From assembly GCA_965219415.1 (NCBI GenBank), contig CBDCNP010000002.1, positions 4,864,001-4,928,000 of the forward strand: 64,000 bases of DNA. The letters are read 5' to 3'. This document shows positions 1-64,000 of this stretch, one piece after another. Source of the stretch: Candidatus Marinacidobacterales bacterium. Its GTDB lineage: Bacteria > Acidobacteriota > Vicinamibacteria > Marinacidobacterales > DATDRI01. The position numbers were made by a program, and so were the translations under genes. How positions within the stretch are numbered: the first letter of the stretch is position 1; every line of letters begins with the position of its first letter. The notes under the pieces were generated by a model that was given only the letters and a program-made list of their open reading frames with translations, made no database searches and was not told the origin of the DNA.

Positions 1-368
1 CCGACCGAGTGTATTGGAATAGCAAGCGGCCCCCGGAAATCATGAAGCTTGTTGATGACGTGTGGCAAGCGATCAAACCGCTCTACAGCGAGCATCACAG
101 TCTGAACTACAAGAAATCCTTTATCGGGCTGACCGATGGTTTTCGACCTCGTAATTCTGTCGTGTTCCGCCCAGAAAAAAGGCATTTGTGGTTTGCAGTC
201 CGGTTGAAGCACAAAAATGCGTTTGACGATTCGTTGGCGGAAGCTGGCATCGAATCCAAGAAAGGGAAATGGCGGCTCTCGGTGAAGCTGTTACCCGATG
301 CGTTCGATGGATCCGTGAGTGACGTCGTTCGGAAAATAGCCGAGCAAGCCATAAAGGATCATGGCTGA
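1..368 (+). CDS. C-terminal part of a conserved hypothetical protein (possibly the C-terminal domain of a nuclease-like protein); 5' end probably outside the window
   Basis: ORF 9..368 with natural globular composition (LNYKKSFIGL...NSVVFRPEKRHLWFAVRL). Family assignment is recollection only. Confidence 0.5.
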   Translation, partial: DRVYWNSKRPPEIMKLVDDVWQAIKPLYSEHHSLNYKKSFIGLTDGFRPRNSVVFRPEKRHLWFAVRLKHKNAFDDSLAEAGIESKKGKWRLSVKLLPDAFDGSVSDVVRKIAEQAIKDHG

Positions 369-590
369 CCTAGACGAGGGCGACGTCGAGTCGTGATGAA
401 CGAGGCGAACCGGAGAGCATGGCTTCGCGTCTCCGTAATCTCGTCGCTTCATATTTACCCATCTTTCCGCTGCTTCCGTACCGAACAAGCCTGCTTAGTT
501 CTTCGAGGAGCGAAGCCGGTAGATTTTGCGGGGTGCGCCAGTAACCCATCACTCTAGGCAGGAGGTCTGCTGCGTCATCACGGGCCTCCC

Positions 591-737
591 CGTCCTGTGC
601 CAAAACTCGGCCCTTTTGAAATAGACCACAAATCAGCAGCTTAGACGCTCTTGGAATCCGCGCAGAATCCAGGGTATTTCGCGCCGCAGGGCTGACTTCC
701 GACCCATGGGCTGGCGGATGAATAAATAGAAGGCACA
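591..737. mobile_element. 147-bp hybrid-ended MITE (end A CGTCCTGTGCCAAAACTCGG; end B ...GGATGAATAAATAGAAGGCACA)
   Basis: Near-identical reverse-complement copies at 15624-15770 and 15774-15921. End B is the left terminus of the integrase-core element at 50439. Confidence 0.85.
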
Positions 738-1153
738 CGCATGAGTATTTTGACCTCACGGGTGGATCGGCAGCTGCCGCCGCGAGCTCCTTGAGCACGT
801 CGTGGTTCTCGGTGCATGTCATCTCATCCGGCTCGTGCGAGCTTACATCAGCTACTATCACGAGGACCGTTGCCACTTGGGACTGAACAAGGATACACCG
901 AGCTTGAGAGCGGTCACGCACCGACCGTCTCCTACGGCGAAAGTCGTCGCACTGCCGCGAGTCGGTGGACTGCACCATCGATACGAGTGGCGAGAGGCGG
1001 CCTGAGTCAGCTTGGTCGCTCGCGTTACTCGGCTGGTCGCCGAGAAGTTCGTCCTCAGCACTTTTCCTCGCGCGCTGACCACGCTCTCCAGCATGTGCTC
1101 GAGGGCGCTCCGGGCCCTAGAGTCCAGTCCCGGATTAATAATGATGATGGACA
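738..1153 (+). mobile_element. F-type end (738-760) fused to the 3' fragment of integrase-core element X
   Basis: 761-1153 matches ~42673-43064 (…GGLHHRYEWREAA*, terminus ATTAATAATGATGATGGACA). Confidence 0.85.
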
Positions 1154-1363
1154 GCCGCCATAGGGTTCACGTACCAAGTCGAGTAGCCTTAGCACCGGCG
1201 AAGTTGGGTCGAGCCAGTCGTCGAAACGGTCGGGAGCGATGATTGCGGGCTGTCGATGGTGAATGTCGGCAAGCTCTGGAGAGGCCGTCGTCGTGATGAT
1301 GGTGAAGGATTCGAGGGAGTTGTTGCCCTTGCCCTGACCTTACCGTCCGGCTGCGCGCTCGAA
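1154..1363 (-). pseudogene. Internal fragment of an SOS response-associated peptidase (SRAP/YedK-like)
   Basis: Minus-strand translation ESFTIITTTASPELADIHHRQPAIIAPDRFDDWLDP resembles the SRAP TIIT..IHxRxP motif. Bounded by element ends on both sides. Confidence 0.6.
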
Positions 1364-1486
1364 GGTGCTTCCGCAGTCAAGTGTTGGTGGCCGCCGGGTA
1401 ACCTGTTCGTGTGCTAGAGTTACGCCTGATTTCGAGAGGCGTGGTTTTTCGTCGATGCCGACTGGGCCGAGTTTTGGCACAGGACG
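1364..1486. mobile_element. IS1-type left-end remnant joined to an A-type end
   Basis: Starts GGTGCTTCCGCAGTCAAGTGTTGG (compare 48359) and ends GAGTTTTGGCACAGGACG. Confidence 0.75.
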
Positions 1487-1543
1487 GGGTATGATGCAGC
1501 AACTCCTCACCGGCCGAGTGCGGCTGGTTCAATCGGAGTAGAC

Positions 1544-2026
1544 ATGGCGGTCACCTACCTGGACCAAGAAGTCGAGTCGTTGGTACAGGAGCGCAAACCC
1601 CTGCCCGCCGATTGGCATAGCCGGATTCGCCTGAAATCCAAGCGCGGACATCAAGAACAGCAACTGGATCTGACGGGTGAGGCTGGGAGCGAATTCCGCC
1701 TTATCCTCAGACAAAACAAGATCAATTTGCTCGATTTCTCAATCATCCTGGCTGTTCGAGCTCCCCAGTCGAATCAGATTTTTCGCCTCCGGCGCTACAA
1801 CGGCAGGAGCCATCAACACACCAACCACATCGAAGACGTGACGTTCTACGACTTTCACATTCACGTCGCAACGGAGCAGTATCAAGAGATCGGAACGCGA
1901 GAGGATGCTTACGCGGAGCCGACTGAGCGTTACGGAGACTTCCAGGGCGCCCTTCGCTGTCTGATCGAAGACGCGAATCTCGCTGTCCCGCCCGATCCGC
2001 AGATCGGCCTTTTCGAGGAGGTGTAA
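1544..2026 (+). CDS. Hypothetical protein, DUF6978-like (His-rich H-x-N...H-I-H motif)
   Basis: 160 aa, RBS GGAG upstream, motif RRYNGRSHQHTNHIE...FHIH; 3 bp from the next gene. Confidence 0.7.
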   Translation: MAVTYLDQEVESLVQERKPLPADWHSRIRLKSKRGHQEQQLDLTGEAGSEFRLILRQNKINLLDFSIILAVRAPQSNQIFRLRRYNGRSHQHTNHIEDVTFYDFHIHVATEQYQEIGTREDAYAEPTERYGDFQGALRCLIEDANLAVPPDPQIGLFEEV

Positions 2027-2029
2027 GCG

Positions 2030-2806
2030 ATGTCCATCGAGACCATGGAGCGAGATTTTCACCAGAAGGTTTCGGCAAAGGTTCGGCTGGCAACCGAGGG
2101 TATGGAACGCTTTCGCGTGTTTACGCCGTTTCTGTTCGACGACGGCGACCACCTTGTCATTGTTCTGAAGAAGGAAGGAGCACGGTGGGTGCTGTCCGAT
2201 GAGGCACACACGTACATGCACCTCACTTATGACATCGATGAGAAGGATCTTCATGGCGGAACGCGCCAGAAGATCATCTCGAACGCGCTTTCCACATTCC
2301 GAATCGAGGACCGCGATGGCGAGTTAGTGCTCGACGTGCCGGACGAGCGTTACGGTGACGCACTGTTTTCCTTTGTGCAGGCGCTGCTCAAGATCTCCGA
2401 CGTGTCGTACCTGTCGCGGGAACGGGTTCGGTCCACTTTCATGGACGATTTTCGGACGCTGTTGAGTGAAGCTGTCCCAGAAGAGCGCAGGAGCTTCGAC
2501 TGGAGCCATCCCGAACATGACCCCCGTGGGATGTACACCGTGGATTGCCGAATCAACGGCGTGTCCCGACCGCTTTTTGTTCACGCTCTTACCGGCGACG
2601 GCGGGACCCGCGATGCCACGATCGCGCTGCTTCAGTTCGAGAAGTGGGGGATTCGGTTCCGTTCACTGGCCATCTTCGAGGATCAGGAGTCGATCAATCG
2701 CAAGGTGTTGGCGCGCCTGAGCGACGTTTGCGAGAAGCAGTTCTCAAGCCTCACCGCAAACCGCGAGAGGATCGTGCACTTCCTGAATGAGAGCATCTCA
2801 GTATGA
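2030..2806 (+). CDS. DUF1828/DUF1829-like protein
   Basis: 258 aa, RBS GAGGAGG, N-terminal VFTPFLFDDGDHLVIVL...LSDEAHT typical of DUF1828; possible nuclease-like C-terminus (YTVDCRIN). Confidence 0.75.
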   Translation: MSIETMERDFHQKVSAKVRLATEGMERFRVFTPFLFDDGDHLVIVLKKEGARWVLSDEAHTYMHLTYDIDEKDLHGGTRQKIISNALSTFRIEDRDGELVLDVPDERYGDALFSFVQALLKISDVSYLSRERVRSTFMDDFRTLLSEAVPEERRSFDWSHPEHDPRGMYTVDCRINGVSRPLFVHALTGDGGTRDATIALLQFEKWGIRFRSLAIFEDQESINRKVLARLSDVCEKQFSSLTANRERIVHFLNESISV

Positions 2807-3002
2807 AATGGCGGAAGCACCGCACAGGACGACGTCGTCTACCATCGTCACGAGAGGAATCATCAAGGCAAGGAGAATCTGCTGCTGTTCCCAGCCAACG
2901 ACCAGTTACCTCAGTCCGACCGCAAGGTACGCTCCCGTGAACGGCTTGGCGGGTTGCTACGTTTCTACCGTTGGGAAGCCGCATGAGTAGTTTGACCTCA
3001 CG
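2807..3002 (+). mobile_element. IS1-type TIR remnant (2807-2821) plus 3' end of a third integrase-core element (Z)
   Basis: AATGGCGGAAGCACC, then a frame encoding HRERNHQGKENLLLFP...RERLGGLLRFYRWEAA* and terminus TTTGACCTCACG. Confidence 0.7.
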
Positions 3003-3387
3003 GGTTCCCCCGCTGATGCCCAGGGTGCCGATCTTGCTAATGATAAGGACACGCAACCGACGATTCTAGCTTCCAGTGGCGAACCAAGCGTAGACACGTC
3101 TAATCCGAAACGTCCCGGCGCGCGGGTCTTTGGTTCGTTTGTATTTTTGGACACGACGGGTACGCGCAGGGAAAAAGGACCGGTCGGCAGGAGTCAATCA
3201 GGGCGCCACGCATCCGGCTTAGACTTGCTCATAACAGAAACGACCTGAGAGACGAGCAACGAAGACGAAGAGTCGAGACCAAGGGAGGCAGAGTTGCTCC
3301 TCCCTGGCAAGAGCACTTGTTCCATGTTGATTTCCACGTCCACCTAGGTGAAATTGGAGGTGGGCATCGTTGGCCCGCTAGACGCTC

Positions 3388-3924
3388 ATGGTATCCCCGG
3401 ACCTGCAAGGCGCGAAGATAACTGGTATCTTTCCTGTCGCCGTCGGTAAGATTCTCTTGAGACCGTTCACACTTGCCGACCGCAGCGCCAAAAGTCGGCT
3501 AGACGCCGATCCAGATGTGATGAAGCACCTTGGCCAGGCCTCGTGCCTCGAGGTTGACATTACAGAGTTCCAACGGCAGGGGTACGGTCTCGTAGCAATC
3601 GAGGATAACGAAACCACAACGGTGGTCGGCTACGCGAAGCTCGAGTGTCCGAAGTGGGAGGAGAACCTAGGTCTGGAACTTGTCATCGCTATTGCGCCCG
3701 AAGTGCGCCGAAGAGGGATCGCACTAGAGGCGGCCCGAAAGCTCATCGCGATCGCGTGCGGACCACTTAAGCAGAGACAGGTCGTAGGTCGCGTCGCGCT
3801 CCGGAACAAAGCCAGTCGGTACCTCGTGACCAAGCTCGGCATGACGAGAGTGGGGCAGAGAGAAGATCATTTTGACGACGTACAACATATCTACGTGGTG
3901 TCATGCGGGCAGCAAGCCGTATAG
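3388..3924 (+). CDS. GNAT N-acetyltransferase (RimJ/RimL-like)
   Basis: LLRPFTLAD...DPDVMKHL, motif A PEVRRRGIALEAARKL, NKASRYLVTKLGM. Confidence 0.8.
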   Translation: MVSPDLQGAKITGIFPVAVGKILLRPFTLADRSAKSRLDADPDVMKHLGQASCLEVDITEFQRQGYGLVAIEDNETTTVVGYAKLECPKWEENLGLELVIAIAPEVRRRGIALEAARKLIAIACGPLKQRQVVGRVALRNKASRYLVTKLGMTRVGQREDHFDDVQHIYVVSCGQQAV

Positions 3925-4277
3925 GAATGTGAGGAAGCTATCACCGGAGCTGCGAACAAGGATGCGAGGAAGATGCTTTCGATGAAGCGAGCAAGTGAGG
4001 TGATAGCTGCGGTGAGAATCAGCGAGAAGGACCAACAGGACCTAGCCAGACTGCGGGCGATTCAGAAGGAGAAACGGCGCAAAGCTCAAAGAAAACGAAG
4101 GGCTGCTCAGAGTAAGACTTTGATATAGACCATAAATCAGCAGCTTAGATGCTTGCCTGCATGTGCGTTTGCCAACAGACCCTTTCTACTATCGCCGTGG
4201 GCAAGCTCTTGCGGTGGTTGCGCTTGTCGGTGTTGGGTTGGGCAGAGGAAGCGAAGCGATCGGAGTCCAACCCCGTC

Positions 4278-5044
4278 GGTGCTTCCGCAATCGAGTGTTG
4301 GTGGCTGCCGCGTAACCCGCTCGTGTGCTAGAGTTTGAGCCTGATTTCGAGAGACGCAGTTCTTTCGGCGATACGGGTTGGGCTGACCACACGGTGCGTG
4401 ACGTTCAGGGACACGTCCTGTCCAAAAACACAAACGCGTTGCCAAGCCCTTGATGGTTGCACTCTCCATCATAATGATAGATGAACTCGGCGCCGGCCCG
4501 GCGCGGGTCTTAGAGTTCGTTTGTATTTTTGGACACGACGGGCTTCCCGATGGTAGAAACGTAGCAACCCGCCAAGCCATTCACGGGAGCGCACCTTGCG
4601 CTCGGACTGAGGTAACTACTCGTTGCGCAGGAGCAACTCCTCGTCCACGGACCCTGAGATGTGGCTCACCATGGTATTCCAGTCCATCGCGACCCATTCC
4701 GCTGAACTGGGATACGTATCCGACCGCGATGGCGGATTCAAGCGATCTTTGGAAAGATGCAAACTGTTGACCCGCTGGGCGTTCGAATATTTTGACCAGA
4801 CGCGGTCACGCACCGACCGTCTCCTACGGCGAAAGTCGTTGCACTGCCGCGAGTCGGTGGATTGCACCATCGATACGAGTGGCGAGAGGCAGCCTGAGTC
4901 AGCTTGGTCGCTCGCGTTACTCGGCTGGTCGCCGAGAAGTTCGTCCTCAGCACCTTCCCTCGCGCGCTGACCACGCTCTCCAGCATGTGCTTGAGGGCAG
5001 TCCGGGCCTAGAGTCCAGTCCCGGACAAATAATGATGATGGACA
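4278..5044. mobile_element. Stack of element remnants: IS1-type left end (4278-4413), C+C MITE (4414-4540), internally deleted element Z (4541-4802, minus), element X 3' end (4803-5044)
   Basis: Each segment matches other copies in the window. The Z remnant encodes the N-terminus MDWNTMVSHISGSVDEELLLRNE* joined to its 3' tail. Confidence 0.8.
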
Positions 5045-5170
5045 GGTCATGATTCTGGAAAATGACACTCAAGAAGTGGCCTGACTCCACCAGATTTATG
5101 GATTGCCCATCGGTTATACCAAGCGGTTATATTCGACGGCTCCGTACCCAGTGGACTATTCTCGAGGGCA

Positions 5171-5473
5171 ATGAAATATCTCGGATTTGCCGCCGCCTTG
5201 ATTCTGCTGCTTGTGCACATCTGGTTCTGGGATGCTTCGCCGCCGACGGTCAACTGGAGCGGTCCGGTGTTTTTCGGAGAAGGCTCTGAGCTGGCGCTTA
5301 CCGTGCATGACGAGGGGAGAGGACTGCGTAGCATCTCGGTCGAGGTGAGGCAGCATGGAAACCTCGAGACTGTTTTCTCCCGTGCGTACCCCACGAGCAT
5401 CCAACTTGTCATTGCAGTCAGTGAGTACGACACTCGAAACAGCGGTAGACTGCGGGTTGTATTTAACGGTTAG
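5171..5473 (+). CDS. Short secreted or membrane-anchored protein, possibly a truncated N-terminus of an M23-peptidase-type protein
   Basis: Hydrophobic N-terminus followed by a beta-rich segment (DEGRGLRSISVEVRQ). Family call is weak recollection. Confidence 0.4.
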   Translation: MKYLGFAAALILLLVHIWFWDASPPTVNWSGPVFFGEGSELALTVHDEGRGLRSISVEVRQHGNLETVFSRAYPTSIQLVIAVSEYDTRNSGRLRVVFNG

Positions 5474-5493
5474 GCTGAGGGGGGAATCCATCA

Positions 5494-6861
5494 ATGGCGG
5501 AGTCTGTACCTTGCACGCCAGGAGGTCCTGGGGTCAGTATTTTGGAGTTTTGCTTCCAGGCAGACCCAATATTGGAGGGTGCAGTACTCGTCCTTGTTCC
5601 AATCTACGGATTCTTCCTGGTTGCCCTCACCGGGAAAAAATGGCGCGCTCTTATCCGAAACTGGCTCTACGATTCAACATGGAGCCGCGCCTATGCCGGT
5701 CTTCTTGAAGACCTCCTCGCCAAGCTCGATCGTTTCTTCGGCCCTCCGCGCGGCTGGCGCGCCTTCGAACTGTGCTTCGCCTTGGCGATGCTGTACGCCA
5801 TCGCATATCTGTTACTGCAGTACGTCTTGCGGCAAGCCGATCCAATACTGGTGCTCCCGATCGTCGCGATGGCGTGCACGGGTGTCGTCCTCGTTTTTCT
5901 CTTCATTCGGGTGAGGCAGCGGTGCGTGGCAGCGCGCCAAAGAGCGGCGTGGCGCCAGCGTCTCTGGTCACATCTAACAGAGCAAGGTACATACTGTGTT
6001 CTGGCTGTGTGCACGTACTTCGCCGCAAGCGTAGTCACAGATTTGGTCGTCGTGTTCGTCTTCACCAAAGGCGGAATACCAACATCCATAGTCGCAGTCG
6101 GAGTCATAGTAGGAGTCGTAGTCGCAGCCGCAGGTGCAAGCGCAGGTGCAGGTACATTTTCAGGCGTAGCCGCAGTCGCATTCGCACACATAGTTGACTT
6201 AGCCTCACCTGCAGGCATACCAATAAACGGAGACGCAGTCGAATTCGCAGTCGTGGTCTCTGTTCTGATTTTCGGTATCCCGCTACTCAACGCTCTGTTC
6301 GACTGGCCGTCCTGGTGGGTGAGCCGGTGGTTGATGGTTCGGCTGCGTGAGGATGCCTTGCGACGAGGAGTGTTCCGTCGCCTTGGTGCGGTTCTGGCGC
6401 ATATCGCGGCCGATTTCGTCCTAGCGCTCGCCTGCCTGTTCGGGCTCGCCATTGTCATTGCCAACATCGCGTTCGGCGTGGGCCTTCCCACGGTGTGGGA
6501 GGACGTGTACGGGGCCGCCAAATCGGCACCGTTCTCAGGGTATGGCTCTGCCATGACCGTCATGCTCGTGTCCACCCTTATCCCCACCGCCATACACTTG
6601 TTCTTCGCTGTCTTCGCGCTGGCCGTTCTGCGCCCGCCTTTCGCGACCCGCACGGCATTCTGGATGAAGGAAGACCAATTCGGCCGTGAGAAGGGCACAC
6701 AGGCGCTCGTAGCGCTTTATCTCACCGCCTGTGTCGGCTTCGCGCTACTGGTGCTGTGGGGGGCTGGGCGGCTGACCATCATGGGGTTGAACGGGTTCGT
6801 GGGCAGGGCCGGCATCTGGCGCTTGATCTTCGAGAGCGCGGACCGGTTCGTGATCTTCTGA
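5494..6861 (+). CDS. Polytopic membrane protein of unknown function
   Basis: 455 aa, many hydrophobic segments, RBS GAGGGGG, V/A/G low-complexity tract encoded at ~6085-6250. Confidence 0.75.
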   Translation: MAESVPCTPGGPGVSILEFCFQADPILEGAVLVLVPIYGFFLVALTGKKWRALIRNWLYDSTWSRAYAGLLEDLLAKLDRFFGPPRGWRAFELCFALAMLYAIAYLLLQYVLRQADPILVLPIVAMACTGVVLVFLFIRVRQRCVAARQRAAWRQRLWSHLTEQGTYCVLAVCTYFAASVVTDLVVVFVFTKGGIPTSIVAVGVIVGVVVAAAGASAGAGTFSGVAAVAFAHIVDLASPAGIPINGDAVEFAVVVSVLIFGIPLLNALFDWPSWWVSRWLMVRLREDALRRGVFRRLGAVLAHIAADFVLALACLFGLAIVIANIAFGVGLPTVWEDVYGAAKSAPFSGYGSAMTVMLVSTLIPTAIHLFFAVFALAVLRPPFATRTAFWMKEDQFGREKGTQALVALYLTACVGFALLVLWGAGRLTIMGLNGFVGRAGIWRLIFESADRFVIF

Positions 6862-6881
6862 CCGCGTTGTCCGCGAGTGGC

Positions 6882-7103
6882 TGTGCCTTCTATTTATTTA
6901 TCCGCGCGCACCAAACTTGAATAATCTCCTGTCTGCCAGCACCATGCCGGCATGATTTCGTCGTTGGTTCCCGCTCTCATCTCCGCCTTCAAGGCTCGTC
7001 GCGAGCTGGCTCTCGAGAATGTCGCTCTTCGGCAGCAGCTCGCCGTCCTCCGCCGTTCCGTGAAACGGCCACGGCTCTCGAATGTCGACCGCGTGTTTTG
7101 GGT
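6882..7103 (+). mobile_element. 5' fragment of integrase-core element Y, cut by element X
   Basis: Matches 50439-50660 (end B plus MISSLVPALISAFKARRELALEN...). Confidence 0.85.
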
Positions 7104-8370
7104 TGTCCATCATCATTATTAATTCGGGACCGCCCTCGAGCACATGCTGGAGCGCGTGGTCAGCGCGCGAGGGAAGGTGCTGAGGACGAACTTCTCGGCG
7201 ACCAGCCGAGTAACGCGAGCGACCAAGCTGACTCAGGCTGCCTCTCGCCACTCGTATCGATGGTGCAGTCCACCGACTCGCGGCAGTACGACGACTTTCG
7301 CCGTATGAGACGGTCGGTGCGTGACCGCTCTCAAGCTCGGTGTGTCCTTGTTCAGCCCCAAGTGGCAACGGTCCTCGTGATAGTAGCTGATGTAAGCTCG
7401 CACGAGCCGGATGAGATGACATGCGCCGAGAACCACGACGTGCTCAAAGAGCTCGCGACGGCAGCTGCCGACCCACCGCTCCGCGGTTCCGTTTTGCCAT
7501 GGGCTGCGAAACGAAGTGCGAACGGGTTTTGTGCCCGTTGCCTTGATGAACTCGATGACCGCAGCGTTAAAGATGAAGTCGCGATCGAAGATGAGATATT
7601 TCGGAGCGGTGTCGTAGGGAAACGCCTCACGCAGTTGCTGAATAACCCAAGCAGACGTCGGGTGGAACGTGGCGTTGAAGTGAACGATGTGCCGACGGCC
7701 GTGCTCGATGACAAAGAAGCCGTACAGCAGCCGGAGCGAAGCGGTGGGCACGGTGAACAGATCCATGGCGGCGATATCGTCTTTATGGTTGCGCAAGAAA
7801 GCCATCCATCGCTTCAGCTGGTCGGGCTCCGCAGGATGCCGCGGTAGGTATCGCGACACCGTAATCTCGGAGATGATGAAACCGAGCTTGGTGAGCTCAG
7901 CATGGATGCGTGGCGCCCCCCAGCCGTCTTGCGCCATCGTGCGGACGAGGCGGCGAATCTCGGCATCAATCCGAGGCCGACCGGGATGGCGGCGCTGCGA
8001 GATCTTTGCCCAGTACCGTCGGAATCGGTCGCGATGCCAACGGGCCACGGTGTCCGCGTGGACGATGAGCAGGCGGCTCGCCCACACGGGCCACGAACCT
8101 CGAAGAGCAACCCAGAAAGCCCGTTCCGTGTCTTCGAGTGGTGGGCGTGGGCGCTCTTTCTTCAGCGCCGTCACTTGCTGCCGCAAAGCGACGTTCTCCA
8201 ACACCAGGTCGGCGCGGCGCCGACACATCGCCCGAATGACACGGACGCCAAGTGAGACGAGGAAGACAACAACGTCGAGCATAGCGGTGGAGTTTCGCCG
8301 TCTTCGGCCCGGAATTCAAGCGGAGCGTAAGCCCTTGATTTCGTGGGCGGAGCAGTTTTGACGATGCACA
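7104..8370 (-). mobile_element. Integrase-core (rve/DDE, IS481-like) element X, copy 1
   Basis: TGT..ACA termini with imperfect IRs (TGTGCATCGTCAAAACT / TGTCCATCATCATTATT); near-identical to 41779-43064. Confidence 0.9.
7233..8282 (-). CDS. Integrase-core-domain DDE transposase
   Basis: 349 aa; WGAPRIHAEL HTH region; DDE triad in AMDLFTV / IFDRDFIF / NGTAERWVGSCRRE. Confidence 0.9.
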   Translation of the reverse strand: MLDVVVFLVSLGVRVIRAMCRRRADLVLENVALRQQVTALKKERPRPPLEDTERAFWVALRGSWPVWASRLLIVHADTVARWHRDRFRRYWAKISQRRHPGRPRIDAEIRRLVRTMAQDGWGAPRIHAELTKLGFIISEITVSRYLPRHPAEPDQLKRWMAFLRNHKDDIAAMDLFTVPTASLRLLYGFFVIEHGRRHIVHFNATFHPTSAWVIQQLREAFPYDTAPKYLIFDRDFIFNAAVIEFIKATGTKPVRTSFRSPWQNGTAERWVGSCRRELFEHVVVLGACHLIRLVRAYISYYHEDRCHLGLNKDTPSLRAVTHRPSHTAKVVVLPRVGGLHHRYEWREAA

Positions 8371-8523
8371 GTCTCTGAACGTCAGGCACCGTGTGGTCAG
8401 CCCAGCCCGCATCGCCGAAAGAACTGCGTCTCTCGAAATCAGGCTCAAACTCTAGCACACGAGCGGGTTACGTGGCAGCCACCAACACTTGATGGCGGAA
8501 GCACCCTTAATTGCGGAAGCACC
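8371..8523 (-). mobile_element. IS1-type left-end remnant with a tandem doubled TIR
   Basis: Reverse complement of 4278-4413; ends ...GATGGCGGAAGCACC followed directly by CTTAATTGCGGAAGCACC. Confidence 0.75.
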
Positions 8524-8672
8524 GCACTTTCGGGGTGTTGGACGTGGTAGACTCCTGCCCTCCAGAGGCCAAAGCGCCCAGTCCACCGCCAGGATAAACC
8601 AACGGAGACCAATTTTTGATGTCGGATCCGACCCACTCCCGGTTGTTCGTTGCGGGAGCTAAGGAGAGAACC

Positions 8673-11600
8673 ATGAGACAGGTAACGTATCGAGTGCCCC
8701 GAGGGGCCACGTTGTTGGTCGCTATAGTCCTTCTGGCAGTGTCGGGTGCCGCCGTGCCGGTGTTGCAGACGGCGCCGCAAGATTCACTTACCGGCCTTGA
8801 GGGGATCTTTTCGACGGGACCGGTCCTGCAGGATCGGAATGGCGATGAGTTGGTCGACTTCGTGGAGGCGGCCATCGTTTTGGGCGAGGCGCCGACGGCT
8901 CAGGAAGTCGCCGCTGCGGCCGATATCGCGGCTCGACTGGGCCACGAAACCATGGCCATGGACGTGCCGGTGGCTTCGGAGCCCGGGGCTGCCGCCACCG
9001 GGATCCTGATTGGTAACGGGGCCGTGGCACGGGCTGGCCTCCGAGCCACCGAGGCCGGGGTTCAGGGCCTTTCGCCCGGCGAAGGCGTGGTCCGGATGGT
9101 CTCTGGAAGCGGGCGCAGCTGGGTCGTGGTGGCGGGCGCCGACGATGCCGGCACCCGGGCGGCGGCCGACGCGTTCGCACAACGCTTGCCCCATGTGTGG
9201 GATCCAAAGGGCCCGGAGCTGAAGGATGTGGCTCAGGACGTGGAGGCGTTTCTGGCCGAGCAAGGGGTTCGAGCGCAGAGCTCCGAGGTGGCCGGTCTTC
9301 GGGTGAAAGCCGGCGAGCAGGGTTTTCGGCTTCTGGTGGTGGAGGTGGAGCTGGGCTCGGCTTCTGACCTCAACCGCGCTCGCGGAGCGCTGGAGGAGCT
9401 GGTCCGGTCGCGTCGTGGCGTGGCAAGCGGCGCCGAGGCACCTCTCTCCTACCCGGGTGCCCACATGCTTCGTGTCGCGCTGTCGGCACAGGGGGCCGAC
9501 GCGGCGGAGGTGGAAGTGCCAAAGGTGGATTCTGTCCCCAAGGAGGGGCCCATCCCTCCACGGCCGGGCTCGAAGGCAAAGCAACAGCTGGATCTTTCTA
9601 GTGTCTACACCAACGAAGGCTTCTTCGGGGATTCGGACGAGAACCTGATCCCCGACCGGATCGACGTGCTCCTCAGTCCCTCGGGCCAAGGGATCGAGGG
9701 GACGGTGGATCTTGCCGCCCGCATCGGGCTGGAGTCTGCTGGCGTTCAGATCCCCGTGGCCCAGGTGCCGGAGGCCATCGAGGATCCGGAAGCGGCGCCG
9801 ACGCTGGTGCTCATCGGGACCGACCATCCCCTGGTGCAGCAACTGGTGCAAGAGGGGAAGCTGCAGCTACCTCCCCTGGAGGCCGGCCAGGGTCTCATCC
9901 AAGTGGTGCCCAAGGCATTCGGGGATAAGAGTGCGGTCGTGGTAACCGGGGGTGACGGGGCCGGTGTGGCCCGAGCGCTCCGGCAAGTTGCCGAGCGGTT
10001 CCCCAACGTCTGGGAGCGCGGCAAGGACCGCACCACCATCGAGGGCGTCGAGGAGAACGTGTACCGGTTCCTTTCGGGTCGCTCCCCCGCCGGGCAGGCG
10101 GCCACCGCCCTGTACAAGCTGGATAGCCTTGTGCAGGAGCTGTCGGGAAAGGACGTGGAGTCCGCACACGTTCTGGTTTCGGTGGAGAAGCCGGCGGACG
10201 GACTGGAGGGAATCGTGCGGCAACATGCCCAAGCCCTGGGTGCCGGCTCCCTCGAGGTGACCGTCGATAACCGGGACGTAGAGAACGCCGCGATCATCTA
10301 CGAGGAGGAGTTCGAGGTTGCCTCGGAGGTTGCGGAGTTCTGGGGGATCTTTCGTTCGGAGGTTGTGCCGGAAGTCCGGAGTGGGCAGCCGGTGGTGGTG
10401 GAGTTGCGACTGAGCGAGCCGCCGGAAGTCCGGACGGAGATCGAACGAAAGGCAATGGCGGAGCTGATCACCGCGGGTGCGGCGGAATCGGGCACCCAGG
10501 TGAGAGTGCTCTCGGCCTACAAACAAGGCTACAGCTGGCTGCACGACGTAGTGGGCCCGGAGCTCAAGGGCCAGAAGGTGGGTAAGCTAACCATCCGCTT
10601 TGCTGAGAACGGCCCGCCGCCGGAGTGGAAGCAGCAGGCCATGTACGCCAAGAGTCGCTGGCTGATGGAGACCTACCCCATCGACGAGGTGCTGGCTCGG
10701 GAGCTGGGCCTCGAGCTGGATCAGATCGGCTTCGAGATGATGCCGATCGGTGCACCGACCTACGAGGCCATCGCCACTGCCCCCGACGGCAGCGAGCTGC
10801 TCCGGCAAACCTTCGAGCCCAAGTACGTGTTGAGGTCGTATTTCGATCCCCTTCCCGATTACGAGAAGGTCCGGGTGACCACCGGATGGCTTACCGCCCG
10901 GGTGGGTGGCGATACGGTAGTGGACCGGAGGATCATCACCGACGTCGAGCGCTTCTGGGACCACTACCAGGAAAAGATCCTGCAAAGGGTCTACGACTAC
11001 GTGATGGAGCTTACCGAGGGCAACCCCCGGTCCGAGGACGCGCCCCATTTCGGGAAAATCGTCGTGGAGTTGACCCTCAGCGAGCCCAATTACTTGGTGG
11101 GCGTCGACAGGGAGATCATCGCTTCCATGGAGTCCGTCCACGAGGATCTATACTTCACCACCCTGCATTTCTTCGATGTGTTGGGCCAATACGCCCGGGG
11201 CGAAGGCCTGGACTTTCCGGGCCGGGTGATCCCCATTATGCGTCCCAAGGGAGACGGCAAGGCGGGGCGGGCGAAGATCACTTTCACCGGCTTCGCCTCC
11301 CCACGTCCGGCCGTGGTGGTGAAGTATACCGAGCGGGGAGGCGGGGAAGGCAAGGTGCGCCGGGACATCCGGCGAGTAGATCTGGAGCGCCCCCAGGCCC
11401 TGGCGGCAACCGTGCGGGACGGCCGGGACGGGATCGAGCGCCTGGAGCTGCGGGTGAAGGTCGACACCGAGATGGACCAGCGGGCCGAGCTCCTGAAGCG
11501 AGCCCGTGTCGAGGAAGTGGACCGGCGGATCATGTCCGCCCAGCAAGTCACCGCCCTGGTGGATAACCTCTCCCGGCTGCAGCAGGCAGGTCTGTACCGT

Positions 11601-12914
11601 GACGCCCTCGCGTACCACGACCTGGGCGAGCTCAGAATCGCCGCCGGCTGGGAGTACGAGGTGGAGCCCGCAACGCAGGCGGTGGCGTCACTTCAGCGTA
11701 ACGGCTCGCCCCCACCGTTCCCCGACATCACCACGCGCCTGCCCGCAGGTTGGCGCGACAGCGGCAAGCCCCTCGTGCAGTGGGACACCCCGATCCCTCC
11801 CGACGAGGCCTTCGAGATCCTCGCCAAGATGTCCACGTTCCCCGAGACCACCGTCTACAAGCTCGGCGAAAGCTATCTAGGCAAGGATATCTGGGCGATG
11901 GATCTGATGCCGCCGATAGAGGCCTCCCACTGGTCCCACGCCAAGGCCACCACGCTCAAGCCAACTATCATCTACTCCGCGCGGGAGCACGCCAACGAGA
12001 TCTCCTCCACCAGCCACGTGCTGAAACTCACCGAGCGTCTCCTCACCGACGAGCAGTTCCGCCAGAAGCTCAACAAGGCCAACGTGGTGGTCCATCCCAT
12101 CACTAACCCCGACGGTGCGCAGCTTGCGTACGATCTGTACGAAATCACTCCCAAATACATGCTCCACGCCGGGTACTTGGGGGCCCTCGGCGTGGGCGTG
12201 CAGGAGGCCCACTGGGATCCCGATCCCATCTACCCCGAGTCCCACAACCGCCCGAAGCTCTGGAGGAAGTGGCTCCCCGATATCTACCTCAGCCCCCACG
12301 GCTACCCCCACCACGAATGGGTCCAGATGTTCTCCGAGTACGCTGCATGGGTTCGCAAACGAACGACCGAGTCCCACGACTGGTGGGCGACGCGAGGCTG
12401 GTACGCCAGCATCCGCTACATCGAGGACCCGAAGTACCCCCGCCACAAGGAGGCGGCCTTCGAGATCCGCGAGAAGATCACCCAGTACATCAACGCCGAG
12501 CCCGAGGTGATGGCGATGAACCGGCGAGCCTACGACCGCTACCGCCGCTGGGGCGTCGCCTTCGACCCCGAAAACTTCAGGCTCGACTTCACCAACGGCG
12601 TGCTCGCCTACACCGCCATCAAGGGCGTGAAAGCCGACGAGGGCGACAATTTCATGAACAAGAACCCCAAGGTAACCATCTACCGGGGTGGCACCGAGGG
12701 CCCCGACGAAACCGCCTACGGCGATTGGCTGAAGGTCGTGGCCACCGCCGGCTTCCAGTTCGACCGGGCCAACCTCGACTACCTCGTGGAGGGCAACCAC
12801 GTCGTCGAGCGCAAGAGCGACATCTTCTTCCGCGGCGTCCACTTCAGCATGCATCGCCCACGACCGCCAGAAAAGAAGGACGCGCCGTCGCCCACAACGA
12901 GCGGTCGCCCATAA
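8673..12914 (+). CDS. Large secreted M14-family zinc carboxypeptidase
   Basis: RBS AAGGAG before ATG 8673; signal peptide; C-terminal M14 motifs AREHANE (HxxE), NPDG, SPHGYP, GTEGPDE. Confidence 0.85.
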   Translation: MRQVTYRVPRGATLLVAIVLLAVSGAAVPVLQTAPQDSLTGLEGIFSTGPVLQDRNGDELVDFVEAAIVLGEAPTAQEVAAAADIAARLGHETMAMDVPVASEPGAAATGILIGNGAVARAGLRATEAGVQGLSPGEGVVRMVSGSGRSWVVVAGADDAGTRAAADAFAQRLPHVWDPKGPELKDVAQDVEAFLAEQGVRAQSSEVAGLRVKAGEQGFRLLVVEVELGSASDLNRARGALEELVRSRRGVASGAEAPLSYPGAHMLRVALSAQGADAAEVEVPKVDSVPKEGPIPPRPGSKAKQQLDLSSVYTNEGFFGDSDENLIPDRIDVLLSPSGQGIEGTVDLAARIGLESAGVQIPVAQVPEAIEDPEAAPTLVLIGTDHPLVQQLVQEGKLQLPPLEAGQGLIQVVPKAFGDKSAVVVTGGDGAGVARALRQVAERFPNVWERGKDRTTIEGVEENVYRFLSGRSPAGQAATALYKLDSLVQELSGKDVESAHVLVSVEKPADGLEGIVRQHAQALGAGSLEVTVDNRDVENAAIIYEEEFEVASEVAEFWGIFRSEVVPEVRSGQPVVVELRLSEPPEVRTEIERKAMAELITAGAAESGTQVRVLSAYKQGYSWLHDVVGPELKGQKVGKLTIRFAENGPPPEWKQQAMYAKSRWLMETYPIDEVLARELGLELDQIGFEMMPIGAPTYEAIATAPDGSELLRQTFEPKYVLRSYFDPLPDYEKVRVTTGWLTARVGGDTVVDRRIITDVERFWDHYQEKILQRVYDYVMELTEGNPRSEDAPHFGKIVVELTLSEPNYLVGVDREIIASMESVHEDLYFTTLHFFDVLGQYARGEGLDFPGRVIPIMRPKGDGKAGRAKITFTGFASPRPAVVVKYTERGGGEGKVRRDIRRVDLERPQALAATVRDGRDGIERLELRVKVDTEMDQRAELLKRARVEEVDRRIMSAQQVTALVDNLSRLQQAGLYRDALAYHDLGELRIAAGWEYEVEPATQAVASLQRNGSPPPFPDITTRLPAGWRDSGKPLVQWDTPIPPDEAFEILAKMSTFPETTVYKLGESYLGKDIWAMDLMPPIEASHWSHAKATTLKPTIIYSAREHANEISSTSHVLKLTERLLTDEQFRQKLNKANVVVHPITNPDGAQLAYDLYEITPKYMLHAGYLGALGVGVQEAHWDPDPIYPESHNRPKLWRKWLPDIYLSPHGYPHHEWVQMFSEYAAWVRKRTTESHDWWATRGWYASIRYIEDPKYPRHKEAAFEIREKITQYINAEPEVMAMNRRAYDRYRRWGVAFDPENFRLDFTNGVLAYTAIKGVKADEGDNFMNKNPKVTIYRGGTEGPDETAYGDWLKVVATAGFQFDRANLDYLVEGNHVVERKSDIFFRGVHFSMHRPRPPEKKDAPSPTTSGRP

Positions 12915-13075
12915 GGAGGCGCACCGAAGAGGAGGCTTCTCAGATGCTGGCCATACGCAATGAGGTGTCACCTCAGACGGTGAGCCGCTTCAAGGGGGTG
13001 CCACCCACATAAGGTTTGCTAGGCGAGATCTGGTCGAACTCTACGAAGCCTGCCCGAAAAGACCGCCGAGTACCC

Positions 13076-13111
13076 CGTCCTGTGCCAAAACTCAGCCCTT
13101 TTGAAATAGAC
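13076..13111. mobile_element. A-type end truncated by the adjacent IS1-type MITE
   Basis: CGTCCTGTGCCAAAACTCAGCCCTTTTGAAATAGAC. Confidence 0.75.
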
Positions 13112-13277
13112 GGTGCTTCCGCCATTAAGTGTTGGTGAAATGGCGCTAAGACTTTACGGTGCATTAAATTACAGCCAAAATAGGGCTCACGACCTTCGCT
13201 ATACGCTAAATGAAGTGTAAGCCCCTTTTTTGCAAAGGGATGCGTACACATCACCAACAGCAAATAGCGCAAGCACC
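13112..13277. mobile_element. 166-bp IS1-type MITE, copy 1
   Basis: Imperfect TIRs GGTGCTTCCGCCATTAAGTGTTGGTGA / GGTGCTTGCGCTATTTGCTGTTGGTGA; homologous copies at 23828, 25435 and 53473. Confidence 0.85.
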
Positions 13278-13334
13278 GCGCCATAAGGCACAGCACGACG
13301 ACATGCTCCGTAATTATTTTGAGGTCGGTATAAG

Positions 13335-13539
13335 ATGCAGCCGATGCGCTGGTGGCCAGCCTTACTGATTCTTGTCGGTGCCTTCGTCGTCTTCGCCTTC
13401 ATCTGGGGCGGCGATGCTCCGGTGCGGCAGATGCAAGTCGTCCGCACTGCGCTCACCTTGATTATTTCTACCGGGCTCCTCTTGCTCTGGATTACCTTTT
13501 TCTCGAAGCTCCCCTGGAAGAACCGCCTCCAGGGTTGGG
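13335..13539 (+). pseudogene. N-terminal membrane-anchor fragment of a larger protein, truncated by a MITE
   Basis: Two hydrophobic helices (RWWPALLIL...; LLLWITFFSKLPW) running into end B at 13540. Confidence 0.5.
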
Positions 13540-13631
13540 TGTGCCTTCTATTTATTCATCCGCGCGCACCGAACTTGCTAAGCTGCTGATTTATGGTCTA
13601 TTTCGAAAGATCCGAGTTTTGGCACAGGACG
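13540..13631. mobile_element. 92-bp B+A hybrid MITE
   Basis: TGTGCCTTCTATTTATTCATCCGC ... GAGTTTTGGCACAGGACG. Confidence 0.8.
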
Positions 13632-13911
13632 GGGTCGCCGGGGCTGCGTTGTCTTTGCCATTGTGGACATCGTATCCGCCTTTCAGAAAGTGTCCACGAA
13701 ACTGGATCAAGCCCACTCCTCCATCCTCTCAAGAGTTGGAGTCTCCGGGAAACCCGGGGCGGTTCAAATCTCGTACCTGCTATTATCCAGCGAAGCCCGG
13801 CCGCATCGTACGCGGACGGGGATGGGGCAGGGCTACGTTTTAGTGTCTCACTCGGGGACTCATCTGTTTTATCGGATAGAGGCGACACAGTCGAAAGCAC
13901 GGAGGCAAATC

Positions 13912-14166
13912 GTGAGCGACATGACACCGGAAGAAATGAAGAAAGAACTGGAGCGCTTGCAAGCTGAGAATGAAACGCTCAAGAAGCGCAGTGAGAAAGA
14001 GCTCTCCCTCAAAGTCAGCCAGAAGGGCGGCGTCTCCGTTTACGGACTGGGCCGTTTCCCGGTGACCTTATACAAGGATCAGTGGGAGAAACTGCTCGAG
14101 ATGACAGATGACATCCGCGCCTTCATTCAAGAAAACAAAGCCCAGCTCAAGACCAAGGATTCGTAA
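13912..14166 (+). CDS. Small conserved hypothetical protein (coiled coil plus KVSQKGGVSVYGLGRFPVTLY motif)
   Basis: RBS GGAGG before GTG 13912; 84 aa. Confidence 0.75.
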   Translation: MSDMTPEEMKKELERLQAENETLKKRSEKELSLKVSQKGGVSVYGLGRFPVTLYKDQWEKLLEMTDDIRAFIQENKAQLKTKDS

Positions 14167-14501
14167 CTCGTTTTCTCAAGACCGTAGGGATGTGTCCCGA
14201 GGTCCGTGGAAAAAGAACGGCACCCTCCACTCGGTCATCAGGGTATCAGATCAGGCGGCAACCTCCGCGTGTTCGAGAACCTCGCTCAGACTAGGCTTTG
14301 TCGTCCCGGAACCCATAGAGGATCCCCGTATCCGGGTCCGTCAGGCAGAGCTGAGGCGGATCCCACCAAGTCTCGTGGAAGGCAGGTCTAAACCCCGCAA
14401 TGAAGACTGGATCGACTTTTTGCAGACCACAACCCGGTTCCGATGTTTCATCCGGAATATGCTGCGGTAAACTTCCCCTGCATTGGAATTTAGCATTACG
14501 A

Positions 14502-15101
14502 ATGTCAAAACAGCAACGCCAACACGAGGATTACTGGGGAATGTGCTGGGCTATCCCCTTCGGGCAGCGTATCAACGCACAGGTCCGTTGGAGTCGGCCC
14601 GATGAAGACCCACCGGACGTCGATTTCCATATCCGAAGACGCGATGGAACCGAAATGACGGTCTGGGGCGAAGTGACAGGCGCTTACTACAACTCTAAGG
14701 AAGCTAAGTGGTTGTGGGGAGCGGGGCCTGGAAATGGGGAAGGAAGTGGATATTGGAAACCCGATGCGGTCTTGGGAATCAAAGCCCGAGAGCTGGTCAA
14801 AGGCAAGCGTAAGAAGTATCTGGAACTGGCACAGCGACGGGGGCCAGGGCACTTGTTAGTTTTGTTACACAGTCCCTTAACGACTCGTAGCACGAGGGTC
14901 GAAGCCGAAGGATACATACGAGAGCTGCTAGAGAGCGCACCGAGCCTAGATTTGGATCCGTTTGAAACGGTGTGGCTCGGATATCGCTTGCCGTACACAA
15001 CGCCAGACGAACAAGAAGATCTGCAGTATGTGTTCCGAGATCAAACAGATGGGGAAAGGTTCAACTTCATGAAGTGTATCTGGACCAAGCCAGACCCGTG
15101 A
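14502..15101 (+). CDS. Hypothetical protein, possible PD-(D/E)xK-fold nuclease
   Basis: DEDPPDVDF...WGEVT pattern; lower GC than its neighbours; start codon uncertain (ORF track gives 14400). Confidence 0.55.
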   Translation: MSKQQRQHEDYWGMCWAIPFGQRINAQVRWSRPDEDPPDVDFHIRRRDGTEMTVWGEVTGAYYNSKEAKWLWGAGPGNGEGSGYWKPDAVLGIKARELVKGKRKKYLELAQRRGPGHLLVLLHSPLTTRSTRVEAEGYIRELLESAPSLDLDPFETVWLGYRLPYTTPDEQEDLQYVFRDQTDGERFNFMKCIWTKPDP

Positions 15102-15199
15102 AACAAAATCACCCCGTGCACTCTCCCGGGGCGATTTTTCCGCTCACCCGATGAGGCGTAGGGCGGCGACCACGAGGCGAACGCCAGCGAAGACGATCC

Positions 15200-15333
15200 C
15201 GTCCTGTGCCAAAACTCGGACAGCCACGACATCCCCAAGCGCCGGCCTGCGGCCCTTTGGGATGTCGCAAACACAGACACTAAGTTGCTGATTTGTAGCC
15301 TATTTCAAAAGAGCCGAGTTTTGGCACAGGACG
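15200..15333. mobile_element. 134-bp A+A MITE
   Basis: Inverted termini CGTCCTGTGCCAAAACTCGG / CCGAGTTTTGGCACAGGACG. Confidence 0.85.
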
Positions 15334-15585
15334 GGGGCCGCGTTCTCATGAACGCGGAAACGTAGCTTTGATCGTCACGTGGGAGACAAAATGATATCAC
15401 GCTTCAATGGGGCCGCGTTCTCATGAACGCGGAAACCGCGCTCGGGTGCCGACGCGGGTGGCGCAGCGATCGGCGTTGCTTCAATGGGGCCGCGTTCTCA
15501 TGAACGCGGAAACAAACGTTCTCGGAACGGTGACACGGTGCATCGAGTGGCTTCAATGGGGCCGCGTTCTCATGAACGCGGAAAC
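15334..15585 (-). CRISPR. Orphan CRISPR array fragment: 3 full and 1 truncated 36-bp repeats, 3 spacers (39, 41, 36 bp); type I-G (I-U)-like repeat
   Basis: Identical repeats GCTTCAATGGGGCCGCGTTCTCATGAACGCGGAAAC at 15401, 15478 and 15550, with a truncated copy at 15334-15361. Hairpin CCGCGTTC/GAACGCGG. The reverse complement ends ATTGAAGC, which suggests minus orientation. No cas genes in the window. Confidence 0.92.
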
Positions 15586-15623
15586 GAGTCGGCGCTTCTA
15601 GGCGCTTGGTTTGGCCTTGTCCC

Positions 15624-15992
15624 TGTGCCTTCTATTTATTCATCCGCCAGCCCATGGGTCGGAAGTCAGCCCTGCGGCGCGAAATACCCTGGATTCTGCG
15701 CGGATTCCAAGGGCGTCTAAGCTGCTGATTTGTGGTCTATTTCTAAAGGGCCGAGTTTTGGCACAGGACGGGGTGTGCCTTCTATTTATTCATCCGCGCA
15801 GCCCAGGGGTCGGAAGCCAGCCCAGCGGCGCGAAATACCCTGGATTCTGCGCGGATTCCAACGGCGTCTAAGCTGCTGATTTGTGGTCTATTTCAAAAGG
15901 GCCGAGTTTTGGCACAGGACGGGGTCTTGAGTTCGTTTGTATTTTTGGACACGACGGCGTACACGTCATCAACAGCAAACAGCGCAAGCACC
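15624..15992. mobile_element. Tandem B+A MITEs (15624-15770, 15774-15921), then a C end (to 15956) and an IS1-MITE right end (to 15992)
   Basis: Two ~147-bp direct copies separated by GGG; both match 591-737 in reverse. Confidence 0.85.
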
Positions 15993-16028
15993 CGTGGCGG
16001 CAGGCTCGGGTGTGCCGCCGCCGAACCA

Positions 16029-18151
16029 TCAGAACGAGACGGTTGTGGTCATCGACACCGTCCGCGGCGCGCCGAGCCAGGCGGCGTTCTCGGTGATGGC
16101 TGAGAGGTAGGCGCTGTCGAGCAAGTTATTCACCACAATCGAGAACTCCGTCGATCGGAGCAGATTGCTCAACGCCTCGCCCGAGAAACTGATGTAGGCG
16201 TCCACCAGCCAGTAGGCGTCCGCGTACCAGTCCGCGGTCAGGCTGACACGCCGCGACGACGTGTACTTGGCGGTCAGTCCCGCGCCGAGCGGCCCGCTAC
16301 GGTCAAGCGAAACGACCCACAGCCGGGCCGGCACCCCGGTGACGTCAGTGCCCGCCACGATGCCCTGGTTCGCGTCGACGAGTGAATCGCCGCTCCCGAT
16401 GTACTCCGAGTCATTGAACGTGAAGGCGGTGTAGAAAGACGTCCGATGCGGCATCTGCACTGTCGCCGAAAGCTCGATACCGCTCGTGTCGATACCGCCT
16501 GCGTTGAAGTAGGCTCCGCCTCCTGGGATGAGGTAGTTGGGACCGGCAGGCGTTTGCGGGCCGAGGTAGAAGATCCGGTTCTCGAAATCGATGGTGTACC
16601 AGGTGGCGCTCAATGCCACCCGGTCCCCCGAATACTGCAGCCCGATATCGATGTTCGAAGCGGTTTCCGGTTCGAGCAGGTCAAGACTCCGGCCCGGCAC
16701 CTCAAGCAGCGTGCTGCTGAACGCCTTGAAGTTCTGGGCATAGCCCGCAAAGAAGTCGAGCCCTTCGACCGGCGTATCATATGTGACGCCACCGGAGAAG
16801 AGCAGGTCCGAATCGGAATCGACGGTCAGGTCCGGGTCGACATTGAACAAGTCCTCGCGCGACACGCCCACGAGGAACTGCTTGACGCCGCCGCTCAGCG
16901 CGAACGGGCCAGCGTAGATCGTCTCCTCGACGTACCACTTGAAGACGTTCTGCGGGAAATCCCACTCGTACTGGTGCCAGTAGGCTTGCTCATCCCACTT
17001 GAAGCTGAGCGTCGGGTCCAACATCCGGTGCCAGTCCCGGCCAAGGTCCCGCCGCGAGTCTTCGTACCAGATGCCGGCGCGCAGCGTGCTGCCGGCGTCG
17101 CCGATGGTAGTGAACCACTCCTCGTCGAGCGTCACGCCGACACGGTCCTTCCCGTAGTGGCTGTGGCGGTACGACTGCACCGCAGTAGCGCCGGGGTGGC
17201 ACACCGGGTCGACCTCCGGACCTCCCGAGCCGTAGTAGTTGAAGATGTAGGACGACGTACATCCGGGCATCGGCCCGACAGCAACTCCGTTCCGGTTCAC
17301 GAACCGGATCAAGCCGAGCTGCGCACCGCCCCGGACTGGTGTCCCGCCCATCAACTCCGACTCCGGCCCGCCGCCGTCGTCGGTGACGTCGACGATGTAA
17401 GGGGGCAGCCAGTCGCCGCGGCCCCGGTTGCGATGAAAATAGGCGCCCAAGCTCAGCGAGGTGACGTCGCTGAACGACCAATCCGCCTTCAGGTAGCCGA
17501 ACGTGTTGTTCCGCCGGGTCTGCCAGCCGGGCCGGTAGAACTGGTTCAGGTATGGCACACCGGGCCAGTCGCCGACCAGGCGGTCCCACCGCGGGTTGGC
17601 CCTGAAGTCGACCTCGCTGTAGATCCGCTGGTAGGTGTCCTCGTGGATGCTGTCGTACGAGATGTAGCTGGTCAGATCGAGGCGTCCGTGCGACGAAACG
17701 AGCTTGGCGGCGACGTGCTCCCGCTCGTTCCGCGCGGAGCCCTGCACCCAGTCGGTCGCCTCCTGGCGGACCGTGGCGAGCCAGGCACGCGTCTCACCAC
17801 CGAACAACGATCCGGTGTCGACCCGCATCGAGAACCGCCTGCCGTCGTTCTCGCCGATCGTGGCCGACGCGGTATAGGTCCGCTCCGCCGCCGGATTGTC
17901 CGTCAGGTAGTTGAAGGTGCCACCCAGCGCCTCGACCGATCGGGAGGCTATGTCGGCCGTCCCCTGAGACACCTCGACACCTCCGAGGTTCATCGGGTCG
18001 ATGAACCGGTTCGCCTTGGCACCGCTCCAGTAGTCGGAGGTGCCGTTCGGAAAACCGTCGATGGTTGTGCCGATCTGCGCGTCGTTGATGGTCACCTGAA
18101 AGCCGCGCATGGCGACGTTGCTCGACCAGTCGTCGAAGCCGTAGGCGTCCC
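16029..18151 (-). pseudogene. TonB-dependent receptor, 5'-truncated (no signal peptide, partial plug)
   Basis: Plug remnant (VEVSQG...ALGGTFNY), LEPETA, NNLLDSAY, terminal Phe (TVSF). The first codons of the listed ORF lie inside an A-type end (18152-18188). Confidence 0.85.
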
Positions 18152-18469
18152 CCTCCTGTGCCAAAACTCGGCCCTTTTGAAAGACCATGGCTGTAATTTT
18201 AATGCACCGTAAAGTCTTAGCGTCATTTTACCAACACTTAATGGCGGAAGCACCCATGAGGTCTGTGTGAGCAGCAGGGCTGCCCGATCGAACAACGGCT
18301 GCCTGACCAACAGTAGGATTTGCACATGGTACGTCATGATGGATCCGAAGATAACACCCTCGGGCCAGACGATTGTAAAGCCCACAGCCCTTGGCACCGT
18401 CGCAAAACACAGACGCTAAGCTGCTGATTTATCGGCTATTTCAAGAGGGCCGAGTTTTGGCACAGGACG
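18152..18469. mobile_element. A end, partial IS1-type MITE (18189-18254) and a second A-end module
   Basis: Matches to other copies in the window. Confidence 0.75.
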
Positions 18470-18617
18470 GGCTGTGCTCCGCAAAAAGTCGATCCGGCGT
18501 TGATTCCGCGGGTTAGACCTACCATAGTCGGCTGCTTCTGGCCGGTTTTCTTTTTTGCGGATCACAACAGCCAGCGGCCAACGTGGTCAATACCGGAAAA
18601 TCAGGTGTTGCCTAGCC

Positions 18618-20033
18618 CTAGCTGAAGTCCACCCCGAAGAACAGCACCGCGATGATGATCGCCGCCACGGCCAGCGGCGACACGAACTGAATGAAGAACC
18701 GCCACGCTCCATAGTTGAACCACCTGGGTTCTGAGCCATCCACGAGCTCCCGCTCGGTGTACTTGCGCGTCAGGAACCAGCCCGCCGCGATCGTGATCGC
18801 AAATCCCCCGGTCGGGAGCATCCAGTTCGACACGAAGTGGTCGACCATGCCGAACCAGCTCGCCTTGCCGCCGAAGAGCATCTGGCCGAGCGCGCCGCCG
18901 AGTTGGAGCTCGGTGATCGCGCCGACACCACCGAACGACAACGCGGCGAGGACCGTGAAGGCAAACACCGCACCACCACACAGCAGCGTCGCCGTGGCCC
19001 GCGGCATGTGGTGTTCGTCGATCACGTAGGCAGCGACCACTTCCAGTAGCGACATCGTCGAGGTGAGCGCCGCGAGGGCCACCAGCACGTAGAAGAGTGG
19101 CCCCAGGAATGCCCCGAACGGGACCTCGGTGAAGAACAGCTGCGGCAGCGAGATGAAGAGCATCCCCACAGTGCCCGTGCCGCTGACCTGCTCATCCATA
19201 CCCGGCACGCTGAAGATCACCGAGAACATGATCACCGTGGCCACGAGTGCGATCAGCGTATCGAGCACGACGATGATCGCCGAGGCTTTCACGATCGACT
19301 GATGCGTTGCGATGTACGAGCCGTACGTCACCATCGTGCCCATGCCGAGCGAGAGCGTGAAGAACGCGTGGCCGAGCGCCTCGAGGACGCTCCCCCCATC
19401 CAACTCGCCGAAGCGCGGCAGGAAGATGAAGCGGAGCGCCTCACCGGCCCCGGCCATCTCCAAGGCGGAGACGAGCAGCAAGACGAGGATCCCGAAGAGA
19501 ATCGGCAGAAAGACACGCGCGATGCGCTCGATGCCCTTTTGGACGCCGAAGTAGACGACCGAGACCGTGGCGATACTGAACCCGAGAGACAAGCCAAGCT
19601 GCAGGCCGCCATTGGCCGCCTGCGCACCGAACAGCTCGCCCATCGAGGCGCCCGCCGGGAATCCACCGACCGACCAGCCCGCGGACTTGGCGAAGTAGAA
19701 GAGCGACCAGCCCGCAATCACCGTGTAGTAGCTGAGCAGCAGAAAGCCGCAGAGCACGCCCCAGAGGCCAACGATGTCCCACGCCGGCCCGATGGCCTGC
19801 TTGAGCGCCCCGACCACGCTCTTCTGCGTCGCTCGCCCGATCAGCAGTTCGGCCATCATGATGGGCAGGCCCACGGCGGCGATGCACACGAGGTACACGA
19901 GGACGAAGGCCCCGCCGTTGTTCTCCCACGTGACGAACGGAAACTTCCACAGGTTGCCGAGGCCGATCGCGCTCCCGGTCGCGGCGAGAATTAAGCCGGT
20001 GTTCGAACTCCAATGGCCGCGCGGCTCTGACAT
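18618..20033 (-). CDS. Sodium-dependent transporter, NSS/SNF family (LeuT/MhsT-like)
   Basis: Signature GSAIGLGNLWKFPF..NGGAFVLVY; AFFTLSLGMG.MVTYGSY. Confidence 0.95.
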   Translation of the reverse strand: MSEPRGHWSSNTGLILAATGSAIGLGNLWKFPFVTWENNGGAFVLVYLVCIAAVGLPIMMAELLIGRATQKSVVGALKQAIGPAWDIVGLWGVLCGFLLLSYYTVIAGWSLFYFAKSAGWSVGGFPAGASMGELFGAQAANGGLQLGLSLGFSIATVSVVYFGVQKGIERIARVFLPILFGILVLLLVSALEMAGAGEALRFIFLPRFGELDGGSVLEALGHAFFTLSLGMGTMVTYGSYIATHQSIVKASAIIVVLDTLIALVATVIMFSVIFSVPGMDEQVSGTGTVGMLFISLPQLFFTEVPFGAFLGPLFYVLVALAALTSTMSLLEVVAAYVIDEHHMPRATATLLCGGAVFAFTVLAALSFGGVGAITELQLGGALGQMLFGGKASWFGMVDHFVSNWMLPTGGFAITIAAGWFLTRKYTERELVDGSEPRWFNYGAWRFFIQFVSPLAVAAIIIAVLFFGVDFS

Positions 20034-20336
20034 GTGTCGTTCTCCGATCGATGGCGTGGTCTACGGGAGGCGATGCGGCCCCAACAGATCCCGGCCCGTG
20101 AAGTCTCGCCCAGTAGACGTTACGTAAATACTCTAAAGGATTTCTGTCGGACCAGCGAGCGGCACGGCAGTATCGCGCGTCAGCACGCCACGGAAAGTCA
20201 TCCGACCGTGGCGGCCGCCACGCACCTGGGTACTGGGTGCTTCCGCCATCAAGTGATGGAATGGACTCCTCCACTGACATAGACGGCATCGATGTGCCAA
20301 AGTCAGTCGAATACGCATCGAAAAGGAGGAGTCCGA

Positions 20337-21368
20337 ATGAAAGATACGACAATCGCTGTGGATCTTGCAAAGAACGTCTTCGAGATTGCCATCTCGGGAG
20401 AAGCGGGGAAGGTGTCCAAGCAACTCCGTGTGAGTCGACCCAAATTGGTGTCGTTCTTTGCCAAACAGAGCGCTGCCACCGTGCTTCTCGAAGCCTGCGG
20501 CTCGGCTCACTTCTGGGCAAGGACGTTCCGAAGGTTGGGACACGACGTCGTCCTGCTCCCACCTCACCTCGTGAGGCCGTATCGACGCGGGAGCAAGAAC
20601 GACCGCGCCGACACGAAGGCGTTGCTCGAGGCCTACAGGAACGAGGAGCTTCTTCCCGTACCCATCAAGTCCGTGCACCAGCACACCCTCGCTGCGCTCC
20701 ATCGCCTGCGCTCAGGATGGCTCTCCACACGGACCGCACGCATCAATGCCGTACGCGGGCTCCTGCGCGAACTCGGATTCATCATCCCAAAGGGCGCTCA
20801 CTTCGTCGTGCCCGCCCTCTTCGAACTCGTCGAAGACGCTGATTCTGATTTGCCCGACGTGCTCCGTTCGCATCTCCGTGATGCCTGCTCCGAGATTCGA
20901 GAACTCAAGGACAAGTGCGCTAGCATCGAGCACGAGCTCAAGGCGCTCACCAAGCAGCTTCCTGAAGTCCAACGACTTCTCGCCATTCCCGGCATCGGAC
21001 TTCTGGCCGCGACCGCCATCGTGGGCTTCGTCGGCGATCTTCGCCGCTTCCCATCGGGGCGCCGCTTCTCGAGCTACCTCGGCCTAGTTCCCAAGGAAAA
21101 CTCCAGTGGCGACATTCGCCGCCTCGGACGCATCACCAAGCGTGGCGACTCCTACCTCCGTATGCTCCTCACCCAGGGCGGGCGCGCCGTGCTCCGCGCG
21201 GCGAACGTCAGCAAGAGCCCGCCCGACAAGCTCCGCGCCTGGGCTCGGAAGGTCCACCGCTCGCGGGGACACAACAAGGCCGTGATTGCTGTCGCCAACA
21301 AACTCGCCCGGATCGTCTGGGCCGTCTCCACCCGCGAGAGTGAATTCCAGTCGCCGGTGGCCGCTTAG
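20337..21368 (+). CDS. IS110/IS1111 DEDD recombinase
   Basis: RBS AGGAGG; IAVDLAKNVF, LEACG, KNDRAD (DEDD); PGIG; PKENSSG serine loop; GRITKRGD. Confidence 0.95.
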   Translation: MKDTTIAVDLAKNVFEIAISGEAGKVSKQLRVSRPKLVSFFAKQSAATVLLEACGSAHFWARTFRRLGHDVVLLPPHLVRPYRRGSKNDRADTKALLEAYRNEELLPVPIKSVHQHTLAALHRLRSGWLSTRTARINAVRGLLRELGFIIPKGAHFVVPALFELVEDADSDLPDVLRSHLRDACSEIRELKDKCASIEHELKALTKQLPEVQRLLAIPGIGLLAATAIVGFVGDLRRFPSGRRFSSYLGLVPKENSSGDIRRLGRITKRGDSYLRMLLTQGGRAVLRAANVSKSPPDKLRAWARKVHRSRGHNKAVIAVANKLARIVWAVSTRESEFQSPVAA

Positions 21369-21409
21369 ATTTAGAGGCTCCACTTTCGTGTTTTCCTTTT
21401 TCCCTTCCA

Positions 21410-21600
21410 AAAGAGGCTGCGACGATACCCATCCAACTGATGGCGTACCGGTCGGACCGGCGCGGGGTCAAGCCAATAGCAACACTGGCCCTAAGAGGTC
21501 GTTCAAAGTGATTGGCTCCTCGCGCGCGGATTTTCCATCATGGCCCGGAGCACCCAAGACGCTCCTCACTGAGGCCGAAGATACGTTTGCAGTCTGACCC
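21410..21600 (+). ncRNA. Predicted bridge/seek RNA of the IS1111 element (boundaries approximate)
   Basis: Target loop closed by GCCAAT/ATTGGC contains TAGCAACACT and AAGTG. Donor loop contains TTCCATCAT and AGATACG. All four match the target or the predicted circle junction. Confidence 0.8.
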
Positions 21601-21703
21601 ACTCGTCACGACGCGATGGATGCGCAGCTTCGATGGAAGATTTATTAAGAAAGGGGCGTGACTAGAAAGAAAGGGGCTTGACTAGAGGAGTCCAGATATG
21701 TTG

Positions 21704-22773
21704 CTACGCGGCTGCGGGCAGTGGTACAGGTGCGGAAGAGACCGGGTTGCGCGCCCTACTGAGCACGAAAACCTCGATCCGCGACCGCAAAGGAATCGTC
21801 GTCGCCAAGAAGATGTCTCGAAAGGTGAGCCGTCGCGTGGTCAGACCAGCCTGCATAGCCGGAGTTCGGATCTCACGTCCGAACTTCAGAGCTCCGTGCG
21901 GTCGGACGAAGTTGTAATAGCAACGGAGCAACTCTAGGTGCTCATCGAGCCTCTCCGTCGAGCGAGCGTGGGAAAGCGTTCGTCTCGAAAGGTATGCCGA
22001 GCTTTGCCGGATGGTCAGATTTAACCGCTCGATGAACGACGTGTTCAATGTCGAGGAGTCCTCGGAGTTATTGAGCGCGTCTTCGAATCGCCACGCGGCT
22101 CCGTGCAGCGCTCTGCGTTCGACCTTGATGATGCGACCGTTCCTGCGCGTCTTGAGGACCTGGCCGTAGAGACACGCTGGCCCGAAGAAGCGACGGATGA
22201 CCTTCTGGTAGAATTCGAATCCATCCGTGACGATCAAGGGAAGACGTCCGAAACTCATCCGTCTCGAAAGGTCGCGAAACAGAGCGTGAGTGTTCCGGTA
22301 GCTTCGCCTTCCCGTCACCGTCGATGGCCAGAGCCGAGACCAGACTTCGATTGTAACGAAGACCCAACTCGGTGTCTTCCTGTTGCCCGCGAACGTGCGA
22401 ATCTCGTCGGCTTGAAGCTCTTCGGCAGCGAAGCCAGCGATCCTTCTGTGATTGAATCGACGACACACTTGGGCTGCCTTCTCGAGCCAGCGGGCGACGG
22501 TGTTCCAGGCAATCCCTTTGATCCGGGAAATCGAGGAAATGCTGACACCCTCGACTCTGAGAGCGATGACCCCCCATCGAAAGTAGCTCTTCGATGTTGG
22601 AGACGGTAGTAGGGCGTGCCTTTCGTCGAGGAGAACGTCTTTCCGCACTCGCCGCACCGGTATCGACGGCGTTTCCCGGACCTGGTTCTGTAGAATCCGT
22701 GGCGAACGATGTTTCCGGAACTGACTTTGCGCCGCAACGGACATGCGAGATTGAGACATCTGCGATTCTTCAC
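21704..22773 (-). pseudogene. IS1-family transposase, frameshifted at ~22570 (C6 run versus 4 in the intact copy)
   Basis: Two overlapping ORFs together equal the 355-aa protein at 48467. Confidence 0.85.
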
Positions 22774-23178
22774 TTTGGCTCGGCCCTGAAGATGAAAGAA
22801 CTGTGTCTTCGGAATTCTGGTTCAAACTCTAGCACGCAGACCGGTTAGGGGCTGGCCGCCAACACTTAATTGCGGAAGCACCGTATTTGGATCGGGCGCA
22901 GGCCGACGATCGCTGGCACGTGATTCGCTAAAGCGCGGGGGATGAACTGGTGCAGATAAGCCGTAGCGTTGTCTGCATAGATCTACAATTCTCATTGGGC
23001 CAAAAAGTTGCGGGCTCAGATTGGCTCCTGTACATTTAGACTGAAAGTTCCGACCTGTGCCTGGAGCAATGTAGACGAGCAGGAGGATGGGAATGCGGCG
23101 AATTGCAGTGATCGGTGTGATGACTACGGCGGCGGCTGTCGTTTTGCCCTCGGCCTCACAGGCGTCAACTGGGAGGGG

Positions 23179-23678
23179 ATGATGGTGCAGAACTACGTTC
23201 GTCCCACCATCGCGCTACTGCTCGCTAGCATGGCCTGTTCCCATCTCTCGACGTCGTCGGTCCAACTGGAAGCGGAAAAGGCTGCGCTCAAGGAGGCTGC
23301 CGACACCTTTCATTCGGCAGCCGGGTCCATGGATGTGGACGGCTTGGTGTCTCACTACACGACCGATGTATTGTTACTGCCACCGGGTGCGAAAAGGATG
23401 CAGGGCGCGGAAGCAACCCGTGAATTCCTTTCCGGTTTCGCGGCTATTCCCGGAGCCAAGGCCCGGTTCGAAGACCCCCGGGTCGTTACAGTATCTAGGG
23501 GCGGAGACATCGCTATACGTTCGGAGACGCAGTCTTTTCGTTCGACGGCCCGGACGGAGAGACGGTAACTCAACACGTGAGGGAGCTACACCTCTGGGAG
23601 AAGCAAGAGGACGGCTCCTGGAAAATCATCGTCGATATGTGGAACTCGGGAACTTCCCCGCCAACCGATAGTGAATGA
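23179..23678 (+). pseudogene. SnoaL/DUF4440 (NTF2-like) secreted protein, frameshift near 23515
   Basis: DVDGLVSHYTTDVLLLPPG...VTVSRGGDIA, continuing in another frame as ...LWEKQEDGSWKIIVDMWNS. Confidence 0.75.
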
Positions 23679-23827
23679 ACCGCAGGTGATACGTGCATCC
23701 GATGATTTCGGTCAAATACAGTTCAAGTCCCTTGCCTGGAACCTTGCGCCTCGTGGTGTAGAGGTCATCTCGATCTAACTATTATCTGGAAACGTCCTGA
23801 TAAACTATTGACACGACCAAAACTAGT

Positions 23828-23993
23828 GGTGCTTCCGCCATTAAGTGTTGGTGAGATGATGCTAAGACGTTACGGTGCATTTAATTACAGCCAAAATAGC
23901 GCTCGTGACCTTCGCTGCGCATTAAATGGAGCGTAAACGCCTCTTTTGCAAAGGGATGTGTGCACATCACCAACAGTAAACAGCGCAAGCCCC
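23828..23993. mobile_element. 166-bp IS1-type MITE, copy 2
   Basis: Homologous to 13112-13277. Confidence 0.85.
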
Positions 23994-24372
23994 GATCAGA
24001 TGCCCTTCTGGCGCTTACAATTGTAAAGCCGAATGTAATGCTAGCGAGGGCCGCGCCGGTCAATCTTAAGGTGAGTGTAGTTGAGATTGGCCAATACATG
24101 GCTGAGCGCGCGGCCGTCGCTGCTACAGAGATACGCCTGGCCGCCCAGCCCAAGCTGAAGGATATCGGCTGAATCTTCGTTGACCGTTCCGTTCGACCCG
24201 ACGACGCCACGGGCGTCTTAGAAACGTGGAGAGGCTCGCCAGTGCCACGTCAGCTGGTCTCCGCGAATTTCGACAACGTCTCTAGGATTCGTTCTCGGGT
24301 GGGCGCAGGCCGACTGGCTGCGACCGCATCATCCCGACGCGGCGGCCAGTCTTGAACAAGAGGAGACATAGG

Positions 24373-25329
24373 ATGCGACTTTTTTCCATTCCTGTATGGG
24401 TCGCTGTGCTCGCCATGGGCTCGTGGGACGACCTCGCAGCGCCCCAGACATTGTGACGGGGCTTAGTGGTTGCCCCCGAATCTCGCTGCTCCCCGTACGA
24501 CGCAGACGACTATCGGTATCCGCAGTCCGTGGAGGACCGGATCGTCGCCGAGCTTGGCGGCGTCTATGGTCCCTATACGGGTCGCTGGTTCGCCAACAAA
24601 CGGGAGACAGACATTGAGCATATCGTCGCGCGCTCCGAGGCACACGACAGCGGGCTTTGTGCGGCGGATGAGGCGACCCGCCGACGCTTCGCAATGGACC
24701 TGCTGAATCTGACGCTGGCAAGTCCCGGCGTGAACCGGAACCAGAAGCGTGCTCGCGACGCCGCGGAGTGGTTACCTGACCAGAACCGGTGCTGGTTCGC
24801 GGACCGTAGCCTTGCGGTCCGCCGAAAGTACGGTCTGACGATAGACCAACGGGAGGCAGACGCCCTTGAGAGCGTGTTGTCTGGTTGCCAGTCGACCGAG
24901 CTGGTCGTGGTGGCCCGTGGTGCCTCACCGGCCGCTCAGGACATCACCCCGACGGCGGCCGATGCGCGTGAGACGCTTGTCGAGTGGGACGACAACGACG
25001 ATGGCCGTATCACGTGCGCCGAGGCCCGCGCGCATGGGATTGCCCCGGTGCGCCGCAACCATCCAGCCTACCCCTATATGCGCGATGGGGATGGAGATGG
25101 GATTGTCTGCGAGGCCGGTGGCAGTGAGACCAAGGGCGGCATTGCGCACCAAGAGCCAGCATCTGCGGCACGCAGCAGCAGGGCGCTCCGTCAATACGAC
25201 GAAAACGGCAACGGGCGTATCACGTGCGCCGAGGCCCGCGCGCATGGGATTGCCCCGGTGCGCCGCGGCCATCCCGCGTACCCCTACATGCGGGATGCCG
25301 ACGGGGACGGGGTGGTCTGCGAGCGATGA
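24373..25329 (+). CDS. Secreted HNH/DUF1524-type nuclease with two Excalibur-like calcium-binding repeats; in-frame TGA at 24454
   Basis: RBS GAGGAG plus a signal peptide from 24373; DIEHIVA..EAHDSG..NLTLA..NRNQK; two ITCAEARAHGIAPVRR.HPAYPYMRD.DGDG.VCE repeats. Confidence 0.75.
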
Positions 25330-25434
25330 ACGGTGCGGCCAAGGTCTGGATGCCTAACACCGTATCAAATCATCAATGATGAGGTATGAGAGAACATCAT
25401 TCGTACCGCTCCATCAAAATCACGCGAACCGCCA

Positions 25435-25599
25435 GGTGCTTCCGCCATTAAGTGTTGGTGAGATGACGCTAAGACTTTACGGTGCATTAAATTACAGCCA
25501 AAATAGCGCTCGCGACCTTCGCTGCGCGCTAAATAGAGCGTAAACGACTCTTTGCAACTGGATACGTACACATCACCAACACTTAATGGCGGAAGCACC
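25435..25599. mobile_element. 165-bp IS1-type MITE, copy 3, with perfect TIRs
   Basis: GGTGCTTCCGCCATTAAGTGTTGGTGA at both ends. Confidence 0.9.
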
Positions 25600-26816
25600 G
25601 TATGGAACGGAAGTGGCGAACCCAGAGCAATTGTTCCTTGAGCGTTTTGAAAAAACGTTCGATGCAGCCGTTGCCCCCGGGTTCACGGACGAAGGCGGGG
25701 CGAGGACTCGATCCCGAGGAACCGGATTTCGTTCTGAAAGTCATCGCTCATGAACTGCGATCCGTGATCGTGGCGAAGCTGGAGTCCTGTCGCGCCATGG
25801 GCGTGAAAGCCACCGAAGTGCTCGTTAACGCCTTGCCGGATCGGGTCCAGGGCCTCAAAACGAGTCGCCCGTTTGACCGCATGGATGCCGACACACTCCG
25901 CAGTGCAATGATCGACTGCGGCGAACACGGTGACCTGGCCCTCCTCGGTCGTCACGGTGGCTGTGGCGTCAATGCCCCACATCTGATTCGGGCGCTCGGT
26001 CACGATGGTTCCGGTATGCACCTTCTCGGCGACGGGCGCCGCTTGCCGCCGGGGCGCCAGCAGCTGCGCGTCCCGCATCAAGCGCAGGACCCGGGCCTTT
26101 GAGGTCCGGACACCCGCGATCCGGAGCCGGGCCCAGAATTTACGATGGCCTTCTCCGGTAAACGGCGAGGCCGCGATCTCCTGCCGGAGCCGTTCGGTCA
26201 GTTCCTTTGTCGCTGAACGCGGTCTTCGGTCTGCGCTTGCGTGCCTCGAGCGGATTGTGCCGCCGAGTCCGTTGCCAATAGTACGTCGACCGGGGCACGC
26301 CCCAGGCCCCCAAGACACGGGCCAGACCATACGGTGTTCCGGTGGAGGGCGACTTGGTCCGGCTCATCTGTTCGACCTCCATCGTAGAAAAGGGTTCTCA
26401 TCCTCCAGCTGCCGGATGCGTTCCTTCAACAGCTCGTTGTCCATCACCAGACCGGTCACTGCGGACTTCAGCGTCTTCTTCTCCTCGTCCGCCACCTCCC
26501 TCGTCCGGCTCTTCAGCCCGTCCTCGCCTCCTTGCAGAAACGCATCGCGCCAACTCGTCAGTGTCGCCGCCGTCACCGCGTACTTCCGGCTCGTCGCCTC
26601 CAGCTCGACGCCACGCATTAGCTCTAGCACCACCGTTACCTTCCGCCGGGCCGACCAACGGGCCTTCCCGCGTCGCGCTGAATCGGGGGCCGCTTCGGTC
26701 GCCCTACGGGCTCCCTGTGCCGCCCCCGATTCTGTATTTCTTCCTCTGGACATCGTGATCCTCCTGTTCGGTATTCTCTCAAATCACTGTCCAAAGAAAT
26801 CGTGGGGCGGGGGATC
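25600..26816 (-). mobile_element. Degraded IS3-family element (orfA 26364-26753; frameshifted orfB; 3' end truncated by the MITE)
   Basis: orfA RWSARRKVTVVLEL..LVMDNELLKE; orfB pieces PNQMWGID, LRHDHGSQF, NGCIERFFKTLKE. Confidence 0.8.
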
Positions 26817-26904
26817 GTCTGCATGGTGACGACCCGTCCACCTAAGACGATTGTAGAGCCTACGGCCCTTGGCACGGTCGCAAACACAGACTCTAAGCTG
26901 TTGA

Positions 26905-28162
26905 TGGACTTGACCCGCTTTCGTGGACACCTAATCCTTTGGGAGACAGGAGTCCACGATGTCAAAGCAGGGAAACAGATACGCGGCCGAGTTCCGGCGC
27001 CAAATGGTAGAGCTGGTGCGAGCTGGCCGCGGCTCCGAAGAGCTGGCGCGAGAGTTTGAGCCCTCGGGCCAGACGATCCGGAACTGGGTGAACCAGGCGG
27101 ATCTCGACGAGGGTCGCAGGCAGGACGGTCTGACGAGTGAGGAGCGTGCGGAGCTCCGCCGCCTGCGACGGGAGAACCGTTAACTACGGTTGGAGCGGGA
27201 GATCCTCTCAAAAGCCGCGGCCTGGTTCGCTCGGGAGACCGAGTCGGTACCACCGAAGCCTTCCGATTCGTGAGGGCGAACCAGGATTCACTACCGGTTG
27301 CCACGATGTGCCGACTGCTGGACGTCTCCGCCAGCGGCTACTATGCGTGGCTTGAGCGTGCCCCGTCGGCCCGCGCGGTGTCGGATGCGGAGTTGCTTGA
27401 GAAGATCCGGGCGATTCACACCGCGTCGCGGAGCACGTACGGCGCGCCGAGGATCCTCCACGAGCTACGAGAGACACACGAGCTCCACGTCTCACGCAAG
27501 CGTGTAGCGCGGCTAATGCGCGAGGCTGGCATTCAAGGTGTTCACCGGCGCAAGAGGGCGCACACTACGATTCGCTGTGACGACGCCCGTCCCGCCCCCG
27601 ATCTCGTCGACAGGAATTTCGAGGTGGACCGGCCCGACCGCCTGTGGGTCGCCGATATCACCTACGTGCCCACGTGGTCGGGCTTCTTGTTCCTCGCCGT
27701 CGTGCTGGACGCCTTCAGCCGACGCATCGTCGGATGGGCAATGGCTACCCACCTGCGGACGTCGCTCGTCTTGAGCGCCCTCGACATGGCGCTGTTCCAA
27801 CGCAAGCCCGGCGACGTCATCCATCACTCGGACCAGGGCACGCAGTACACGTCACTAGCGTTCGGCCAGCGATGCCGGGAGGCCGGGGTGCGACCGTCGA
27901 TGGGTTCAGTCGGGGACTGTTACGACAATGCGATGTGCGAGAGCTTCTTCGCGACGCTCGAGTGCGAGCTGATCGAGCGCCGGTCGTTTCGCTACCACGC
28001 TGAGGCGCGCATGGCGACCTTCGATTTCATCGAAGGCTGGTACAACCCGCGACGACGACACTCCGCCATCGACTATTGCTCGCCTATCCAATTCGAAAGG
28101 AGGTACTATCGCGACGCTTGATCCCTAACTCTTAACCTGTCCACGAAAGCGGGGTCACTTCA
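26905..28162 (+). mobile_element. IS3-family element, copy 1 (orfA 26959.. with nonsense TAA at 27181; orfB 27270-28121)
   Basis: TG..CA ends with IRs TGGACTTGACCCGCTTTCGTGGACA / TGAAGTGACCCCGCTTTCGTGGACA; WVADITY, HHSDQG, DNAMCESFFATLECE. Confidence 0.95.
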
Positions 28163-28731
28163 CTATTTCAAAAGGGCCGAGTTTTGGCACAGGACGGGGT
28201 CGGCAGCTGCCGTCGCGAGCTCCTTGAGCATGTCGTGGTTCTCGGCGCATGTCATCTCATCCGGCTCGTGCGAGCTTACATCAGCTACTATCACGAGGAC
28301 CGTTGCCACTTGGGGCTGAACAAGGACACACCGAGCTTGAGAGCGGTCACGCACCGACCGTCTCCTACGGCGAAAGTAGTCGCACTGCCGCGAGTCGGTG
28401 GATTGCACCACCGATACGAGTGGCGAGAGGCAGCCTGAGTCAGCTTGGTCGCTCGGCTGGTCGCCGAGAAGTTCGTCCTCAGCACCTTCCCTCGCGCGCT
28501 GACCACGCTCTCCAGCATGTGCTCGAGGGCAGTCCGGGCCTAGAGTCCAGTCCCGGACAAATAATGATGATGGACAGCATTATATACGGAAGTCACATCC
28601 CACCCACTACCGGAGGCGTCGTGTCCAAAAACACAAACGAACTCAAGTCCCTTGCGCCGCCTTGGCCCGGTCGCAAACACAGACACTAAGCTGCTGATTT
28701 ATGGTCTATTTCAAAAGGGCCGAGTTTTGGG
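28163..28731. mobile_element. A end (to 28196), element X 3' fragment (28197-28576) and the left part of a C+A MITE (from 28617)
   Basis: Matches to other copies in the window. Confidence 0.8.
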
Positions 28732-29989
28732 TGAAGTGACCCCGCTTTCGTGGACAGGTTAAGAGTTAGGGATCAAGCGTCGCGATAGTACCTCCTTTCG
28801 AATTGGATAGGCGAGCAATAGTCGATGGCGGAGTGTCGTCGTCGCGGGTTGTACCAGCCTTCGATGAAATCGAAGGTCGCCATGCGCGCCTCAGCGTGGT
28901 AGCGAAACGACCGGCGCTCGATCAGCTCGCACTCGAGCGTCGCGAAGAAGCTCTCGCACATCGCATTGTCGTAACAGTCCCCGACTGAACCCATCGACGG
29001 TCGCACCCCGGCCTCCCGGCATCGCTGGCCGAACGCTAGTGACGTGTACTGCGTGCCCTGGTCCGAGTGATGGATGACGTCGCCGGGCTTGCGTTGGAAC
29101 AGCGCCATGTCGAGGGCGCTCAAGACGAGCGACGTCCGCAGGTGGGTAGCCATTGCCCATCCGACGATGCGTCGGCTGAAGGCGTCCAGCACGACGGCGA
29201 GGAACAAGAAGCCCGACCACGTGGGCACGTAGGTGATATCGGCGACCCACAGGCGGTCGGGCCGGTCCACCTCGAAATTCCTGTCGACGAGATCGGGGGC
29301 GGGACGGGCGTCGTCACAGCGAATCGTAGTGTGCGCCCTCTTGCGCCGGTGAACACCTTGAATGCCAGCCTCGCGCATTAGCCGCGCTACACGCTTGCGT
29401 GAGACGTGGAGCTCGTGTGTCTCTCGTAGCTCGTGGAGAATCCTCGGCGCGCCGTACGTGCTCCGCGACGCGGTGTGAATCGCCCGGATCTTCTCAAGCA
29501 ACTCCGCATCCGACACCGCGCGGGCCGACGGGGCACGCTCAAGCCACGCATAGTAGCCGCTGGCGGAGACGTCCAGCAGTCGGCACATCGTGGCAACCGG
29601 TAGTGAATCCTGGTTCGCCCTCACGAATCGGAAGGCTTCGGTGGTACCGACTCGGTCTCCCGAGCGAACCAGGCCGCGGCTTTTGAGAGGATCTCCCGCT
29701 CCAACCGTAGTTGACGGTTCTCCCGTCGCAGGCGGCGGAGCTCCGCACGCTCCTCACTCGTCAGACCGTCCTGCCTGCGACCCTCGTCGAGATCCGCCTG
29801 GTTCACCCAGTTCCGGATCGTCTGGCCCGAGGGCTCAAACTCTCGCGCCAGCTCTTCGGAGCCGCGGCCAGCTCGCACCAGCTCTACCATTTGGCGCCGG
29901 AATTCGGCCGCGTATCTGTTTCCCTGCTTTGACATCGTGGACTCCTGTCTCCCAAAGGATTAGGTGTCCACGAAAGCGGGTCAAGTCCA
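28732..29989 (-). mobile_element. IS3-family element, copy 2 (orfA 29621-29935, orfB 28773-29624), apparently intact
   Basis: 1258 bp, near-identical inverted copy of 26905-28162; orfA stop overlaps the orfB GTG; TCAAAAG candidate -1 slip site. Confidence 0.95.
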
Positions 29990-30041
29990 TGGCACAGGAC
30001 GCGATCCAGCTGTGGGACCCACCCCGCGTTTACATGAAAGG

Positions 30042-32798
30042 TCACGTCGATTTGCGGCGGCGAACCCCTCGTGTTCGCGGTCGGCGCTTGCCCTTGCCCG
30101 CAGCCTTTGCGGTCAACGGGGCCTGTAGGCGCTCGTACAAAGCAAAGAGGTACTCGACGCGTTCGCGCTCGGACGTGAAGCCCGCACGGCGGTAGAGACG
30201 GTCGACGGCGCGGTCCAGCGCGTGATGTGCTCTTCGGAGGTTCGGCGGCATCAGGTCGGGGTCGTAGAGAGCGGCCAATGTCGCGTCCGGGTGAGCGGCG
30301 CGGGCGTCGAGCACGGCCTGCGCAAGCAGCTCCAGTGCCAACAAACTCGCGTTCTCGCTCTTGAAGCCGGGCGGTGTCGGGAAAGCGTTGTAAACGACAC
30401 CGATGGAGTAGCGGTAGTCGCTTTTCAACCGCCCGCCGATGTGGCGTAGCCATGCCATGTGCATGGCTGAGGTCAGCAGGGCGAAATCAGCTAATGTGGC
30501 GTCTTTCAGAACCCGAACAAGGTTGCTCGGGATTACCGGCGGCTTCAGCCAGTCTATAGGGACGTATTCACGCCGTTCAGAGCTGACCTCCGGCAGAACG
30601 AGGAACGGGGCGGCCGGCAGGATGTTCACTTGCCAGAGCGTGGGTGTCTCAGCCAGTTTCAGTGTGGACGTTCGTTTGCTGGTCCTTCGGTAAGCGCGAA
30701 CGGCGGCGATGCGTTCTCTGACTCGTGGCAGTTGCGCCAGAGTAGCGGGCGAAGCGTCATGCAACGCAAGAATCCAGCGCTCGCCACCTTGTAGGTACTC
30801 ACGAGCGCCGACGAAAGGACGCAACAAAGTCGCTGCGTCCGGTTCGGCATCCAGGAACGCGAGTCGTTCCTCAGCATTGAAAATGTAGAGTCCATCGTCG
30901 ATGGGCTGGGAGCCGGTGACCAGTTGAATCAGTCCGTTTATCGTCCTGCCCTCTTCTCGGACGACGAGGTGGGGATTGGCTAGTGCCCCGCCATCGAATA
31001 GGTAGGGCGTGATCACGGCGTGTCGGCTTTCGAGCGACTCCCCGTTGAGGTCCTCGTAGGCGAACAGCCTCCTGTCCCGTGGCACAAGCTCGGTCGTGTC
31101 CAGTCCGATGATGACCACATGCACGTGGGCCTTGCCGCGAGCGTCAGAACCCCATGCAAACGTCCGGTGGGCAAAGGCGATCTCCAAACGGTGGCGGTCA
31201 AGTAGCAGCGGCCACAGCTGCGCGACCTGCTCGCCTTGGGTAATCGAGTTGGTTGCGACGAAGCCGATCCTCGGTGGCTGACTGCTGTTCTCCTGCTGCG
31301 TGCGCCGCACGTACTCGCCGGCACGAATGAACCACGCGGCCACGTAGTCGAGCGTGCCGCCGCTACCGCCAAGCGCCGCGACACGGCGCACCTGCGCCCG
31401 CTGACCTGCCGATTGGTACTTTGAGCCCCCGAAGGGCGGGTTCCCGAACACGTACGAGCAGGCGTCCGGCGGCAACACTTCACCCCAGTCGATCTCCAGC
31501 GCGTCGGCGTGGTGAATGTGGGGCGACTTCTCGATCGGAATTCGCGCGTACGTCTTGCCGAACTCCAGGCTCAGCCGGTTGTTCATGATGTGGTCCATCA
31601 TCCAGAGCGCGGTCGCGGCGATGCGCGCCGGGAACTCGCTGATCTCAATGCCGTAGAACTGATCCACATCGACTACCGACTGCACCTCCAGTTTCAGTTG
31701 GGTAGCGTCTGTGCGCGACGCCATCTCCCGCAACACTTCGGTTTCCAGAGAGCGCAACTCCCGGTAGGCGATGATGAGGAAGTTGCCGCAACCGCACGCC
31801 GGATCGAACAGGCGAAGCGTGCCGAGTCGGTCCCGAAACTTCCGCAGATCGGCTACGCTGCGGCCGTCCCGACGTCCCTGAAGCTTCTGGAACTCCGCAC
31901 GCAGATCGTCGAGAAACAACGGCTCGATCACCTTCAGGATGTTTTTCTCGGTGGTGTAGTGCGCACCCTGCGCGCGCCGGTCGGCTGGTTCCATGACCGC
32001 CTGGAAGAGTGCACCAAAGATGGCTGGCGAGATCGCCGTCCAGTCGAACCGGCTCGCGTCGAGGAGCGCCTGCCGCATCGAGGCATTGAAATCCGGGATA
32101 CGCAGGGTTTCGGCAAACAGCTCGCCGTTCACGTGCGGAAAGCGCGCTAAATCCTCATCGAGCGCCGCTTGACGGCGCTCAATCGGCGTGTTCAGCACCT
32201 GGAAGAGCCGCGCCAGCCATGGACCGAGGTCGGCTCCGTCGTCCGACGTGCGCTCCTCGATGAACTGCAGAAAGATGTCGCGCGGCTCGAAGATCCCGGT
32301 GTCGTCGGCGAACAGGCAGAACACGATTCGGACCAGAAACAACTCCAGGTCGTGGCCGTCGTAGCCGGATGATTTGAGCGCGTCGTGCAAGCGCGCGATC
32401 AGCCCGGACGCCTTGATGTTGACTGGATCCTGATCGCGGAACGCGCGGCGTTGCACACCGATGATGAACCCGAATTTCTCGACGTGCTGGGGCAGGTCGA
32501 CAAGTGCGAAGCGAGACTCCTCGCGCTCTTCCCGGTCGAGCAGCTCGAACGTCTGGAAATCGCAGAGTAGCTGGTAGCGGGGGCGGTCCCGCTCGGGAAG
32601 CGCATCGAAGTACCGGCCAGCTTGACGGCGCGCAATGGCTAAATCGCGACCGGCGCTCTTCTGCTCGACTAGCAGGACGCCAGGCCAGAACAGATCGATG
32701 AAACCGGAGGTGTTGTCCAGTCGCCGAACGTGTTCCTCGTACCGCGCGACGGTGCGCCGCCGGACACCGAAGATGTCGAAGAACTCGTTGTAGAAGCT
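30042..32798 (-). pseudogene. MmeI-like type IIL/IIG restriction-modification enzyme, N-terminus removed by the IS5-family element
   Basis: Frame is open from 32798 (SFYNEFF..FIDLFWPGVLLVEQK nuclease motif); motif I FDPACGCGNF, motif IV GNPPF, GGRLKSDYRYS...YNAFP. Confidence 0.88.
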
Positions 32799-33885
32799 GG
32801 CGTTGTTGCACGGCCCGGCGCAAATCGCTGACCTCCCTGTGCCGGTCGGAGAGTCACCCGGCGCAGTAAGTATCGGGCATGCCGAGCGCGGTCATCTTGT
32901 TGAGTATCTCACACCCAATTCGGTGTTCAACTCGTTGCCTCGCCAACGTTCGAGCCCGCATCTCGGGCCCCATGATCGCCTTGTAACGATAGACCGCGTT
33001 CTCCACCATGCTTCGCTCGGTGCAGCCTGAGAGCTTGTACCATTCACGTCGGCCGTGTCTTTCGATTGCACGAATATGGCGGTCGCGTTCCCGCATGGCG
33101 GTGTTCGAATTCTGACTGAGCGTGGCGTTTCGTTGCGGCGGAATCACCACGCGCGTCCTTCGTCCAGGGCTGTGCGCTTCGATGGCTTCGTAGACCGCTT
33201 CCTTGTCGTATGCACTGTCCGCCGCCACCGACGCTATAGGTGCTTGAATCTGTGTTAGCAAAGGGGGGACTCGCGTTGCGTCGCAAGCTCGTGACGCCGT
33301 CAGTTCGGACGCAACAATGTTGCCGGTCTTGCGATCAACGGCGATGTGCAACTTGCGCCAGGCGCGCTGCTTTGGCGGTTTGCGGGTGGTTCCAACATGA
33401 ATCCTCAAGCCCGTGCTATCGATCATCAGGTGGATTGGTTGATTGCTTGCGGCTTTTCGAATCCGCAGCTTCTTGCGGAGCAGCCTCGACCGCCGACACA
33501 ACGTCGAGTAGTCCGGGATCTCGATACACAGCCGGAGAAGCGAGGCGATCGAGTGCAAGAAGCCTTCGGTTTGGCGGTAGGCAAGCTTGTACACCATCCG
33601 GACAACCAGGCCCGTTTCAATCGCCATCTCTGAATAGACCCGTTGACCGCCAGGCTTACCGCTCTTGTCGGCCTTCCAGTTCGCGATTGCCTCCTCGTCA
33701 AACCAGACCGTCAAATCGCCCCGGCGGCGCAGCCCTTCGTTGTATTCCGCCCAGTTGGAAACGTGGTACTTCTTCTGTTTCGCGTGTTTGTACTGGCTGC
33801 GCTTGGGATACTTCATGGTCGAACATTACCTCGGCCACCACCATAGGTAGATTTCGCGCTCAGCCAAGAGCGGTGCAACAACGCC
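32799..33885 (-). mobile_element. IS5 family (IS903-like) element; transposase 32854-33816
   Basis: 13-bp perfect TIR GGCGTTGTTGCAC; NWAEYNEGLRRRGDLTVWF, IDSTG, WRKLHIAVD, ADSAYD, RSMVEN; no target duplication. Confidence 0.92.
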
Positions 33886-33985
33886 CCTCACGGGCACAGG
33901 TGGCCGCCGATGAACTGTTTTTGTCCGCAGTAACGGTTGGGAAGATCCAAGCGGGTATCGAATTCACCCGCGAGCAGGATGCCTG
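33886..33985 (+). pseudogene. Internal fragment of a second PIN/VapC toxin
   Basis: ADELFLSAVTVGKIQAGIEFTREQDA. Confidence 0.5.
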
Positions 33986-34028
33986 TGATCCGCGAAAAAG
34001 AAGACCGGAGTCCGCGCGTCGAACGCCA

Positions 34029-34414
34029 TCACAGCCAGAGTACGGGGGCCGGATAGCGTGCGATCAACTGGTCTGGTGTTACGATCGTCAAGCCGCGTAG
34101 GATCGCTTGGGACACCAAGCCCCGGTCGAACGGATCCCGATGATGCGGCGGCAGCAGTACGTCGTGCACCGCGTCCCGTTCGTCGTACGGTAGAGGTTCG
34201 ATCTGCAGCCGCTGGCGACGACTAGCGACGAACGACGCAGGAGATGCAGGAAGTGACAACCGGCCAAGTCGATACTTAATCGTTATCTCCCACACAGAGA
34301 GAGCGCTGAGGTACACGGCGTTCGAGGGGGTACGACACTCCGTCCTGGCGCGCAACGGCAGCCGTGGATCATCGGACAACAGCCAGAGAAACGTGCAGGT
34401 GTCGAGCAGGAGCG

Positions 34415-34418
<4 letters not shown>
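34029..34418 (-). CDS. vapC: PIN-domain toxin (VapC)
   Basis: GTG at 34418 with RBS GGAG; LLLDTCTFLW, SALSVWEITIK, HRDPFDR, VTPD. Confidence 0.9.
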
Positions 34419-35710
<1,292 letters not shown>

Positions 35711-35719
35711 GTCTCAAGC

Positions 35720-36229
35720 TGTCCCTTCCATAAACTCGAGCTGTATGAGATTGGCGAACTTCCTGCAACCGGAATGCTTTGGTCGTCTTCATGTAGGACG
35801 TTTTAAGAGCCGGCGTCGGCTCTACTCAGGGGTAGAGGTGTAAGCTGGTGCGAAGTCCGGCAGCCGTTCCGAGCGGGTCGGCTCAAGCAGCGCGTCGAGT
35901 GTAATGATGATGGAGACCACCGACCTTTTGGAATGGCTCTCACTTTGCCCATCGCCGGTGACTCTACCCGGCGAGGCTCAGGCGCGTCCTTCTCAAGCGA
36001 CAAATGAGTCCGGCACGAATGATAGTAGTCGACGTATTTGCGTAGGATTCGCTTCAGGTGCCGCTCATCAAGGACGATCACGTGGTCGAGACACTCACGT
36101 CGAATGGAGCCGATCATCCTTTCGACAAATGGATTCTGCCACGGGGAGCGCGGTGCGGTAAGGACCTGCTCTATCCCGAGACCGTCGACGCGAGTATCGA
36201 AGTACGCTCCGTAGGTCTGGTCTCGACCC
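35720..36229 (-). mobile_element. 3' portion of integrase-core element Y
   Basis: Reverse complement of ~51187-51693; terminus TGTCCCTTCCATAAACTCG. Confidence 0.85.
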
Positions 36230-36407
36230 CGTCCTGTGCCAAAATTCGGCCCTTTTGAAATAGAGCATAAATCAGTAGCTTATTGTCTGTGTTTGCGACC
36301 GTGCCAAGGGCCGAGCGCGAACAAACGACGAAATCATGTAGGCATGGTCCCGGCAAACCGGAGACCGATCAAGTTCGGGGCGCGCGGATGAATAAATAGA
36401 AGGCACA
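36230..36407. mobile_element. 178-bp A+B hybrid MITE
   Basis: CGTCCTGTGCCAAAATTCGG ... GAATAAATAGAAGGCACA. Confidence 0.8.
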
Positions 36408-36835
36408 GGCTGACGGCATCATGAGGGTTCCCTCGGTGCCATCCGGAGCCTTTGCGAGTGACGGCGGCGTGCAGATCGGACCGAGCCGGTAGCTCGAAAC
36501 GAGCGCGGCTGCCTGCGCTGCGAGCTCCGGGGTGAAGTCGATCAAGTCGTCGAGACTCACGCCCTGTCGCTCGAAGGGAGGCGGTTTAGTCGGAAACGGT
36601 TGGGTGAGTGCGGTCCGCTCGCCCGGTACGTCCGTTTGGGGGACGGGACGCTCCTCGATCGGCCAGACCGGCTCCCCGGTTGCCGGGTCGAAGACGAACA
36701 CGAATCCCTGTTTGGTCGGCTGGGCGACGGCTTTGATGGGCCGGCCATCGACGACGATGTCGGCGAGAATCGGCGCGCACGGCAGGTCCCAATCCCACAT
36801 ATCATGATGAACGGTCTGAAAGTGCCAAACTGGTC
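36408..36835 (-). pseudogene. Internal fragment of a PQQ-dependent (glucose/quinate-type) dehydrogenase
   Basis: [43 protein letters not shown]. Confidence 0.85.
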
Positions 36836-36938
36836 GCGTTCAAGCTTCCGTCGTAATCCGACTCTGATCGAATCGTTGAAACGAAACTCCCGATCGCATA
36901 GGCTGCCCGTCTCTGTCGATCACGTCTGGAGGGCTAAC

Positions 36939-38030
36939 ATGAAGGGGAGAGCTTCTCGCGTACTTGCGGCCTTGGCTCTGGCGGCAAACTGGGCATGTCA
37001 GCCGGTGCAGGCGCCCGATACCGCTATCGATAAGGCCGGACCGCCGCCGGGTGCCGTTTGGGAAGGCGAAGCGTTCACCTTTCAACAGGTTCGCGACGAT
37101 ATCTACCACGCCGTTGGTACGGGTAACTTGACCATCGGATGCAACGGCAGCGTCATTATTAATGAGAACGACGTGCTCCTGGTGGACTCTCACATGACGC
37201 CGGCCGCTTCATGGGCGCTCTTGAAAGAGTTGAAAAGCATCACCCACAAGCCCGTGCGCTACGTCGTGAATACCCATTTCCATTTCGACCACGCGCACGG
37301 CAACCAGACATTCGGCGAGGACGTCGAGATCATTGGCCACGAGTTCACCCGCGAGCAGCTAGTATCGGGGGCATCCATGGAAGGTCGCGCCTGGGACGCG
37401 TTCGTGGGAGGACTGCCGGAGCGGATCCAGGAAACAGAGAGCAAGCTTCAGATGGCCATCGACGCGACCGATCCGAACGCCGAAGCGGAACTGCGGAAAC
37501 AAGTCTCGATTCTGAAAAATTATCAAGACGCGACGAATGCGATAGTCCCGACGCCGCCGACGATCACGCTGAGGAAGCGCCTGACGCTCACACGCGGAGG
37601 CCGGGAGATTCAGCTCCTGTACTTCGGCCGCGGCCATACGGGTGGTGACGTCGTCGTCTACTTGCCGGAAGACAAGGCCATCGTAACCGGTGACCTCTTG
37701 ACCAACGGCCTCGCCTATATGGGGAACGCCTACTTGAACGAGTGGGCCGACACGCTCGACGAGGTCAAGAAACTCGACTTCGACGTCGTACTTCCCGGGC
37801 ATGGCCGTGCGTTCGAGGACATCGAGAAGATCGATCACTTCCAGGCTTATCTGCGCGATTTGTGGCCCAAGATCGTAGCCAAGCACGAGGCGGGCGTCAG
37901 TGAGGAAGAAGCAGCCCAAACGATCGATATGACGAACCACGCGGAGCATTTCTCTCAAATCGACGGGCCGGGCGTGCACCCTCACGCCGTGCAGCGCGCC
38001 TACGCGCTCCTCAACGGCACCGAGCACTAG
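36939..38030 (+). CDS. Secreted or lipoprotein MBL-fold metallo-hydrolase (cyclase-like)
   Basis: RBS GGAGG; THFHFDHAHGN, GHTGGD, TGDL, PGHG. Confidence 0.9.
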   Translation: MKGRASRVLAALALAANWACQPVQAPDTAIDKAGPPPGAVWEGEAFTFQQVRDDIYHAVGTGNLTIGCNGSVIINENDVLLVDSHMTPAASWALLKELKSITHKPVRYVVNTHFHFDHAHGNQTFGEDVEIIGHEFTREQLVSGASMEGRAWDAFVGGLPERIQETESKLQMAIDATDPNAEAELRKQVSILKNYQDATNAIVPTPPTITLRKRLTLTRGGREIQLLYFGRGHTGGDVVVYLPEDKAIVTGDLLTNGLAYMGNAYLNEWADTLDEVKKLDFDVVLPGHGRAFEDIEKIDHFQAYLRDLWPKIVAKHEAGVSEEEAAQTIDMTNHAEHFSQIDGPGVHPHAVQRAYALLNGTEH

Positions 38031-38044
38031 CCGGAAGGACGACG

Positions 38045-38960
38045 ATGCGCGTGCATAGGGCCATGTTGGCGCTCACACTCTTGTGCTGCGCCTCCGCATC
38101 CATCCTCGCACAGGACAAAAGGGCCATGACAGTCGACGATCTCCTCGAGCTCGTGAGGATCGGCGACGTTGCCATAACGCCCGACGGTTCCCGAGTCTTC
38201 TATTCCGAGCGGCATCTGGACTGGGAGACGAACAAGTACGAAAAGACTTCATGATTTCCTCCGAGGGCGGATCACCGGTTCCCTTCGTTCGCAAAGACGG
38301 CGGTGAGAATTTTCTCATCTCACCCGATGGGAAATACTTATCCATGTTGCGAAAGGTCGAGGAAAAACCACAGATATTCATCATGCCCCTGAATGGTGGC
38401 GAGGCTCGGCCCTTGACGGAGCACCGTGGAGAAATCACCGATTACAAATGGACCGGTGATGCGCAGAGCATCGTGTTTATTGCTAAAGAGGCGATGGCCG
38501 AGGAAGAGGAGAACGAGTTCGCGCTCGGAGCCGATCCGATATTCGTCAATGAAGGAGCTGATGGCAAGAACCATGGCCGATGGACGCATCTCTGGCACCT
38601 CGATATCACGTCCGAGAAGGTAGCTCGTATTACCGGAGAGGACTTTCTCATCGGCGGATTCGATGTGTCGAGCGACGGCTCTCGCGTCGTGTTTACGGCT
38701 CGATGCGACAACCGCGGGAATTTCCCTTTCTTGTCGGAGCTCTATCTCGTCCGGACGGACGGGAACGACATGAAACCCCTGACCCGCAACCGGGCTCTCG
38801 AGAGGGATCCTGTCTGGGCGCCGGATGGGAGGCGTTTCGTATTCCACGCTACCGATGACCAAGAGTTGGGTCTGCGCAACGGCTACTTGTGGATCCTGAA
38901 CCCCGACACCGGCGAGCTCGAGAAACTGGAGGGACAAAACACCGGTAAGATCGACCACCT
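38045..38960 (+). pseudogene. S9-family peptidase N-terminal beta-propeller; frameshift near 38245; truncated by an A end at 38961
   Basis: Signal peptide, MTVDDLLEL, repeated (S/T/A)PDG motifs; no catalytic domain. Confidence 0.75.
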
Positions 38961-39125
38961 CGTCCTGTGCCAAAACTCGGCCCTTTTGAAATAGGCCATG
39001 AATCAGCAACTTAGTGTCTGTGTTTGCGACCGGGCCAAGGGCCGTGGGCTTTACAATCGTCTTGGGCGGGCGGGTCGTCCGTGGAGCACCTTCATCAAGG
39101 TTCATTGGGGCGCTATCGCTCATTC
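38961..39125 (+). mobile_element. A-end module with a transposase remnant
   Basis: CGTCCTGTGCCAAAACTCGG...; encodes RPWSTFIKVHWGAIA, similar to the segment preceding the first DDE Asp in elements X and Y. Confidence 0.7.
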
Positions 39126-39154
39126 TCAAGTACTACTGCCGTGCCGCGTAGATT

Positions 39155-39919
39155 GTGGCTGGCGACGGTTCCGGCGCCTCCGGTGGCATCGGACGAGCGA
39201 CTGCCCGGGCCTTCGCCGGGGAGGGTGCCCGCCTCGCGCTTCACTACCACAACAATCCAGAGAGCGTCGAGGAGCTATCGAGCGCTCTCGACGTCGAGAC
39301 CGTGCTGGTGGGGGCGAATGTGGCGAAAGAGGAGGACGTCGAGACGATGTACCGAGACGCGCTCTCGTCGCTGAAGCGCCTCGATGGGATCGTCGTCAAT
39401 GCCGGCATCTGGATCGCGGAAGAAACACCCCTGCATCGCATGTCGCTCGAACAGTGGAACACGACGGTGGCAACGGACCTGAGTGGAGCTTTCCTCACTT
39501 GCCGGGAGTTTCTGCGCCATCTGGAGAGCGATCCCCGTGACGAAGCTTCGATCGTCTTCGTCGGCTCGACTGCGGCCCTCTTCGGCGAGGAGAACCACAC
39601 GGACTACGCCTCCGCCAAGGCCGCCATGGCCTACGGCATGACGCGAAGCCTGAAGAACGAGATCGTACGACTCGCGCCGCTCGGACGGGTGAACTGCGTC
39701 AGTCCGGGATGGGTGGACACCCCCATGGCGGCGGCCTCGATGGAGGACCCCGAGGCGATTGGGAAGGCTACCGCGACGATGGCCCTGGAGAAGATCGCGA
39801 CGGCGGAGGATGTGGCGAACGCCATCGTATTCTTCTCCTCTTCCGCGCTGGCCGGCCACCTCAGCGGCAGCATTCTTCCGATCGCGGGCGGCATGGAGGG
39901 CCGCTGGTTGCACCCCTAA
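39155..39919 (+). CDS. SDR-family oxidoreductase (5' end possibly damaged)
   Basis: GASGGIG, VVNAG, YASAK, RVNCVSPGWVDT. Confidence 0.85.
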   Translation: MAGDGSGASGGIGRATARAFAGEGARLALHYHNNPESVEELSSALDVETVLVGANVAKEEDVETMYRDALSSLKRLDGIVVNAGIWIAEETPLHRMSLEQWNTTVATDLSGAFLTCREFLRHLESDPRDEASIVFVGSTAALFGEENHTDYASAKAAMAYGMTRSLKNEIVRLAPLGRVNCVSPGWVDTPMAAASMEDPEAIGKATATMALEKIATAEDVANAIVFFSSSALAGHLSGSILPIAGGMEGRWLHP

Positions 39920-40048
39920 ACCAGGCCGAAGACGCGATCCAGCCGTTACGTGAGCTTTTCGTCGCCGGCCATACTAACATTCGCACATGGTCGAGTCGTT
40001 GCGATCGCCGATCGCCGCCAGTCGCAACGAAATGGTGGCTTCTCTTTC

Positions 40049-40672
40049 GTGAGCCACGGCAAACGTCTCACACGCCGCTTCTTCCGTCGGGACCCCGAGA
40101 CCCTCGCACGGGCATTGCTAGGTCAGGTGCTCGTGCGGCGCCTTCCCAACGGCAAGGAGCTCTCCGGTCGCATCGTCGAGGTCGAGGCCTACCTCGGTAT
40201 CGAGGACAAGGCGGCCCACAGCTACGGCGGACGCAGAACGAAACGAAATGAATCGATGTGGTTAGACGGCGGCCACGCCTACGTCTACTTCACTTACGGC
40301 ATGCACTTCTGCATCAACGTCGTTGCGAATCGAGCGGAGGTCCCCACGGCATGCTTGATCCGTGCCCTGGAGCCGCTGGAAGGGATCGAACACATGAGAC
40401 GTCAGCGCGCGAAAAAGGTTCAAGAGTCGCGTCTAGATGACACAAACCTCTGCTCGGGTCCGGCGAAACTCACCGAGTCCCTGGGCATCGACCGAAAGCT
40501 CGACAGGATCGACCTCGTGACCAGCGAGCAGGTCTTCCTAGTGCGAGGCCGCAGCGTCCGAGACGCGAGCGTCGAGGTCGCTCCAAGGGTTGGCATCGCC
40601 TACGCGAAGGAAGTGTGGGCGTCCAAGCCGCTCCGATTCTTCGTGAGAGGCAACCCCCACGTGAGCCGTTAG
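40049..40672 (+). CDS. mpg: DNA-3-methyladenine glycosylase (MPG/AAG family)
   Basis: LARALLG..GRIVEVEAY..DKAAHS..YVYFTYGMHFCINVV..LIRALEP..SGPAKL..PRVGI. Confidence 0.92.
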   Translation: MSHGKRLTRRFFRRDPETLARALLGQVLVRRLPNGKELSGRIVEVEAYLGIEDKAAHSYGGRRTKRNESMWLDGGHAYVYFTYGMHFCINVVANRAEVPTACLIRALEPLEGIEHMRRQRAKKVQESRLDDTNLCSGPAKLTESLGIDRKLDRIDLVTSEQVFLVRGRSVRDASVEVAPRVGIAYAKEVWASKPLRFFVRGNPHVSR

Positions 40673-40759
40673 AAAAAGCAAAAGGGTGCTTGCGCTGTTT
40701 ACTGTTGGTGTCTAATCTCGATTTTCGAGTGCCAAGTTTGCCCGTCACGTGCTGCTCAT

Positions 40760-40962
40760 CTCAATTCAATTCCCTGTTCGGTCATCTCAAATTCCCTGCT
40801 ATTTCGGAACAGGGAATTGCTATCTAACCATCTGAAATATAGAGGGTTACCACGTGGAAAAACGGCCCAATCAGCCCCCAAATAGCCTAAATTCCCTGTT
40901 TTTCCCTGTTATTCATGGATTCTAAGCCAAGACCGGATAGCTCCGAACTGCACCATCCCGGC
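40760..40962. repeat. Cluster of (AA)TTCCCTG repeats, four direct and one inverted
   Basis: AATTCCCTG at 40768, 40790 and 40890; TTCCCTG at 40902; CAGGGAATT at 40810. Confidence 0.65.
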
Positions 40963-41771
40963 TACTGCTCTAATGCACGGTGGCGGCGTACGAAATCGAG
41001 GAACGCCTCGTTGAAGGGCTTGGGGTACTCCCAGATGGCGGCATGCCCCCCCAAGACCGTCCTCCACTCCGATCCCGGGACGCCTTCTTGAAGGCGGCGG
41101 GACAGCTCGACAGGGATCAAGATGTCCTGCTCGCCGGTAATAACGAGGGTCGGGACCGAGATCTGGCCGATCCGATCGGCTGCGTCGTGGGTTCGGATCA
41201 CATTCAGCTGGGCAAGGTACGCCTCGACCGGCTGCGGTATCGCCGCCATCGCCTTCTCAAACTCGGCCAGCTCTTCCTGGCGCTTTTCGAAGAAGGGCAC
41301 GGTGAAGGCCCATAGGGTGACGTCACGCATCACTCCGGCCAGGCCGACAGCGGAAGCCATGTCCCGCCAGAGATCGAACATTCGAGAGCAGAACGGTCCG
41401 GGAGCCGCGTACGTGTTGGCGAGGGTCAGTGAAAGAAGGTCGCCGGAGTAGGCGAGCGCGTACTCCTGGGCGACCATGCCGCCCATAGAGACACCCATCA
41501 GGTGGAAGTCGCTGATGTCGAGCGAGTTCACCAAGGCTTTCGCATCGTCGGCCAGCAAGCGACTCGTGTAGGGACCAGGGGGCTTGGTCGTTTCGCCAAC
41601 GCCCCGATTGTCGAAGCACAGCACGCGGTAGCCCGCCTCGATGAAATCCGGGGTCTGGAACCCCCAAGCCTCGAGGTCGTCGGCCAGGCCGTTGATGAGG
41701 ACGATGGTCTCGGGACCTTCTCCATCGAGTCGGTAGTGGATGTCGATTCCGTTGACGTTCGCAAGAGACAT
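40962..41771 (-). CDS. Alpha/beta hydrolase (3-oxoadipate enol-lactonase/PcaD-like)
   Basis: FDNRGVG, GVSMGG nucleophile elbow, GEQDILIP, GGH. Confidence 0.9.
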   Translation of the reverse strand: MSLANVNGIDIHYRLDGEGPETIVLINGLADDLEAWGFQTPDFIEAGYRVLCFDNRGVGETTKPPGPYTSRLLADDAKALVNSLDISDFHLMGVSMGGMVAQEYALAYSGDLLSLTLANTYAAPGPFCSRMFDLWRDMASAVGLAGVMRDVTLWAFTVPFFEKRQEELAEFEKAMAAIPQPVEAYLAQLNVIRTHDAADRIGQISVPTLVITGEQDILIPVELSRRLQEGVPGSEWRTVLGGHAAIWEYPKPFNEAFLDFVRRHRALEQ

Positions 41772-41778
41772 GGCCGCC

Positions 41779-43064
41779 TGTGCATCGTCAAAACTGCTCC
41801 GCCCACGAAATCAAGGACTTACGCTCCGCTTGAATTCCGGGCCGAAGACGGCGAAACTCCGCCGCTATGCTCAACGTTGTTGTCTTCCTCGTCTCACTTG
41901 GCGTCCGTGCCATTCGGGCGATGTGTCAGCGCCGCGCCGATCTGGTGTTGGAGAACGTCGCTTTGCGGCAGCAAGTGACGGCGCTGAAGAAAGAGCGCCC
42001 ACGCCCACCGCTCGACGACACGGAACGGGTTTTCTGGGTTGCCCTTCGAGGTTCGTGGCCCGTGTGGGCGAGCCGCCTGCTCATCGTCCACGCGGACACC
42101 GTAGCCCGTTGGCATCGCGACCGATTCCGACGGTACTGGGCAAAGATCTCGCAGCGCCGCCATCCCGGTCGGCCTCGGATTGATGCCGAGATTCGTCGCC
42201 TCGTCCGCACGATGGCGCAAGACGGCTGGGGGGCGCCACGCATCCATGCTGAGCTCACCAAGCTCGGTTTCATCATCTCCGAGATTACGGTGTCGCGATA
42301 CCTGCCGCGGCGTCCCGCGGAGCCCGACCAGCTGAAACGATGGATGGCTTTCTTGCGCAACCATAAAGACGATATCGTCGCCATGGATCTGTTCACCGTG
42401 CCCACCGCGTCGCTCCGGCTGCTGTACGGCTTCTTCGTCATCGAGCACGGTCGTCGGCACATCGTTCACTTCAACGCCACGTTCCATCCGACGTCTGCTT
42501 GGGTTATTCAGCAACTACGCGAGGCATTTCCCTACGACACCGCTCCGAGATATCTCATCTTCGATCGCGACTTCATCTTTAACGCTGCGGTCATCGAGTT
42601 CATCAAGGCAACGGGCACAAAACCCGTTCGCACTTCGTTTCGCAGCCCATGGCAAAACGGAACCGCGGAGCGGTGGGTCGGCAGCTGCCGCCGCGAGCTC
42701 CTTGAGCACGTGGTGGTTCTCGGCGCATGTCATCTCATCCGGCTCGTGCGAGCTTACATCAGCTACTATCATGAGGACCGTTGCCACTTGGGGCTGAACA
42801 AGGACACACCGAGCTTGAGAACGGTCACGCACCGACCGTCTCCTACGGCGAAAGTAGTCGCACTGCCGCGAGTCGGTGGACTGCACCATCGATACGAGTG
42901 GCTAGAGGCAGCCTGAGTCAGCTTGGTCGCTCGCGTTACTCGGCTGGTCGCCGAGAAGTTCGTCCTCAGCACCTTCCCTCGCGCCCTGACCACGCTCTCC
43001 AGCATGTGCTCGAGGGCGGTCCGGGCCCTAGAGTCCAGTCCCGGATTAATAATGATGATGGACA
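41779..43064 (+). mobile_element. Integrase-core element X, copy 2; intact 349-aa transposase 41867-42916
   Basis: TGT..ACA ends; DDE motifs as in copy 1; no target duplication seen. Confidence 0.92.
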
Positions 43065-43296
43065 ACCTTCTCGCCAGTCACCGCGCACCGTTTCTCATAG
43101 ATGTCGGTCACCGCGAGTCGAAACGTTCCCTGACCAAGGCGCTGCTTCACTAGCACAGGATCGCCGTACATGGGAGCTGGCTCGCCAGCGGTGACGGCGT
43201 GAGCGACGGTGAGCTTCGCCTGCACCGCCTCCCAGAGCTCACGGCCGACGTCACTGCTCAAGTCGTACCCTTTCCCCTGGACGATGTTTTTTTGGT
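43065..43296 (-). pseudogene. Internal fragment of an HNH restriction-type endonuclease
   Basis: YGDPVLVKQRLGQGTFRLAVTDIYEKRCAVTGEKV. Confidence 0.75.
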
Positions 43297-43568
43297 CGTG
43301 AGGTCAAAATACTCATGCGGCTTCCCGTTGGAAAGGTGCAAACTGCTGACCCGATGGGCGTTCGAATATTTTGACCAGACGGGATTGCACCATCGATACG
43401 AGTGGCGAGAGGCAGCCTGAGTCAGCTTGGTCGCTCGCGTTACTCGGCTGGTCGCCGAGAAGTTCCTCCTCAGCACCTTCCCTCGCGCGCTGACCACGCT
43501 CTCCAGCATGTGCTCGAGGGCGGTCCGGGCCCTAGAATCCAGTCCCGGATTAATAATGATGATGGACA
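43297..43568. mobile_element. 85-bp F+F MITE (43297-43381) plus element X 3' end
   Basis: CGTGAGGTCAAAATACTC ... GAATATTTTGACCAGACG. Confidence 0.8.
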
Positions 43569-44307
43569 CGTTGGACTTCAGGAAGCTGCTTGGTGAGCGC
43601 CTTGAGCTCGTGCTCGATGCTAGCGCACTTGTCCTTGAGTTCTCGAATCTCGGAGCAGGCATCACGGAGATGCGAACGGAGCACGTCGGGCAAATCAGAA
43701 TCAGCGTCCTCGACGAGTTCGAAGAGGGCGGGCACGACGAAGTGAGCGCCCTTTGGGATGATGAATCCGAGTTCGCGCAGGAGCCCGCGTACGGCATTGA
43801 TGCGTGCGGTCCGTGTGGAGAGCCATCCTGAGCGCAGGCGATGGAGCGCAGCGAGGGTGTGCTGGTGCACGGACTTGATGGGTACGGGAAGAAGCTCCTC
43901 GTTCCTGTAGGCCTCGAGCAACGCCTTCGTGTCGGCGCGGTCGTTCTTGCTCCCGCGTCGATACGGCCTCACGAGGTGAGGTGGGAGCAGGACGACGTCG
44001 TGTCCCAACCTTCGGAACGTCCTTGCCCAGAAGTGAGCCGAGCCGCAGGCTTCGAGAAGCACGGTGGCAGCGCTCTGTTTGGCAAAGAACGACACCAATT
44101 TGGGTCGACTCACACGGAGTCGCTTGGACACCTTCCCCGCTTCTCCCGAGATGGCAATCTCGAAGACGTTCTTTGCAAGATCCACAGCGATCGTCGTATC
44201 TTTCATTCGGACTCCTCCTTTTCGATGCGTATTCGACTGACTTTGGCACATCGATGCCGTCTATGTCAGCGGAGGAGTCCATTCCATCACTTGATGGCGG
44301 AAGCACC
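43569..44307 (-). mobile_element. Truncated IS1111 copy 2 (43569-44287), again inserted in an IS1 TIR (44288-44307)
   Basis: Same junction GGTGCTTCCGCCATCAAGTG|ATGGAATGGACTCCTCC as at 20236-20272. Confidence 0.9.
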
Positions 44308-44425
44308 CCGTTGCTACTACAACTTCGTCCGACCGCACGGAGCTCTGAAGTTCCGACGTGAGACCCGAACTCCGGTATGGCCGTGCCCCTTGCCGCACCT
44401 CCAAAAATGGAGGCAGGTTATGCCC

Positions 44426-46204
44426 TTAGGGCGAATACTCGAAGACGCGAACCCACCGCCGTTGTTGCCAAACCGGAGAGAAGTGTCGGTCTCTCTCAAG
44501 AAATTTGAAGTCGACATCCATCGTCTCATTGCCGTCCAGCCGCCCCCACGCGAAATGCGTGAGACCCCAGCGAGTGGCAGCAGTGCTTATCTTGGTCTTA
44601 CTCTTGGACTCTACGAACCAAAACTGCGCCTGCAAACGTTCCGCGAGGTCGGTGGGCGGGATGAGGGCACCTTCAACCAAGAGAACACGTCGACCGCTCA
44701 GCGCGGGAATCCAAGGTGAGTAACTGGGGCCGGTGACGAATACCGCATCCGAATCCGTCTCCGCTTTGACCCATGAGATCAGAGGACCGAATTGGGGTGC
44801 GATCGGTCGGATGCTTTCGACGTAGACAGGATCCATCAACATTGGCTGCCACCAATATGGAAAACACCACGGGAGAGATAACGCGACAAGAGCAGCGATG
44901 CCTACAACGTGAAGAGGGGAACTCCCTAGATACTTGCCCGGGAGCTCAACTCTGTCAAGCCTTTGTGCGAGCCAAATCAGTACGTCGTGGGCGCCGAGCG
45001 CACCTGCGATGGCTAGGGACAAGTTCAGAAGCGAGCCGGCCACTTGTATTCCAATGACCGAGCTTGCCGGAGGGGAAAGACCGGCACCGGTCCATGCGAT
45101 CAAGCCGGTCATCACCAAGCTACTAAAGAGAAGCTCTGCTCGTTTGCCGCTTCGCAGCATACGAATCAAAGAGATAAGAGCGAGGTAAAACAAAAGGCCC
45201 TTGTCCAGGGTGAGAGCTAGCAATTGATTGAAGGTGAAATACCACGTGCCCGCACTTGCCGGAACCAACGAGGGCTCGAAACGTGAAACCCACAGCGGGA
45301 AAAAGGCTATCGCAACCGCAAGGGACACCCCCGCGGCTCTTTTTGCGCGATGTCTCTTCCGTGAAACCAATAGCCAAACGATCACTGAGACTACCGCGAA
45401 CCCGGCAAGTCGAGCTTCCAGTCCTCCCAGCAAGCCCAAAACGACACCGGCGGCGAGAAAAGACGAAAGACGACGCGCCTCGCCTAAGAGCCGAAGCCAA
45501 ATCATCAACAACCCCAGCGCAAACGCCAAGTGCGGCTGCTGTCCGAAGACCTCCGGCCAGAGTGGTCCCGGACTTCTGAGAAAGCTAAGTCGTGTCGAGC
45601 TGAGAAACAAAGCAAAGAAAACCGAGAGTCCTCTCACGAGTCCTTGGGAATCGCCGGAAAGGGCTTTTGTCGACCAGAAGATCGTTCCCGCTAGAAACAC
45701 CATGCCGACCACCGCCAAATGCTCGTATATGAACAAAAGCCGGTCGGCGTCGAAACCGGAGGCGACCGCCAGCACCATACTCCAGAGGGGATAAGCATTC
45801 GGTTGTTTCACCATCCATCCGTCTGCCGTGGTCCCTCTCGCCGCCGTCACCATGGAGCTGGCGAGCGCGGCCAATCCGCGTTCCCCTTCAACCAGCCCGT
45901 AGGGACGGCCGAGCGGAACTTCCAGCAAGACGATCCAAGCGAAGCAGCCGAGCAGCACGGACCCGCAAAAGAGCCACCATCGACTCGGCCAGCGGACCAG
46001 CGCGACCGCCCAAGTTAGGAAGGCAGCGGAGAAAACGTATCGAAAAGTGATGAAGTAGTCGGCGAACGTTATCGCTGGACCGCCAGGCCACAGCTCGACG
46101 AGGTCGCTTAACATCGGCTCGTTAAGCGTAACATGGTGGAATTCGGATTGACCGGCGAACAGATCAGCACAGATAGAGGGAATTCTCCTGGAGGTGACGC
46201 GCAT
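44426..46204 (-). CDS. Polytopic membrane protein, possible GT-C glycosyltransferase (start may be 46114)
   Basis: Many TM segments plus a soluble C-terminal domain; paralogous to 46472-48220 (FPYWW.P..MD, W.PAL.GR). Confidence 0.65.
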   Translation of the reverse strand: MRVTSRRIPSICADLFAGQSEFHHVTLNEPMLSDLVELWPGGPAITFADYFITFRYVFSAAFLTWAVALVRWPSRWWLFCGSVLLGCFAWIVLLEVPLGRPYGLVEGERGLAALASSMVTAARGTTADGWMVKQPNAYPLWSMVLAVASGFDADRLLFIYEHLAVVGMVFLAGTIFWSTKALSGDSQGLVRGLSVFFALFLSSTRLSFLRSPGPLWPEVFGQQPHLAFALGLLMIWLRLLGEARRLSSFLAAGVVLGLLGGLEARLAGFAVVSVIVWLLVSRKRHRAKRAAGVSLAVAIAFFPLWVSRFEPSLVPASAGTWYFTFNQLLALTLDKGLLFYLALISLIRMLRSGKRAELLFSSLVMTGLIAWTGAGLSPPASSVIGIQVAGSLLNLSLAIAGALGAHDVLIWLAQRLDRVELPGKYLGSSPLHVVGIAALVALSLPWCFPYWWQPMLMDPVYVESIRPIAPQFGPLISWVKAETDSDAVFVTGPSYSPWIPALSGRRVLLVEGALIPPTDLAERLQAQFWFVESKSKTKISTAATRWGLTHFAWGRLDGNETMDVDFKFLERDRHFSPVWQQRRWVRVFEYSP

Positions 46205-46471
46205 TTGGGAACGAAGTAAAAACTTGGAGAAACCACTTCGCCCACTTCATTGACGACACCTCTGCGGTCTAGTACAGTGGTGATAGACTGACGACGTGCG
46301 GGAGCACGGTGGATGCGCGACGCTTTAGACACTGTCACACTACCGCGACCCTCTTATGAATATAGTTTGGGCCTAGCAGCACGGCACAGGGAGTCGGTTG
46401 AACAATCCCTCGGATCGCACTCGGAGCCATTGAGTTCATTCGTAGACTCTGTGAAGCCCTAGGGTTTCCTT

Positions 46472-48220
46472 ATGCCTGAACAGCATTTAGTGTCTTTCTT
46501 TGCGCTGACGCGCATTACCTATCTTGTTCTCGCATTTCTCTTCGTGCTTGCCCTGGCTCGTTTGAAGAGTCCTTGGGTCGGGTTGGTCGGGGTTGCGCTT
46601 CTTTTCTTTATCGGCTGGCTAGCCTCAAACTATCCATTGGAGCGGTTGTATGGTTTGTTCCTCCCTGGTGACCGATTAAGGAATCTCTCCTGGACTATGA
46701 CGGCGGCGGCCGGTAACTCTCTTTTGTCTACCGGCATCATTGGCCAACAAATTAATTTTGATCCAGCGTGGGCCAGCCTTGTAGCTGCCTTGTCCTTTGG
46801 AAGTCCTGACCGTGTTCTTTCGCTCTATCCGTACCTGTCGGCCGGTGTGATGCTGTCGTTGATGCTATCGCTATTCTACCACTTCAAACCCCGCACCTCT
46901 AGCTACCCAGCCACCGAAGCTGGCGATTGGTCATACCTCCGGCCAGTGTCAGTGGTTTTTTTCGTCTCCCTACTCGCCACCGCTCCGCTCGACTATCTCG
47001 GACCTTATCGGGGCTATTGGACGAAAATGTTTCTTCTAAAGCCCAACCATGCTCTTGCTCTGGTTCCGCTAACCTTTGCGGTTGGACAGTTAGCGAAAAC
47101 GACACGACGGAGCATTCTGTTGGGTGGCCTCTTGCTCGGTCTGGTCGGCTGGGCGTTTATTGTCCACTGGGCGCTCATCTGCTTCGGTCTATTCGTATAT
47201 CTTCTCGTGATCTTGAATAAAAGTCGACCAAAGCTCGGAAGGGTCGGAAGGGAGGGACTGCGAATAGCCGCCATTGTTATGCTGAGTTCGGCGGTCGTTG
47301 CTCCTTGGTTCATGCGGCTCGCAACTGACTTTCCTCGAGCAGTTAGTTTGAGCTCAGCGTCTGGGCCGGAGATCGGTCGCGTAGCAGTTGGGGAGCACTT
47401 ATACCAAGGAAGTAACTCTCTCCTTTTTTTAGCGACTTTGGATCAAGGACTGGTCTTCTACCTTGGGGTCATCGGGGTAATCGCTTGGTTTCGAAGCCGT
47501 GAGCGCCGCGATCACTTTTGGGCCTCATTGGTGATAGGCTCCTACGGGGTCATGCTGGGAAACTACCTGCTTTATCTCATGGGCAGGGCACGGGGTGACG
47601 AACTTTACTATTTCCTATTGTTCGGGTTAGCTCGACCTGCGCATGAGGGCAGATTCCTACAGGCATGGGACGAACTTTACTATTTCACATTGTTCGTGTT
47701 GTCGGTGGCAGCGGGAAACGGTTTCTGGCAGTGTCTCATTTCCGCCAGACGCTGGTTGCCTAATGAGCGTATCGTGGCGGTCGCTTTTGTCGGACTGATA
47801 CCACTTGGTTTTCCATATTGGTGGAATCCAATGATCATGGATGGCCATTTCCGGCGCACGCTGGAGCCCATTCCGAAATCGGTCGTCGAAATGACCGATT
47901 GGATTCGAGCTGAGACCAGCGGGCTTGACGTTTTCGCAGCTTCCGCGGACCCAACGCATTGGTTTCCCGCGCTAACCGGCCGTCAAACACTCCAGGAGAA
48001 CGAGAGCGTCAGAGTTCTCCGGGGTATTCTAGCCGGGGAGATCCGACCCGATCAGGACGGTCGGCTACCCCACCGGTTATCTTACGTTGCGATGGATCGA
48101 CAGCTAGCACGGTCCGTCAACATTCATCCTGACGATCTCCAAGATCGACCGGGTTTCGAGCTTGCCACGCGAGTCGGCCAAATTAGATTATACCGTTTGG
48201 TTCCGGACCAACTGGAGTAA
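46472..48220 (+). CDS. Polytopic membrane protein, possible GT-C glycosyltransferase
   Basis: 582 aa; same architecture; first loop contains GDRLRN; internal DELYYF duplication. Confidence 0.65.
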   Translation: MPEQHLVSFFALTRITYLVLAFLFVLALARLKSPWVGLVGVALLFFIGWLASNYPLERLYGLFLPGDRLRNLSWTMTAAAGNSLLSTGIIGQQINFDPAWASLVAALSFGSPDRVLSLYPYLSAGVMLSLMLSLFYHFKPRTSSYPATEAGDWSYLRPVSVVFFVSLLATAPLDYLGPYRGYWTKMFLLKPNHALALVPLTFAVGQLAKTTRRSILLGGLLLGLVGWAFIVHWALICFGLFVYLLVILNKSRPKLGRVGREGLRIAAIVMLSSAVVAPWFMRLATDFPRAVSLSSASGPEIGRVAVGEHLYQGSNSLLFLATLDQGLVFYLGVIGVIAWFRSRERRDHFWASLVIGSYGVMLGNYLLYLMGRARGDELYYFLLFGLARPAHEGRFLQAWDELYYFTLFVLSVAAGNGFWQCLISARRWLPNERIVAVAFVGLIPLGFPYWWNPMIMDGHFRRTLEPIPKSVVEMTDWIRAETSGLDVFAASADPTHWFPALTGRQTLQENESVRVLRGILAGEIRPDQDGRLPHRLSYVAMDRQLARSVNIHPDDLQDRPGFELATRVGQIRLYRLVPDQLE

Positions 48221-48358
48221 GTAATAGAGCGACAAAGAGAATACATGCGGCTCTGAAGCACGTGCGCCTTGCCGAGTTCGCACCGACGCTAATGGAACTC
48301 CGGCGGGTGATTCGGCTTACTGGCGTCTGTTCGCACTGGGTAGATTTACGGGACCATC

Positions 48359-49557
48359 GGTGCTTCCGCAATTAAGTGTTGCGGCCAGCCCCTAACTGGT
48401 CTGCGTGCTAGAGTTTGGACCAGAATTCCGAAGACACAGTTCTTTCATCGTCAGGGCCGAGCCAAAGTGAAGAATAGCAGATGTCTCAATCTCGCATGTC
48501 CGTTGCGGGGCAAAGTCAGTTCCGGAAACATCGTTCGCCACGGATTCTACAGAACCAGGTCCGGGAAACGCCGTCGATACCGGTGCGGCGAGTGCGGAAA
48601 GACGTTCTCCTCGACGAAAGGCACGCCCTACTACCGTCTCCAACATCGAAGAGCTACTTTCGATGGGGTCATCGCTCTCAGAGTCGAGGGTGTCAGCATT
48701 TCCGCGATTTCCCGGATCAAAGGGATTGCCTGGAACACCGTCGCCCGCTGGCTCGAGAAGGCAGCCCAAGTGTGTCGTCGATTCAATCACAGAAGGATCG
48801 CTGGCTTCGCTGCCGAAGAGCTTCAAGCCGACGAGATTCGCACGTTCGCGGGCAACAAGAAGACACCGAGTTGGGTCTTCGTTACAATCGAAGTCTGGTC
48901 TCGGCTCTGGCCATCGACGGTGACGGGAAGGCGAAGCTACCGGAACACTCACGCTCTGTTTCGCGACCTTTCGAGACGGATGAATTTCGAGCGTCTTCCC
49001 TTGCTCGTCACGGATGGATTCGAATTCTACCAGAAGGTCATCCGTCGCTTCTTCGGTCCAGCGTGTCTCTACGGTCAGGTCCTAAAAACGCGCAGGAACG
49101 ATCGCATCATCAAGGTCGAACGCAGAGCGCTGCACGGAGCCGCGTGGCGGTTCGAAGACGCGCTCAATAACTCCGAGGACTCCTCGACATTGAACACCTC
49201 GTTCATCGAGCGGTTGAATCTGACCATCCGGCAAAGCTCGGCATACCTTTCGAGACGAACACTTTCCCACGCTCGCTCGACAGAGAGGCTCGATGAGCAC
49301 CTGGAGTTGCTCCGTTGCTATTACAACTTCGTCCGACCGCACGGAGCTCTGAAGTTCGGACGTGAGATCCGAACTCCGGCTATGCAGGCTGGTCTGACCA
49401 CGCGACGGCTCACCTTTCGAGACATCTTCTTGGCGATGACGATTCCTTTGTGGTCGCGGATCGAGGTTTTCCTGCTCAGTAGGGCGCGCAACCCGGTCTC
49501 TTCCGAACCTGTACCACTGCCCGCAGCCGCGTAGCAACACTTGATGGCGGAAGCACC
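48359..49557 (+). mobile_element. IS1-family element, copy 2; intact 355-aa transposase 48467-49534
   Basis: GGT-starting TIRs; Zn ribbon (C..C...RYRCGECGKTF), HTH, DDE ELQADE / VTDG / NTSFIERLN; no target duplication. Confidence 0.92.
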
Positions 49558-50263
49558 GGATCTTCCACCCTTGCCGTCGCCGCCTCCAGCATCGCCCTTC
49601 GGGGAATTCTTCAGCATCAATCACAATCGGGTCGCCGTTTACAAAGAGAAGCGCGCTCGACTCAATGCTGTCCTCGAAGAGCACGGCTTCCGCTATTTTA
49701 GGGGCGGACGAATTATCCCAAAGGATGAGATTCCGCGGGATCCGATGCGAAAGACCGCGAATACATCCGCACAACTCCACAGCCCATCGAGCGTTGAAGA
49801 ACTACTACAGACGCTACTTAAAGGTTTGCCGCGAGCGATGTACCCCCTTGGGCATCGACGTAGAGGCGCAAAATCTTTGACCTTCGAGTCTGAGTATGAC
49901 ATTCAGGATTTGATCCATTCTCAGCTTCGCCCATGGGTCTCCGATATTCGACCTGAGGAATTCACTCCTAGCTACGCAGGATCATCAACTCGGATGGATT
50001 TCTTGTTGCCTGACCACAAGCTTGTCATCGAGATCAAGCGAGTCCGTGACAAGACACACGCATCGAAAGTAGGCGATGAACTCATAGTAGACATAGAGCA
50101 CTATCGCCAGCACCAGTACTGCGACCGGCTGTGGTGTGCGGTTTATGACCCGGATCTGCTAATCAAGAACCCAGCGGGTATGATCTCGGATCTTGAAGGT
50201 AAGCGGTCTACACCTGGTGGGTCTGTTTCTGTCCACGTGCTGGTGATCCCAAGGGTAGCCTGA
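49544..50263 (+). CDS. PD-(D/E)xK nuclease, DpnII/MboI-REase-like; 5'-truncated, with the start supplied by the IS1 TIR
   Basis: EYDIQDL..IRPEEFTPSYAGSSTRMDFLL..VIEIK..DELIVDIEHY..YDP. Confidence 0.75.
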   Translation: MAEAPDLPPLPSPPPASPFGEFFSINHNRVAVYKEKRARLNAVLEEHGFRYFRGGRIIPKDEIPRDPMRKTANTSAQLHSPSSVEELLQTLLKGLPRAMYPLGHRRRGAKSLTFESEYDIQDLIHSQLRPWVSDIRPEEFTPSYAGSSTRMDFLLPDHKLVIEIKRVRDKTHASKVGDELIVDIEHYRQHQYCDRLWCAVYDPDLLIKNPAGMISDLEGKRSTPGGSVSVHVLVIPRVA

Positions 50264-50438
50264 AGCCCTCAAAGCAGTCCCTATTAGGAAGCCGCACCCG
50301 TGCCGACGAACGTCCCGAATCGCGATTCTTCCAGACTGCTCGACTTGGTCAGGTCGATCTTCCGCGACGCGGTGATTGCCGCTGGAGGCCGTGTCCAAAG
50401 CTGACAGAGATGGGTATCCGGCCGGCGCGATATTTGGT

Positions 50439-51693
50439 TGTGCCTTCTATTTATTTATCTGCGCGCACCAAACTTGATTAATCTCCGGTCTGCCAGCACC
50501 ATGCCGGCATGATTTCGTCGTTGGTTCCCGCTCTCATCTCCGCCTTCAAGGCTCGTCGCGAGCTGGCTCTCGAGAATGTCGCTCTTCGGCAGCAGCTCGC
50601 CGTCCTCCGCCGTTCCGTGAAACGGCCACGGCTCTCGAATGTCGACCGCGTGTTTTGGGTGCTGTTGCGCAGAATCTGGACTGACTGGGAGAGCGTCCAC
50701 GTCATCGTGAAACCTGAGACGGTCATCCGCTGGCACCGTTGTGGGTTCAGACGATATTGGACTTGGAAGAGCCGACGGCGTAGGCCCGGACGACCAGGCG
50801 TCGCTCCCCGAAATACGTGAGCTGATACGGAACATGAGCAGGGCCAACCCTCTCTGGGGAGCTCCCCGCGTGCATGGCGAGCTGGCGAAGCTAGGCATCT
50901 CCATTTCCCAGGCCGCCGTCTCCAAGTATAGGGTTCGCCATCGCACCCCACCGTCCCATACTTGGCGGAGCTTTCTCGATAATCATGCAAACGACTTGGT
51001 GTCGCTCGACTTTTTCACTTTGCCGACTGCAACCTTCAGAGTTCTGTTCGTCTTCATCGTCCTTCGCCACGACCGTCGCCGTATCGTTCATTTCAATGTC
51101 ACCGAACATCCTTCTGCCGAGTGGACGGCGCAGCAAATGGTCGATGCTTTTCCATGGGACACGGCGCCTCGGTACTTGGTACGGGATCGAGACCAGACCT
51201 ACGGAGCGTACTTCGATACTCGCGTCGACGGTCTCGGGATCGAGCAGGTCCTTACCGCACCGCGCTCCCCGTGGCAGAATCCATTTGTCGAAAGGATGAT
51301 CGGCTCCATTCGACGTGAGTGTCTCGACCACGTGATCGTCCTTGATGAGCGGCACCTGAAGCGAATCCTACGCGAATACGTCGACTACTATCATTCGTGC
51401 CGGACTCATTTGTCGCTTGAGAAGGACGCGCCCGAGCCTCGCCGGGTAGAGTCACCGGCGATGGGCAAAGTGAGAGCCATTCCAAAGGTCGGTGGTCTCC
51501 TTCATTATTACACTCGACGCGCTGCTTGAGTCCGATCCGCTCGGAACGACTGCCGGACTTCGCACCAGCTTACACCTCTACCCCTGAGTAGAGCCGACGC
51601 CGGCTCTTAAAACGTCCTACATGAAGACGACCAAAGCATTCCGGTTGCAGGAAGTTCGCCAATCTCATACAGCTCGAGTTTATGGAAGGGACA
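50439..51693 (+). mobile_element. Integrase-core element Y, full length; transposase 50509-51529 frameshifted near 50808
   Basis: Ends TGTGCCTTCTATTTATT / TGTCCCTTCCATAAACT; NPLWGAPRVHGEL, LDFFTL, RDRD, NPFVERMIGSIRRE. Confidence 0.9.
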
Positions 51694-51905
51694 AGCTGTT
51701 CGCCGGCCTCCTCGATGCTTCGACCGATAGCCGGGGCGAGCGCTTCCCATTTGGTAACGAACTCGGCATAGGCCCGGCGTGCTTCGATGCCGTCCTTCGC
51801 GCAAACGATCCGGTTGTAGTCACGCTTGAGCTCTCGTCTCGCATGAGCGGAGCAATGCTCGAGGAGAGGTTGGCGCTCTTGTGCTGAACGCAGCGTTGGA
51901 GAAGG
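51694..51905 (-). pseudogene. IS256-family transposase fragment
   Basis: QRCVQHK..ELKRDYNRI..FVTKW..SIEEAGEQL. Confidence 0.6.
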
Positions 51906-52019
51906 GCGGTAGGGTCGAGGGCTGGCGCGGTGCTCCGTAGGCACGGCCTATCTGTTTCTCCCCGTTTCGTGTGGGAGTGGCTCACTAGCCGCACCGTAAG
52001 TCCGTTTCCAGCCCCCGCC

Positions 52020-52065
52020 CGTCGTGTCCAAAAACACAAATATGTTTGTTTTTTTGGACACAACG
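52020..52065. mobile_element. 46-bp C+C minimal MITE
   Basis: CGTCGTGTCCAAAAACACAAA TATG TTTGTTTTTTTGGACACAACG, a near-perfect palindrome. Confidence 0.75.
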
Positions 52066-52089
52066 GGGTACGGTGAACCAGGAGGGTTT

Positions 52090-52431
52090 ATGGTGAAAAA
52101 GATTGGAGGGGAAGCGAGAGCCTTGAGAGAGTACAGGTCGGCGCGAATGGCCGACCGGGTACACGCGATCTATGTGCTTGAGGACGATAACGAGAATGCG
52201 GTGTTCGACGCAGAGCTCATCAGCGGCATTAGTAGTGAGCCACCGTGGTATGACTGGAAAATCAAAGCGACCGTTGTCAGCGGCGGGAAGTTACTCGAGG
52301 AGAACAACGGTAAGTTCGTGCTGAGATTCGCGCATGATTCGTACACGGCCCAGCAATTGCTGAACGGAAAGGCTCGTGAATTTGAGGCGCTTGGAATCAA
52401 GGTTCGGTTGGTCGATAAAGAGAGGGTTTGA
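52090..52431 (+). CDS. Hypothetical protein (113 aa)
   Basis: RBS GGAGG before ATG 52090. Confidence 0.6.
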   Translation: MVKKIGGEARALREYRSARMADRVHAIYVLEDDNENAVFDAELISGISSEPPWYDWKIKATVVSGGKLLEENNGKFVLRFAHDSYTAQQLLNGKAREFEALGIKVRLVDKERV

Positions 52432-52585
52432 CAAAGTAGTTTCCTACCTGTGTCTTCTATTTGTTCATCCGCGTGACCTGCTCCCCGAAAACTGGTTCAA
52501 ATACGATCCCGACTTGACGCCGCTGGACCTCCAACGAGGAAATGTTGAATGCTACCGAACGTGATCAGCGACATCACGAAGAGCC

Positions 52586-52677
52586 TGTGCCTTCTATTTA
52601 TTCATCCGCGCGCCTCGAACTTGATTAGCCTCCGGTCTGTCGGCACCATGCCGGCATTCGTATTTTTTAACACGACG
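52586..52677. mobile_element. 92-bp B+C hybrid MITE (a lone degenerate B end is also at 52449)
   Basis: TGTGCCTTCTATTTATTCATCCGC ... TATTTTTTAACACGACG. Confidence 0.65.
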
Positions 52678-52783
52678 CAGTACCATCGATTCGATCAGAC
52701 ACAGCAGCTGACGGCAAAACGTCCTGATACGATTGCCCATGCAGGCCATGACCCGAGTATTTCTGCACAACAAGGCCAAACCC

Positions 52784-53440
52784 ATGACTGAAACGTTCAA
52801 AAAACAACTGGAGGCAGTTATTGCCGAATATGAGTCGGCGCTTTCACAATCAGTCCATAATGATGCGTCCGACGTGCTCTCCCGAACCCAAGTTACGGAT
52901 TTACAAACGCGTTGTATTGCGGCGATTGAGAGAATTGTAGGTCGAAACTCTCCTTACTTTAGACAGATAAAGGCAATTGGTACGGGAAAAACCCATATAT
53001 GGAATCAGGTGGCGAGCCTGATAGGCGTTGCAAAGGCATTGCTTTCCGACATCCAGAATGACTACCTAAGTTCCTTTGAAGAAATCTTACACGGTGATAT
53101 GTTCAGCGATTTCTTGGAGATGGCCGTTCATCTCGTAGAAAAAGGATACAAAGATGCAGCCGCCGTTTTGGCAGGTAGCACCCTGGAAGTTCACATTAGG
53201 AAACTATGCGACAAGTATGGTGTGACAACTACATCGGGCAAAAATACGAAGAATGCCGACACGTTAAATGCCGATCTTGTAAAGGCGGGTGCGTATACAA
53301 AACTTGATCAGAAAAACGTAACAGCCTGGCTTGGATTACGCAACAATGCGGCTCACGGGAATTATTCCGAATACACCATGGATCAGGTAAAACTTTTCAT
53401 TGACAGCATACGGAACTTCATCACCCGATATCCTGCGTGA
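52784..53440 (+). CDS. HEPN-like (DUF4145-type) protein
   Basis: AAAVLAGSTLEVHIRKL and the R-x4-H motif RNNAAH; markedly AT-rich. Confidence 0.75.
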   Translation: MTETFKKQLEAVIAEYESALSQSVHNDASDVLSRTQVTDLQTRCIAAIERIVGRNSPYFRQIKAIGTGKTHIWNQVASLIGVAKALLSDIQNDYLSSFEEILHGDMFSDFLEMAVHLVEKGYKDAAAVLAGSTLEVHIRKLCDKYGVTTTSGKNTKNADTLNADLVKAGAYTKLDQKNVTAWLGLRNNAAHGNYSEYTMDQVKLFIDSIRNFITRYPA

Positions 53441-53472
53441 TATTGCTGAGATTTAATCCATGAAGATCATCT

Positions 53473-53639
53473 GGTGCTTCCGCCATTAAGTGTTGATGAG
53501 ATGACGCTAAGACTTTACGGTGCATTAAATTACAGCCAAAATAGCGCCGCTGACCTTTGCTGCGCGCTAAATGGAGCTTTAAGCGCCTTTTTTGCAAAGG
53601 GGTGCGTACACAGTACCAACAGCGAACAGCGCAAGCACC
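53473..53639. mobile_element. 167-bp IS1-type MITE, copy 4, followed by a transposase N-terminal remnant
   Basis: Homologous to 13112-13277; downstream VNRQQQDVIDYLRKENRVLR. Confidence 0.85.
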
Positions 53640-53720
53640 GGGTCAACCGCCAGCAGCAGGATGTGATTGACTACCTTCGAAAGGAAAACCGTGTGCTCCG
53701 AGCCGGGCTTCGGGGCAATC

Positions 53721-56700
53721 TCAAGAGACTCCGCCGAAGAGAGCGGGACCGTCAGCGGCGTCGGTGCGCTTGCGGTTGCCACGTTTGAACCTGGACAGGG
53801 GGTTCTGGGCCTCGGATTTGGCGCGGGCGTGGTTTTCGGCGAGCAGGCGCTTGAGCACCTCGCGGTGTGCGGCGAGGCTAATGGTATAGCGGACGCGGTC
53901 GTTCTCGGGGAGGGTCTCGACCTCGTGGAAGTCGTGCTCTAGCTCAAGGTCGTACCAGTCGTACGCATCGCGGACAGCGAGATCAAGCTCAACATGCAGC
54001 CGGCGCAGTTCGAGCAGGGCCTCGTATCCTGCGGCAGCGGTGGCGGCGTCCTTCTTCGAAGCCTTGGCGACCATCTCGGGCGAGAGGTCGCGAGTATGGA
54101 AGAGATTGTAGATCTTGGTCAGGCCGAGCCACAAAGTCTGCATCATCTCCTTGCGGTGCGCGTGGTAACGCTCGCCGAGATCCGCGAGGTTACCGTTGGT
54201 CGTCTGCCAAAGTCCGGCGGGAAAAGCAAACGTGTCGAAGCAGTCAGAGGGCGAATAGCGGAGCCTCGTTTCCAGCGAGCCGCTGTACTTGCGGGCCCAG
54301 ACCTCGTGGAGGGTGGACTGGACCACGGTGAAGAGGTCCCAGCGGTCGGTGGTGAAGACGTAGAGGGCGTCACTAAAGACATAGTCCGTCGGCATCGCCG
54401 AGAAGCTCAGGTGCTTGGTGGTTCGAGCAGCGACGAAGCACACCTTGAGCGAACGAAGATTCTGATAGCACACTTCATTGAATCGATAGTAACGCCACCA
54501 TCGTTCCTTAGCTCTCTCGTTCTTCTGGGCGAGTCTATCGGGCAGGACGTGCGTGCGTAGGTGGTCAACAGCTACGGGCTCATGTGATTCAGCCTCATGC
54601 AATGTTTCATACTGCTCAAGAAAGATGATCTTTCGCTCGGGCATCTGACGAGGCGACGAGTTCACCTCTTTTCCATTCAGTAGGGAACGAATAGCGCCAT
54701 TGGATACACCACGGGTGTAGAGTTCAGCGGATTGATTTTCATCTAGGACGAACCCGTCTCCGAGGTAGATGGTTCCCATAAACATCGCCTCGTAACCCTC
54801 TCGGCACTCTAATGGCTTCCCCGGTTCGTCGTTTTCCTCGAAGAAGGTGTTGATCAGCCCGACCGGCCGGTTGTCGAGCATTCTCGGGCCGCTCCATTCC
54901 CCTTTGTGCAGGGCGAGCAGGGACACGGCGAGGTTCGCCGTACCCGGCCACTTCATGCTGCGAACCGCCATATTGATCTGGGCGCCGGCTGCGACCACCT
55001 GATCCAGACCGTCCTTGCGCACATCGCCATCAACGATGGAGTTGGTGGTGATGATCGCGGTGAAGCCGCCGTCCCGGAGCAGTCCGTGAATGCGGCGAAG
55101 GAAATAGACTACCAGTTCGCTCAGGCCTGTGGGCGCGTATTCCCACTTCATGTACTCACAGAAAGCATGACCATAGGTACCACTGAGCGCCTGCCCGCCC
55201 AGGTACGGTGGGTTCCCCAGGATGCAGTCGAACCCGCCCCGCTCCATGATCTCCGGGAACTCCAGAAACCAATGGAAGAAGCGCCTCTGCTCGCCCAGTG
55301 AACGGGCGGCGTCGGCGCCTCGCCCCTGCGGCGTCAGCTGGCCGCGCCAGTAGCTGCGGAACTCGCCATCGGTGACGAGCTTCGCCTCGTTGCCGGGCAC
55401 CTTTTGGATGTAGAACTGCGCCACAGGGATGTCCGCGATGGTCCGCAAGAGGCCCGCGTGCTCGCCCTGGGCGAAGGTGGCGAAGTGTTCCTTTTTGGTG
55501 TCGATCTGGGCGGGAGTCTTCTCTGGCAGGGTTGAAAGCGACTGCCACTCTTCGAGCACCGCATCGAGGTGGCCACGCAGCTCGGGGGTGAAGTCGAGGG
55601 GCACCTGCATCTGGTGCTTCAGATCCTCCTTGTTCTTCTTACGGTAGGCCGCCGCGACTTGCTTGTCGTCGCGGGGCAGCGTCTTGAAGGCCTCCGTCGG
55701 CACGCCCCGCCCCAGCTCCTCGCGGCGTGCGAAGCCGACGATGGCGTTGCCACACTTGACGTGGTGGTCAAGGAAGTTGAGGGGCTGACCGGGGATGTGC
55801 GCCTCGAGCCACAGGGCCACCTTGCACAGCTCCACCGCCAGCGGGTTCATGTCCACGCCGTAAATGCAGTGGCGGATTGTATCGCGCAAGGCGACACGGT
55901 AGGACGGCGGCGAGGGTTGCTCTTCGCCGGTGCGCACGACCGCCAGCTCGGTGGCGATGCGCCGGGCGGCAGCGAGCAGGATGTGGCCCGAGCCGCAGGC
56001 GATGTCGGCGACCCGCAGGTCGAGGAGGGCGGCCTCGGGGTCATCGGCCTCGCGGCGCTCAGCGATCAGATGGTCGAGCGAGTGCTGGATCAGTGGCTGG
56101 ACGAGGTCGTCGGGCGTATAGTGGGTGCCGGTGGCGGCCCGCTCGTCGCCCCGGCGAAATCTGAAGCGCAGCTCGCACCCTTCACCGGTGAATTCCGGCT
56201 CGTACTCAAGTAGGCCCTCGTAAACCGAGCCGAACTCCTCGACGTTAAGGGCGGCGTAGTTGACGCGGATGAGCTGGTCGCTGTCCGGATGCCGGTAGAG
56301 ACCGAGGGACCGTAGGCAGCGGAGGAGCACGTCGTTGCCGAGGGCGCAGCCGGCGAGCGATGCCACTGCCTTGGCTGAGAAAAGATCGCCTGCCAGGGAC
56401 GCGATGCCGAGCCTAGCACCCGGGCCGTCCGCCTCGAAGAGACGGAAGCATGCCTTGAGCGCGAGCCAGAGGTCGCGGCGGCGCGGGTCGGCGAGATAGC
56501 GTTTCTCCGAGAGACGTCGCAGGCGGGCGACGCTGTAGAAATCGAGGTAGACGTCGCGCTGCACCCTCGGTATGTCGGCCCGGAAGACCAGGTCGCGCTC
56601 CTCGATTACCATCAGGAAGAGCAGGCGGTAAATGAGACGCAGAAGCTGCTGATAGTAATCACCGGCCGACTGCTCGCCGTTGGCAACTGTAGCCCGAAGG

Positions 56701-57488
56701 TCGTCGTTGTCGGGGTGCGAGAGGAAACCGCTGCCGAAGTCGAGGATCGCCTGCTCGACTGCGTTGCTTAGCCCTTCGCGGATGCGGGCGCCCTGGTCGA
56801 GGGAATCCTGATGGTAGCGCTCGATCAGGCTCTCTGCGGCGTTTTCGTTAGTTAGCGGCAGGCGGGTGGCATGGAGCAGCCGATAGAGGATGGCGTAGTC
56901 GGCAAAGAGGCCGTCGACGAAGATGCGGTCGAGATCGAACTCGAGGTAGCTCTGCTTGACCAGCCGTGAGCTGTCGCGGAGCAGCCGCAGCACGTGACCG
57001 TCGGTGACCAGGCCATAGAGCTGATCGTGGAGGTTGAGGAACTCCTGCACCAGCGCATGGGCCGACATACGGCGGGTGGCGTTGGCGGGCTTCTTGTCGA
57101 GGCCGGCCGGGTCTCGGGCTCCGATGATCTGCATGGGGGTGTTCGCCCGGTTGGTGGCGCGATGGCTAATGGCAAAGATCCGTCCATCGAGTTCGGTGCC
57201 GCGGGGCTGATACTCGATGTCGTAGCGGAGCAGCCCCATCAGAGGGACTATCCATAAGTTGCGGGTTTCGGTGGTGGCGTTGCTGCTCTCCTTCACCGTA
57301 TCCAGCTTGCGCTGGAAGATGCGCCAGTAGTCCTGGGCGTCGGCCCAGGAGCGGGCTATCTCGTCCTTTACTTTGGTGCCAGCGTTGAGGTCGAAGTCGG
57401 ACGACCGTTGTCCGGGAAGTTCTTCGATCTGTCCGAGGATGTCGGGCGAGAGGATAGCGCCTTCGATACGGATGCTCGGATAGTTCAC
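53721..57488 (-). CDS. Type IIG/Eco57I-like N6-adenine DNA methyltransferase (DrmMI-like)
   Basis: GTHYTP, VADIACGSGH, YGVDMNPLAVELCK, FHWFLEFPE, GNPPY, LRYSPSDCFDTFAFP. Confidence 0.92.
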   Translation of the reverse strand: MNYPSIRIEGAILSPDILGQIEELPGQRSSDFDLNAGTKVKDEIARSWADAQDYWRIFQRKLDTVKESSNATTETRNLWIVPLMGLLRYDIEYQPRGTELDGRIFAISHRATNRANTPMQIIGARDPAGLDKKPANATRRMSAHALVQEFLNLHDQLYGLVTDGHVLRLLRDSSRLVKQSYLEFDLDRIFVDGLFADYAILYRLLHATRLPLTNENAAESLIERYHQDSLDQGARIREGLSNAVEQAILDFGSGFLSHPDNDDLRATVANGEQSAGDYYQQLLRLIYRLLFLMVIEERDLVFRADIPRVQRDVYLDFYSVARLRRLSEKRYLADPRRRDLWLALKACFRLFEADGPGARLGIASLAGDLFSAKAVASLAGCALGNDVLLRCLRSLGLYRHPDSDQLIRVNYAALNVEEFGSVYEGLLEYEPEFTGEGCELRFRFRRGDERAATGTHYTPDDLVQPLIQHSLDHLIAERREADDPEAALLDLRVADIACGSGHILLAAARRIATELAVVRTGEEQPSPPSYRVALRDTIRHCIYGVDMNPLAVELCKVALWLEAHIPGQPLNFLDHHVKCGNAIVGFARREELGRGVPTEAFKTLPRDDKQVAAAYRKKNKEDLKHQMQVPLDFTPELRGHLDAVLEEWQSLSTLPEKTPAQIDTKKEHFATFAQGEHAGLLRTIADIPVAQFYIQKVPGNEAKLVTDGEFRSYWRGQLTPQGRGADAARSLGEQRRFFHWFLEFPEIMERGGFDCILGNPPYLGGQALSGTYGHAFCEYMKWEYAPTGLSELVVYFLRRIHGLLRDGGFTAIITTNSIVDGDVRKDGLDQVVAAGAQINMAVRSMKWPGTANLAVSLLALHKGEWSGPRMLDNRPVGLINTFFEENDEPGKPLECREGYEAMFMGTIYLGDGFVLDENQSAELYTRGVSNGAIRSLLNGKEVNSSPRQMPERKIIFLEQYETLHEAESHEPVAVDHLRTHVLPDRLAQKNERAKERWWRYYRFNEVCYQNLRSLKVCFVAARTTKHLSFSAMPTDYVFSDALYVFTTDRWDLFTVVQSTLHEVWARKYSGSLETRLRYSPSDCFDTFAFPAGLWQTTNGNLADLGERYHAHRKEMMQTLWLGLTKIYNLFHTRDLSPEMVAKASKKDAATAAAGYEALLELRRLHVELDLAVRDAYDWYDLELEHDFHEVETLPENDRVRYTISLAAHREVLKRLLAENHARAKSEAQNPLSRFKRGNRKRTDAADGPALFGGVS

Positions 57489-60349
57489 GCCGAGACCTCC
57501 GGCAGCAGGATGTACATTCCCATCAGGTCCATGGGCAGGACCGGGTAAACGACTTGGTAACGCTGCTTGTCCATCAGCGCACTGAAGCGTTCGTGGGCAG
57601 CGACGAGGCGTTTGGACTGCTCCTCTGCCAGTTCGTTGAATGCCTTATCCAGCCGACCGAGGAGGCCCAGTTCGTTCTCAAGGAAACTCGCCCGAGCTTC
57701 CGGACTGAGGTTGCTGCTCGCCCAGGCCTCGCGCAGCAACGTCCGCGCCAGACTGTGGTCGAGGTGCTGCCGGTCGTCGGGGGTGCCCCGCCAACCCCAG
57801 AGGAGCATCTCCTCCGCGACGATCTGGTGGCCTCCCTTGCGCTGCTCGATGACGTTGCGGCAGCGGAAGAGGAGCAGCGTGGTCTTGATCTCGACCCGCT
57901 TGGTGCGGATGACGGCGGCGCGGGCCGCACGCTTTCCCTCGCGGGCGACGGTATTAGCCATGACCAGCTGGCAGAGTTGCTCGACAAAACGGTGATTTCT
58001 ACCGAGGTAGTGATAGCCCTCTGGCGTGGGGGAATCGAAGCTAACCTTAACGAGCTGGCCCTCGGGCAGAAGGCTACCGAGCTGGGGCGGCAGGTTGCCG
58101 GTGACAATGCCAAAGCCCTTTTTCTCGGTGGTGACCTGAACGCCGAATAGGTCGGTAAGCGCGCCGGTCACGAAGTCCTTCACCGCACCTGGATCGCCGA
58201 TAGCCTCGTCCAAAACGCAAAGGTCCTCCTCGATTTCCTCTGCCTTGATGGTGTTCTGCGCGAAGATGCTGCGGGAGGCCTTCTCGCGCTCGGCGGCGTC
58301 GTCGATCTTGCGCGTGATACTCTTCTTGGCCTCGGCGGCCTCGTCGACGTCGCTGAAATCGAAGAGCGTGCCCTGTTGTAGCGATTGGCGCGTTTGGATG
58401 CGGCGATCGGGGTTCAGGAGCAGCGACTGGGTGATGGTGTCGATGATGCTCTGCGAGTCCTCTGGAAAAGGCACGTTGATACCGGTGGTCCGCTTGATCT
58501 CACGCACCTTGCGCAGCAACACGTCGAGCACGATGCCGTCGATGGGGTTATCGGCGCCGTAGAGGAGGCAGGCTTTGACCTCGGGCGCCTGCTGACCGAA
58601 TCGGTCGACGCGCCCCTCTCGCTGCTCGAGACGGTTCGGGTTCCAGGGCAGGTCGTAGTGGAGAACAGCGGTAAACAGGTCCTGCAGGTTGATCCCTTCG
58701 CTCAGGCAGTCGGTGGCGATTAGGATGCGCGGTCGGTCACCGGCCATCCCCTCGATGCGCTGTTTGCGCAGGTCGTCCGGGTCTTCACTGGTGACGACCT
58801 GCAGGTCCAAACGCGGAATCTTCGCCGTCAGTAGCGGGGATAGATGCTCGCCCATATAGTTGGCAGTCTCGATGTAGCGGCAGAACACCACGGGGTTGAA
58901 GCCACTCGAAATCCAGTCCTCGAGCACGATGGACGCAGCGTAAAGCTTCTGGTCGTTGTCGGTTCCGGAGAAAGCTTCGAGCCGCTCGGAGAAACTCCGC
59001 AGCTGTCGGCGTTGGTGATCGGTCCAGTCTCCTTGCTGCATGACCTGGGTCGGCGCGATGTCGGTCTCCACACCGAACTCCATGTCGCCGACCGGATTGA
59101 GGGCAAGGTGGCCTTCGTCGGTCGTAGCGTCATCGGTCTCCATCTCCACCAACTTGTCAAGGCGGGTGGCGAGCATCTTCACTCCGGCGCCTGGGCTGGA
59201 CATAACGCCGCGAAGCAGGCCGAGCGCCGTCCAGTAGTGGACGCGTTTCTTCTTCTGCCCAGAATGTCCGGACGCAACCAGCTTGCGGGCGAAATCCAAC
59301 ACGTCGTTGAAGAACTCGGCGTAGGCTGGCGACAGGTCGTAGTTCCACTCGATGGTGTCCCGGTCGGGGAAGGGTGTGTCCTCCCCCATCCACTTCTCCA
59401 CGTCGGCTCGCTTGCGCTGGACGAAATGCCTGGCCAGGGTGCGGCGCTCGGCCTGGCTGGAGCTCGGCAGGTCGAGCGTCTCGAAGCCGGTTTTGAGCAA
59501 GCCCAGCAGGGAATGGAACTCTTCCGGCTTGCCACTGTGGGGCGTTGCCGTGAGCATGACCAGATGCTGCTCGGGCTTGTCCGCAAGGTCGCGCAACAGA
59601 TGGTGACGCTGCTGCTGCGCCTTGGAGGCGCCGGCAGGGCGTGTGCACGTGTGCGCCTCGTCGACGATGACCAGTCCCGGGCACTGTTCGACGAACACCG
59701 CGCGGCGGCTGTCCGCCTTGATGTAGTCGATGCTGATGATCTGGTATGGGTAGTAATCGTAGACGCTCGTGTCTCCCTGGATCATCCGGTCCAGTCTCGC
59801 CTGGGTGTTGGAACGGATGATGACTGCCTCGATGCCGAGCTTAGCGCGGAGCTCCAACTGCCACTGGTCACAGAGGTGTGGCAGGCAGATCACGGCGAAG
59901 CGCTTCACTTGAGCGCGCTCCATCATCTCTCGAACGATAAGCAGTGCTTCCACGGTTTTGCCTACGCCAACATCGTCGGCGATCAGCAGCCGGACGATGT
60001 CCTGCCGCAGGGCCATCACCAGCGGCACGATCTGGTAGGCACGCGGGCGGAACGAAAGCTTGGCTAGGGCCCGGAACGGTCCGGCCCCATTGCGGAAGGC
60101 TAGGCGGGCGGCATCGTAGAGAAGGCGGGCTGTCGAGATGTCGCCAAGATCCTCGGCGACGGGAGACGCGAAGCGGGCATCTTGTGGGATGTCTTCCGGA
60201 ATTTCGAAAGGAAGGTAGATTCCGGTAGTCTCGTCGTCGGAGCCGCCGAGCGGTTTGACCACGACCACGTCGAGGGTGTCCGACGGCAGCACGACCCAGT
60301 CGCGACCGCGCAAGGAGACGAGCTTACCCGGTTGCAAAGACGTACTCAT
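57485..60349 (-). CDS. SNF2-family helicase (DrmD-like)
   Basis: LLIADDVGVGKT, VDEAH, LTATPH, SEGINLQ, DLPWNPNRLEQREGRVDR. Confidence 0.92.
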   Translation of the reverse strand: MSTSLQPGKLVSLRGRDWVVLPSDTLDVVVVKPLGGSDDETTGIYLPFEIPEDIPQDARFASPVAEDLGDISTARLLYDAARLAFRNGAGPFRALAKLSFRPRAYQIVPLVMALRQDIVRLLIADDVGVGKTVEALLIVREMMERAQVKRFAVICLPHLCDQWQLELRAKLGIEAVIIRSNTQARLDRMIQGDTSVYDYYPYQIISIDYIKADSRRAVFVEQCPGLVIVDEAHTCTRPAGASKAQQQRHHLLRDLADKPEQHLVMLTATPHSGKPEEFHSLLGLLKTGFETLDLPSSSQAERRTLARHFVQRKRADVEKWMGEDTPFPDRDTIEWNYDLSPAYAEFFNDVLDFARKLVASGHSGQKKKRVHYWTALGLLRGVMSSPGAGVKMLATRLDKLVEMETDDATTDEGHLALNPVGDMEFGVETDIAPTQVMQQGDWTDHQRRQLRSFSERLEAFSGTDNDQKLYAASIVLEDWISSGFNPVVFCRYIETANYMGEHLSPLLTAKIPRLDLQVVTSEDPDDLRKQRIEGMAGDRPRILIATDCLSEGINLQDLFTAVLHYDLPWNPNRLEQREGRVDRFGQQAPEVKACLLYGADNPIDGIVLDVLLRKVREIKRTTGINVPFPEDSQSIIDTITQSLLLNPDRRIQTRQSLQQGTLFDFSDVDEAAEAKKSITRKIDDAAEREKASRSIFAQNTIKAEEIEEDLCVLDEAIGDPGAVKDFVTGALTDLFGVQVTTEKKGFGIVTGNLPPQLGSLLPEGQLVKVSFDSPTPEGYHYLGRNHRFVEQLCQLVMANTVAREGKRAARAAVIRTKRVEIKTTLLLFRCRNVIEQRKGGHQIVAEEMLLWGWRGTPDDRQHLDHSLARTLLREAWASSNLSPEARASFLENELGLLGRLDKAFNELAEEQSKRLVAAHERFSALMDKQRYQVVYPVLPMDLMGMYILLPEVSA

Positions 60350-63300
60350 CGAACCTTCCTGAAGATGTCGGGACGTTGGGCAATCTTGGCACCGAGGTCC
60401 TCGCGGTACTGCCAGGACCAGACCTCGTCGCCACGAGCAATGATCAGCTGCCGCTGTTCTTCATCGCGCTTGCGCACCTGCAGCTCGTCGTGGGGCGATC
60501 CGTCGCAGAAGACCCAGATCCGTGGCTCGTAGTAGAAGTCCGGCTGGCAGTAGATGCCCGGCACGCGCTTCTGGACGGCGTCGGGCAACCGAAGTCCGTT
60601 CCGGTAAAGGTGCTCGATGAACGCGCGCTCGGTCGACGAGTTGGGATCGATGTGGCGGAGCATGTGCTGGTACTGTTCCTCGTAGTCCTTGAAAGTAGGG
60701 CTTGCGTGGATCTCGATGTCGGCCAGCCCGAGTTTGCCTAGCGCATCACGGATCAGGAATCGGTCGAGCCGTTGGTGGTCACGCTGATTGTAGTAACTCA
60801 TGAGGTCGTCGTAAGACGCCGGTGCTTTGTATTTGTCATCGTCGAACCGGCAGACCTGCTCGGCCGTCTCGATGACCTTTCGGAAGGTCTCCATGTCCTC
60901 GACGAACTGGGAGAGAATCCCCAGGCTCCCCTCGGCCGCCTCGTAGAGGAGAATGTTGGGGCACTCGGGATCGCCGATAGTGCTCACGCCGATCTCGCTC
61001 GGTTCGACCTGGAACACGGATTCGATTGCACGCTTCAGGGCGTGTTGCAAAGTGATGACGCCATCGGGTTCCAGGCCTAGGGCCTGGATAGGCTCGATGT
61101 AGAGCGCGTCGGCGAGGTTGGATGTCCAGAGCTTGATGATGCGGTATTCCTCGCGTGCATCGGGATCCGGTTCCGGCATCGAGCTGCGCCAGTTGCCCGA
61201 GGTCATCCCTATCGGAAAGCCATCGGTCTTCTGGGATCGCCAGCCCTTGTTCAGGCTGACGAGGCGCGCTGCGGGAATGAAGCGAAGATTGAGCAGGTGG
61301 CTGTCGCCTGACCGCGCCACGGCCGAGCGAATGCTCGCGAAATTTCCGCCGTCGACATGGAAGAACGATTCGATTTGGTAGCCGCGAGAGATGCGTTCCT
61401 CCTCCTCGCAGGTGATACGGGCTGTTTCTTCGCCCCGCGACTCGGTCATTTCGAGCAGGTCGTGCAGATGCTCCTTGTTGGCGTTGTCGCTCAGATCGAG
61501 GCCGGAGAACGGGCAGACTTCCAGATCTCTCTGGTCGCCCGTCAGGAAGTAACCGGCCCGCTTGCTGATCTTCGCTTCCGTAAGCGACGACTCCGCGTCC
61601 TGGATAACCAACTGCGAGACCCGGTGTTTGCGTCCGTTGTGGTAGATGACGTTGCGTGGGCCGAATTCGCGCAGGGCGATGGAGCGCGGGCGCGATATGT
61701 ACTCGCCTGCGGTGCTGCCGGTGGGTACGAAGATCCGCAGTGGCAGACGTGTGAAGTTGTAGCCCGGGAGGAAGCCTTCGGCGGCCAGGTAGCGGTAGGG
61801 GTAGAACTCGCTGAGCTCCGTGGAGCCACCATGGTCGTCGTTTCGTAGCAGGTTGAGCTGTCGGTTGGCCTGATCCTGCTGCCGCTTGTATCTTCTGTAG
61901 TCGTCGCTTCCCACCTTGAGACGGCCCGACTCGATTGGCTGCGTAGCGCGGGTCAGGAGCGCTCGGGCGGACTGGTATATCTTACGCCAGCGGTCCATGG
62001 CGCTGTCGAGGTGCTCCGCGAGGCTGCTCAGGTTCTGGTCGACCCAGTCGTCCGTGTACCAGGCGTTGGATGTCCCCTGCAGTTCCTCGGCGAAGTCGGC
62101 GATCACGCGCCGGAAGGTCTCCTTAATGGAATGAAAGGTCGTCGGACCGATCTCCAGCCCTTCGACGACGCCGGGAGAAAGAGGCATCGCCGGGTCGCCG
62201 TCCGCGATAAGCCGCATCAGGGACGGCTGTTGGCCGTCTCCGGCTTCCAGCCCAGGCAGGCCGATGGCGCTGATGGCGAGGGCATGAAGGTGCGTGACCA
62301 GCAACTCGCGGTTGCATAGGTCGATGCGCGGCGACTGGACGGCCCCAGCCACCAATTCAGCCTGGTCCTGAAAATAGTGACGGTCGTGGGCGGAGAATCC
62401 CGAGCAGTAGGTGAAGACGAGAGCCCCCTGGCCGCTTCGACCCGCCCGGCCTGAGCGCTGCACGTAGTTGGCCGCGTTAGGGGGTGCGTTTCGCATGTGA
62501 ACGACGCTTAGACCTCCGATGTCTACCCCAAGCTCCATGGTGGGCGAGCAGAACAGGGCGCTGATCGACTCGCTGCGAATCCGGCTTTCGTCGAGGACCT
62601 TTCTGGACTCGTCGAGATACCAGTCCGCCCGGAAGCGATTCTCTCGGTCCTGTCGTGTGGCCACACCAAGCTGCGCGGTGTGGTCCCCTGCGGCCAACCG
62701 CTTGCTCTCAGAAAAGTCCCGCCGATAGATCTCGCGAAAGAAGGCGTTTGGGGTCGGCTTCTGGTCCTTGTATGAGCGCCGCTTGATCGGGTCCGACCTG
62801 ACAGTCTCGCCGTCGCCGAGTTTCCACAGGATCTTCTCGATGCGAAGACGGAATACCGGAACCTCTTCATTGTTCGCGTTCTTGGCGGTTTCCTCGAAGA
62901 GGTAGTCGGCGTCCTTCAACTTGCGCATCAGCCGCAGGATGAAATTACGGTAGTGGTTGCCCCGAAGAACATTCAGATCGACTCCGGCCTGCTGCGCAAC
63001 GTGCTTGATGTACTTCCCGAGCGAGCTCGCCTGACCCATGCTCTTGTTGGAGAGGCGTACCCTTCGATGCAAGGGATCGAGGCGAATGACGGACGGTGCC
63101 GCCAGTTCCTCGTCCGGGTCGAGCGTCCACGGCGCCTTCAGTTGTTCGCGAAAGCGTTTCTCGAACTCCTTGAGCCGGCTCGGAACCAGGTAGTTCTCGC
63201 TGTGGATGGCGTACTCGAGGCGGAAGTAGTCGAGGACGGTGGCCAAGAACTCGCGGCGTTCGGGATATGCGAGGGTGTTTGCTATCTCGAGGTCTGCCCA

Positions 63301-64000
63301 GAATCCGTCCTCGGCAGTGATCTCGTCCAGGTCCAGGTAGTCGATGTCCAAAAGGGCACACTGTTCCAAGTTGGGAAGAACAATGCGCCAGCTGCGACGG
63401 AGGTCAGCAAGAGCGCGGAAGAGCAGGTAATCCTGGAGTGCCTCTTCGTATTTTCTCTTGACCGGAGCTAGTTCCGGCTCTGCGTCGCGGTTGCCGTAAT
63501 CGCGGAAGGGCAGTGACAGCGACTTGAAGATCGCCTCGCCTAGTAATGCATAGTCGAGTATGCCGCCTGTTGCAGTCTTGAGCGCTTGCCGAATCCCGGC
63601 GCGCAGGCGAACCACTTGGACGAAGTCATTGAAGTGACCGGCCTGCAGCGCTGCATCTTGCCGATTGTCGGTGAAGCTCAGGAGCTTCTGGTCGCGCGGG
63701 GAATGCCCACCGTCCCGCAGGCGGTTGAGAATCGAAAAGGCCGTGATGGTCGTCGAGGTGCTTCGTCCCTCGTTTCCAAGGCGCGTGAGCTTCGTGCCCT
63801 CGTTCGTCTTGGCGTCATAGAAAACACCTCCTGTGGGATCGAAGAGAAGGGGAGCCTGCATGAACCAGCCCCAGTAGCTCATCGGTTCCGTCTCTGAGCA
63901 GTTTCCGTATTCGTCGAAGTACAACTTCCGAGGGAAGTGCGCGCGCTTCTTCGAGTCCGGCACCTTTTCTCCGCTCGCGCGGGTCCGCACCCAGGCTTCC
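60346..64000 (-). CDS. Large DEAD/DEAH helicase with a DUF1998-like C-terminal region; 5' end beyond the window
   Basis: FTDNRQDAA, SPTMELGVDIG, PPNAANYVQRSGRAGR, GFLPGYNF, LYEAAEGSLG, C-terminal PDFYY..FCDG nuclease-like tail. Confidence 0.9.
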   Translation of the reverse strand, partial: EAWVRTRASGEKVPDSKKRAHFPRKLYFDEYGNCSETEPMSYWGWFMQAPLLFDPTGGVFYDAKTNEGTKLTRLGNEGRSTSTTITAFSILNRLRDGGHSPRDQKLLSFTDNRQDAALQAGHFNDFVQVVRLRAGIRQALKTATGGILDYALLGEAIFKSLSLPFRDYGNRDAEPELAPVKRKYEEALQDYLLFRALADLRRSWRIVLPNLEQCALLDIDYLDLDEITAEDGFWADLEIANTLAYPERREFLATVLDYFRLEYAIHSENYLVPSRLKEFEKRFREQLKAPWTLDPDEELAAPSVIRLDPLHRRVRLSNKSMGQASSLGKYIKHVAQQAGVDLNVLRGNHYRNFILRLMRKLKDADYLFEETAKNANNEEVPVFRLRIEKILWKLGDGETVRSDPIKRRSYKDQKPTPNAFFREIYRRDFSESKRLAAGDHTAQLGVATRQDRENRFRADWYLDESRKVLDESRIRSESISALFCSPTMELGVDIGGLSVVHMRNAPPNAANYVQRSGRAGRSGQGALVFTYCSGFSAHDRHYFQDQAELVAGAVQSPRIDLCNRELLVTHLHALAISAIGLPGLEAGDGQQPSLMRLIADGDPAMPLSPGVVEGLEIGPTTFHSIKETFRRVIADFAEELQGTSNAWYTDDWVDQNLSSLAEHLDSAMDRWRKIYQSARALLTRATQPIESGRLKVGSDDYRRYKRQQDQANRQLNLLRNDDHGGSTELSEFYPYRYLAAEGFLPGYNFTRLPLRIFVPTGSTAGEYISRPRSIALREFGPRNVIYHNGRKHRVSQLVIQDAESSLTEAKISKRAGYFLTGDQRDLEVCPFSGLDLSDNANKEHLHDLLEMTESRGEETARITCEEEERISRGYQIESFFHVDGGNFASIRSAVARSGDSHLLNLRFIPAARLVSLNKGWRSQKTDGFPIGMTSGNWRSSMPEPDPDAREEYRIIKLWTSNLADALYIEPIQALGLEPDGVITLQHALKRAIESVFQVEPSEIGVSTIGDPECPNILLYEAAEGSLGILSQFVEDMETFRKVIETAEQVCRFDDDKYKAPASYDDLMSYYNQRDHQRLDRFLIRDALGKLGLADIEIHASPTFKDYEEQYQHMLRHIDPNSSTERAFIEHLYRNGLRLPDAVQKRVPGIYCQPDFYYEPRIWVFCDGSPHDELQVRKRDEEQRQLIIARGDEVWSWQYREDLGAKIAQRPDIFRKVR

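Follow-up and report, generated by a model that had tools for sequence, protein, structure and literature searches.

Introduction

IS1 is classically known for producing adjacent deletions. According to Ngan et al. (2024; PMC11708052), adjacent deletions and recombination account for missing target duplications, and IS481 and IS5 movements without duplication were seen at large rearrangements. In this study, we analyzed a stretch of 64,000 nucleotides (the window) from an 8-Mb acidobacterial genome that is metagenome-assembled, with an estimated contamination of 8.45%. A first-pass annotation had read positions 591-53720 as a possible 54-kb MITE-driven gene-capture hotspot in which pairs of transposon ends act as composite transposons or cause adjacent deletions, giving a cassette-like array. 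Overall, its observation is partly confirmed and its interpretation partly supported.

The patchwork and its extent

The patchwork is confirmed as a mosaic of gene fragments separated by mobile-element ends. When the window was compared by BLAST with the rest of the genome it comes from, repeats with at least five copies made up 37.5% of the 53,130 nt in 591-53720, and 71.7% of this region has at least one other genomic copy; 36 blocks at that copy number are interleaved with 28 low-copy blocks of at least 100 nt. The neighboring 53721-64000 has 0.0% at five or more copies and 5.8% with at least one other copy. The window holds 46 element termini of six terminus motifs. The alternation of segments with element termini, the identity of junctions with these termini and the differing base composition (GC per kb 0.50 to 0.68) were all correctly described.

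The repeat enrichment is above chance but is not local. Among 877 54-kb windows, 591-53720 ranks 124th by the fraction of 20-mers that occur at least five times (25.5%; mean 11.3%). Termini of the same six types number 1,397 in the whole genome: 833 in contig C3 at 4.1-5.69 Mb, 469 at 1.8-4.1 Mb and 16 at 0-1.8 Mb, with 77 in contig C2 and 2 in the 2.07-Mb contig C1. The median in C3 4.1-5.69 Mb is 37, against 46 in the window, and since 52 of the 192 64-kb windows of this zone equal or exceed that number, positions 591 and 53720 are no hotspot borders. The proposed hotspot therefore dissolves into the same density over ~1.6 Mb plus satellite islands. In terminus density the window is typical of C3 4.1-5.69 Mb. 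The window is an ordinary slice of a very large plastic compartment, composed of C3 4.1-5.69 Mb, smaller islands and a 0.28-Mb contig. This compartment is packed with X, D/J and IS-A, which are related IS481/IS3-like elements, together with an IS1-like element and the MITEs belonging to them, some of these MITEs having unlike ends. The elements and element pieces are as follows, with strand where assigned.

588..737, 150-nt MITE with unlike ends (A-type 588, D-type 737); both flanks unconserved among copies; 69 full copies
761..1154, right-end fragment of IS481-like X, terminus 1154; left edge 761 truncated, the flank there being conserved between copies (0.99)
1364..1490, hybrid MITE, IS1-type end 1364, A-type end 1490; 36 full copies
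4802..5044, second X right-end fragment, terminus 5044
6881..7103, first 223 nt of a D/J-type IS, D terminus 6881; 98% identity to 50435-50660; broken off at 7103 by X, other copies continuing past it
7104..8371, -, X copy 1, IS481/IS3-like, rve_3 transposase of 349 aa, both termini, no target duplication
8372..8505, MITE piece, IS1-type end 8505, truncated by X at 8371/8372
13072..13277, 40-nt A-end piece (13072-13111) and adjoining 166-nt IS1-type MITE C (13112-13277); the A element does not resume beyond MITE C
15245..15336, A-type piece, terminus 15336
15624..15923, two 150-nt A+D MITEs in tandem
18159..18254, hybrid MITE G, joined to the receptor gene by its A-type end, with the IS1-type end at 18254; 18 full copies
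20236..21698, +, 18-nt IS1 inverted-repeat tip, then IS110-family element 20254-21698 (NCBIfam IS110 302.6 bits, cut-off 140)
21699..22882, -, IS1-like copy 1, single ORF of 373 aa, inverted repeat interrupted by the IS110 element
23828..23993, 25435-25599 and 53473-53639, MITE C
26906..28162, +, IS3-family copy 1 (NCBIfam IS3 340 bits, cut-off 160)
28199..28577, third X right-end fragment, terminus 28577
28731..29989, -, IS3-family copy 2, inverted, 100% identity to copy 1
32799..33885, -, IS5-family element, no duplication (NCBIfam IS5 256.7 bits, cut-off 140); 99% identical copies in genomes G001-G003
35719..36222, right-end (J) fragment of a D/J-type IS, terminus 35719; 99% identity, inverted, to 51181-51693
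36223..36407, 185-nt MITE, A end 36223, D end 36407; 24 full copies
38965..39079, A-type piece; outer bases gene-derived, 7/8 matching the A consensus
41779..43064, +, X copy 2, full length 1286 nt, no duplication; an alpha/beta hydrolase gene on one side, unrelated DNA on the other
43297..44379, debris: X right-end fragment (to 43568), 739-nt IS110 fragment with IS1 tip (43569-44307), 72-nt internal IS1 piece (44308-44379)
48359..49557, +, IS1-like copy 2, full length 1199 nt, no duplication
50439..51693, +, D/J-type IS, 1255 nt, transposase 50% identical to the X transposase

That elements land in each other holds genome-wide: all 27 of 27 IS110 copies have an IS1 tip at left, and IS3 lies inside other repeats, mostly A-type MITEs, in 23/36 copies.

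Target duplications

Missing duplications are a family-wide and genome-wide property of the old families. In the window, both IS1-like copies, the IS5 copy, X copy 2 and the MITEs lack a duplication, as the first-pass annotation had reported, although the element that it called IS903-like belongs to IS5 and it overlooked IS3 copy 2, which interrupts an A end (28617-28730, 29990-30003) as a simple insertion and has a 3-4 bp duplication. IS3 copy 1, flanked on both sides by parts of a single A-type element (26815-26905, 28163-28198) from which 7 bp of the target are gone, is a second exception that was overlooked. Genome-wide, a target duplication was seen in 0/48 copies of X and 0/31 of the IS1-like element and, at 7 bp or more, in 0/148 copies of MITE C and 0/69 A+D MITEs. 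As a positive control, the young IS3 family (median pairwise divergence 0.2%) has 4-5 bp duplications in 23/36 copies, and comparison with empty paralogous sites gave gaps of -4 or -5 in 13/17. Recovery of the IS3 duplications validates the detection method; it also means that 36% of the copies have already lost theirs at 0.2% divergence.

X and IS1, with divergences of 2.3% and 2.8%, are about ten times older than IS3. For X, an intrinsic lack of duplications fits better than later erosion: among its youngest copies (0-1 private substitutions) 2/15 have a 3-6 bp match, which is near chance, and none has a clear duplication, compared with 18/30 for IS3. X-like copies in other genomes likewise have a duplication in 0/13. 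We found no cross-copy duplication partners for X.

Genes cut at element ends and sources of the cargo

1155..1363, -, piece of an SRAP gene, truncated at either end (Pfam SRAP, profile positions 143-194 of 214, E 7.7e-13)
15337..15585, CRISPR array remnant, first repeat cut by an A end
15925..18158, -, TonB-dependent receptor without its N-terminal part; 99.55% identity to an intact paralog at C3:3065079-3067309
30069..32798, -, MmeI-type IIG restriction-modification gene
36408..36827, -, PQQ-dehydrogenase fragment (Pfam PQQ 291-413 of 595); 98.6% identity to L081 6508-6927
36829..38964, +, metallo-beta-lactamase-fold gene and truncated S9/PD40 gene
49558..50263, +, nuclease gene of DpnII/MboI type (Aga helical-REase), C-terminal part (Pfam E 3.2e-40; only 216-362 of 378 in the PADLOC profile)

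All seven of these had been named as cut at element ends, and all seven are, though the TonB cut lies at 18158 instead of 18152 and the S9 cut at 38964 instead of 38961; an HNH gene claimed at 43065-43296 was not reproduced, with 0 Pfam families at E<=0.01 in the four frames tried. The SRAP fragment is limited by an X end at 1154 and an IS1-type end at 1364, and the nuclease part begins directly after the IS1 end at 49557. A partial CRISPR repeat abuts the A end at 15336/15337; three of the genome's 71 repeats are in the window remnant and 68 at C3 4.79-4.80 Mb. Homology of the TonB receptor to the intact 863-codon paralog ends at 18158, where 9/10 bases fit the A-end consensus. The MmeI gene, abutting IS5 at 32798/32799, is without its last codons and ~22 N-terminal profile positions (the N domain begins at profile position 23); paralogs elsewhere have 96.5% and 87.5% identity. 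The PQQ-dehydrogenase fragment, cut at 36407/36408, is inverted relative to the intact gene in genome G008, where the gene continues, and is joined to the next block (36829) by one extra base and no element. That block shares 98.6% identity with G008, a genome from another family in which the S9/PD40 gene also continues past 38964, and has a second own-genome copy at C3:2645396 with both edges in common. Relative to G008, the window has an inversion plus loss of 554 nt here. The remaining blocks are:

1544..2806, +, DUF6978 and DUF1828 genes (PADLOC candidate PDC-M24B)
8537..12953, +, 4.4-kb copy of a 1432-aa S-layer/M14-domain gene; 95.2% identity to C3:1284473-1288889
18509..20234, -, SNF-family symporter block; 99.8% identity to C3:4469239-4470964
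34029..35652, -, PIN-domain gene, unknown ORF and Phd/YefM-like gene
39155..40672, +, SDR and methylpurine-DNA glycosylase genes
44426..48220, two ORFs of 592 and 582 aa, no family match
53721..64000, -, repeat-free neighbor with DISARM-like genes (DrmMI-like methylase, DrmD/DpdE-like SNF2 helicase, large helicase with MZB domain)

The S-layer/M14 counterpart at C3:1284473-1288889 lies in the repeat-free part of the chromosome. The symporter block has 96-99% identity to blocks in G001 and G014 that share its right edge, and 39499-40741 matches a fragment in G018, from another family, at 99.9% identity. Some cargo thus matches genomes of another family at 98.6-99.9% identity, and one of these genomes has the genes intact. 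The paralog of every traceable cargo block sits at a different locus.

Nature of the joints

Termini are intact to the last base at the joints, the counterpart of the DNA joined to each terminus usually continues past the joint elsewhere, and the DNA flanking one element derives from different source loci on its two sides. The genome usually lacks the other half of the broken sequence. Were cargo captured by composite transposons, it would move with its flanking ends. Low-copy flank paralogs are far more often without the end than with it: 32 vs. 0 for X, 98 vs. 25 for A (plus 4 of both kinds), 77 vs. 17 for IS1 (plus 6) and 53 vs. 9 for D (plus 2). Nor are the missing duplications a local sign of composites, the families' copies lacking them genome-wide and 13/13 X-like copies doing so in other genomes. 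Composite-transposon capture is not supported.

A deletion-like, non-reciprocal nature of the joints is supported. Among 259 traceable junctions (low-copy flank plus element-free paralog), the lost half is single-copy in 121 and adjoins another terminus in only 38 (1/36 for X). In uninterrupted paralogs, X, D and J sites read G-S-C on the kept side and R-C-Y(T) on the lost side, with C at +2 in 77-85%; A sites read ACCC/nGT, the slash marking the joint. Such a site preference points to an enzyme that chooses its target. We infer that the joints are made by transposase chemistry, in preference to homologous exchange or random breakage. Concerted two-ended strand transfer, classical adjacent deletion included, would give a mirror-image motif on the kept side; the preference is one-sided, with no such motif within 40 nt. 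Local deletion was not demonstrable in the strict set with both flanks low-copy, where 0/34 copies have flanks collinear in one paralog with a gap other than the element itself.

Discussion

Our reading as a whole is that transposase-made, one-sided, non-reciprocal joins erode and accrete dispensable DNA, and we consider its chances of being right to be about even. Several results weigh against it: the one-sided site preference, the lack of clear duplications in the youngest X copies and in the X-like copies of other genomes, the 0/34 of the strict set and the estimated contamination of the assembly. Transposase chemistry would make the joints one side at a time, through non-reciprocal events of the adjacent-deletion or break-joining type, which may accumulate because the compartment is dispensable. 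Their accumulation would leave genes truncated precisely at termini, remove target duplications, bring elements to lie end to end and give rise to hybrid MITEs. The cargo would be passively present DNA, namely duplicates of the genome's own genes and fragments near-identical in co-occurring relatives, many of them defense genes.

With regard to known systems, the cassette-like array of the first-pass annotation is not upheld: no integron-like cassette order was seen among the window's cargo blocks, and their traceable paralogs are dispersed as described above. The array looks like a by-product of erosion and accretion, with no dedicated capture system.

Genome setting of the patchwork

The source genome is a metagenome-assembled genome of 8.05 Mb in three contigs without a single N (C3, 5.69 Mb; C1, 2.07 Mb; C2, 0.28 Mb), all at 59% GC, with an estimated completeness of 96.3% and contamination of 8.45%. 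The closest relatives of one transposase in the window come from metagenome-assembled genomes of Candidatus Marinacidobacterales (Acidobacteriota). Comparison of the window with itself gave 20 families of direct repeats and 61 inverted pairs. Against the whole genome, 37.5% of the stretch 591-53720 is present in at least five copies, and 71.7% recurs at least once; it divides into 36 repeat blocks and 28 low-copy blocks, which upholds its description as a patchwork in the first-pass annotation. The adjoining 53721-64000 is free of such repeats, and Rfam and tRNA scans of the window returned no matches.

True termini were separated from truncations by checking, at each match boundary, whether the genomic copies continue alike past it. 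Six terminus motifs occur 1,397 times in the genome: 833 in C3 4.1-5.69 Mb, 469 in islands of C3 1.8-4.1 Mb, 77 on C2, 16 in C3 0-1.8 Mb and 2 on C1, and a 20-mer repeat analysis gave the same picture. The window holds 46 termini, where 64-kb windows of the zone C3 4.1-5.69 Mb have a median of 37, and 52 of the 192 windows in that zone equal or exceed it, so that a local 54-kb hotspot, as first proposed, finds no support. The density of termini in the window is typical of this zone. IS3, a very young family with 36 copies, is found on C1 five times and on C2 four times. C1 is therefore part of the same genome, or at least exchanges DNA with it, and what is confined is the set of families without target duplications rather than mobile DNA in general. 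In a genome of the same genus (G001, one 6.3-Mb contig), the high-identity element copies among the matches listed lie at 6.218-6.33 Mb and 0-22 kb. These form one cluster across the contig ends, and confinement to one region may thus be common to the relatives.

Element families

The elements to which the text refers by position in the window are the following.

588-737, hybrid-end MITE (two unlike termini)
1364-1490, hybrid-end MITE
18159-18254, hybrid-end MITE
20254-21698, IS110-family element
26906-28162, IS3-family element
28731-29989, IS3-family element
36223-36407, hybrid-end MITE

Three further elements are IS481/IS3-like: X (1286 nt, a 349-aa ORF, ends TGTGC/TGTCC), the related D/J (1255 nt), and IS-A (~1430 nt, a 356-aa ORF, inverted repeats of ~70 nt), which was seen elsewhere in the genome. 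The X transposase is 50% identical to that of D/J and 31% to that of IS-A, and all three carry an rve_3 domain. Target duplications in the IS481 family measure 4-15 bp. Members have a single ORF of ~350 aa, a length of ~1-1.4 kb and termini starting with TGT (ISfinder). X, D/J and IS-A agree in ORF size, length and termini, while the duplication is missing (X, 0/48 at 7 bp or more; 0/13 in other genomes). On the NCBIfam IS481 model X and D/J reach 80.3 and 84 bits, both below the cut-off of 224, and X reaches 84.3 bits on the IS3 model, below its cut-off of 160.

The IS1 family is characterized by inverted repeats beginning GGTG and by an 8-9 bp duplication. The IS1-like element here (~1200 nt, single ORFs of 355-373 aa) begins GGTGCTTCCGCC on both sides, in keeping with the GGTG type, and scores 58.5 and 84.6 bits on the NCBIfam IS1 model, below the cut-off of 100; the 8-9 bp duplication is absent from it (0/31) and from MITE C, which has IS1-type ends (0/148). 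The IS3 elements score 340.1 bits (cut-off 160) and show the 3-5 bp duplication of their family. The IS110 element scores 302.6 bits (cut-off 140) and has the DEDD transposase and the site-specific insertion without duplication that are typical of that family. Genome-wide, IS110 copies follow an 18-nt IS1 tip in 27 of 27 cases and are followed by the rest of IS1 in 25; the copy in the window (20236-21698 with its target tip) is site-specific targeting of another element's end. The window also contains an IS5-family element, and no IS6-family transposase was found in it.

The MITEs are 105-185 nt long, have 18-149 full copies per family and share their ends with the IS1-like, IS-A and D/J elements. 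They are thus short and multicopy with ends like those of autonomous IS, as expected of MITEs, yet several families have unlike ends and none shows a duplication. Terminus types A and D are combined in MITEs of 150 nt (69 full copies) and 185 nt (24), and IS1-type and A ends in MITEs of 105-130 nt (36 and 18). The four hybrid-end copies in the window belong to families with random flanks and 18-69 full copies each, which means that end hybrids of different transposase families have multiplied.

Target duplications

The scan took in all full-length copies, allowed the boundaries to shift by up to 4 nt and covered duplication lengths of 2-12 bp. IS3 is the sole family with a duplication signal: 23 of 36 copies have duplications of 4-5 bp, and against empty paralogous sites the gap is -4 or -5 in 13 of 17. 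Duplications of at least 7 bp were found in none of 148 copies of MITE C, 48 of X, 31 of the IS1-like element and 69 of the A+D MITE, and inspection by eye agrees; 13 X-like copies in other genomes likewise have none. Exact-end matches of 3-6 bp occur at 4 of 48 X copies (~1 expected by chance). The earlier statement that the full-length elements compared (two IS1-like copies, the IS5-family element, X copy 2 and several MITEs) lack matching duplications is correct. Two IS3 copies lie in the window: copy 2 has simply inserted into an A end, and copy 1 has both flanks from one A element with 7 bp missing.

Age has to be taken into account. Median pairwise divergence is 0.2% for IS3, 2.3% for X and 2.8% for IS1, and if IS3 has lost 36% of its duplications at 0.2%, a family ten times older should have lost nearly all of them. 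Yet even the youngest X copies do not retain them (2 of 15, versus 18 of 30 for IS3). Joined flanks searched as empty sites within the genome were clean for IS3 alone; for MITE C, X and IS1 spanning matches were few and mostly one-sided similarities. No empty sites were obtained from five relatives over 19 kb around a small island (C3 652-671 kb), where synteny with G001 ends ~480 nt before the first element without resuming. As to complementary duplications at distant ends, which the first-pass annotation suggested looking for, X has no cross-copy partners, and the IS1 ends show a weak excess of 7-8 bp matches (20 vs 6, and 19 vs 2 in the control).

Flanks and the lost half

Each joint leaves a kept and a lost side of the site that it broke. 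Low-copy flanks have paralogs without an element far more often than paralogs with an end (X 32 vs 0; A 98 vs 25, +4; IS1 77 vs 17, +6; D 53 vs 9, +2), and the element-free paralogs usually run on past the joint. The two flanks of one X copy match loci hundreds of kb or Mb apart at 96-100% identity, often 98-100%. When the missing halves of the broken sequences were searched for in the source genome, the lost side was single-copy in 121 of 259 junctions and lay beside another terminus in 38 (X, 1 of 36). These counts make the joints non-reciprocal. That weighs against a leading role of homologous shuffling, and also against moves of units made of an end plus cargo.

In the shuffling alternative, homologous recombination among dispersed copies, including incoming DNA from relatives that carry the elements, would exchange flanks and leave duplications mismatched. 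High copy numbers, the presence of the same elements at 95-99% identity in other genera and families, cargo 98.6-99.9% identical to two other genomes (G008 and G018), the 38 lost sides that do adjoin another terminus and a pair of identical IS3 copies in inverted orientation, separated by 567 nt in the window, are all compatible with it. We nevertheless hold it to be improbable, because reciprocal exchange retains both halves, MITEs, at 105-185 nt and 85-95% identity, lend themselves poorly to recombination and yet have 0/148 duplications, and IS3, similar in length and copy number, retains 23 of 36; it also leaves the junction-site motif (below) unexplained.

A test for local deletion gave no evidence of it. 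Collinear flank pairs up to 6 kb apart are frequent when repeats are allowed and gone in a strict set (0/34, with six segmental duplicates set apart) in which both flanks are low-copy and a shuffled-pair control was applied, so that gaps from the repeat-permitting test are not counted as evidence. A few single cases with repeat-rich flanks look like replacement of 51-89 nt of target. The genome encodes Ku and an adjacent LigD-type ligase; the pair lies inside the repeat-rich zone at C3:5249175-5250983 (Ku, 290.9 bits, cut-off 150; NHEJ ligase domain, 243 bits, cut-off 227.75). Simple joining of nibbled ends is unlikely: in 98-100% of copies the terminus is preserved down to its first base, a better fit with strand transfer than with trimming followed by ligation.

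Junction-site signature

In uninterrupted paralogs, sites of X, D and J ends have G-S-C in the part that was kept and R-C-Y(T) in the part that was lost, and 77-85% of them have C at +2. Sites of A ends read ACCC | nGT. Paralog matches reach 5-8 bases into the nominal A end in about one third of cases, and the intact-reference cases in the window fit this pattern (9/10 and 7/8 bases matching). The nominal A end takes its outer 4-8 bases from the target, and these track paralog variants (18149-18158 and 38956-38964 in the window; 227 A-end junctions genome-wide). As these outer bases follow the uninterrupted paralog, A-end joints lie at sites resembling the end itself. The site preference argues for an enzyme. 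No mirror-image motif was found within 40 nt on the kept side; this one-sidedness is not what concerted two-ended integration predicts, and we have no explanation for it.

A motif without a mirror partner would favour an alternative in which the IS481-like and IS1-like families never duplicated their targets and normally moved by uncoupled single-end strand transfer or insertion into breaks, resolved by replication. An end would be joined to one side of a distant site, the adjoining DNA possibly being copied, and dispersed truncated duplicates would pile up by the ends, an effect resembling capture that needs no composite transposons. The universal absence of duplications (13/13 X-like copies elsewhere included), the origin of the flanks of one copy from different loci, the element-free flank paralogs (X 32 vs 0) and the 71.7% of the region with another genomic copy all agree with this mode. 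An IS481 element in Pseudomonas fluorescens sets a precedent: its move left no target duplication and lay at the centre of a duplicated stretch of 60 kb, for which the authors suggested insertion into breaks (PMC11708052). Against it, unrelated IS1-like and IS481-like transposases would have to behave equally oddly, the erosion calibrated on IS3 already predicts near-total loss in older families, and no event was directly observed; nor was a tandem duplication-IS-duplication arrangement like that of the published example found, the flank paralogs being hundreds of kb apart. We consider single-end joining as a normal mode possible, if doubtful.

Cut genes and cargo

Eight genes or repeats had been described as cut exactly at element ends, and seven are (SRAP, a CRISPR repeat, TonB receptor, MmeI, PQQ dehydrogenase, S9 and REase), with the TonB receptor joint at 18158 and that of S9 at 38964; the eighth, an HNH gene at 43065-43296, has no family match. 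The TonB receptor has an intact paralog in the same genome (99.55% identical, 863-codon frame). In G008, which belongs to another family, the PQQ-dehydrogenase, MBL-fold and S9 genes are uninterrupted at 98.6% identity (G008:C1:286000-302000). Relative to that locus, 36408-36827 in the window is inverted and 554 nt are missing, and at 36827-36829 the inverted PQQ-dehydrogenase piece meets the next block through one extra base, without an element. The source genome has a second copy of the right-hand (MBL/S9) block at C3:2645396, which begins at the same base, next to an A end in that case.

Paralogs of the traceable cargo blocks all lie at different loci:

4.4-kb S-layer/M14 gene, 95% identical copy in a repeat-free part of C3
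TonB receptor, 99.55% identity
Symporter, 99.8% identity
MmeI, two paralogs at 96.5% and 87.5% identity
MBL/S9 block, 99-100% identity, both edges in common

An SDR/glycosylase segment matches G018 at 99.9% over 1243 nt, the truncated version being that of G018, where the edges of the fragment (G018:C1:1094000-1108000) carry no recognised element end. Between genera and families of the order, the elements themselves show 95-99% identity. Identities of 95-99.9% in cargo and elements between families of one order point to recent exchange and probably to intense gene flow in the community.

The first-pass annotation proposed that end pairs behave as composite transposons or cause adjacent deletions, giving a cassette-like array. 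In the capture part of this model, composite transposons or translocatable units would take up genes and deposit them. Many cargo blocks are indeed bounded by termini, a minority of flank paralogs do have the same end (A 25, IS1 17, D 9, with 4, 6 and 2 more), and the hybrid-end MITEs, with 69, 36 and 18 full copies, demonstrate joint movement of unlike ends. The symporter block has an identical IS1-tip edge in the source genome, G001 and G014 (another genome), the opposite edge varying. The organization of such units is not seen, however: bounding ends are usually of different families and often fragments, no duplication brackets any unit, the examined cargo paralogs share no flanking element with the window copy, X has 0/32 flank paralogs with an end and the element-free class dominates in all families. 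The pattern is also not peculiar to this region, and we judge gene capture by end pairs very unlikely. The same annotation had the array arise without an integron integrase; among the 68 window ORFs scanned, no integrase or phage-integrase-type family was found.

Many of the cargo genes are related to defence, among them MmeI, a REase, a GmrSD_C-domain protein, PIN/Phd, a HEPN-like protein, a CRISPR remnant and PDC-M24B-like genes. Beyond the patchwork, 53721-64000 holds a DISARM-like set (a DrmMI-like methylase, PADLOC E 5e-198; a DrmD/DpdE-like SNF2 helicase; a 1214-aa MZB-domain helicase) that extends past the window end. The main CRISPR array (68 repeats) lies at C3 4.79-4.80 Mb, ~64-74 kb upstream of the window, and the X copy at C3:4794653-4795929 has array-like sequence on its right flank. 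ORFs of 592, 582 and 455 aa in 44426-48220 and 5494-6861 had no match in Pfam, NCBIfam or PADLOC.

Assembly and public contigs

Fifteen public runs contain part of 34000-42000. In the four compared over 26001-46000, contigs are short, break at repeats and do not bridge the joints; some have the G008-like arrangement, and at 36829, 38964 and 41778 some continue differently from the window. These contigs were assembled from short reads of other samples, in which G008-like organisms are also present, and they are uninformative on the joints or on coverage per segment. If the mosaic were an assembly artefact, the assembler would have switched between co-occurring genomes, or loci, at repeats that they share. 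Three properties lend themselves to this explanation, namely the metagenomic origin with 8.45% estimated contamination, the near-identity of elements and some cargo with other genomes of the order, and the unbridged or divergent public contigs. Contigs of 5.69, 2.07 and 0.28 Mb at 13% repeats suggest long reads, though, and with segments of 0.1-4 kb single long reads should cross several joints. MITEs of 105-185 nt are too short to mislead a long-read assembler, IS3 in the same compartment gives clean 4-5 bp duplications and exact empty sites, and the conflicting contigs come from other samples. We regard an assembly artefact as highly improbable.

Interpretation

The account that we find best supported, with about an even chance of being right, is that one-sided, non-reciprocal joins would be made by transposase and would accumulate in a dispensable, exchange-prone compartment. 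Adjacent deletions and duplication-less moves of IS481 and IS5 at rearrangements have been published (PMC11708052). If this plain reading is true, the region is an extreme, well-documented case of IS and MITEs eroding and re-stacking dispensable DNA, with about a quarter of one chromosome a mosaic and the remainder clean. Gene calls in the compartment (defence genes, transporters, enzymes) are often fragments and call for caution.

A bolder reading, which we think unlikely, is that a set of DDE elements (the three IS481/IS3-like relatives, the IS1-like element and the unlike-end MITEs) would normally move by uncoupled, duplication-less single-end joining at one-sided sites, with adjoining DNA lost or copied. 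The elements would thereby be confined to one self-reinforcing compartment that shreds and re-stacks its own and foreign genes, an accretion zone common to co-occurring acidobacterial lineages. In the main texts of the literature searched we found no description of this system or of the mobile elements of this lineage, and nothing under the name 'Marinacidobacterales'.

Comparison with known systems

Elements of the IS1111/IS4321 type in the IS110 family target inverted repeats of other transposons, e.g. the Tn21 type. The IS110 element here resembles them in that all 27 copies occupy a single fixed site in the IS1-like inverted repeat; its target is an IS1-like repeat rather than a Tn21-type one, and the likeness concerns one component, not the whole patchwork. 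Mosaic resistance regions built by IS26/IS6 have one IS family in direct repeat, and units of IS plus segment move. They share with the patchwork short unrelated cargo between IS ends, a lack of duplications and genes truncated at the ends, whereas the ends here are of mixed families and often fragments or MITEs, flank paralogs are mostly without an end, and the window has no IS6-family transposase. Integron arrays, which have an IntI-type tyrosine recombinase, an attI site and cassettes bounded by attC, are similar as rows of unrelated, often defence-related genes between repeats, but the repeats here are termini from several transposon families, placed in both orientations. Many of the genes are broken, and a promoter-oriented order is not seen among them.

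IS1 is the classical example of IS-mediated adjacent deletions. For IS150, IS5 and IS481, adjacent deletions or duplication-less moves at rearrangements are described by Ngan et al. (2024; PMC11708052). The likeness lies in intact termini, missing duplications, genes cut exactly at the end, non-reciprocity and the involvement of the IS481 family. The difference is that what is occasional there is the state of essentially every copy here (0/148, 0/48, 0/31), that the flanks trace to scattered loci, not to a single neighbourhood, and that the junction motif is one-sided. Hyperplastic or variable regions rich in IS and MITEs are reported for Sulfolobus islandicus (PMC3718332) and Amoebophilus asiaticus (PMC3196728). 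They are alike in the opposition of a syntenic core to a long region of strain-specific genes and mobile elements, with massive IS enrichment; the partition here is extreme by comparison, with 2 of 1,397 termini in a 2.07-Mb contig, though not for IS3 (5/36 on C1).

IS-rich plastic regions, adjacent deletions, IS26-type mosaics and IS110 elements that target inverted repeats are thus known. Four features appear unusual. Across genomes, several DDE families are completely without duplications; the junction motif is one-sided; MITEs with hybrid ends reach dozens of copies; and these families are strictly confined beside a freely spreading IS3. Together the four make it testable whether DDE transposases join ends singly or into breaks, as Ngan et al. 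(2024; PMC11708052) suggest.

Follow-up and report, generated by a model that had tools for sequence, protein, structure and literature searches.

What directs one insertion sequence to the terminal inverted repeat of another, at a single base and in a single orientation, and can the answer be read from its own DNA? The question is raised by a window (the whole stretch of DNA analyzed, 64,000 nt) in which an IS1111-type element interrupts the end of an IS1-like element. The reading that we prefer, with a probability of about 0.88, is that the element is autonomous and that an RNA from its 3′ non-coding region guides its DEDD transposase to the IS1-like end.

The element and its host

Several lines of evidence identify the 1445-bp element (Table 1) as a member of the IS1111 type within the IS110 family. 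Its transposase matches PF01548 (E 6.9e-12) and PF02371 (E 3.2e-24) in a profile search, both above their gathering scores, and reaches 302.9 bits against NF033542 (‘IS110 family RNA-guided transposase’, cut-off 140). The protein combines a DEDD (RuvC-like) N-terminal domain with the PF02371 C-terminal domain, as IS1111-group transposases do, and its C-terminus can be aligned to the transposases of ISCro4 and IS621 (IS621: E 9e-8). The C-terminal motif of the group has been defined as GL-P----S(t)G (PMC11187229), and the 343-aa translation contains GLVPKENSSG, with GLTPRRYESG as its counterpart in the ISCro4 alignment. Its length falls within the 330–350 aa expected for the group, and the non-coding DNA is likewise arranged as in the group, with 332 nt (21369–21700) downstream of the gene versus 81 nt upstream. 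Profile matches, protein length, repeats and the long downstream region all point to the IS110 family.

The sub-terminal repeats TGGACTCCTC and GAGGAGTCCA are perfect over 10 bp; those of relatives (TGGACTCCTCC and GGAGGAGTCCA) extend over 11–15 bp, and the group norm that we used is usually 11–13 bp, with asymmetric extensions of 7 on the left and 3 on the right. Around the 10-bp repeat the extensions are 8 and 4 if the TG is given to the left end, and they equal 7 and 3 when counted by the 12-bp repeat of ISPa25, as is usual in the group. Because this TG is common to the target and to both junctions, the exact ends of the element carry an uncertainty of 2 bp; judging from relatives with known empty sites, the TG at the left junction probably belongs to the element. 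In a circle, the −35-like hexamer TTGACT would sit 18 bp from the left-end TGGAAT and might there form a junction promoter. Several relatives, and ISPa25 too, keep a TTGAC just ahead of their right repeat, and circle-junction promoters have been reported in IS110/IS1111 elements (PMC11187229). The predicted circle junction had no match in the assembly and none in the metatranscriptome contigs examined, a type of data from which rare forms drop out.

The interrupted host element is about 1.2 kb long, and the IS1111-type element sits 20 bp inside its terminal repeat. An earlier note on this DNA, written from the letters alone, had spoken of an IS1-family end; we retain only ‘IS1-like’ because the host transposase scores below the curated family cut-offs (best match NF033558, 58.5 bits versus 100; PF03400, 20 bits versus 24.1). 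The host terminal repeat may resemble that of E. coli IS1. Excision of 20256–21700 joins GGTGCTTCCGCCATCAAG-TG (20236–20255) to TTGCTACGCGG (21701 onward), and the product is, exactly as had been proposed, the reverse complement of an empty end at 49527–49557; filled and empty sites thus stand within one window. The insertion would be expected to disable the end of the host in which it lies. A second copy, which had been suggested to use the same position, does so at its left junction and proves to be a 719-bp remnant and not a full element.

Table 1. Features of the IS1111-type element, its predicted RNA and its IS1-like host in the window
Feature	Position	Strand	Basis or remark
IS1111-type IS110-family element, 1445 bp	20256–21700 (equivalently 20254–21698)	+	genome copies and junctions
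Outer 18 bp of interrupted host terminal inverted repeat, GGTGCTTCCGCCATCAAG	20236–20253	+	same tip ahead of 33/33 left ends in genome
TG at left junction, common to target and right junction	20254–20255	+	sequence
Left sub-terminal inverted repeat TGGACTCCTC, preceded by extension ATGGAA (20256–61)	20262–20271	+	sequence
Transposase gene, 343 aa	20337–21368	+	PF01548, PF02371 and NF033542 matches
Conserved structured RNA region, predicted long seekRNA/bridge RNA scaffold, about 155 nt	21436–21593	+	covariation, alignment of 25
Target-binding loop module: AGCCAA(U) 21471–77 with (A)UUGGCU 21511–17, inner hairpin 21487–21500	21471–21517	+	covarying helices 3 and 4; also in minimum-free-energy fold
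Predicted 5′ target guide UAGCAACACU	21477–21486	+	complementary to top strand AG-TG-TTGCTA (right flank and TG)
Predicted second target guide AAGTG, complementary to bottom strand	21506–21510	+	sequence and flank covariation
Putative left-end (donor) guide UUCCAUCAU	21533–21541	+	9/9 match to predicted junction; CCAUC part also in P0
Predicted right-end (donor) guide AGAUACG	21579–21585	+	right end AGATA and next two bases; one mismatch here (AGATATG)
TTGACT, −35-like hexamer	21678–21683	+	sequence
Right sub-terminal repeat GAGGAGTCCA (21685–94), extension GATA (21695–98) and TG (21699–700)	21685–21700	+	sequence
Rest of host IS1-like element	21701–22882	−	ORF and profile matches
Host transposase ORF; its stop TAG is the CTA of TTGCTA	21704–22825	−	ORF
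Other host terminal repeat, minus-strand reading GGTGCTTCCGCAATTAAGTGTTGGCGG; not a cognate site	22854–22882	−	sequence
Second element copy, first 719 bp only; left junction at same repeat-tip position (tip 44288–44307)	43569–44287	−	sequence
Empty cognate site, right end of intact host element (48359–49557)	49527–49557	−	sequence

Site use across the genome

The genome of the window (GCA_965219415.1) was searched for copies of the element; 26 match over positions 1–1445, four more are near full length and four are fragments. All 33 left ends are preceded by GGTGCTTC(C/T)GC(C/T)ATCAAGTG in one orientation, and TTGCTA comes next at 30 of the 31 right ends, again at the same position and in the same orientation. 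The earlier note had pictured an element that parasitizes an IS1-family end. Insertion sites across the genome, which it had proposed to map, bear this out, with a single position and a single orientation of the repeat in use. Filled sites differ from empty ones by no added bases, apart from the ambiguous TG, and the combination of one target, one orientation and no target duplication is that of the IS1111 group. The empty site (joint of 20255 to 21700) is also present in one contig of run X17.

The ends that remain free are equally informative. The genome has 66 unfilled cognate ends, as well as about 270 near-cognate ends that are almost never filled: 52 of the form ATCAAG-TG-TTG[not C] and 216 other xAAG-TG-TTG[not C]. 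A TTGG is present at a single filled site, and ends lacking CTA are otherwise unused. The bases specified in the target come to about 11–13 bp, (T)CAAG-TG-TTGCTA, which in this genome occur almost only in one IS1-like terminal inverted repeat, where they lie 18–20 bp from the host tip and overlap the stop codon of the host transposase. A near-cognate host end reads ...AAGTGTTGG....

Copies at one position might also arise if a few insertions had been multiplied by transposition or duplication of the IS1-like host, rather than by repeated RNA-guided targeting. Sixteen copies are 100% identical over 1–1445, two host subfamilies hold most of the filled ends, and the outer 18–20 bp of the host repeat are intact, such that the composite might still move. 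We nevertheless find such multiplication improbable as the source of the pattern, although some of the filled sites may have been copied in this way. Filled ends are spread over at least three host subfamilies that differ in their interior sequence and that all have empty ends as well, and insertions at the identical target position are present in four more public genomes. A relative has two copies (L049 and L050) that are not in an IS1-like end at all; their sites have only TCAAG-TG-TTGCT, the guide-specified bases, in common. TCAAGTG is kept at the non-IS1 sites in relatives. Multiplication would also leave unexplained the covariation between guides and flanks across relatives that is described below.

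A conserved RNA scaffold

The fold and guide–target covariation check suggested by the earlier note was run on an alignment (A1, MAFFT) of 25 sequences, with relatives at 30–98% protein identity. The fold of this alignment comprises 29 pairs that are 96.3% paired, 15 of them with compensatory changes on both sides; none of 500 shuffles equaled the observed values, and slid controls were only 35–44% paired. Besides the helices of the target-binding loop, it includes a helix P0, in which CCAUC (21535–39) pairs with GAUGG (21439–43) and covaries with it, RNA to RNA. A further helix, GGAGC/GCUCC (21547–65), is likely real and was excluded from the pair count, the MAFFT alignment being out of register there.

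Two other candidate structures were set aside. A single-sequence fold of 21369–21700 (z = −3.3) recovered the target-loop stems and lacked P0, and its outer pairings have no covariation support. A hairpin CCGGUC/GGACCGG (21448–60) competes with helix 2, and its outer pairs are broken in relatives, as judged by eye in A1.

An Rfam scan of 20000–22000 with E up to 1 returned no family for the RNA, its sole match being a chance microRNA (E 0.089) within the gene. Among the contigs of RNA libraries from marine sediment and sponges, some cover stretches of the gene and of the non-coding region, mostly those of relatives; such contigs are blind to transcript ends and strand. It is from homology and covariation that we infer RNA guidance here.

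Target guides that change with the flanks

The earlier note had read GCCAAT (21472–77) and ATTGGC (21511–16) as a stem enclosing TAGCAACACT (21477–86) and AAGTG (21506–10), followed by a second loop with TTCCATCAT (21533–41) and AGATACG (21579–85). Every one of these lies where it was placed, and the two target-loop guides so chosen are those that covary with the flanks in relatives. Both include the TG, and helices 3 and 4 enclose both, as in the target loop of the IS621 type; the complement of the top strand lies 5′ of the complement of the bottom strand, here and in 23 tabulated relatives, which is the order of seekRNAs.

How much weight such matches bear depends on what chance can supply. 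Among 2000 mononucleotide shuffles of the 302-nt non-coding region, 27 matched one or other strand of the 31-bp target over 10 nt and 47 matched the predicted circle junction over 9 nt, and because shuffles reach them this often, the guide matches by themselves are only modestly unlikely. These frequencies are what might be said for the idea that protein–DNA recognition of the host repeat picks the site and that the matches in the non-coding region are coincidental. The guide reading carries weight because it also draws on site use in the genome, on loops supported by covariation and on the joint change of guides and flanks in relatives. Across relatives, the mean longest common substring between the 5′ guide and the right flank is 7.6 nt for an element's own flank versus 4.2 nt for those of others, and the guide at the AAGTG position matches its flank over a mean of 5.4 nt versus 3.5 nt. 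Own flanks are ranked first by the guides in 16 of 19 non-redundant representatives (the exceptions being L121, L136 and L124), and the observed sum is reached by none of 20000 permutations, a figure that overstates independence because the relatives are kin.

These comparisons omit L131 (its contig ends before the right flank), L106 (left anchor missing), L127 (a different scaffold), L134 (end anchors and RNA-segment pattern unmatched), and L123 and L140 (ends not found). The badly fitting L130, whose right flank mismatches its guide, and L136 were retained in the 23-element test; L136 is among the 19 representatives, and L130, which has the guides of L116, is excluded from them.

Individual relatives illustrate the same point. 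One with 90.6% nucleotide identity, L047, has guides AUAACAAUCGU and GCAGCG and flanks CTCCAGTG and ATTGTTATCC and is, to judge from its sequence, a naturally reprogrammed relative; it occurs as a single copy among five genomes searched, and both of its junctions are TG although both guides read CG. In the pair G216/G160 guide and flank change jointly, the guides from CCC to CCU and the flanks from AGGGA to AAGGA and from TTCCC to TTCCT. Recognition of the host repeat by protein is hard to reconcile with the reprogramming in L047 or with matches that occupy equivalent loop positions in 25 relatives and vary together with the flanks. Moreover, experiments have demonstrated guidance by RNA in the IS1111 family, for ISEc11, ISKpn4, ISPst6 and ISPa11; the closest named relative of the window element, ISPa25, has been described as a diverged relation of ISKpn4 (46% identity) whose predicted seekRNA is similar (PMC11187229). 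We thus regard recognition by protein with coincidental matches as very improbable, and prefer guidance by RNA.

Element ends and the core dinucleotide

The second loop had been taken to hold a pair of donor guides, a claim that fares well for the right end and only in part for the left. Among 23 relatives, the predicted right-end guide matches the right end at 7/7 positions in 10, 6/7 in 12 and 5/7 in one; it follows changes between AGATA, ATATA and ATACA and between CG, TG and GG in several lineages, and none of 20000 permutations, in which kinship again inflates independence, equaled the observed value. A right-end donor guide that covaries with the DNA is therefore supported. The putative left-end guide covaries only weakly with the DNA left end (4.6 nt for its own versus 4.1 nt for others, the observed value being reached by 170 of 20000 permutations of these related elements) and is only partly supported: its CCAUC and the GAUGG partner in P0 undergo compensatory changes, whereas TGATGG at the DNA left end is constant, and its distal part follows left-end changes in L101, L132, L135, L069 and the G216 group.

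It is possible, although we lean against it, that only the target loop guides, that the protein finds the ends by way of the sub-terminal repeats or, as for ISEc11, by way of flanking target, and that the ‘second loop’ is scaffold with conserved sequence. For ISEc11, an 82-nt seekRNA with the target-matching regions, presumably without a donor loop in view of its length, moved a mini-element better than the 154-nt form, and circle formation needed intact target flanks around the donor (PMC11187229). The weak covariation of the left-end guide and its involvement in P0 fit such an arrangement; the close tracking of right-end changes by the 3′ segment, and of left-end changes by the distal part of the 5′ segment, do not.

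In the window, the core dinucleotide is TG in both donor and target, as expected from the TG/CA core that had been proposed; this does not extend to relatives. G229 brings a TG to targets that are CG in six of seven empty sites, and in G208/G147, where the element also brings TG, the empty target is CG in four of the five sites found and CC in one. In relatives whose empty sites were found, donor and target share only the G.

In a more speculative reading, which we think rather unlikely, the RNA of this clade would read the donor by a logic other than that of IS621. Three observations point that way. In P0 the left-end guide is paired with an upstream UGAUGG, which copies the left end of the element itself, and the guide might thereby stay hidden until displaced by protein or DNA; the right-end guide reads the integrated right junction (the right end and the first target base) instead of the circle junction; and donor and target need share only one G. 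The long RNA form would then serve excision as much as insertion, and the lineage would act specifically to disable IS1-like ends in genomes that these have overrun.

Proposed mechanism and its meaning

In the reading that we prefer, the 3′ non-coding region would be transcribed into an RNA with the conserved scaffold, which the DEDD transposase would bind and use. Two short guides in the internal loop of this RNA (21477–21510) would specify the target, and the downstream RNA segment would contribute a guide identical to the right end and probably another for the left end; the element would excise as a circle and insert without target duplication. The family of the element, its exact and repeated site and orientation, the covarying fold and the guide–flank covariation are the parts of this picture established by the present analysis.

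The seekRNA or bridge RNA mechanism (2024) and the targeting of other elements' inverted repeats were already known, and knowledge of the mechanism is unchanged. What the locus adds is a clean natural example for RNA-guided recombinases in which the guide is readable from the sequence. It also shows that, in a lineage of uncultivated acidobacteria, a mobile element can make its living on the ends of a second one. With some 30 filled sites, 66 empty cognate sites and about 270 near-cognate, nearly unused sites, a single genome provides a specificity profile without experiment, and relatives at 46–98% identity, with a kept scaffold and changed guides, could be ready-made orthologs with known targets.

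Comparison with known systems

IS1383 reportedly inserts into IS1384 inverted repeats and IS4321/IS5075 into the terminal repeats of the Tn21 family (titles of works by Muller et al., 2001, and Partridge & Hall, 2003). The target logo of IS4321 was confirmed by Siddiquee et al. Like the window element, these members of the IS110/IS1111 family have as their specific target a terminal inverted repeat that belongs to a different mobile element, and use it in a single orientation; the family of the host element differs, being IS1-like for the window element. Our literature search, which was non-exhaustive and left out the supplementary target tables of the 2024 papers, found general literature and no paper on IS110 elements as hyperparasites of IS1-family ends.

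The best named match is ISPa25, at 45.9% protein identity. Its left end, TGATGGAATGGACTCCTCC (TGATGGAA TGGACTCCTCC), is identical, its right end is GGAGGAGTCCATATA, followed by the CG of the target, and its RNA scaffold and the places of its guides are those of the window element. SeekRNAs co-purified with the transposases of ISKpn4 and ISPst6, and a like fold is predicted for that of ISPa25 (PMC11187229). In contrast, ISPa25, ISKpn4 and ISPst6 target integron attC, whereas the window element targets an IS1-like terminal repeat; the target dinucleotide is CG in the ISPa25 group and TG here, and the host phylum is also different.

The bridge RNA of IS621 carries two pairs of guides, which read target and donor on both strands and meet with an overlap at the crossover (PMC11208160). 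The DEDD recombinase of IS621 has a C-terminal Ser-Gly motif, and the C-terminal part aligns with the window transposase. However, the IS621 RNA is at the left end, whereas that of the window element would lie in the 3′ non-coding region, with the guide order reversed; the donor nucleotides are not in a simple internal loop here, unlike in IS621, and relatives of the window element share only a G between donor and target, where IS621 shares a dinucleotide. A parallel to the exchange of guides is found in ISEc11 and ISXne4, close relatives that keep the stems and swap the loop guides along with the flanks (PMC11187229); the window element and L047 behave in the same way, with the difference that L047 is a single copy whose junctions are TG versus the CG of its guides.

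The element and its host

Both junctions read in the window sequence exactly as the earlier note described them, and the uninterrupted site it placed at 49527-49557 is indeed there, on the other strand. The transposase scores 302.9 bits against NCBIfam NF033542 ('IS110 family RNA-guided transposase'; cut-off 140), and its C-terminal part aligns with the solved ISCro4 and IS621 transposases, Ser-Gly motif included (GLVPKENSSG). Published marks of the IS1111 group are sub-terminal repeats, a longer downstream non-coding region and protein size (PMC11187229, sections 4 and 6); judged by its sequence, the element carries all three, in its 10-bp repeats, its 332 nt of non-coding DNA downstream of the transposase gene versus 81 nt upstream, and its 343-aa protein. 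At the right end, about 20 bp are repeated in tandem (21640-21683: AAGAAAGGGGCGTGACTAG / AAAGAAAGGGGCTTGACTAG), which doubles the -35-like TTGAC/GTGAC box; the duplication is missing from the 98% relatives and from two of the copies in this genome (match split at 1411/1412). Sequence and the family literature together suggest a junction promoter: in a circle, TTGACT (21678-83) would come to lie 18 bp away from the left-end TGGAAT.

Features of the element, its RNA and its host (window positions)
Feature	Position	Details
Left junction	20236-20255	GGTGCTTCCGCCATCAAG-TG, then ATGGAATGGACTCCTCC
Sub-terminal inverted repeats	20262-71 and 21685-94	10 bp each
Transposase ORF	20337-21368	343 aa; GGAGG upstream; PF01548 + PF02371
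Helix P0	21439-43 : 21535-39	GAUGG : CCAUC
Helix P2	21458-66 : 21519-28	
Helix P3	21471-76 : 21512-17	
Helix P4	21487-90 : 21497-21500	
Helix P5	21541-45 : 21573-77	
Right junction	up to 21700	GAGGAGTCCAGATA-TG, then TTGCTACGCGG
Host ORF	21704-22825	minus strand; 373 aa; closest to IS1-family transposases
Intact empty host copy	48359-49557	

The interrupted host is 1202 bp long (20236-22882 minus the insert). Its transposase is closest to the IS1 family yet scores under the curated cut-offs (58.5 bits versus 100 for NF033558; 20 bits versus 24.1 for PF03400), and we therefore name it IS1-like, where the earlier note had an IS1-family end. Insertion took place 18-20 bp inside the repeat tip, adjoining the stop codon of the host ORF (CTA of TTGCTA). 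It presumably disables this host end. The host's second repeat, at 22854-22882, has the sequence ...GCAATTAAGTGTTGGCGG and is no cognate site.

Some 480 ends tipped with GGTGCTTCCGC are unfilled in the genome, and the commonest of them read CATTAAGTGTTGGTGAG; tips lie in the window at 13112, 18254, 23828, 25435, 25599 and 53473, and the inverted pair 165 bp apart (25435, 25599) resembles a miniature IS1-like derivative. Just beyond the repeat tip of the second window copy, 44308-44330 reads CCGTTGCTACTAC; the GTTGCTAC within it is the target site's inner half, here where it would not be expected.

Site use within one genome

Mapping of insertion sites, a check proposed in the earlier note, returned essentially one site. 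The genome that holds the window spans 8.05 Mb in 3 contigs; by blastn it contains 26 copies that match 1-1445, another four of nearly full length, and four fragments. Left ends are preceded by GGTGCTTC(C/T)GC(C/T)ATCAAGTG in 33/33 cases and right ends followed by TTGCTA in 30/31, the remaining one by TTGGCG, and the filled ends fall in at least three host subfamilies with differing interiors. Among unfilled ends, counted as those with the same 11-nt tip as filled ends, 66 are cognate (.ATCAAG-TG-TTGCTA), 52 have ATCAAG-TG-TTG without the C, and 216 are other xAAG-TG-TTG ends followed by a base other than C. Set against the filled counts, the 66 empty cognate ends imply an occupancy of about one-third for cognate ends; near-cognate ends are hardly ever filled. 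The discriminating bases are CTA, which only the 5' guide covers. One copy (contig coordinates C3:5105456-5106900) has the usual tip on its left and TTGGCGGCCGCC on its right, resembling the interior of the host's other repeat; such a copy may have arisen by rare insertion at a near-cognate end or by recombination of one end with another.

Covariation of guides and flanks

When the non-coding region was shuffled, a 10-nt match arose in 27/2000 cases and a 9-nt match in 47/2000; taken alone, the matches in the window are suggestive, not decisive. Among species-representative genomes, copies at 89-98% protein identity turned up only in public MAGs titled Candidatus Marinacidobacterales, most of them in the same repeat as the window element; the scan also returned a 46% relative from a genome of the Steroidobacteraceae. 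Within the same class, 57 of 301 searched genomes hold homologues at 30-61% identity. Forty loci were retrieved; TGGACTCCTCC / GGAGGAGTCCA recurs in the relatives as sub-terminal repeat, and they have a conserved RNA region, some 155 nt long, in common.

In 23 elements whose two flanks were available, junction sequences were compared with the loop strands, taken as alignment columns 54-64 and 79-90. The reverse complement of the 5' strand has on average 7.6 nt in common with its own right flank versus 4.2 nt with those of others. For the 3' strand and left flanks the averages are 5.4 nt (own) versus 3.5 nt (others); the observed sums were reached in 0/20000 permutations. Own flanks were ranked first by 16 of 19 non-redundant representatives (exceptions L121, L136 and L124), figures that overstate independence because kin share targets. 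The target guides thus covary with flanks, which confirms the earlier note's reading of them. Single cases are clear nonetheless. Between two relatives, G216 and G160, one base changes in either guide and its counterpart changes in either flank, and the Steroidobacteraceae element reads AAGGAUCG versus CGATCCTT. In L047 (90.6% DNA identity) the guides are AUAACAAUCGU and GCAGCG, and the flanks CTCCAGTG and ATTGTTATCC. The sites of L049 and L050, from one relative genome, lie outside any IS1-like end and agree only in TCAAG-TG-TTGCT, which delimits the extent of what is read.

L047, a single copy in a public MAG record (locus 1417-2841), is a naturally reprogrammed relative with CG at the crossover in both target guides and TG at both junctions, a discord that could reflect off-target insertion or a later C-to-T change.

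RNA fold and putative donor loop

RNAalifold on 25 aligned sequences gave five helices (one pair was added to helix 4 before counting), with 29 pairs, 96.3% of cells paired and 15 pairs changed on both sides. None of five measures was reached by shuffling (0/500), and sliding partners by 1-3 columns left 35-44% paired. Helices P3 and P4 bound the target loop where it had been placed from the sequence.

The second loop had been read as holding guides to both element ends, which fared unequally. In 10 of the 23 elements the right-end guide (AGAUACG, 21579-85) is identical to the right end and the two bases after it; it is one position off in 12 and two off in one, and it tracks right-end changes (AGATA, ATATA, ATACA; CG, TG, GG), with the observed value reached in 0/20000 permutations. 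A 93% variant has AGAUAUG, a perfect match to its own AGATATG end; the window copy retains CG, hence its one mismatch. The left-end guide UUCCAUCAU matches the predicted junction at 9/9 positions in the window, but its CCAUC doubles as the 3' strand of P0, which covaries with its RNA partner (UGACGG:CCGUCA, AAAUGG:CCAUUU, CAUGG:CCAUG), the DNA left end being constant at TGATGG. Its distal bases track the left end in loci L101, L132, L135 and L069 and in the G216 group; overall, covariation with DNA is weak (the observed value was reached in 170/20000 permutations). In published work, an 82-nt seekRNA is enough for movement of ISEc11 (PMC11187229, section 10), and many IS1111 members, according to Durrant et al., have donor nucleotides in a multi-loop. 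On balance, a donor loop that reads the right end is likely, and one that reads the left end is possible.

The crossover core

The proposed TG/CA core holds in the window, where TG stands in donor and target alike and is part of each target guide, but not in those relatives whose empty sites were found, where the target is mostly CG. Empty sites read GAACGT-CG-GCTTTCTAG in 6/7 cases for G229, and TGCATC-CG-(C/A)TTGTT.. in four of the five found for G208 and G147, the fifth being TGCATT-CC-CCTTGTTGGG; filled sites in these relatives read flank-TG-ATGGGA...AGATA-CG-flank. The element is therefore TGATGG...AGATA, placed 5' of the target's CG, in agreement with the published view of IS1111 ends (PMC11187229, section 4). 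Only the G is common to donor and target in these relatives, with no duplication. There, the 3' target guide reads flank+CG, and the right-end guide reads AGAUA+CG, the integrated right junction and not the circle junction.

Damaged and possible derivative copies

The second window copy (43569-44287) ends after 719 bp, cut by another element whose end (43540-43568) reads TGTCCATCATCATTATTAATCCGGGACTGG on that copy's strand, and a further copy (C3:4572945-4573069) is cut after 122 bp by the same end; a third mobile element therefore inserts into the IS1111-type element. At C3:3315125-3316853 and at L031, L039, L040, L044, L045, L046 and L056, a full element is directly followed by a partial tail, its right end joined to an internal transposase-gene position, with a second RNA region and right end beyond; such loci would be compatible with off-target insertion of one copy into another followed by homologous deletion. 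One DNA contig of sequencing run X1 joins 20510 to 21434, skipping 923 bp of the transposase gene and keeping the left end and whole RNA region (start 21436), with 32 letters on the shorter side. This form, absent from the assembly and seen in one contig, could be a non-autonomous derivative. Contigs of RNA libraries match parts of related elements, from which expression is not readable; neither a transcript nor bound RNA was seen, and the abutted ends of a circle appear neither in the assembly nor in the contigs. A 187-nt contig of RNA run X18 matches the scaffold on the 21467 and 21571 sides with 99 differing letters between, as a relative with other guides would.

Relation to known systems

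Inverted repeats of other elements are reportedly targeted by IS1383 (in IS1384) and by IS4321/IS5075 (in Tn21-family transposons). A non-exhaustive literature search, made without supplementary target tables, returned no paper in which an IS1-like end is an IS1111/IS110 target. The finding is correct, while the mechanism and the habit of targeting repeats are already known; that IS1111 and IS110 elements choose their targets by RNA guidance was demonstrated in 2024 (PMC11187229; PMC11208160). Worth keeping are the natural specificity profile within one genome, the relatives reprogrammed by nature, the P0 helix, and the overlap of a single base between donor and target. The closest named element is ISPa25 (45.9%), which has the same left end and scaffold as the window element. 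ISPa25 is related to ISKpn4 and ISPst6, and the seekRNAs of these two have been purified together with their transposases (PMC11187229, section 9). Guide order in the window element is the published IS1111 order, top-strand complement first (PMC11187229, section 9), whereas that of IS621 is the reverse (PMC11208160).
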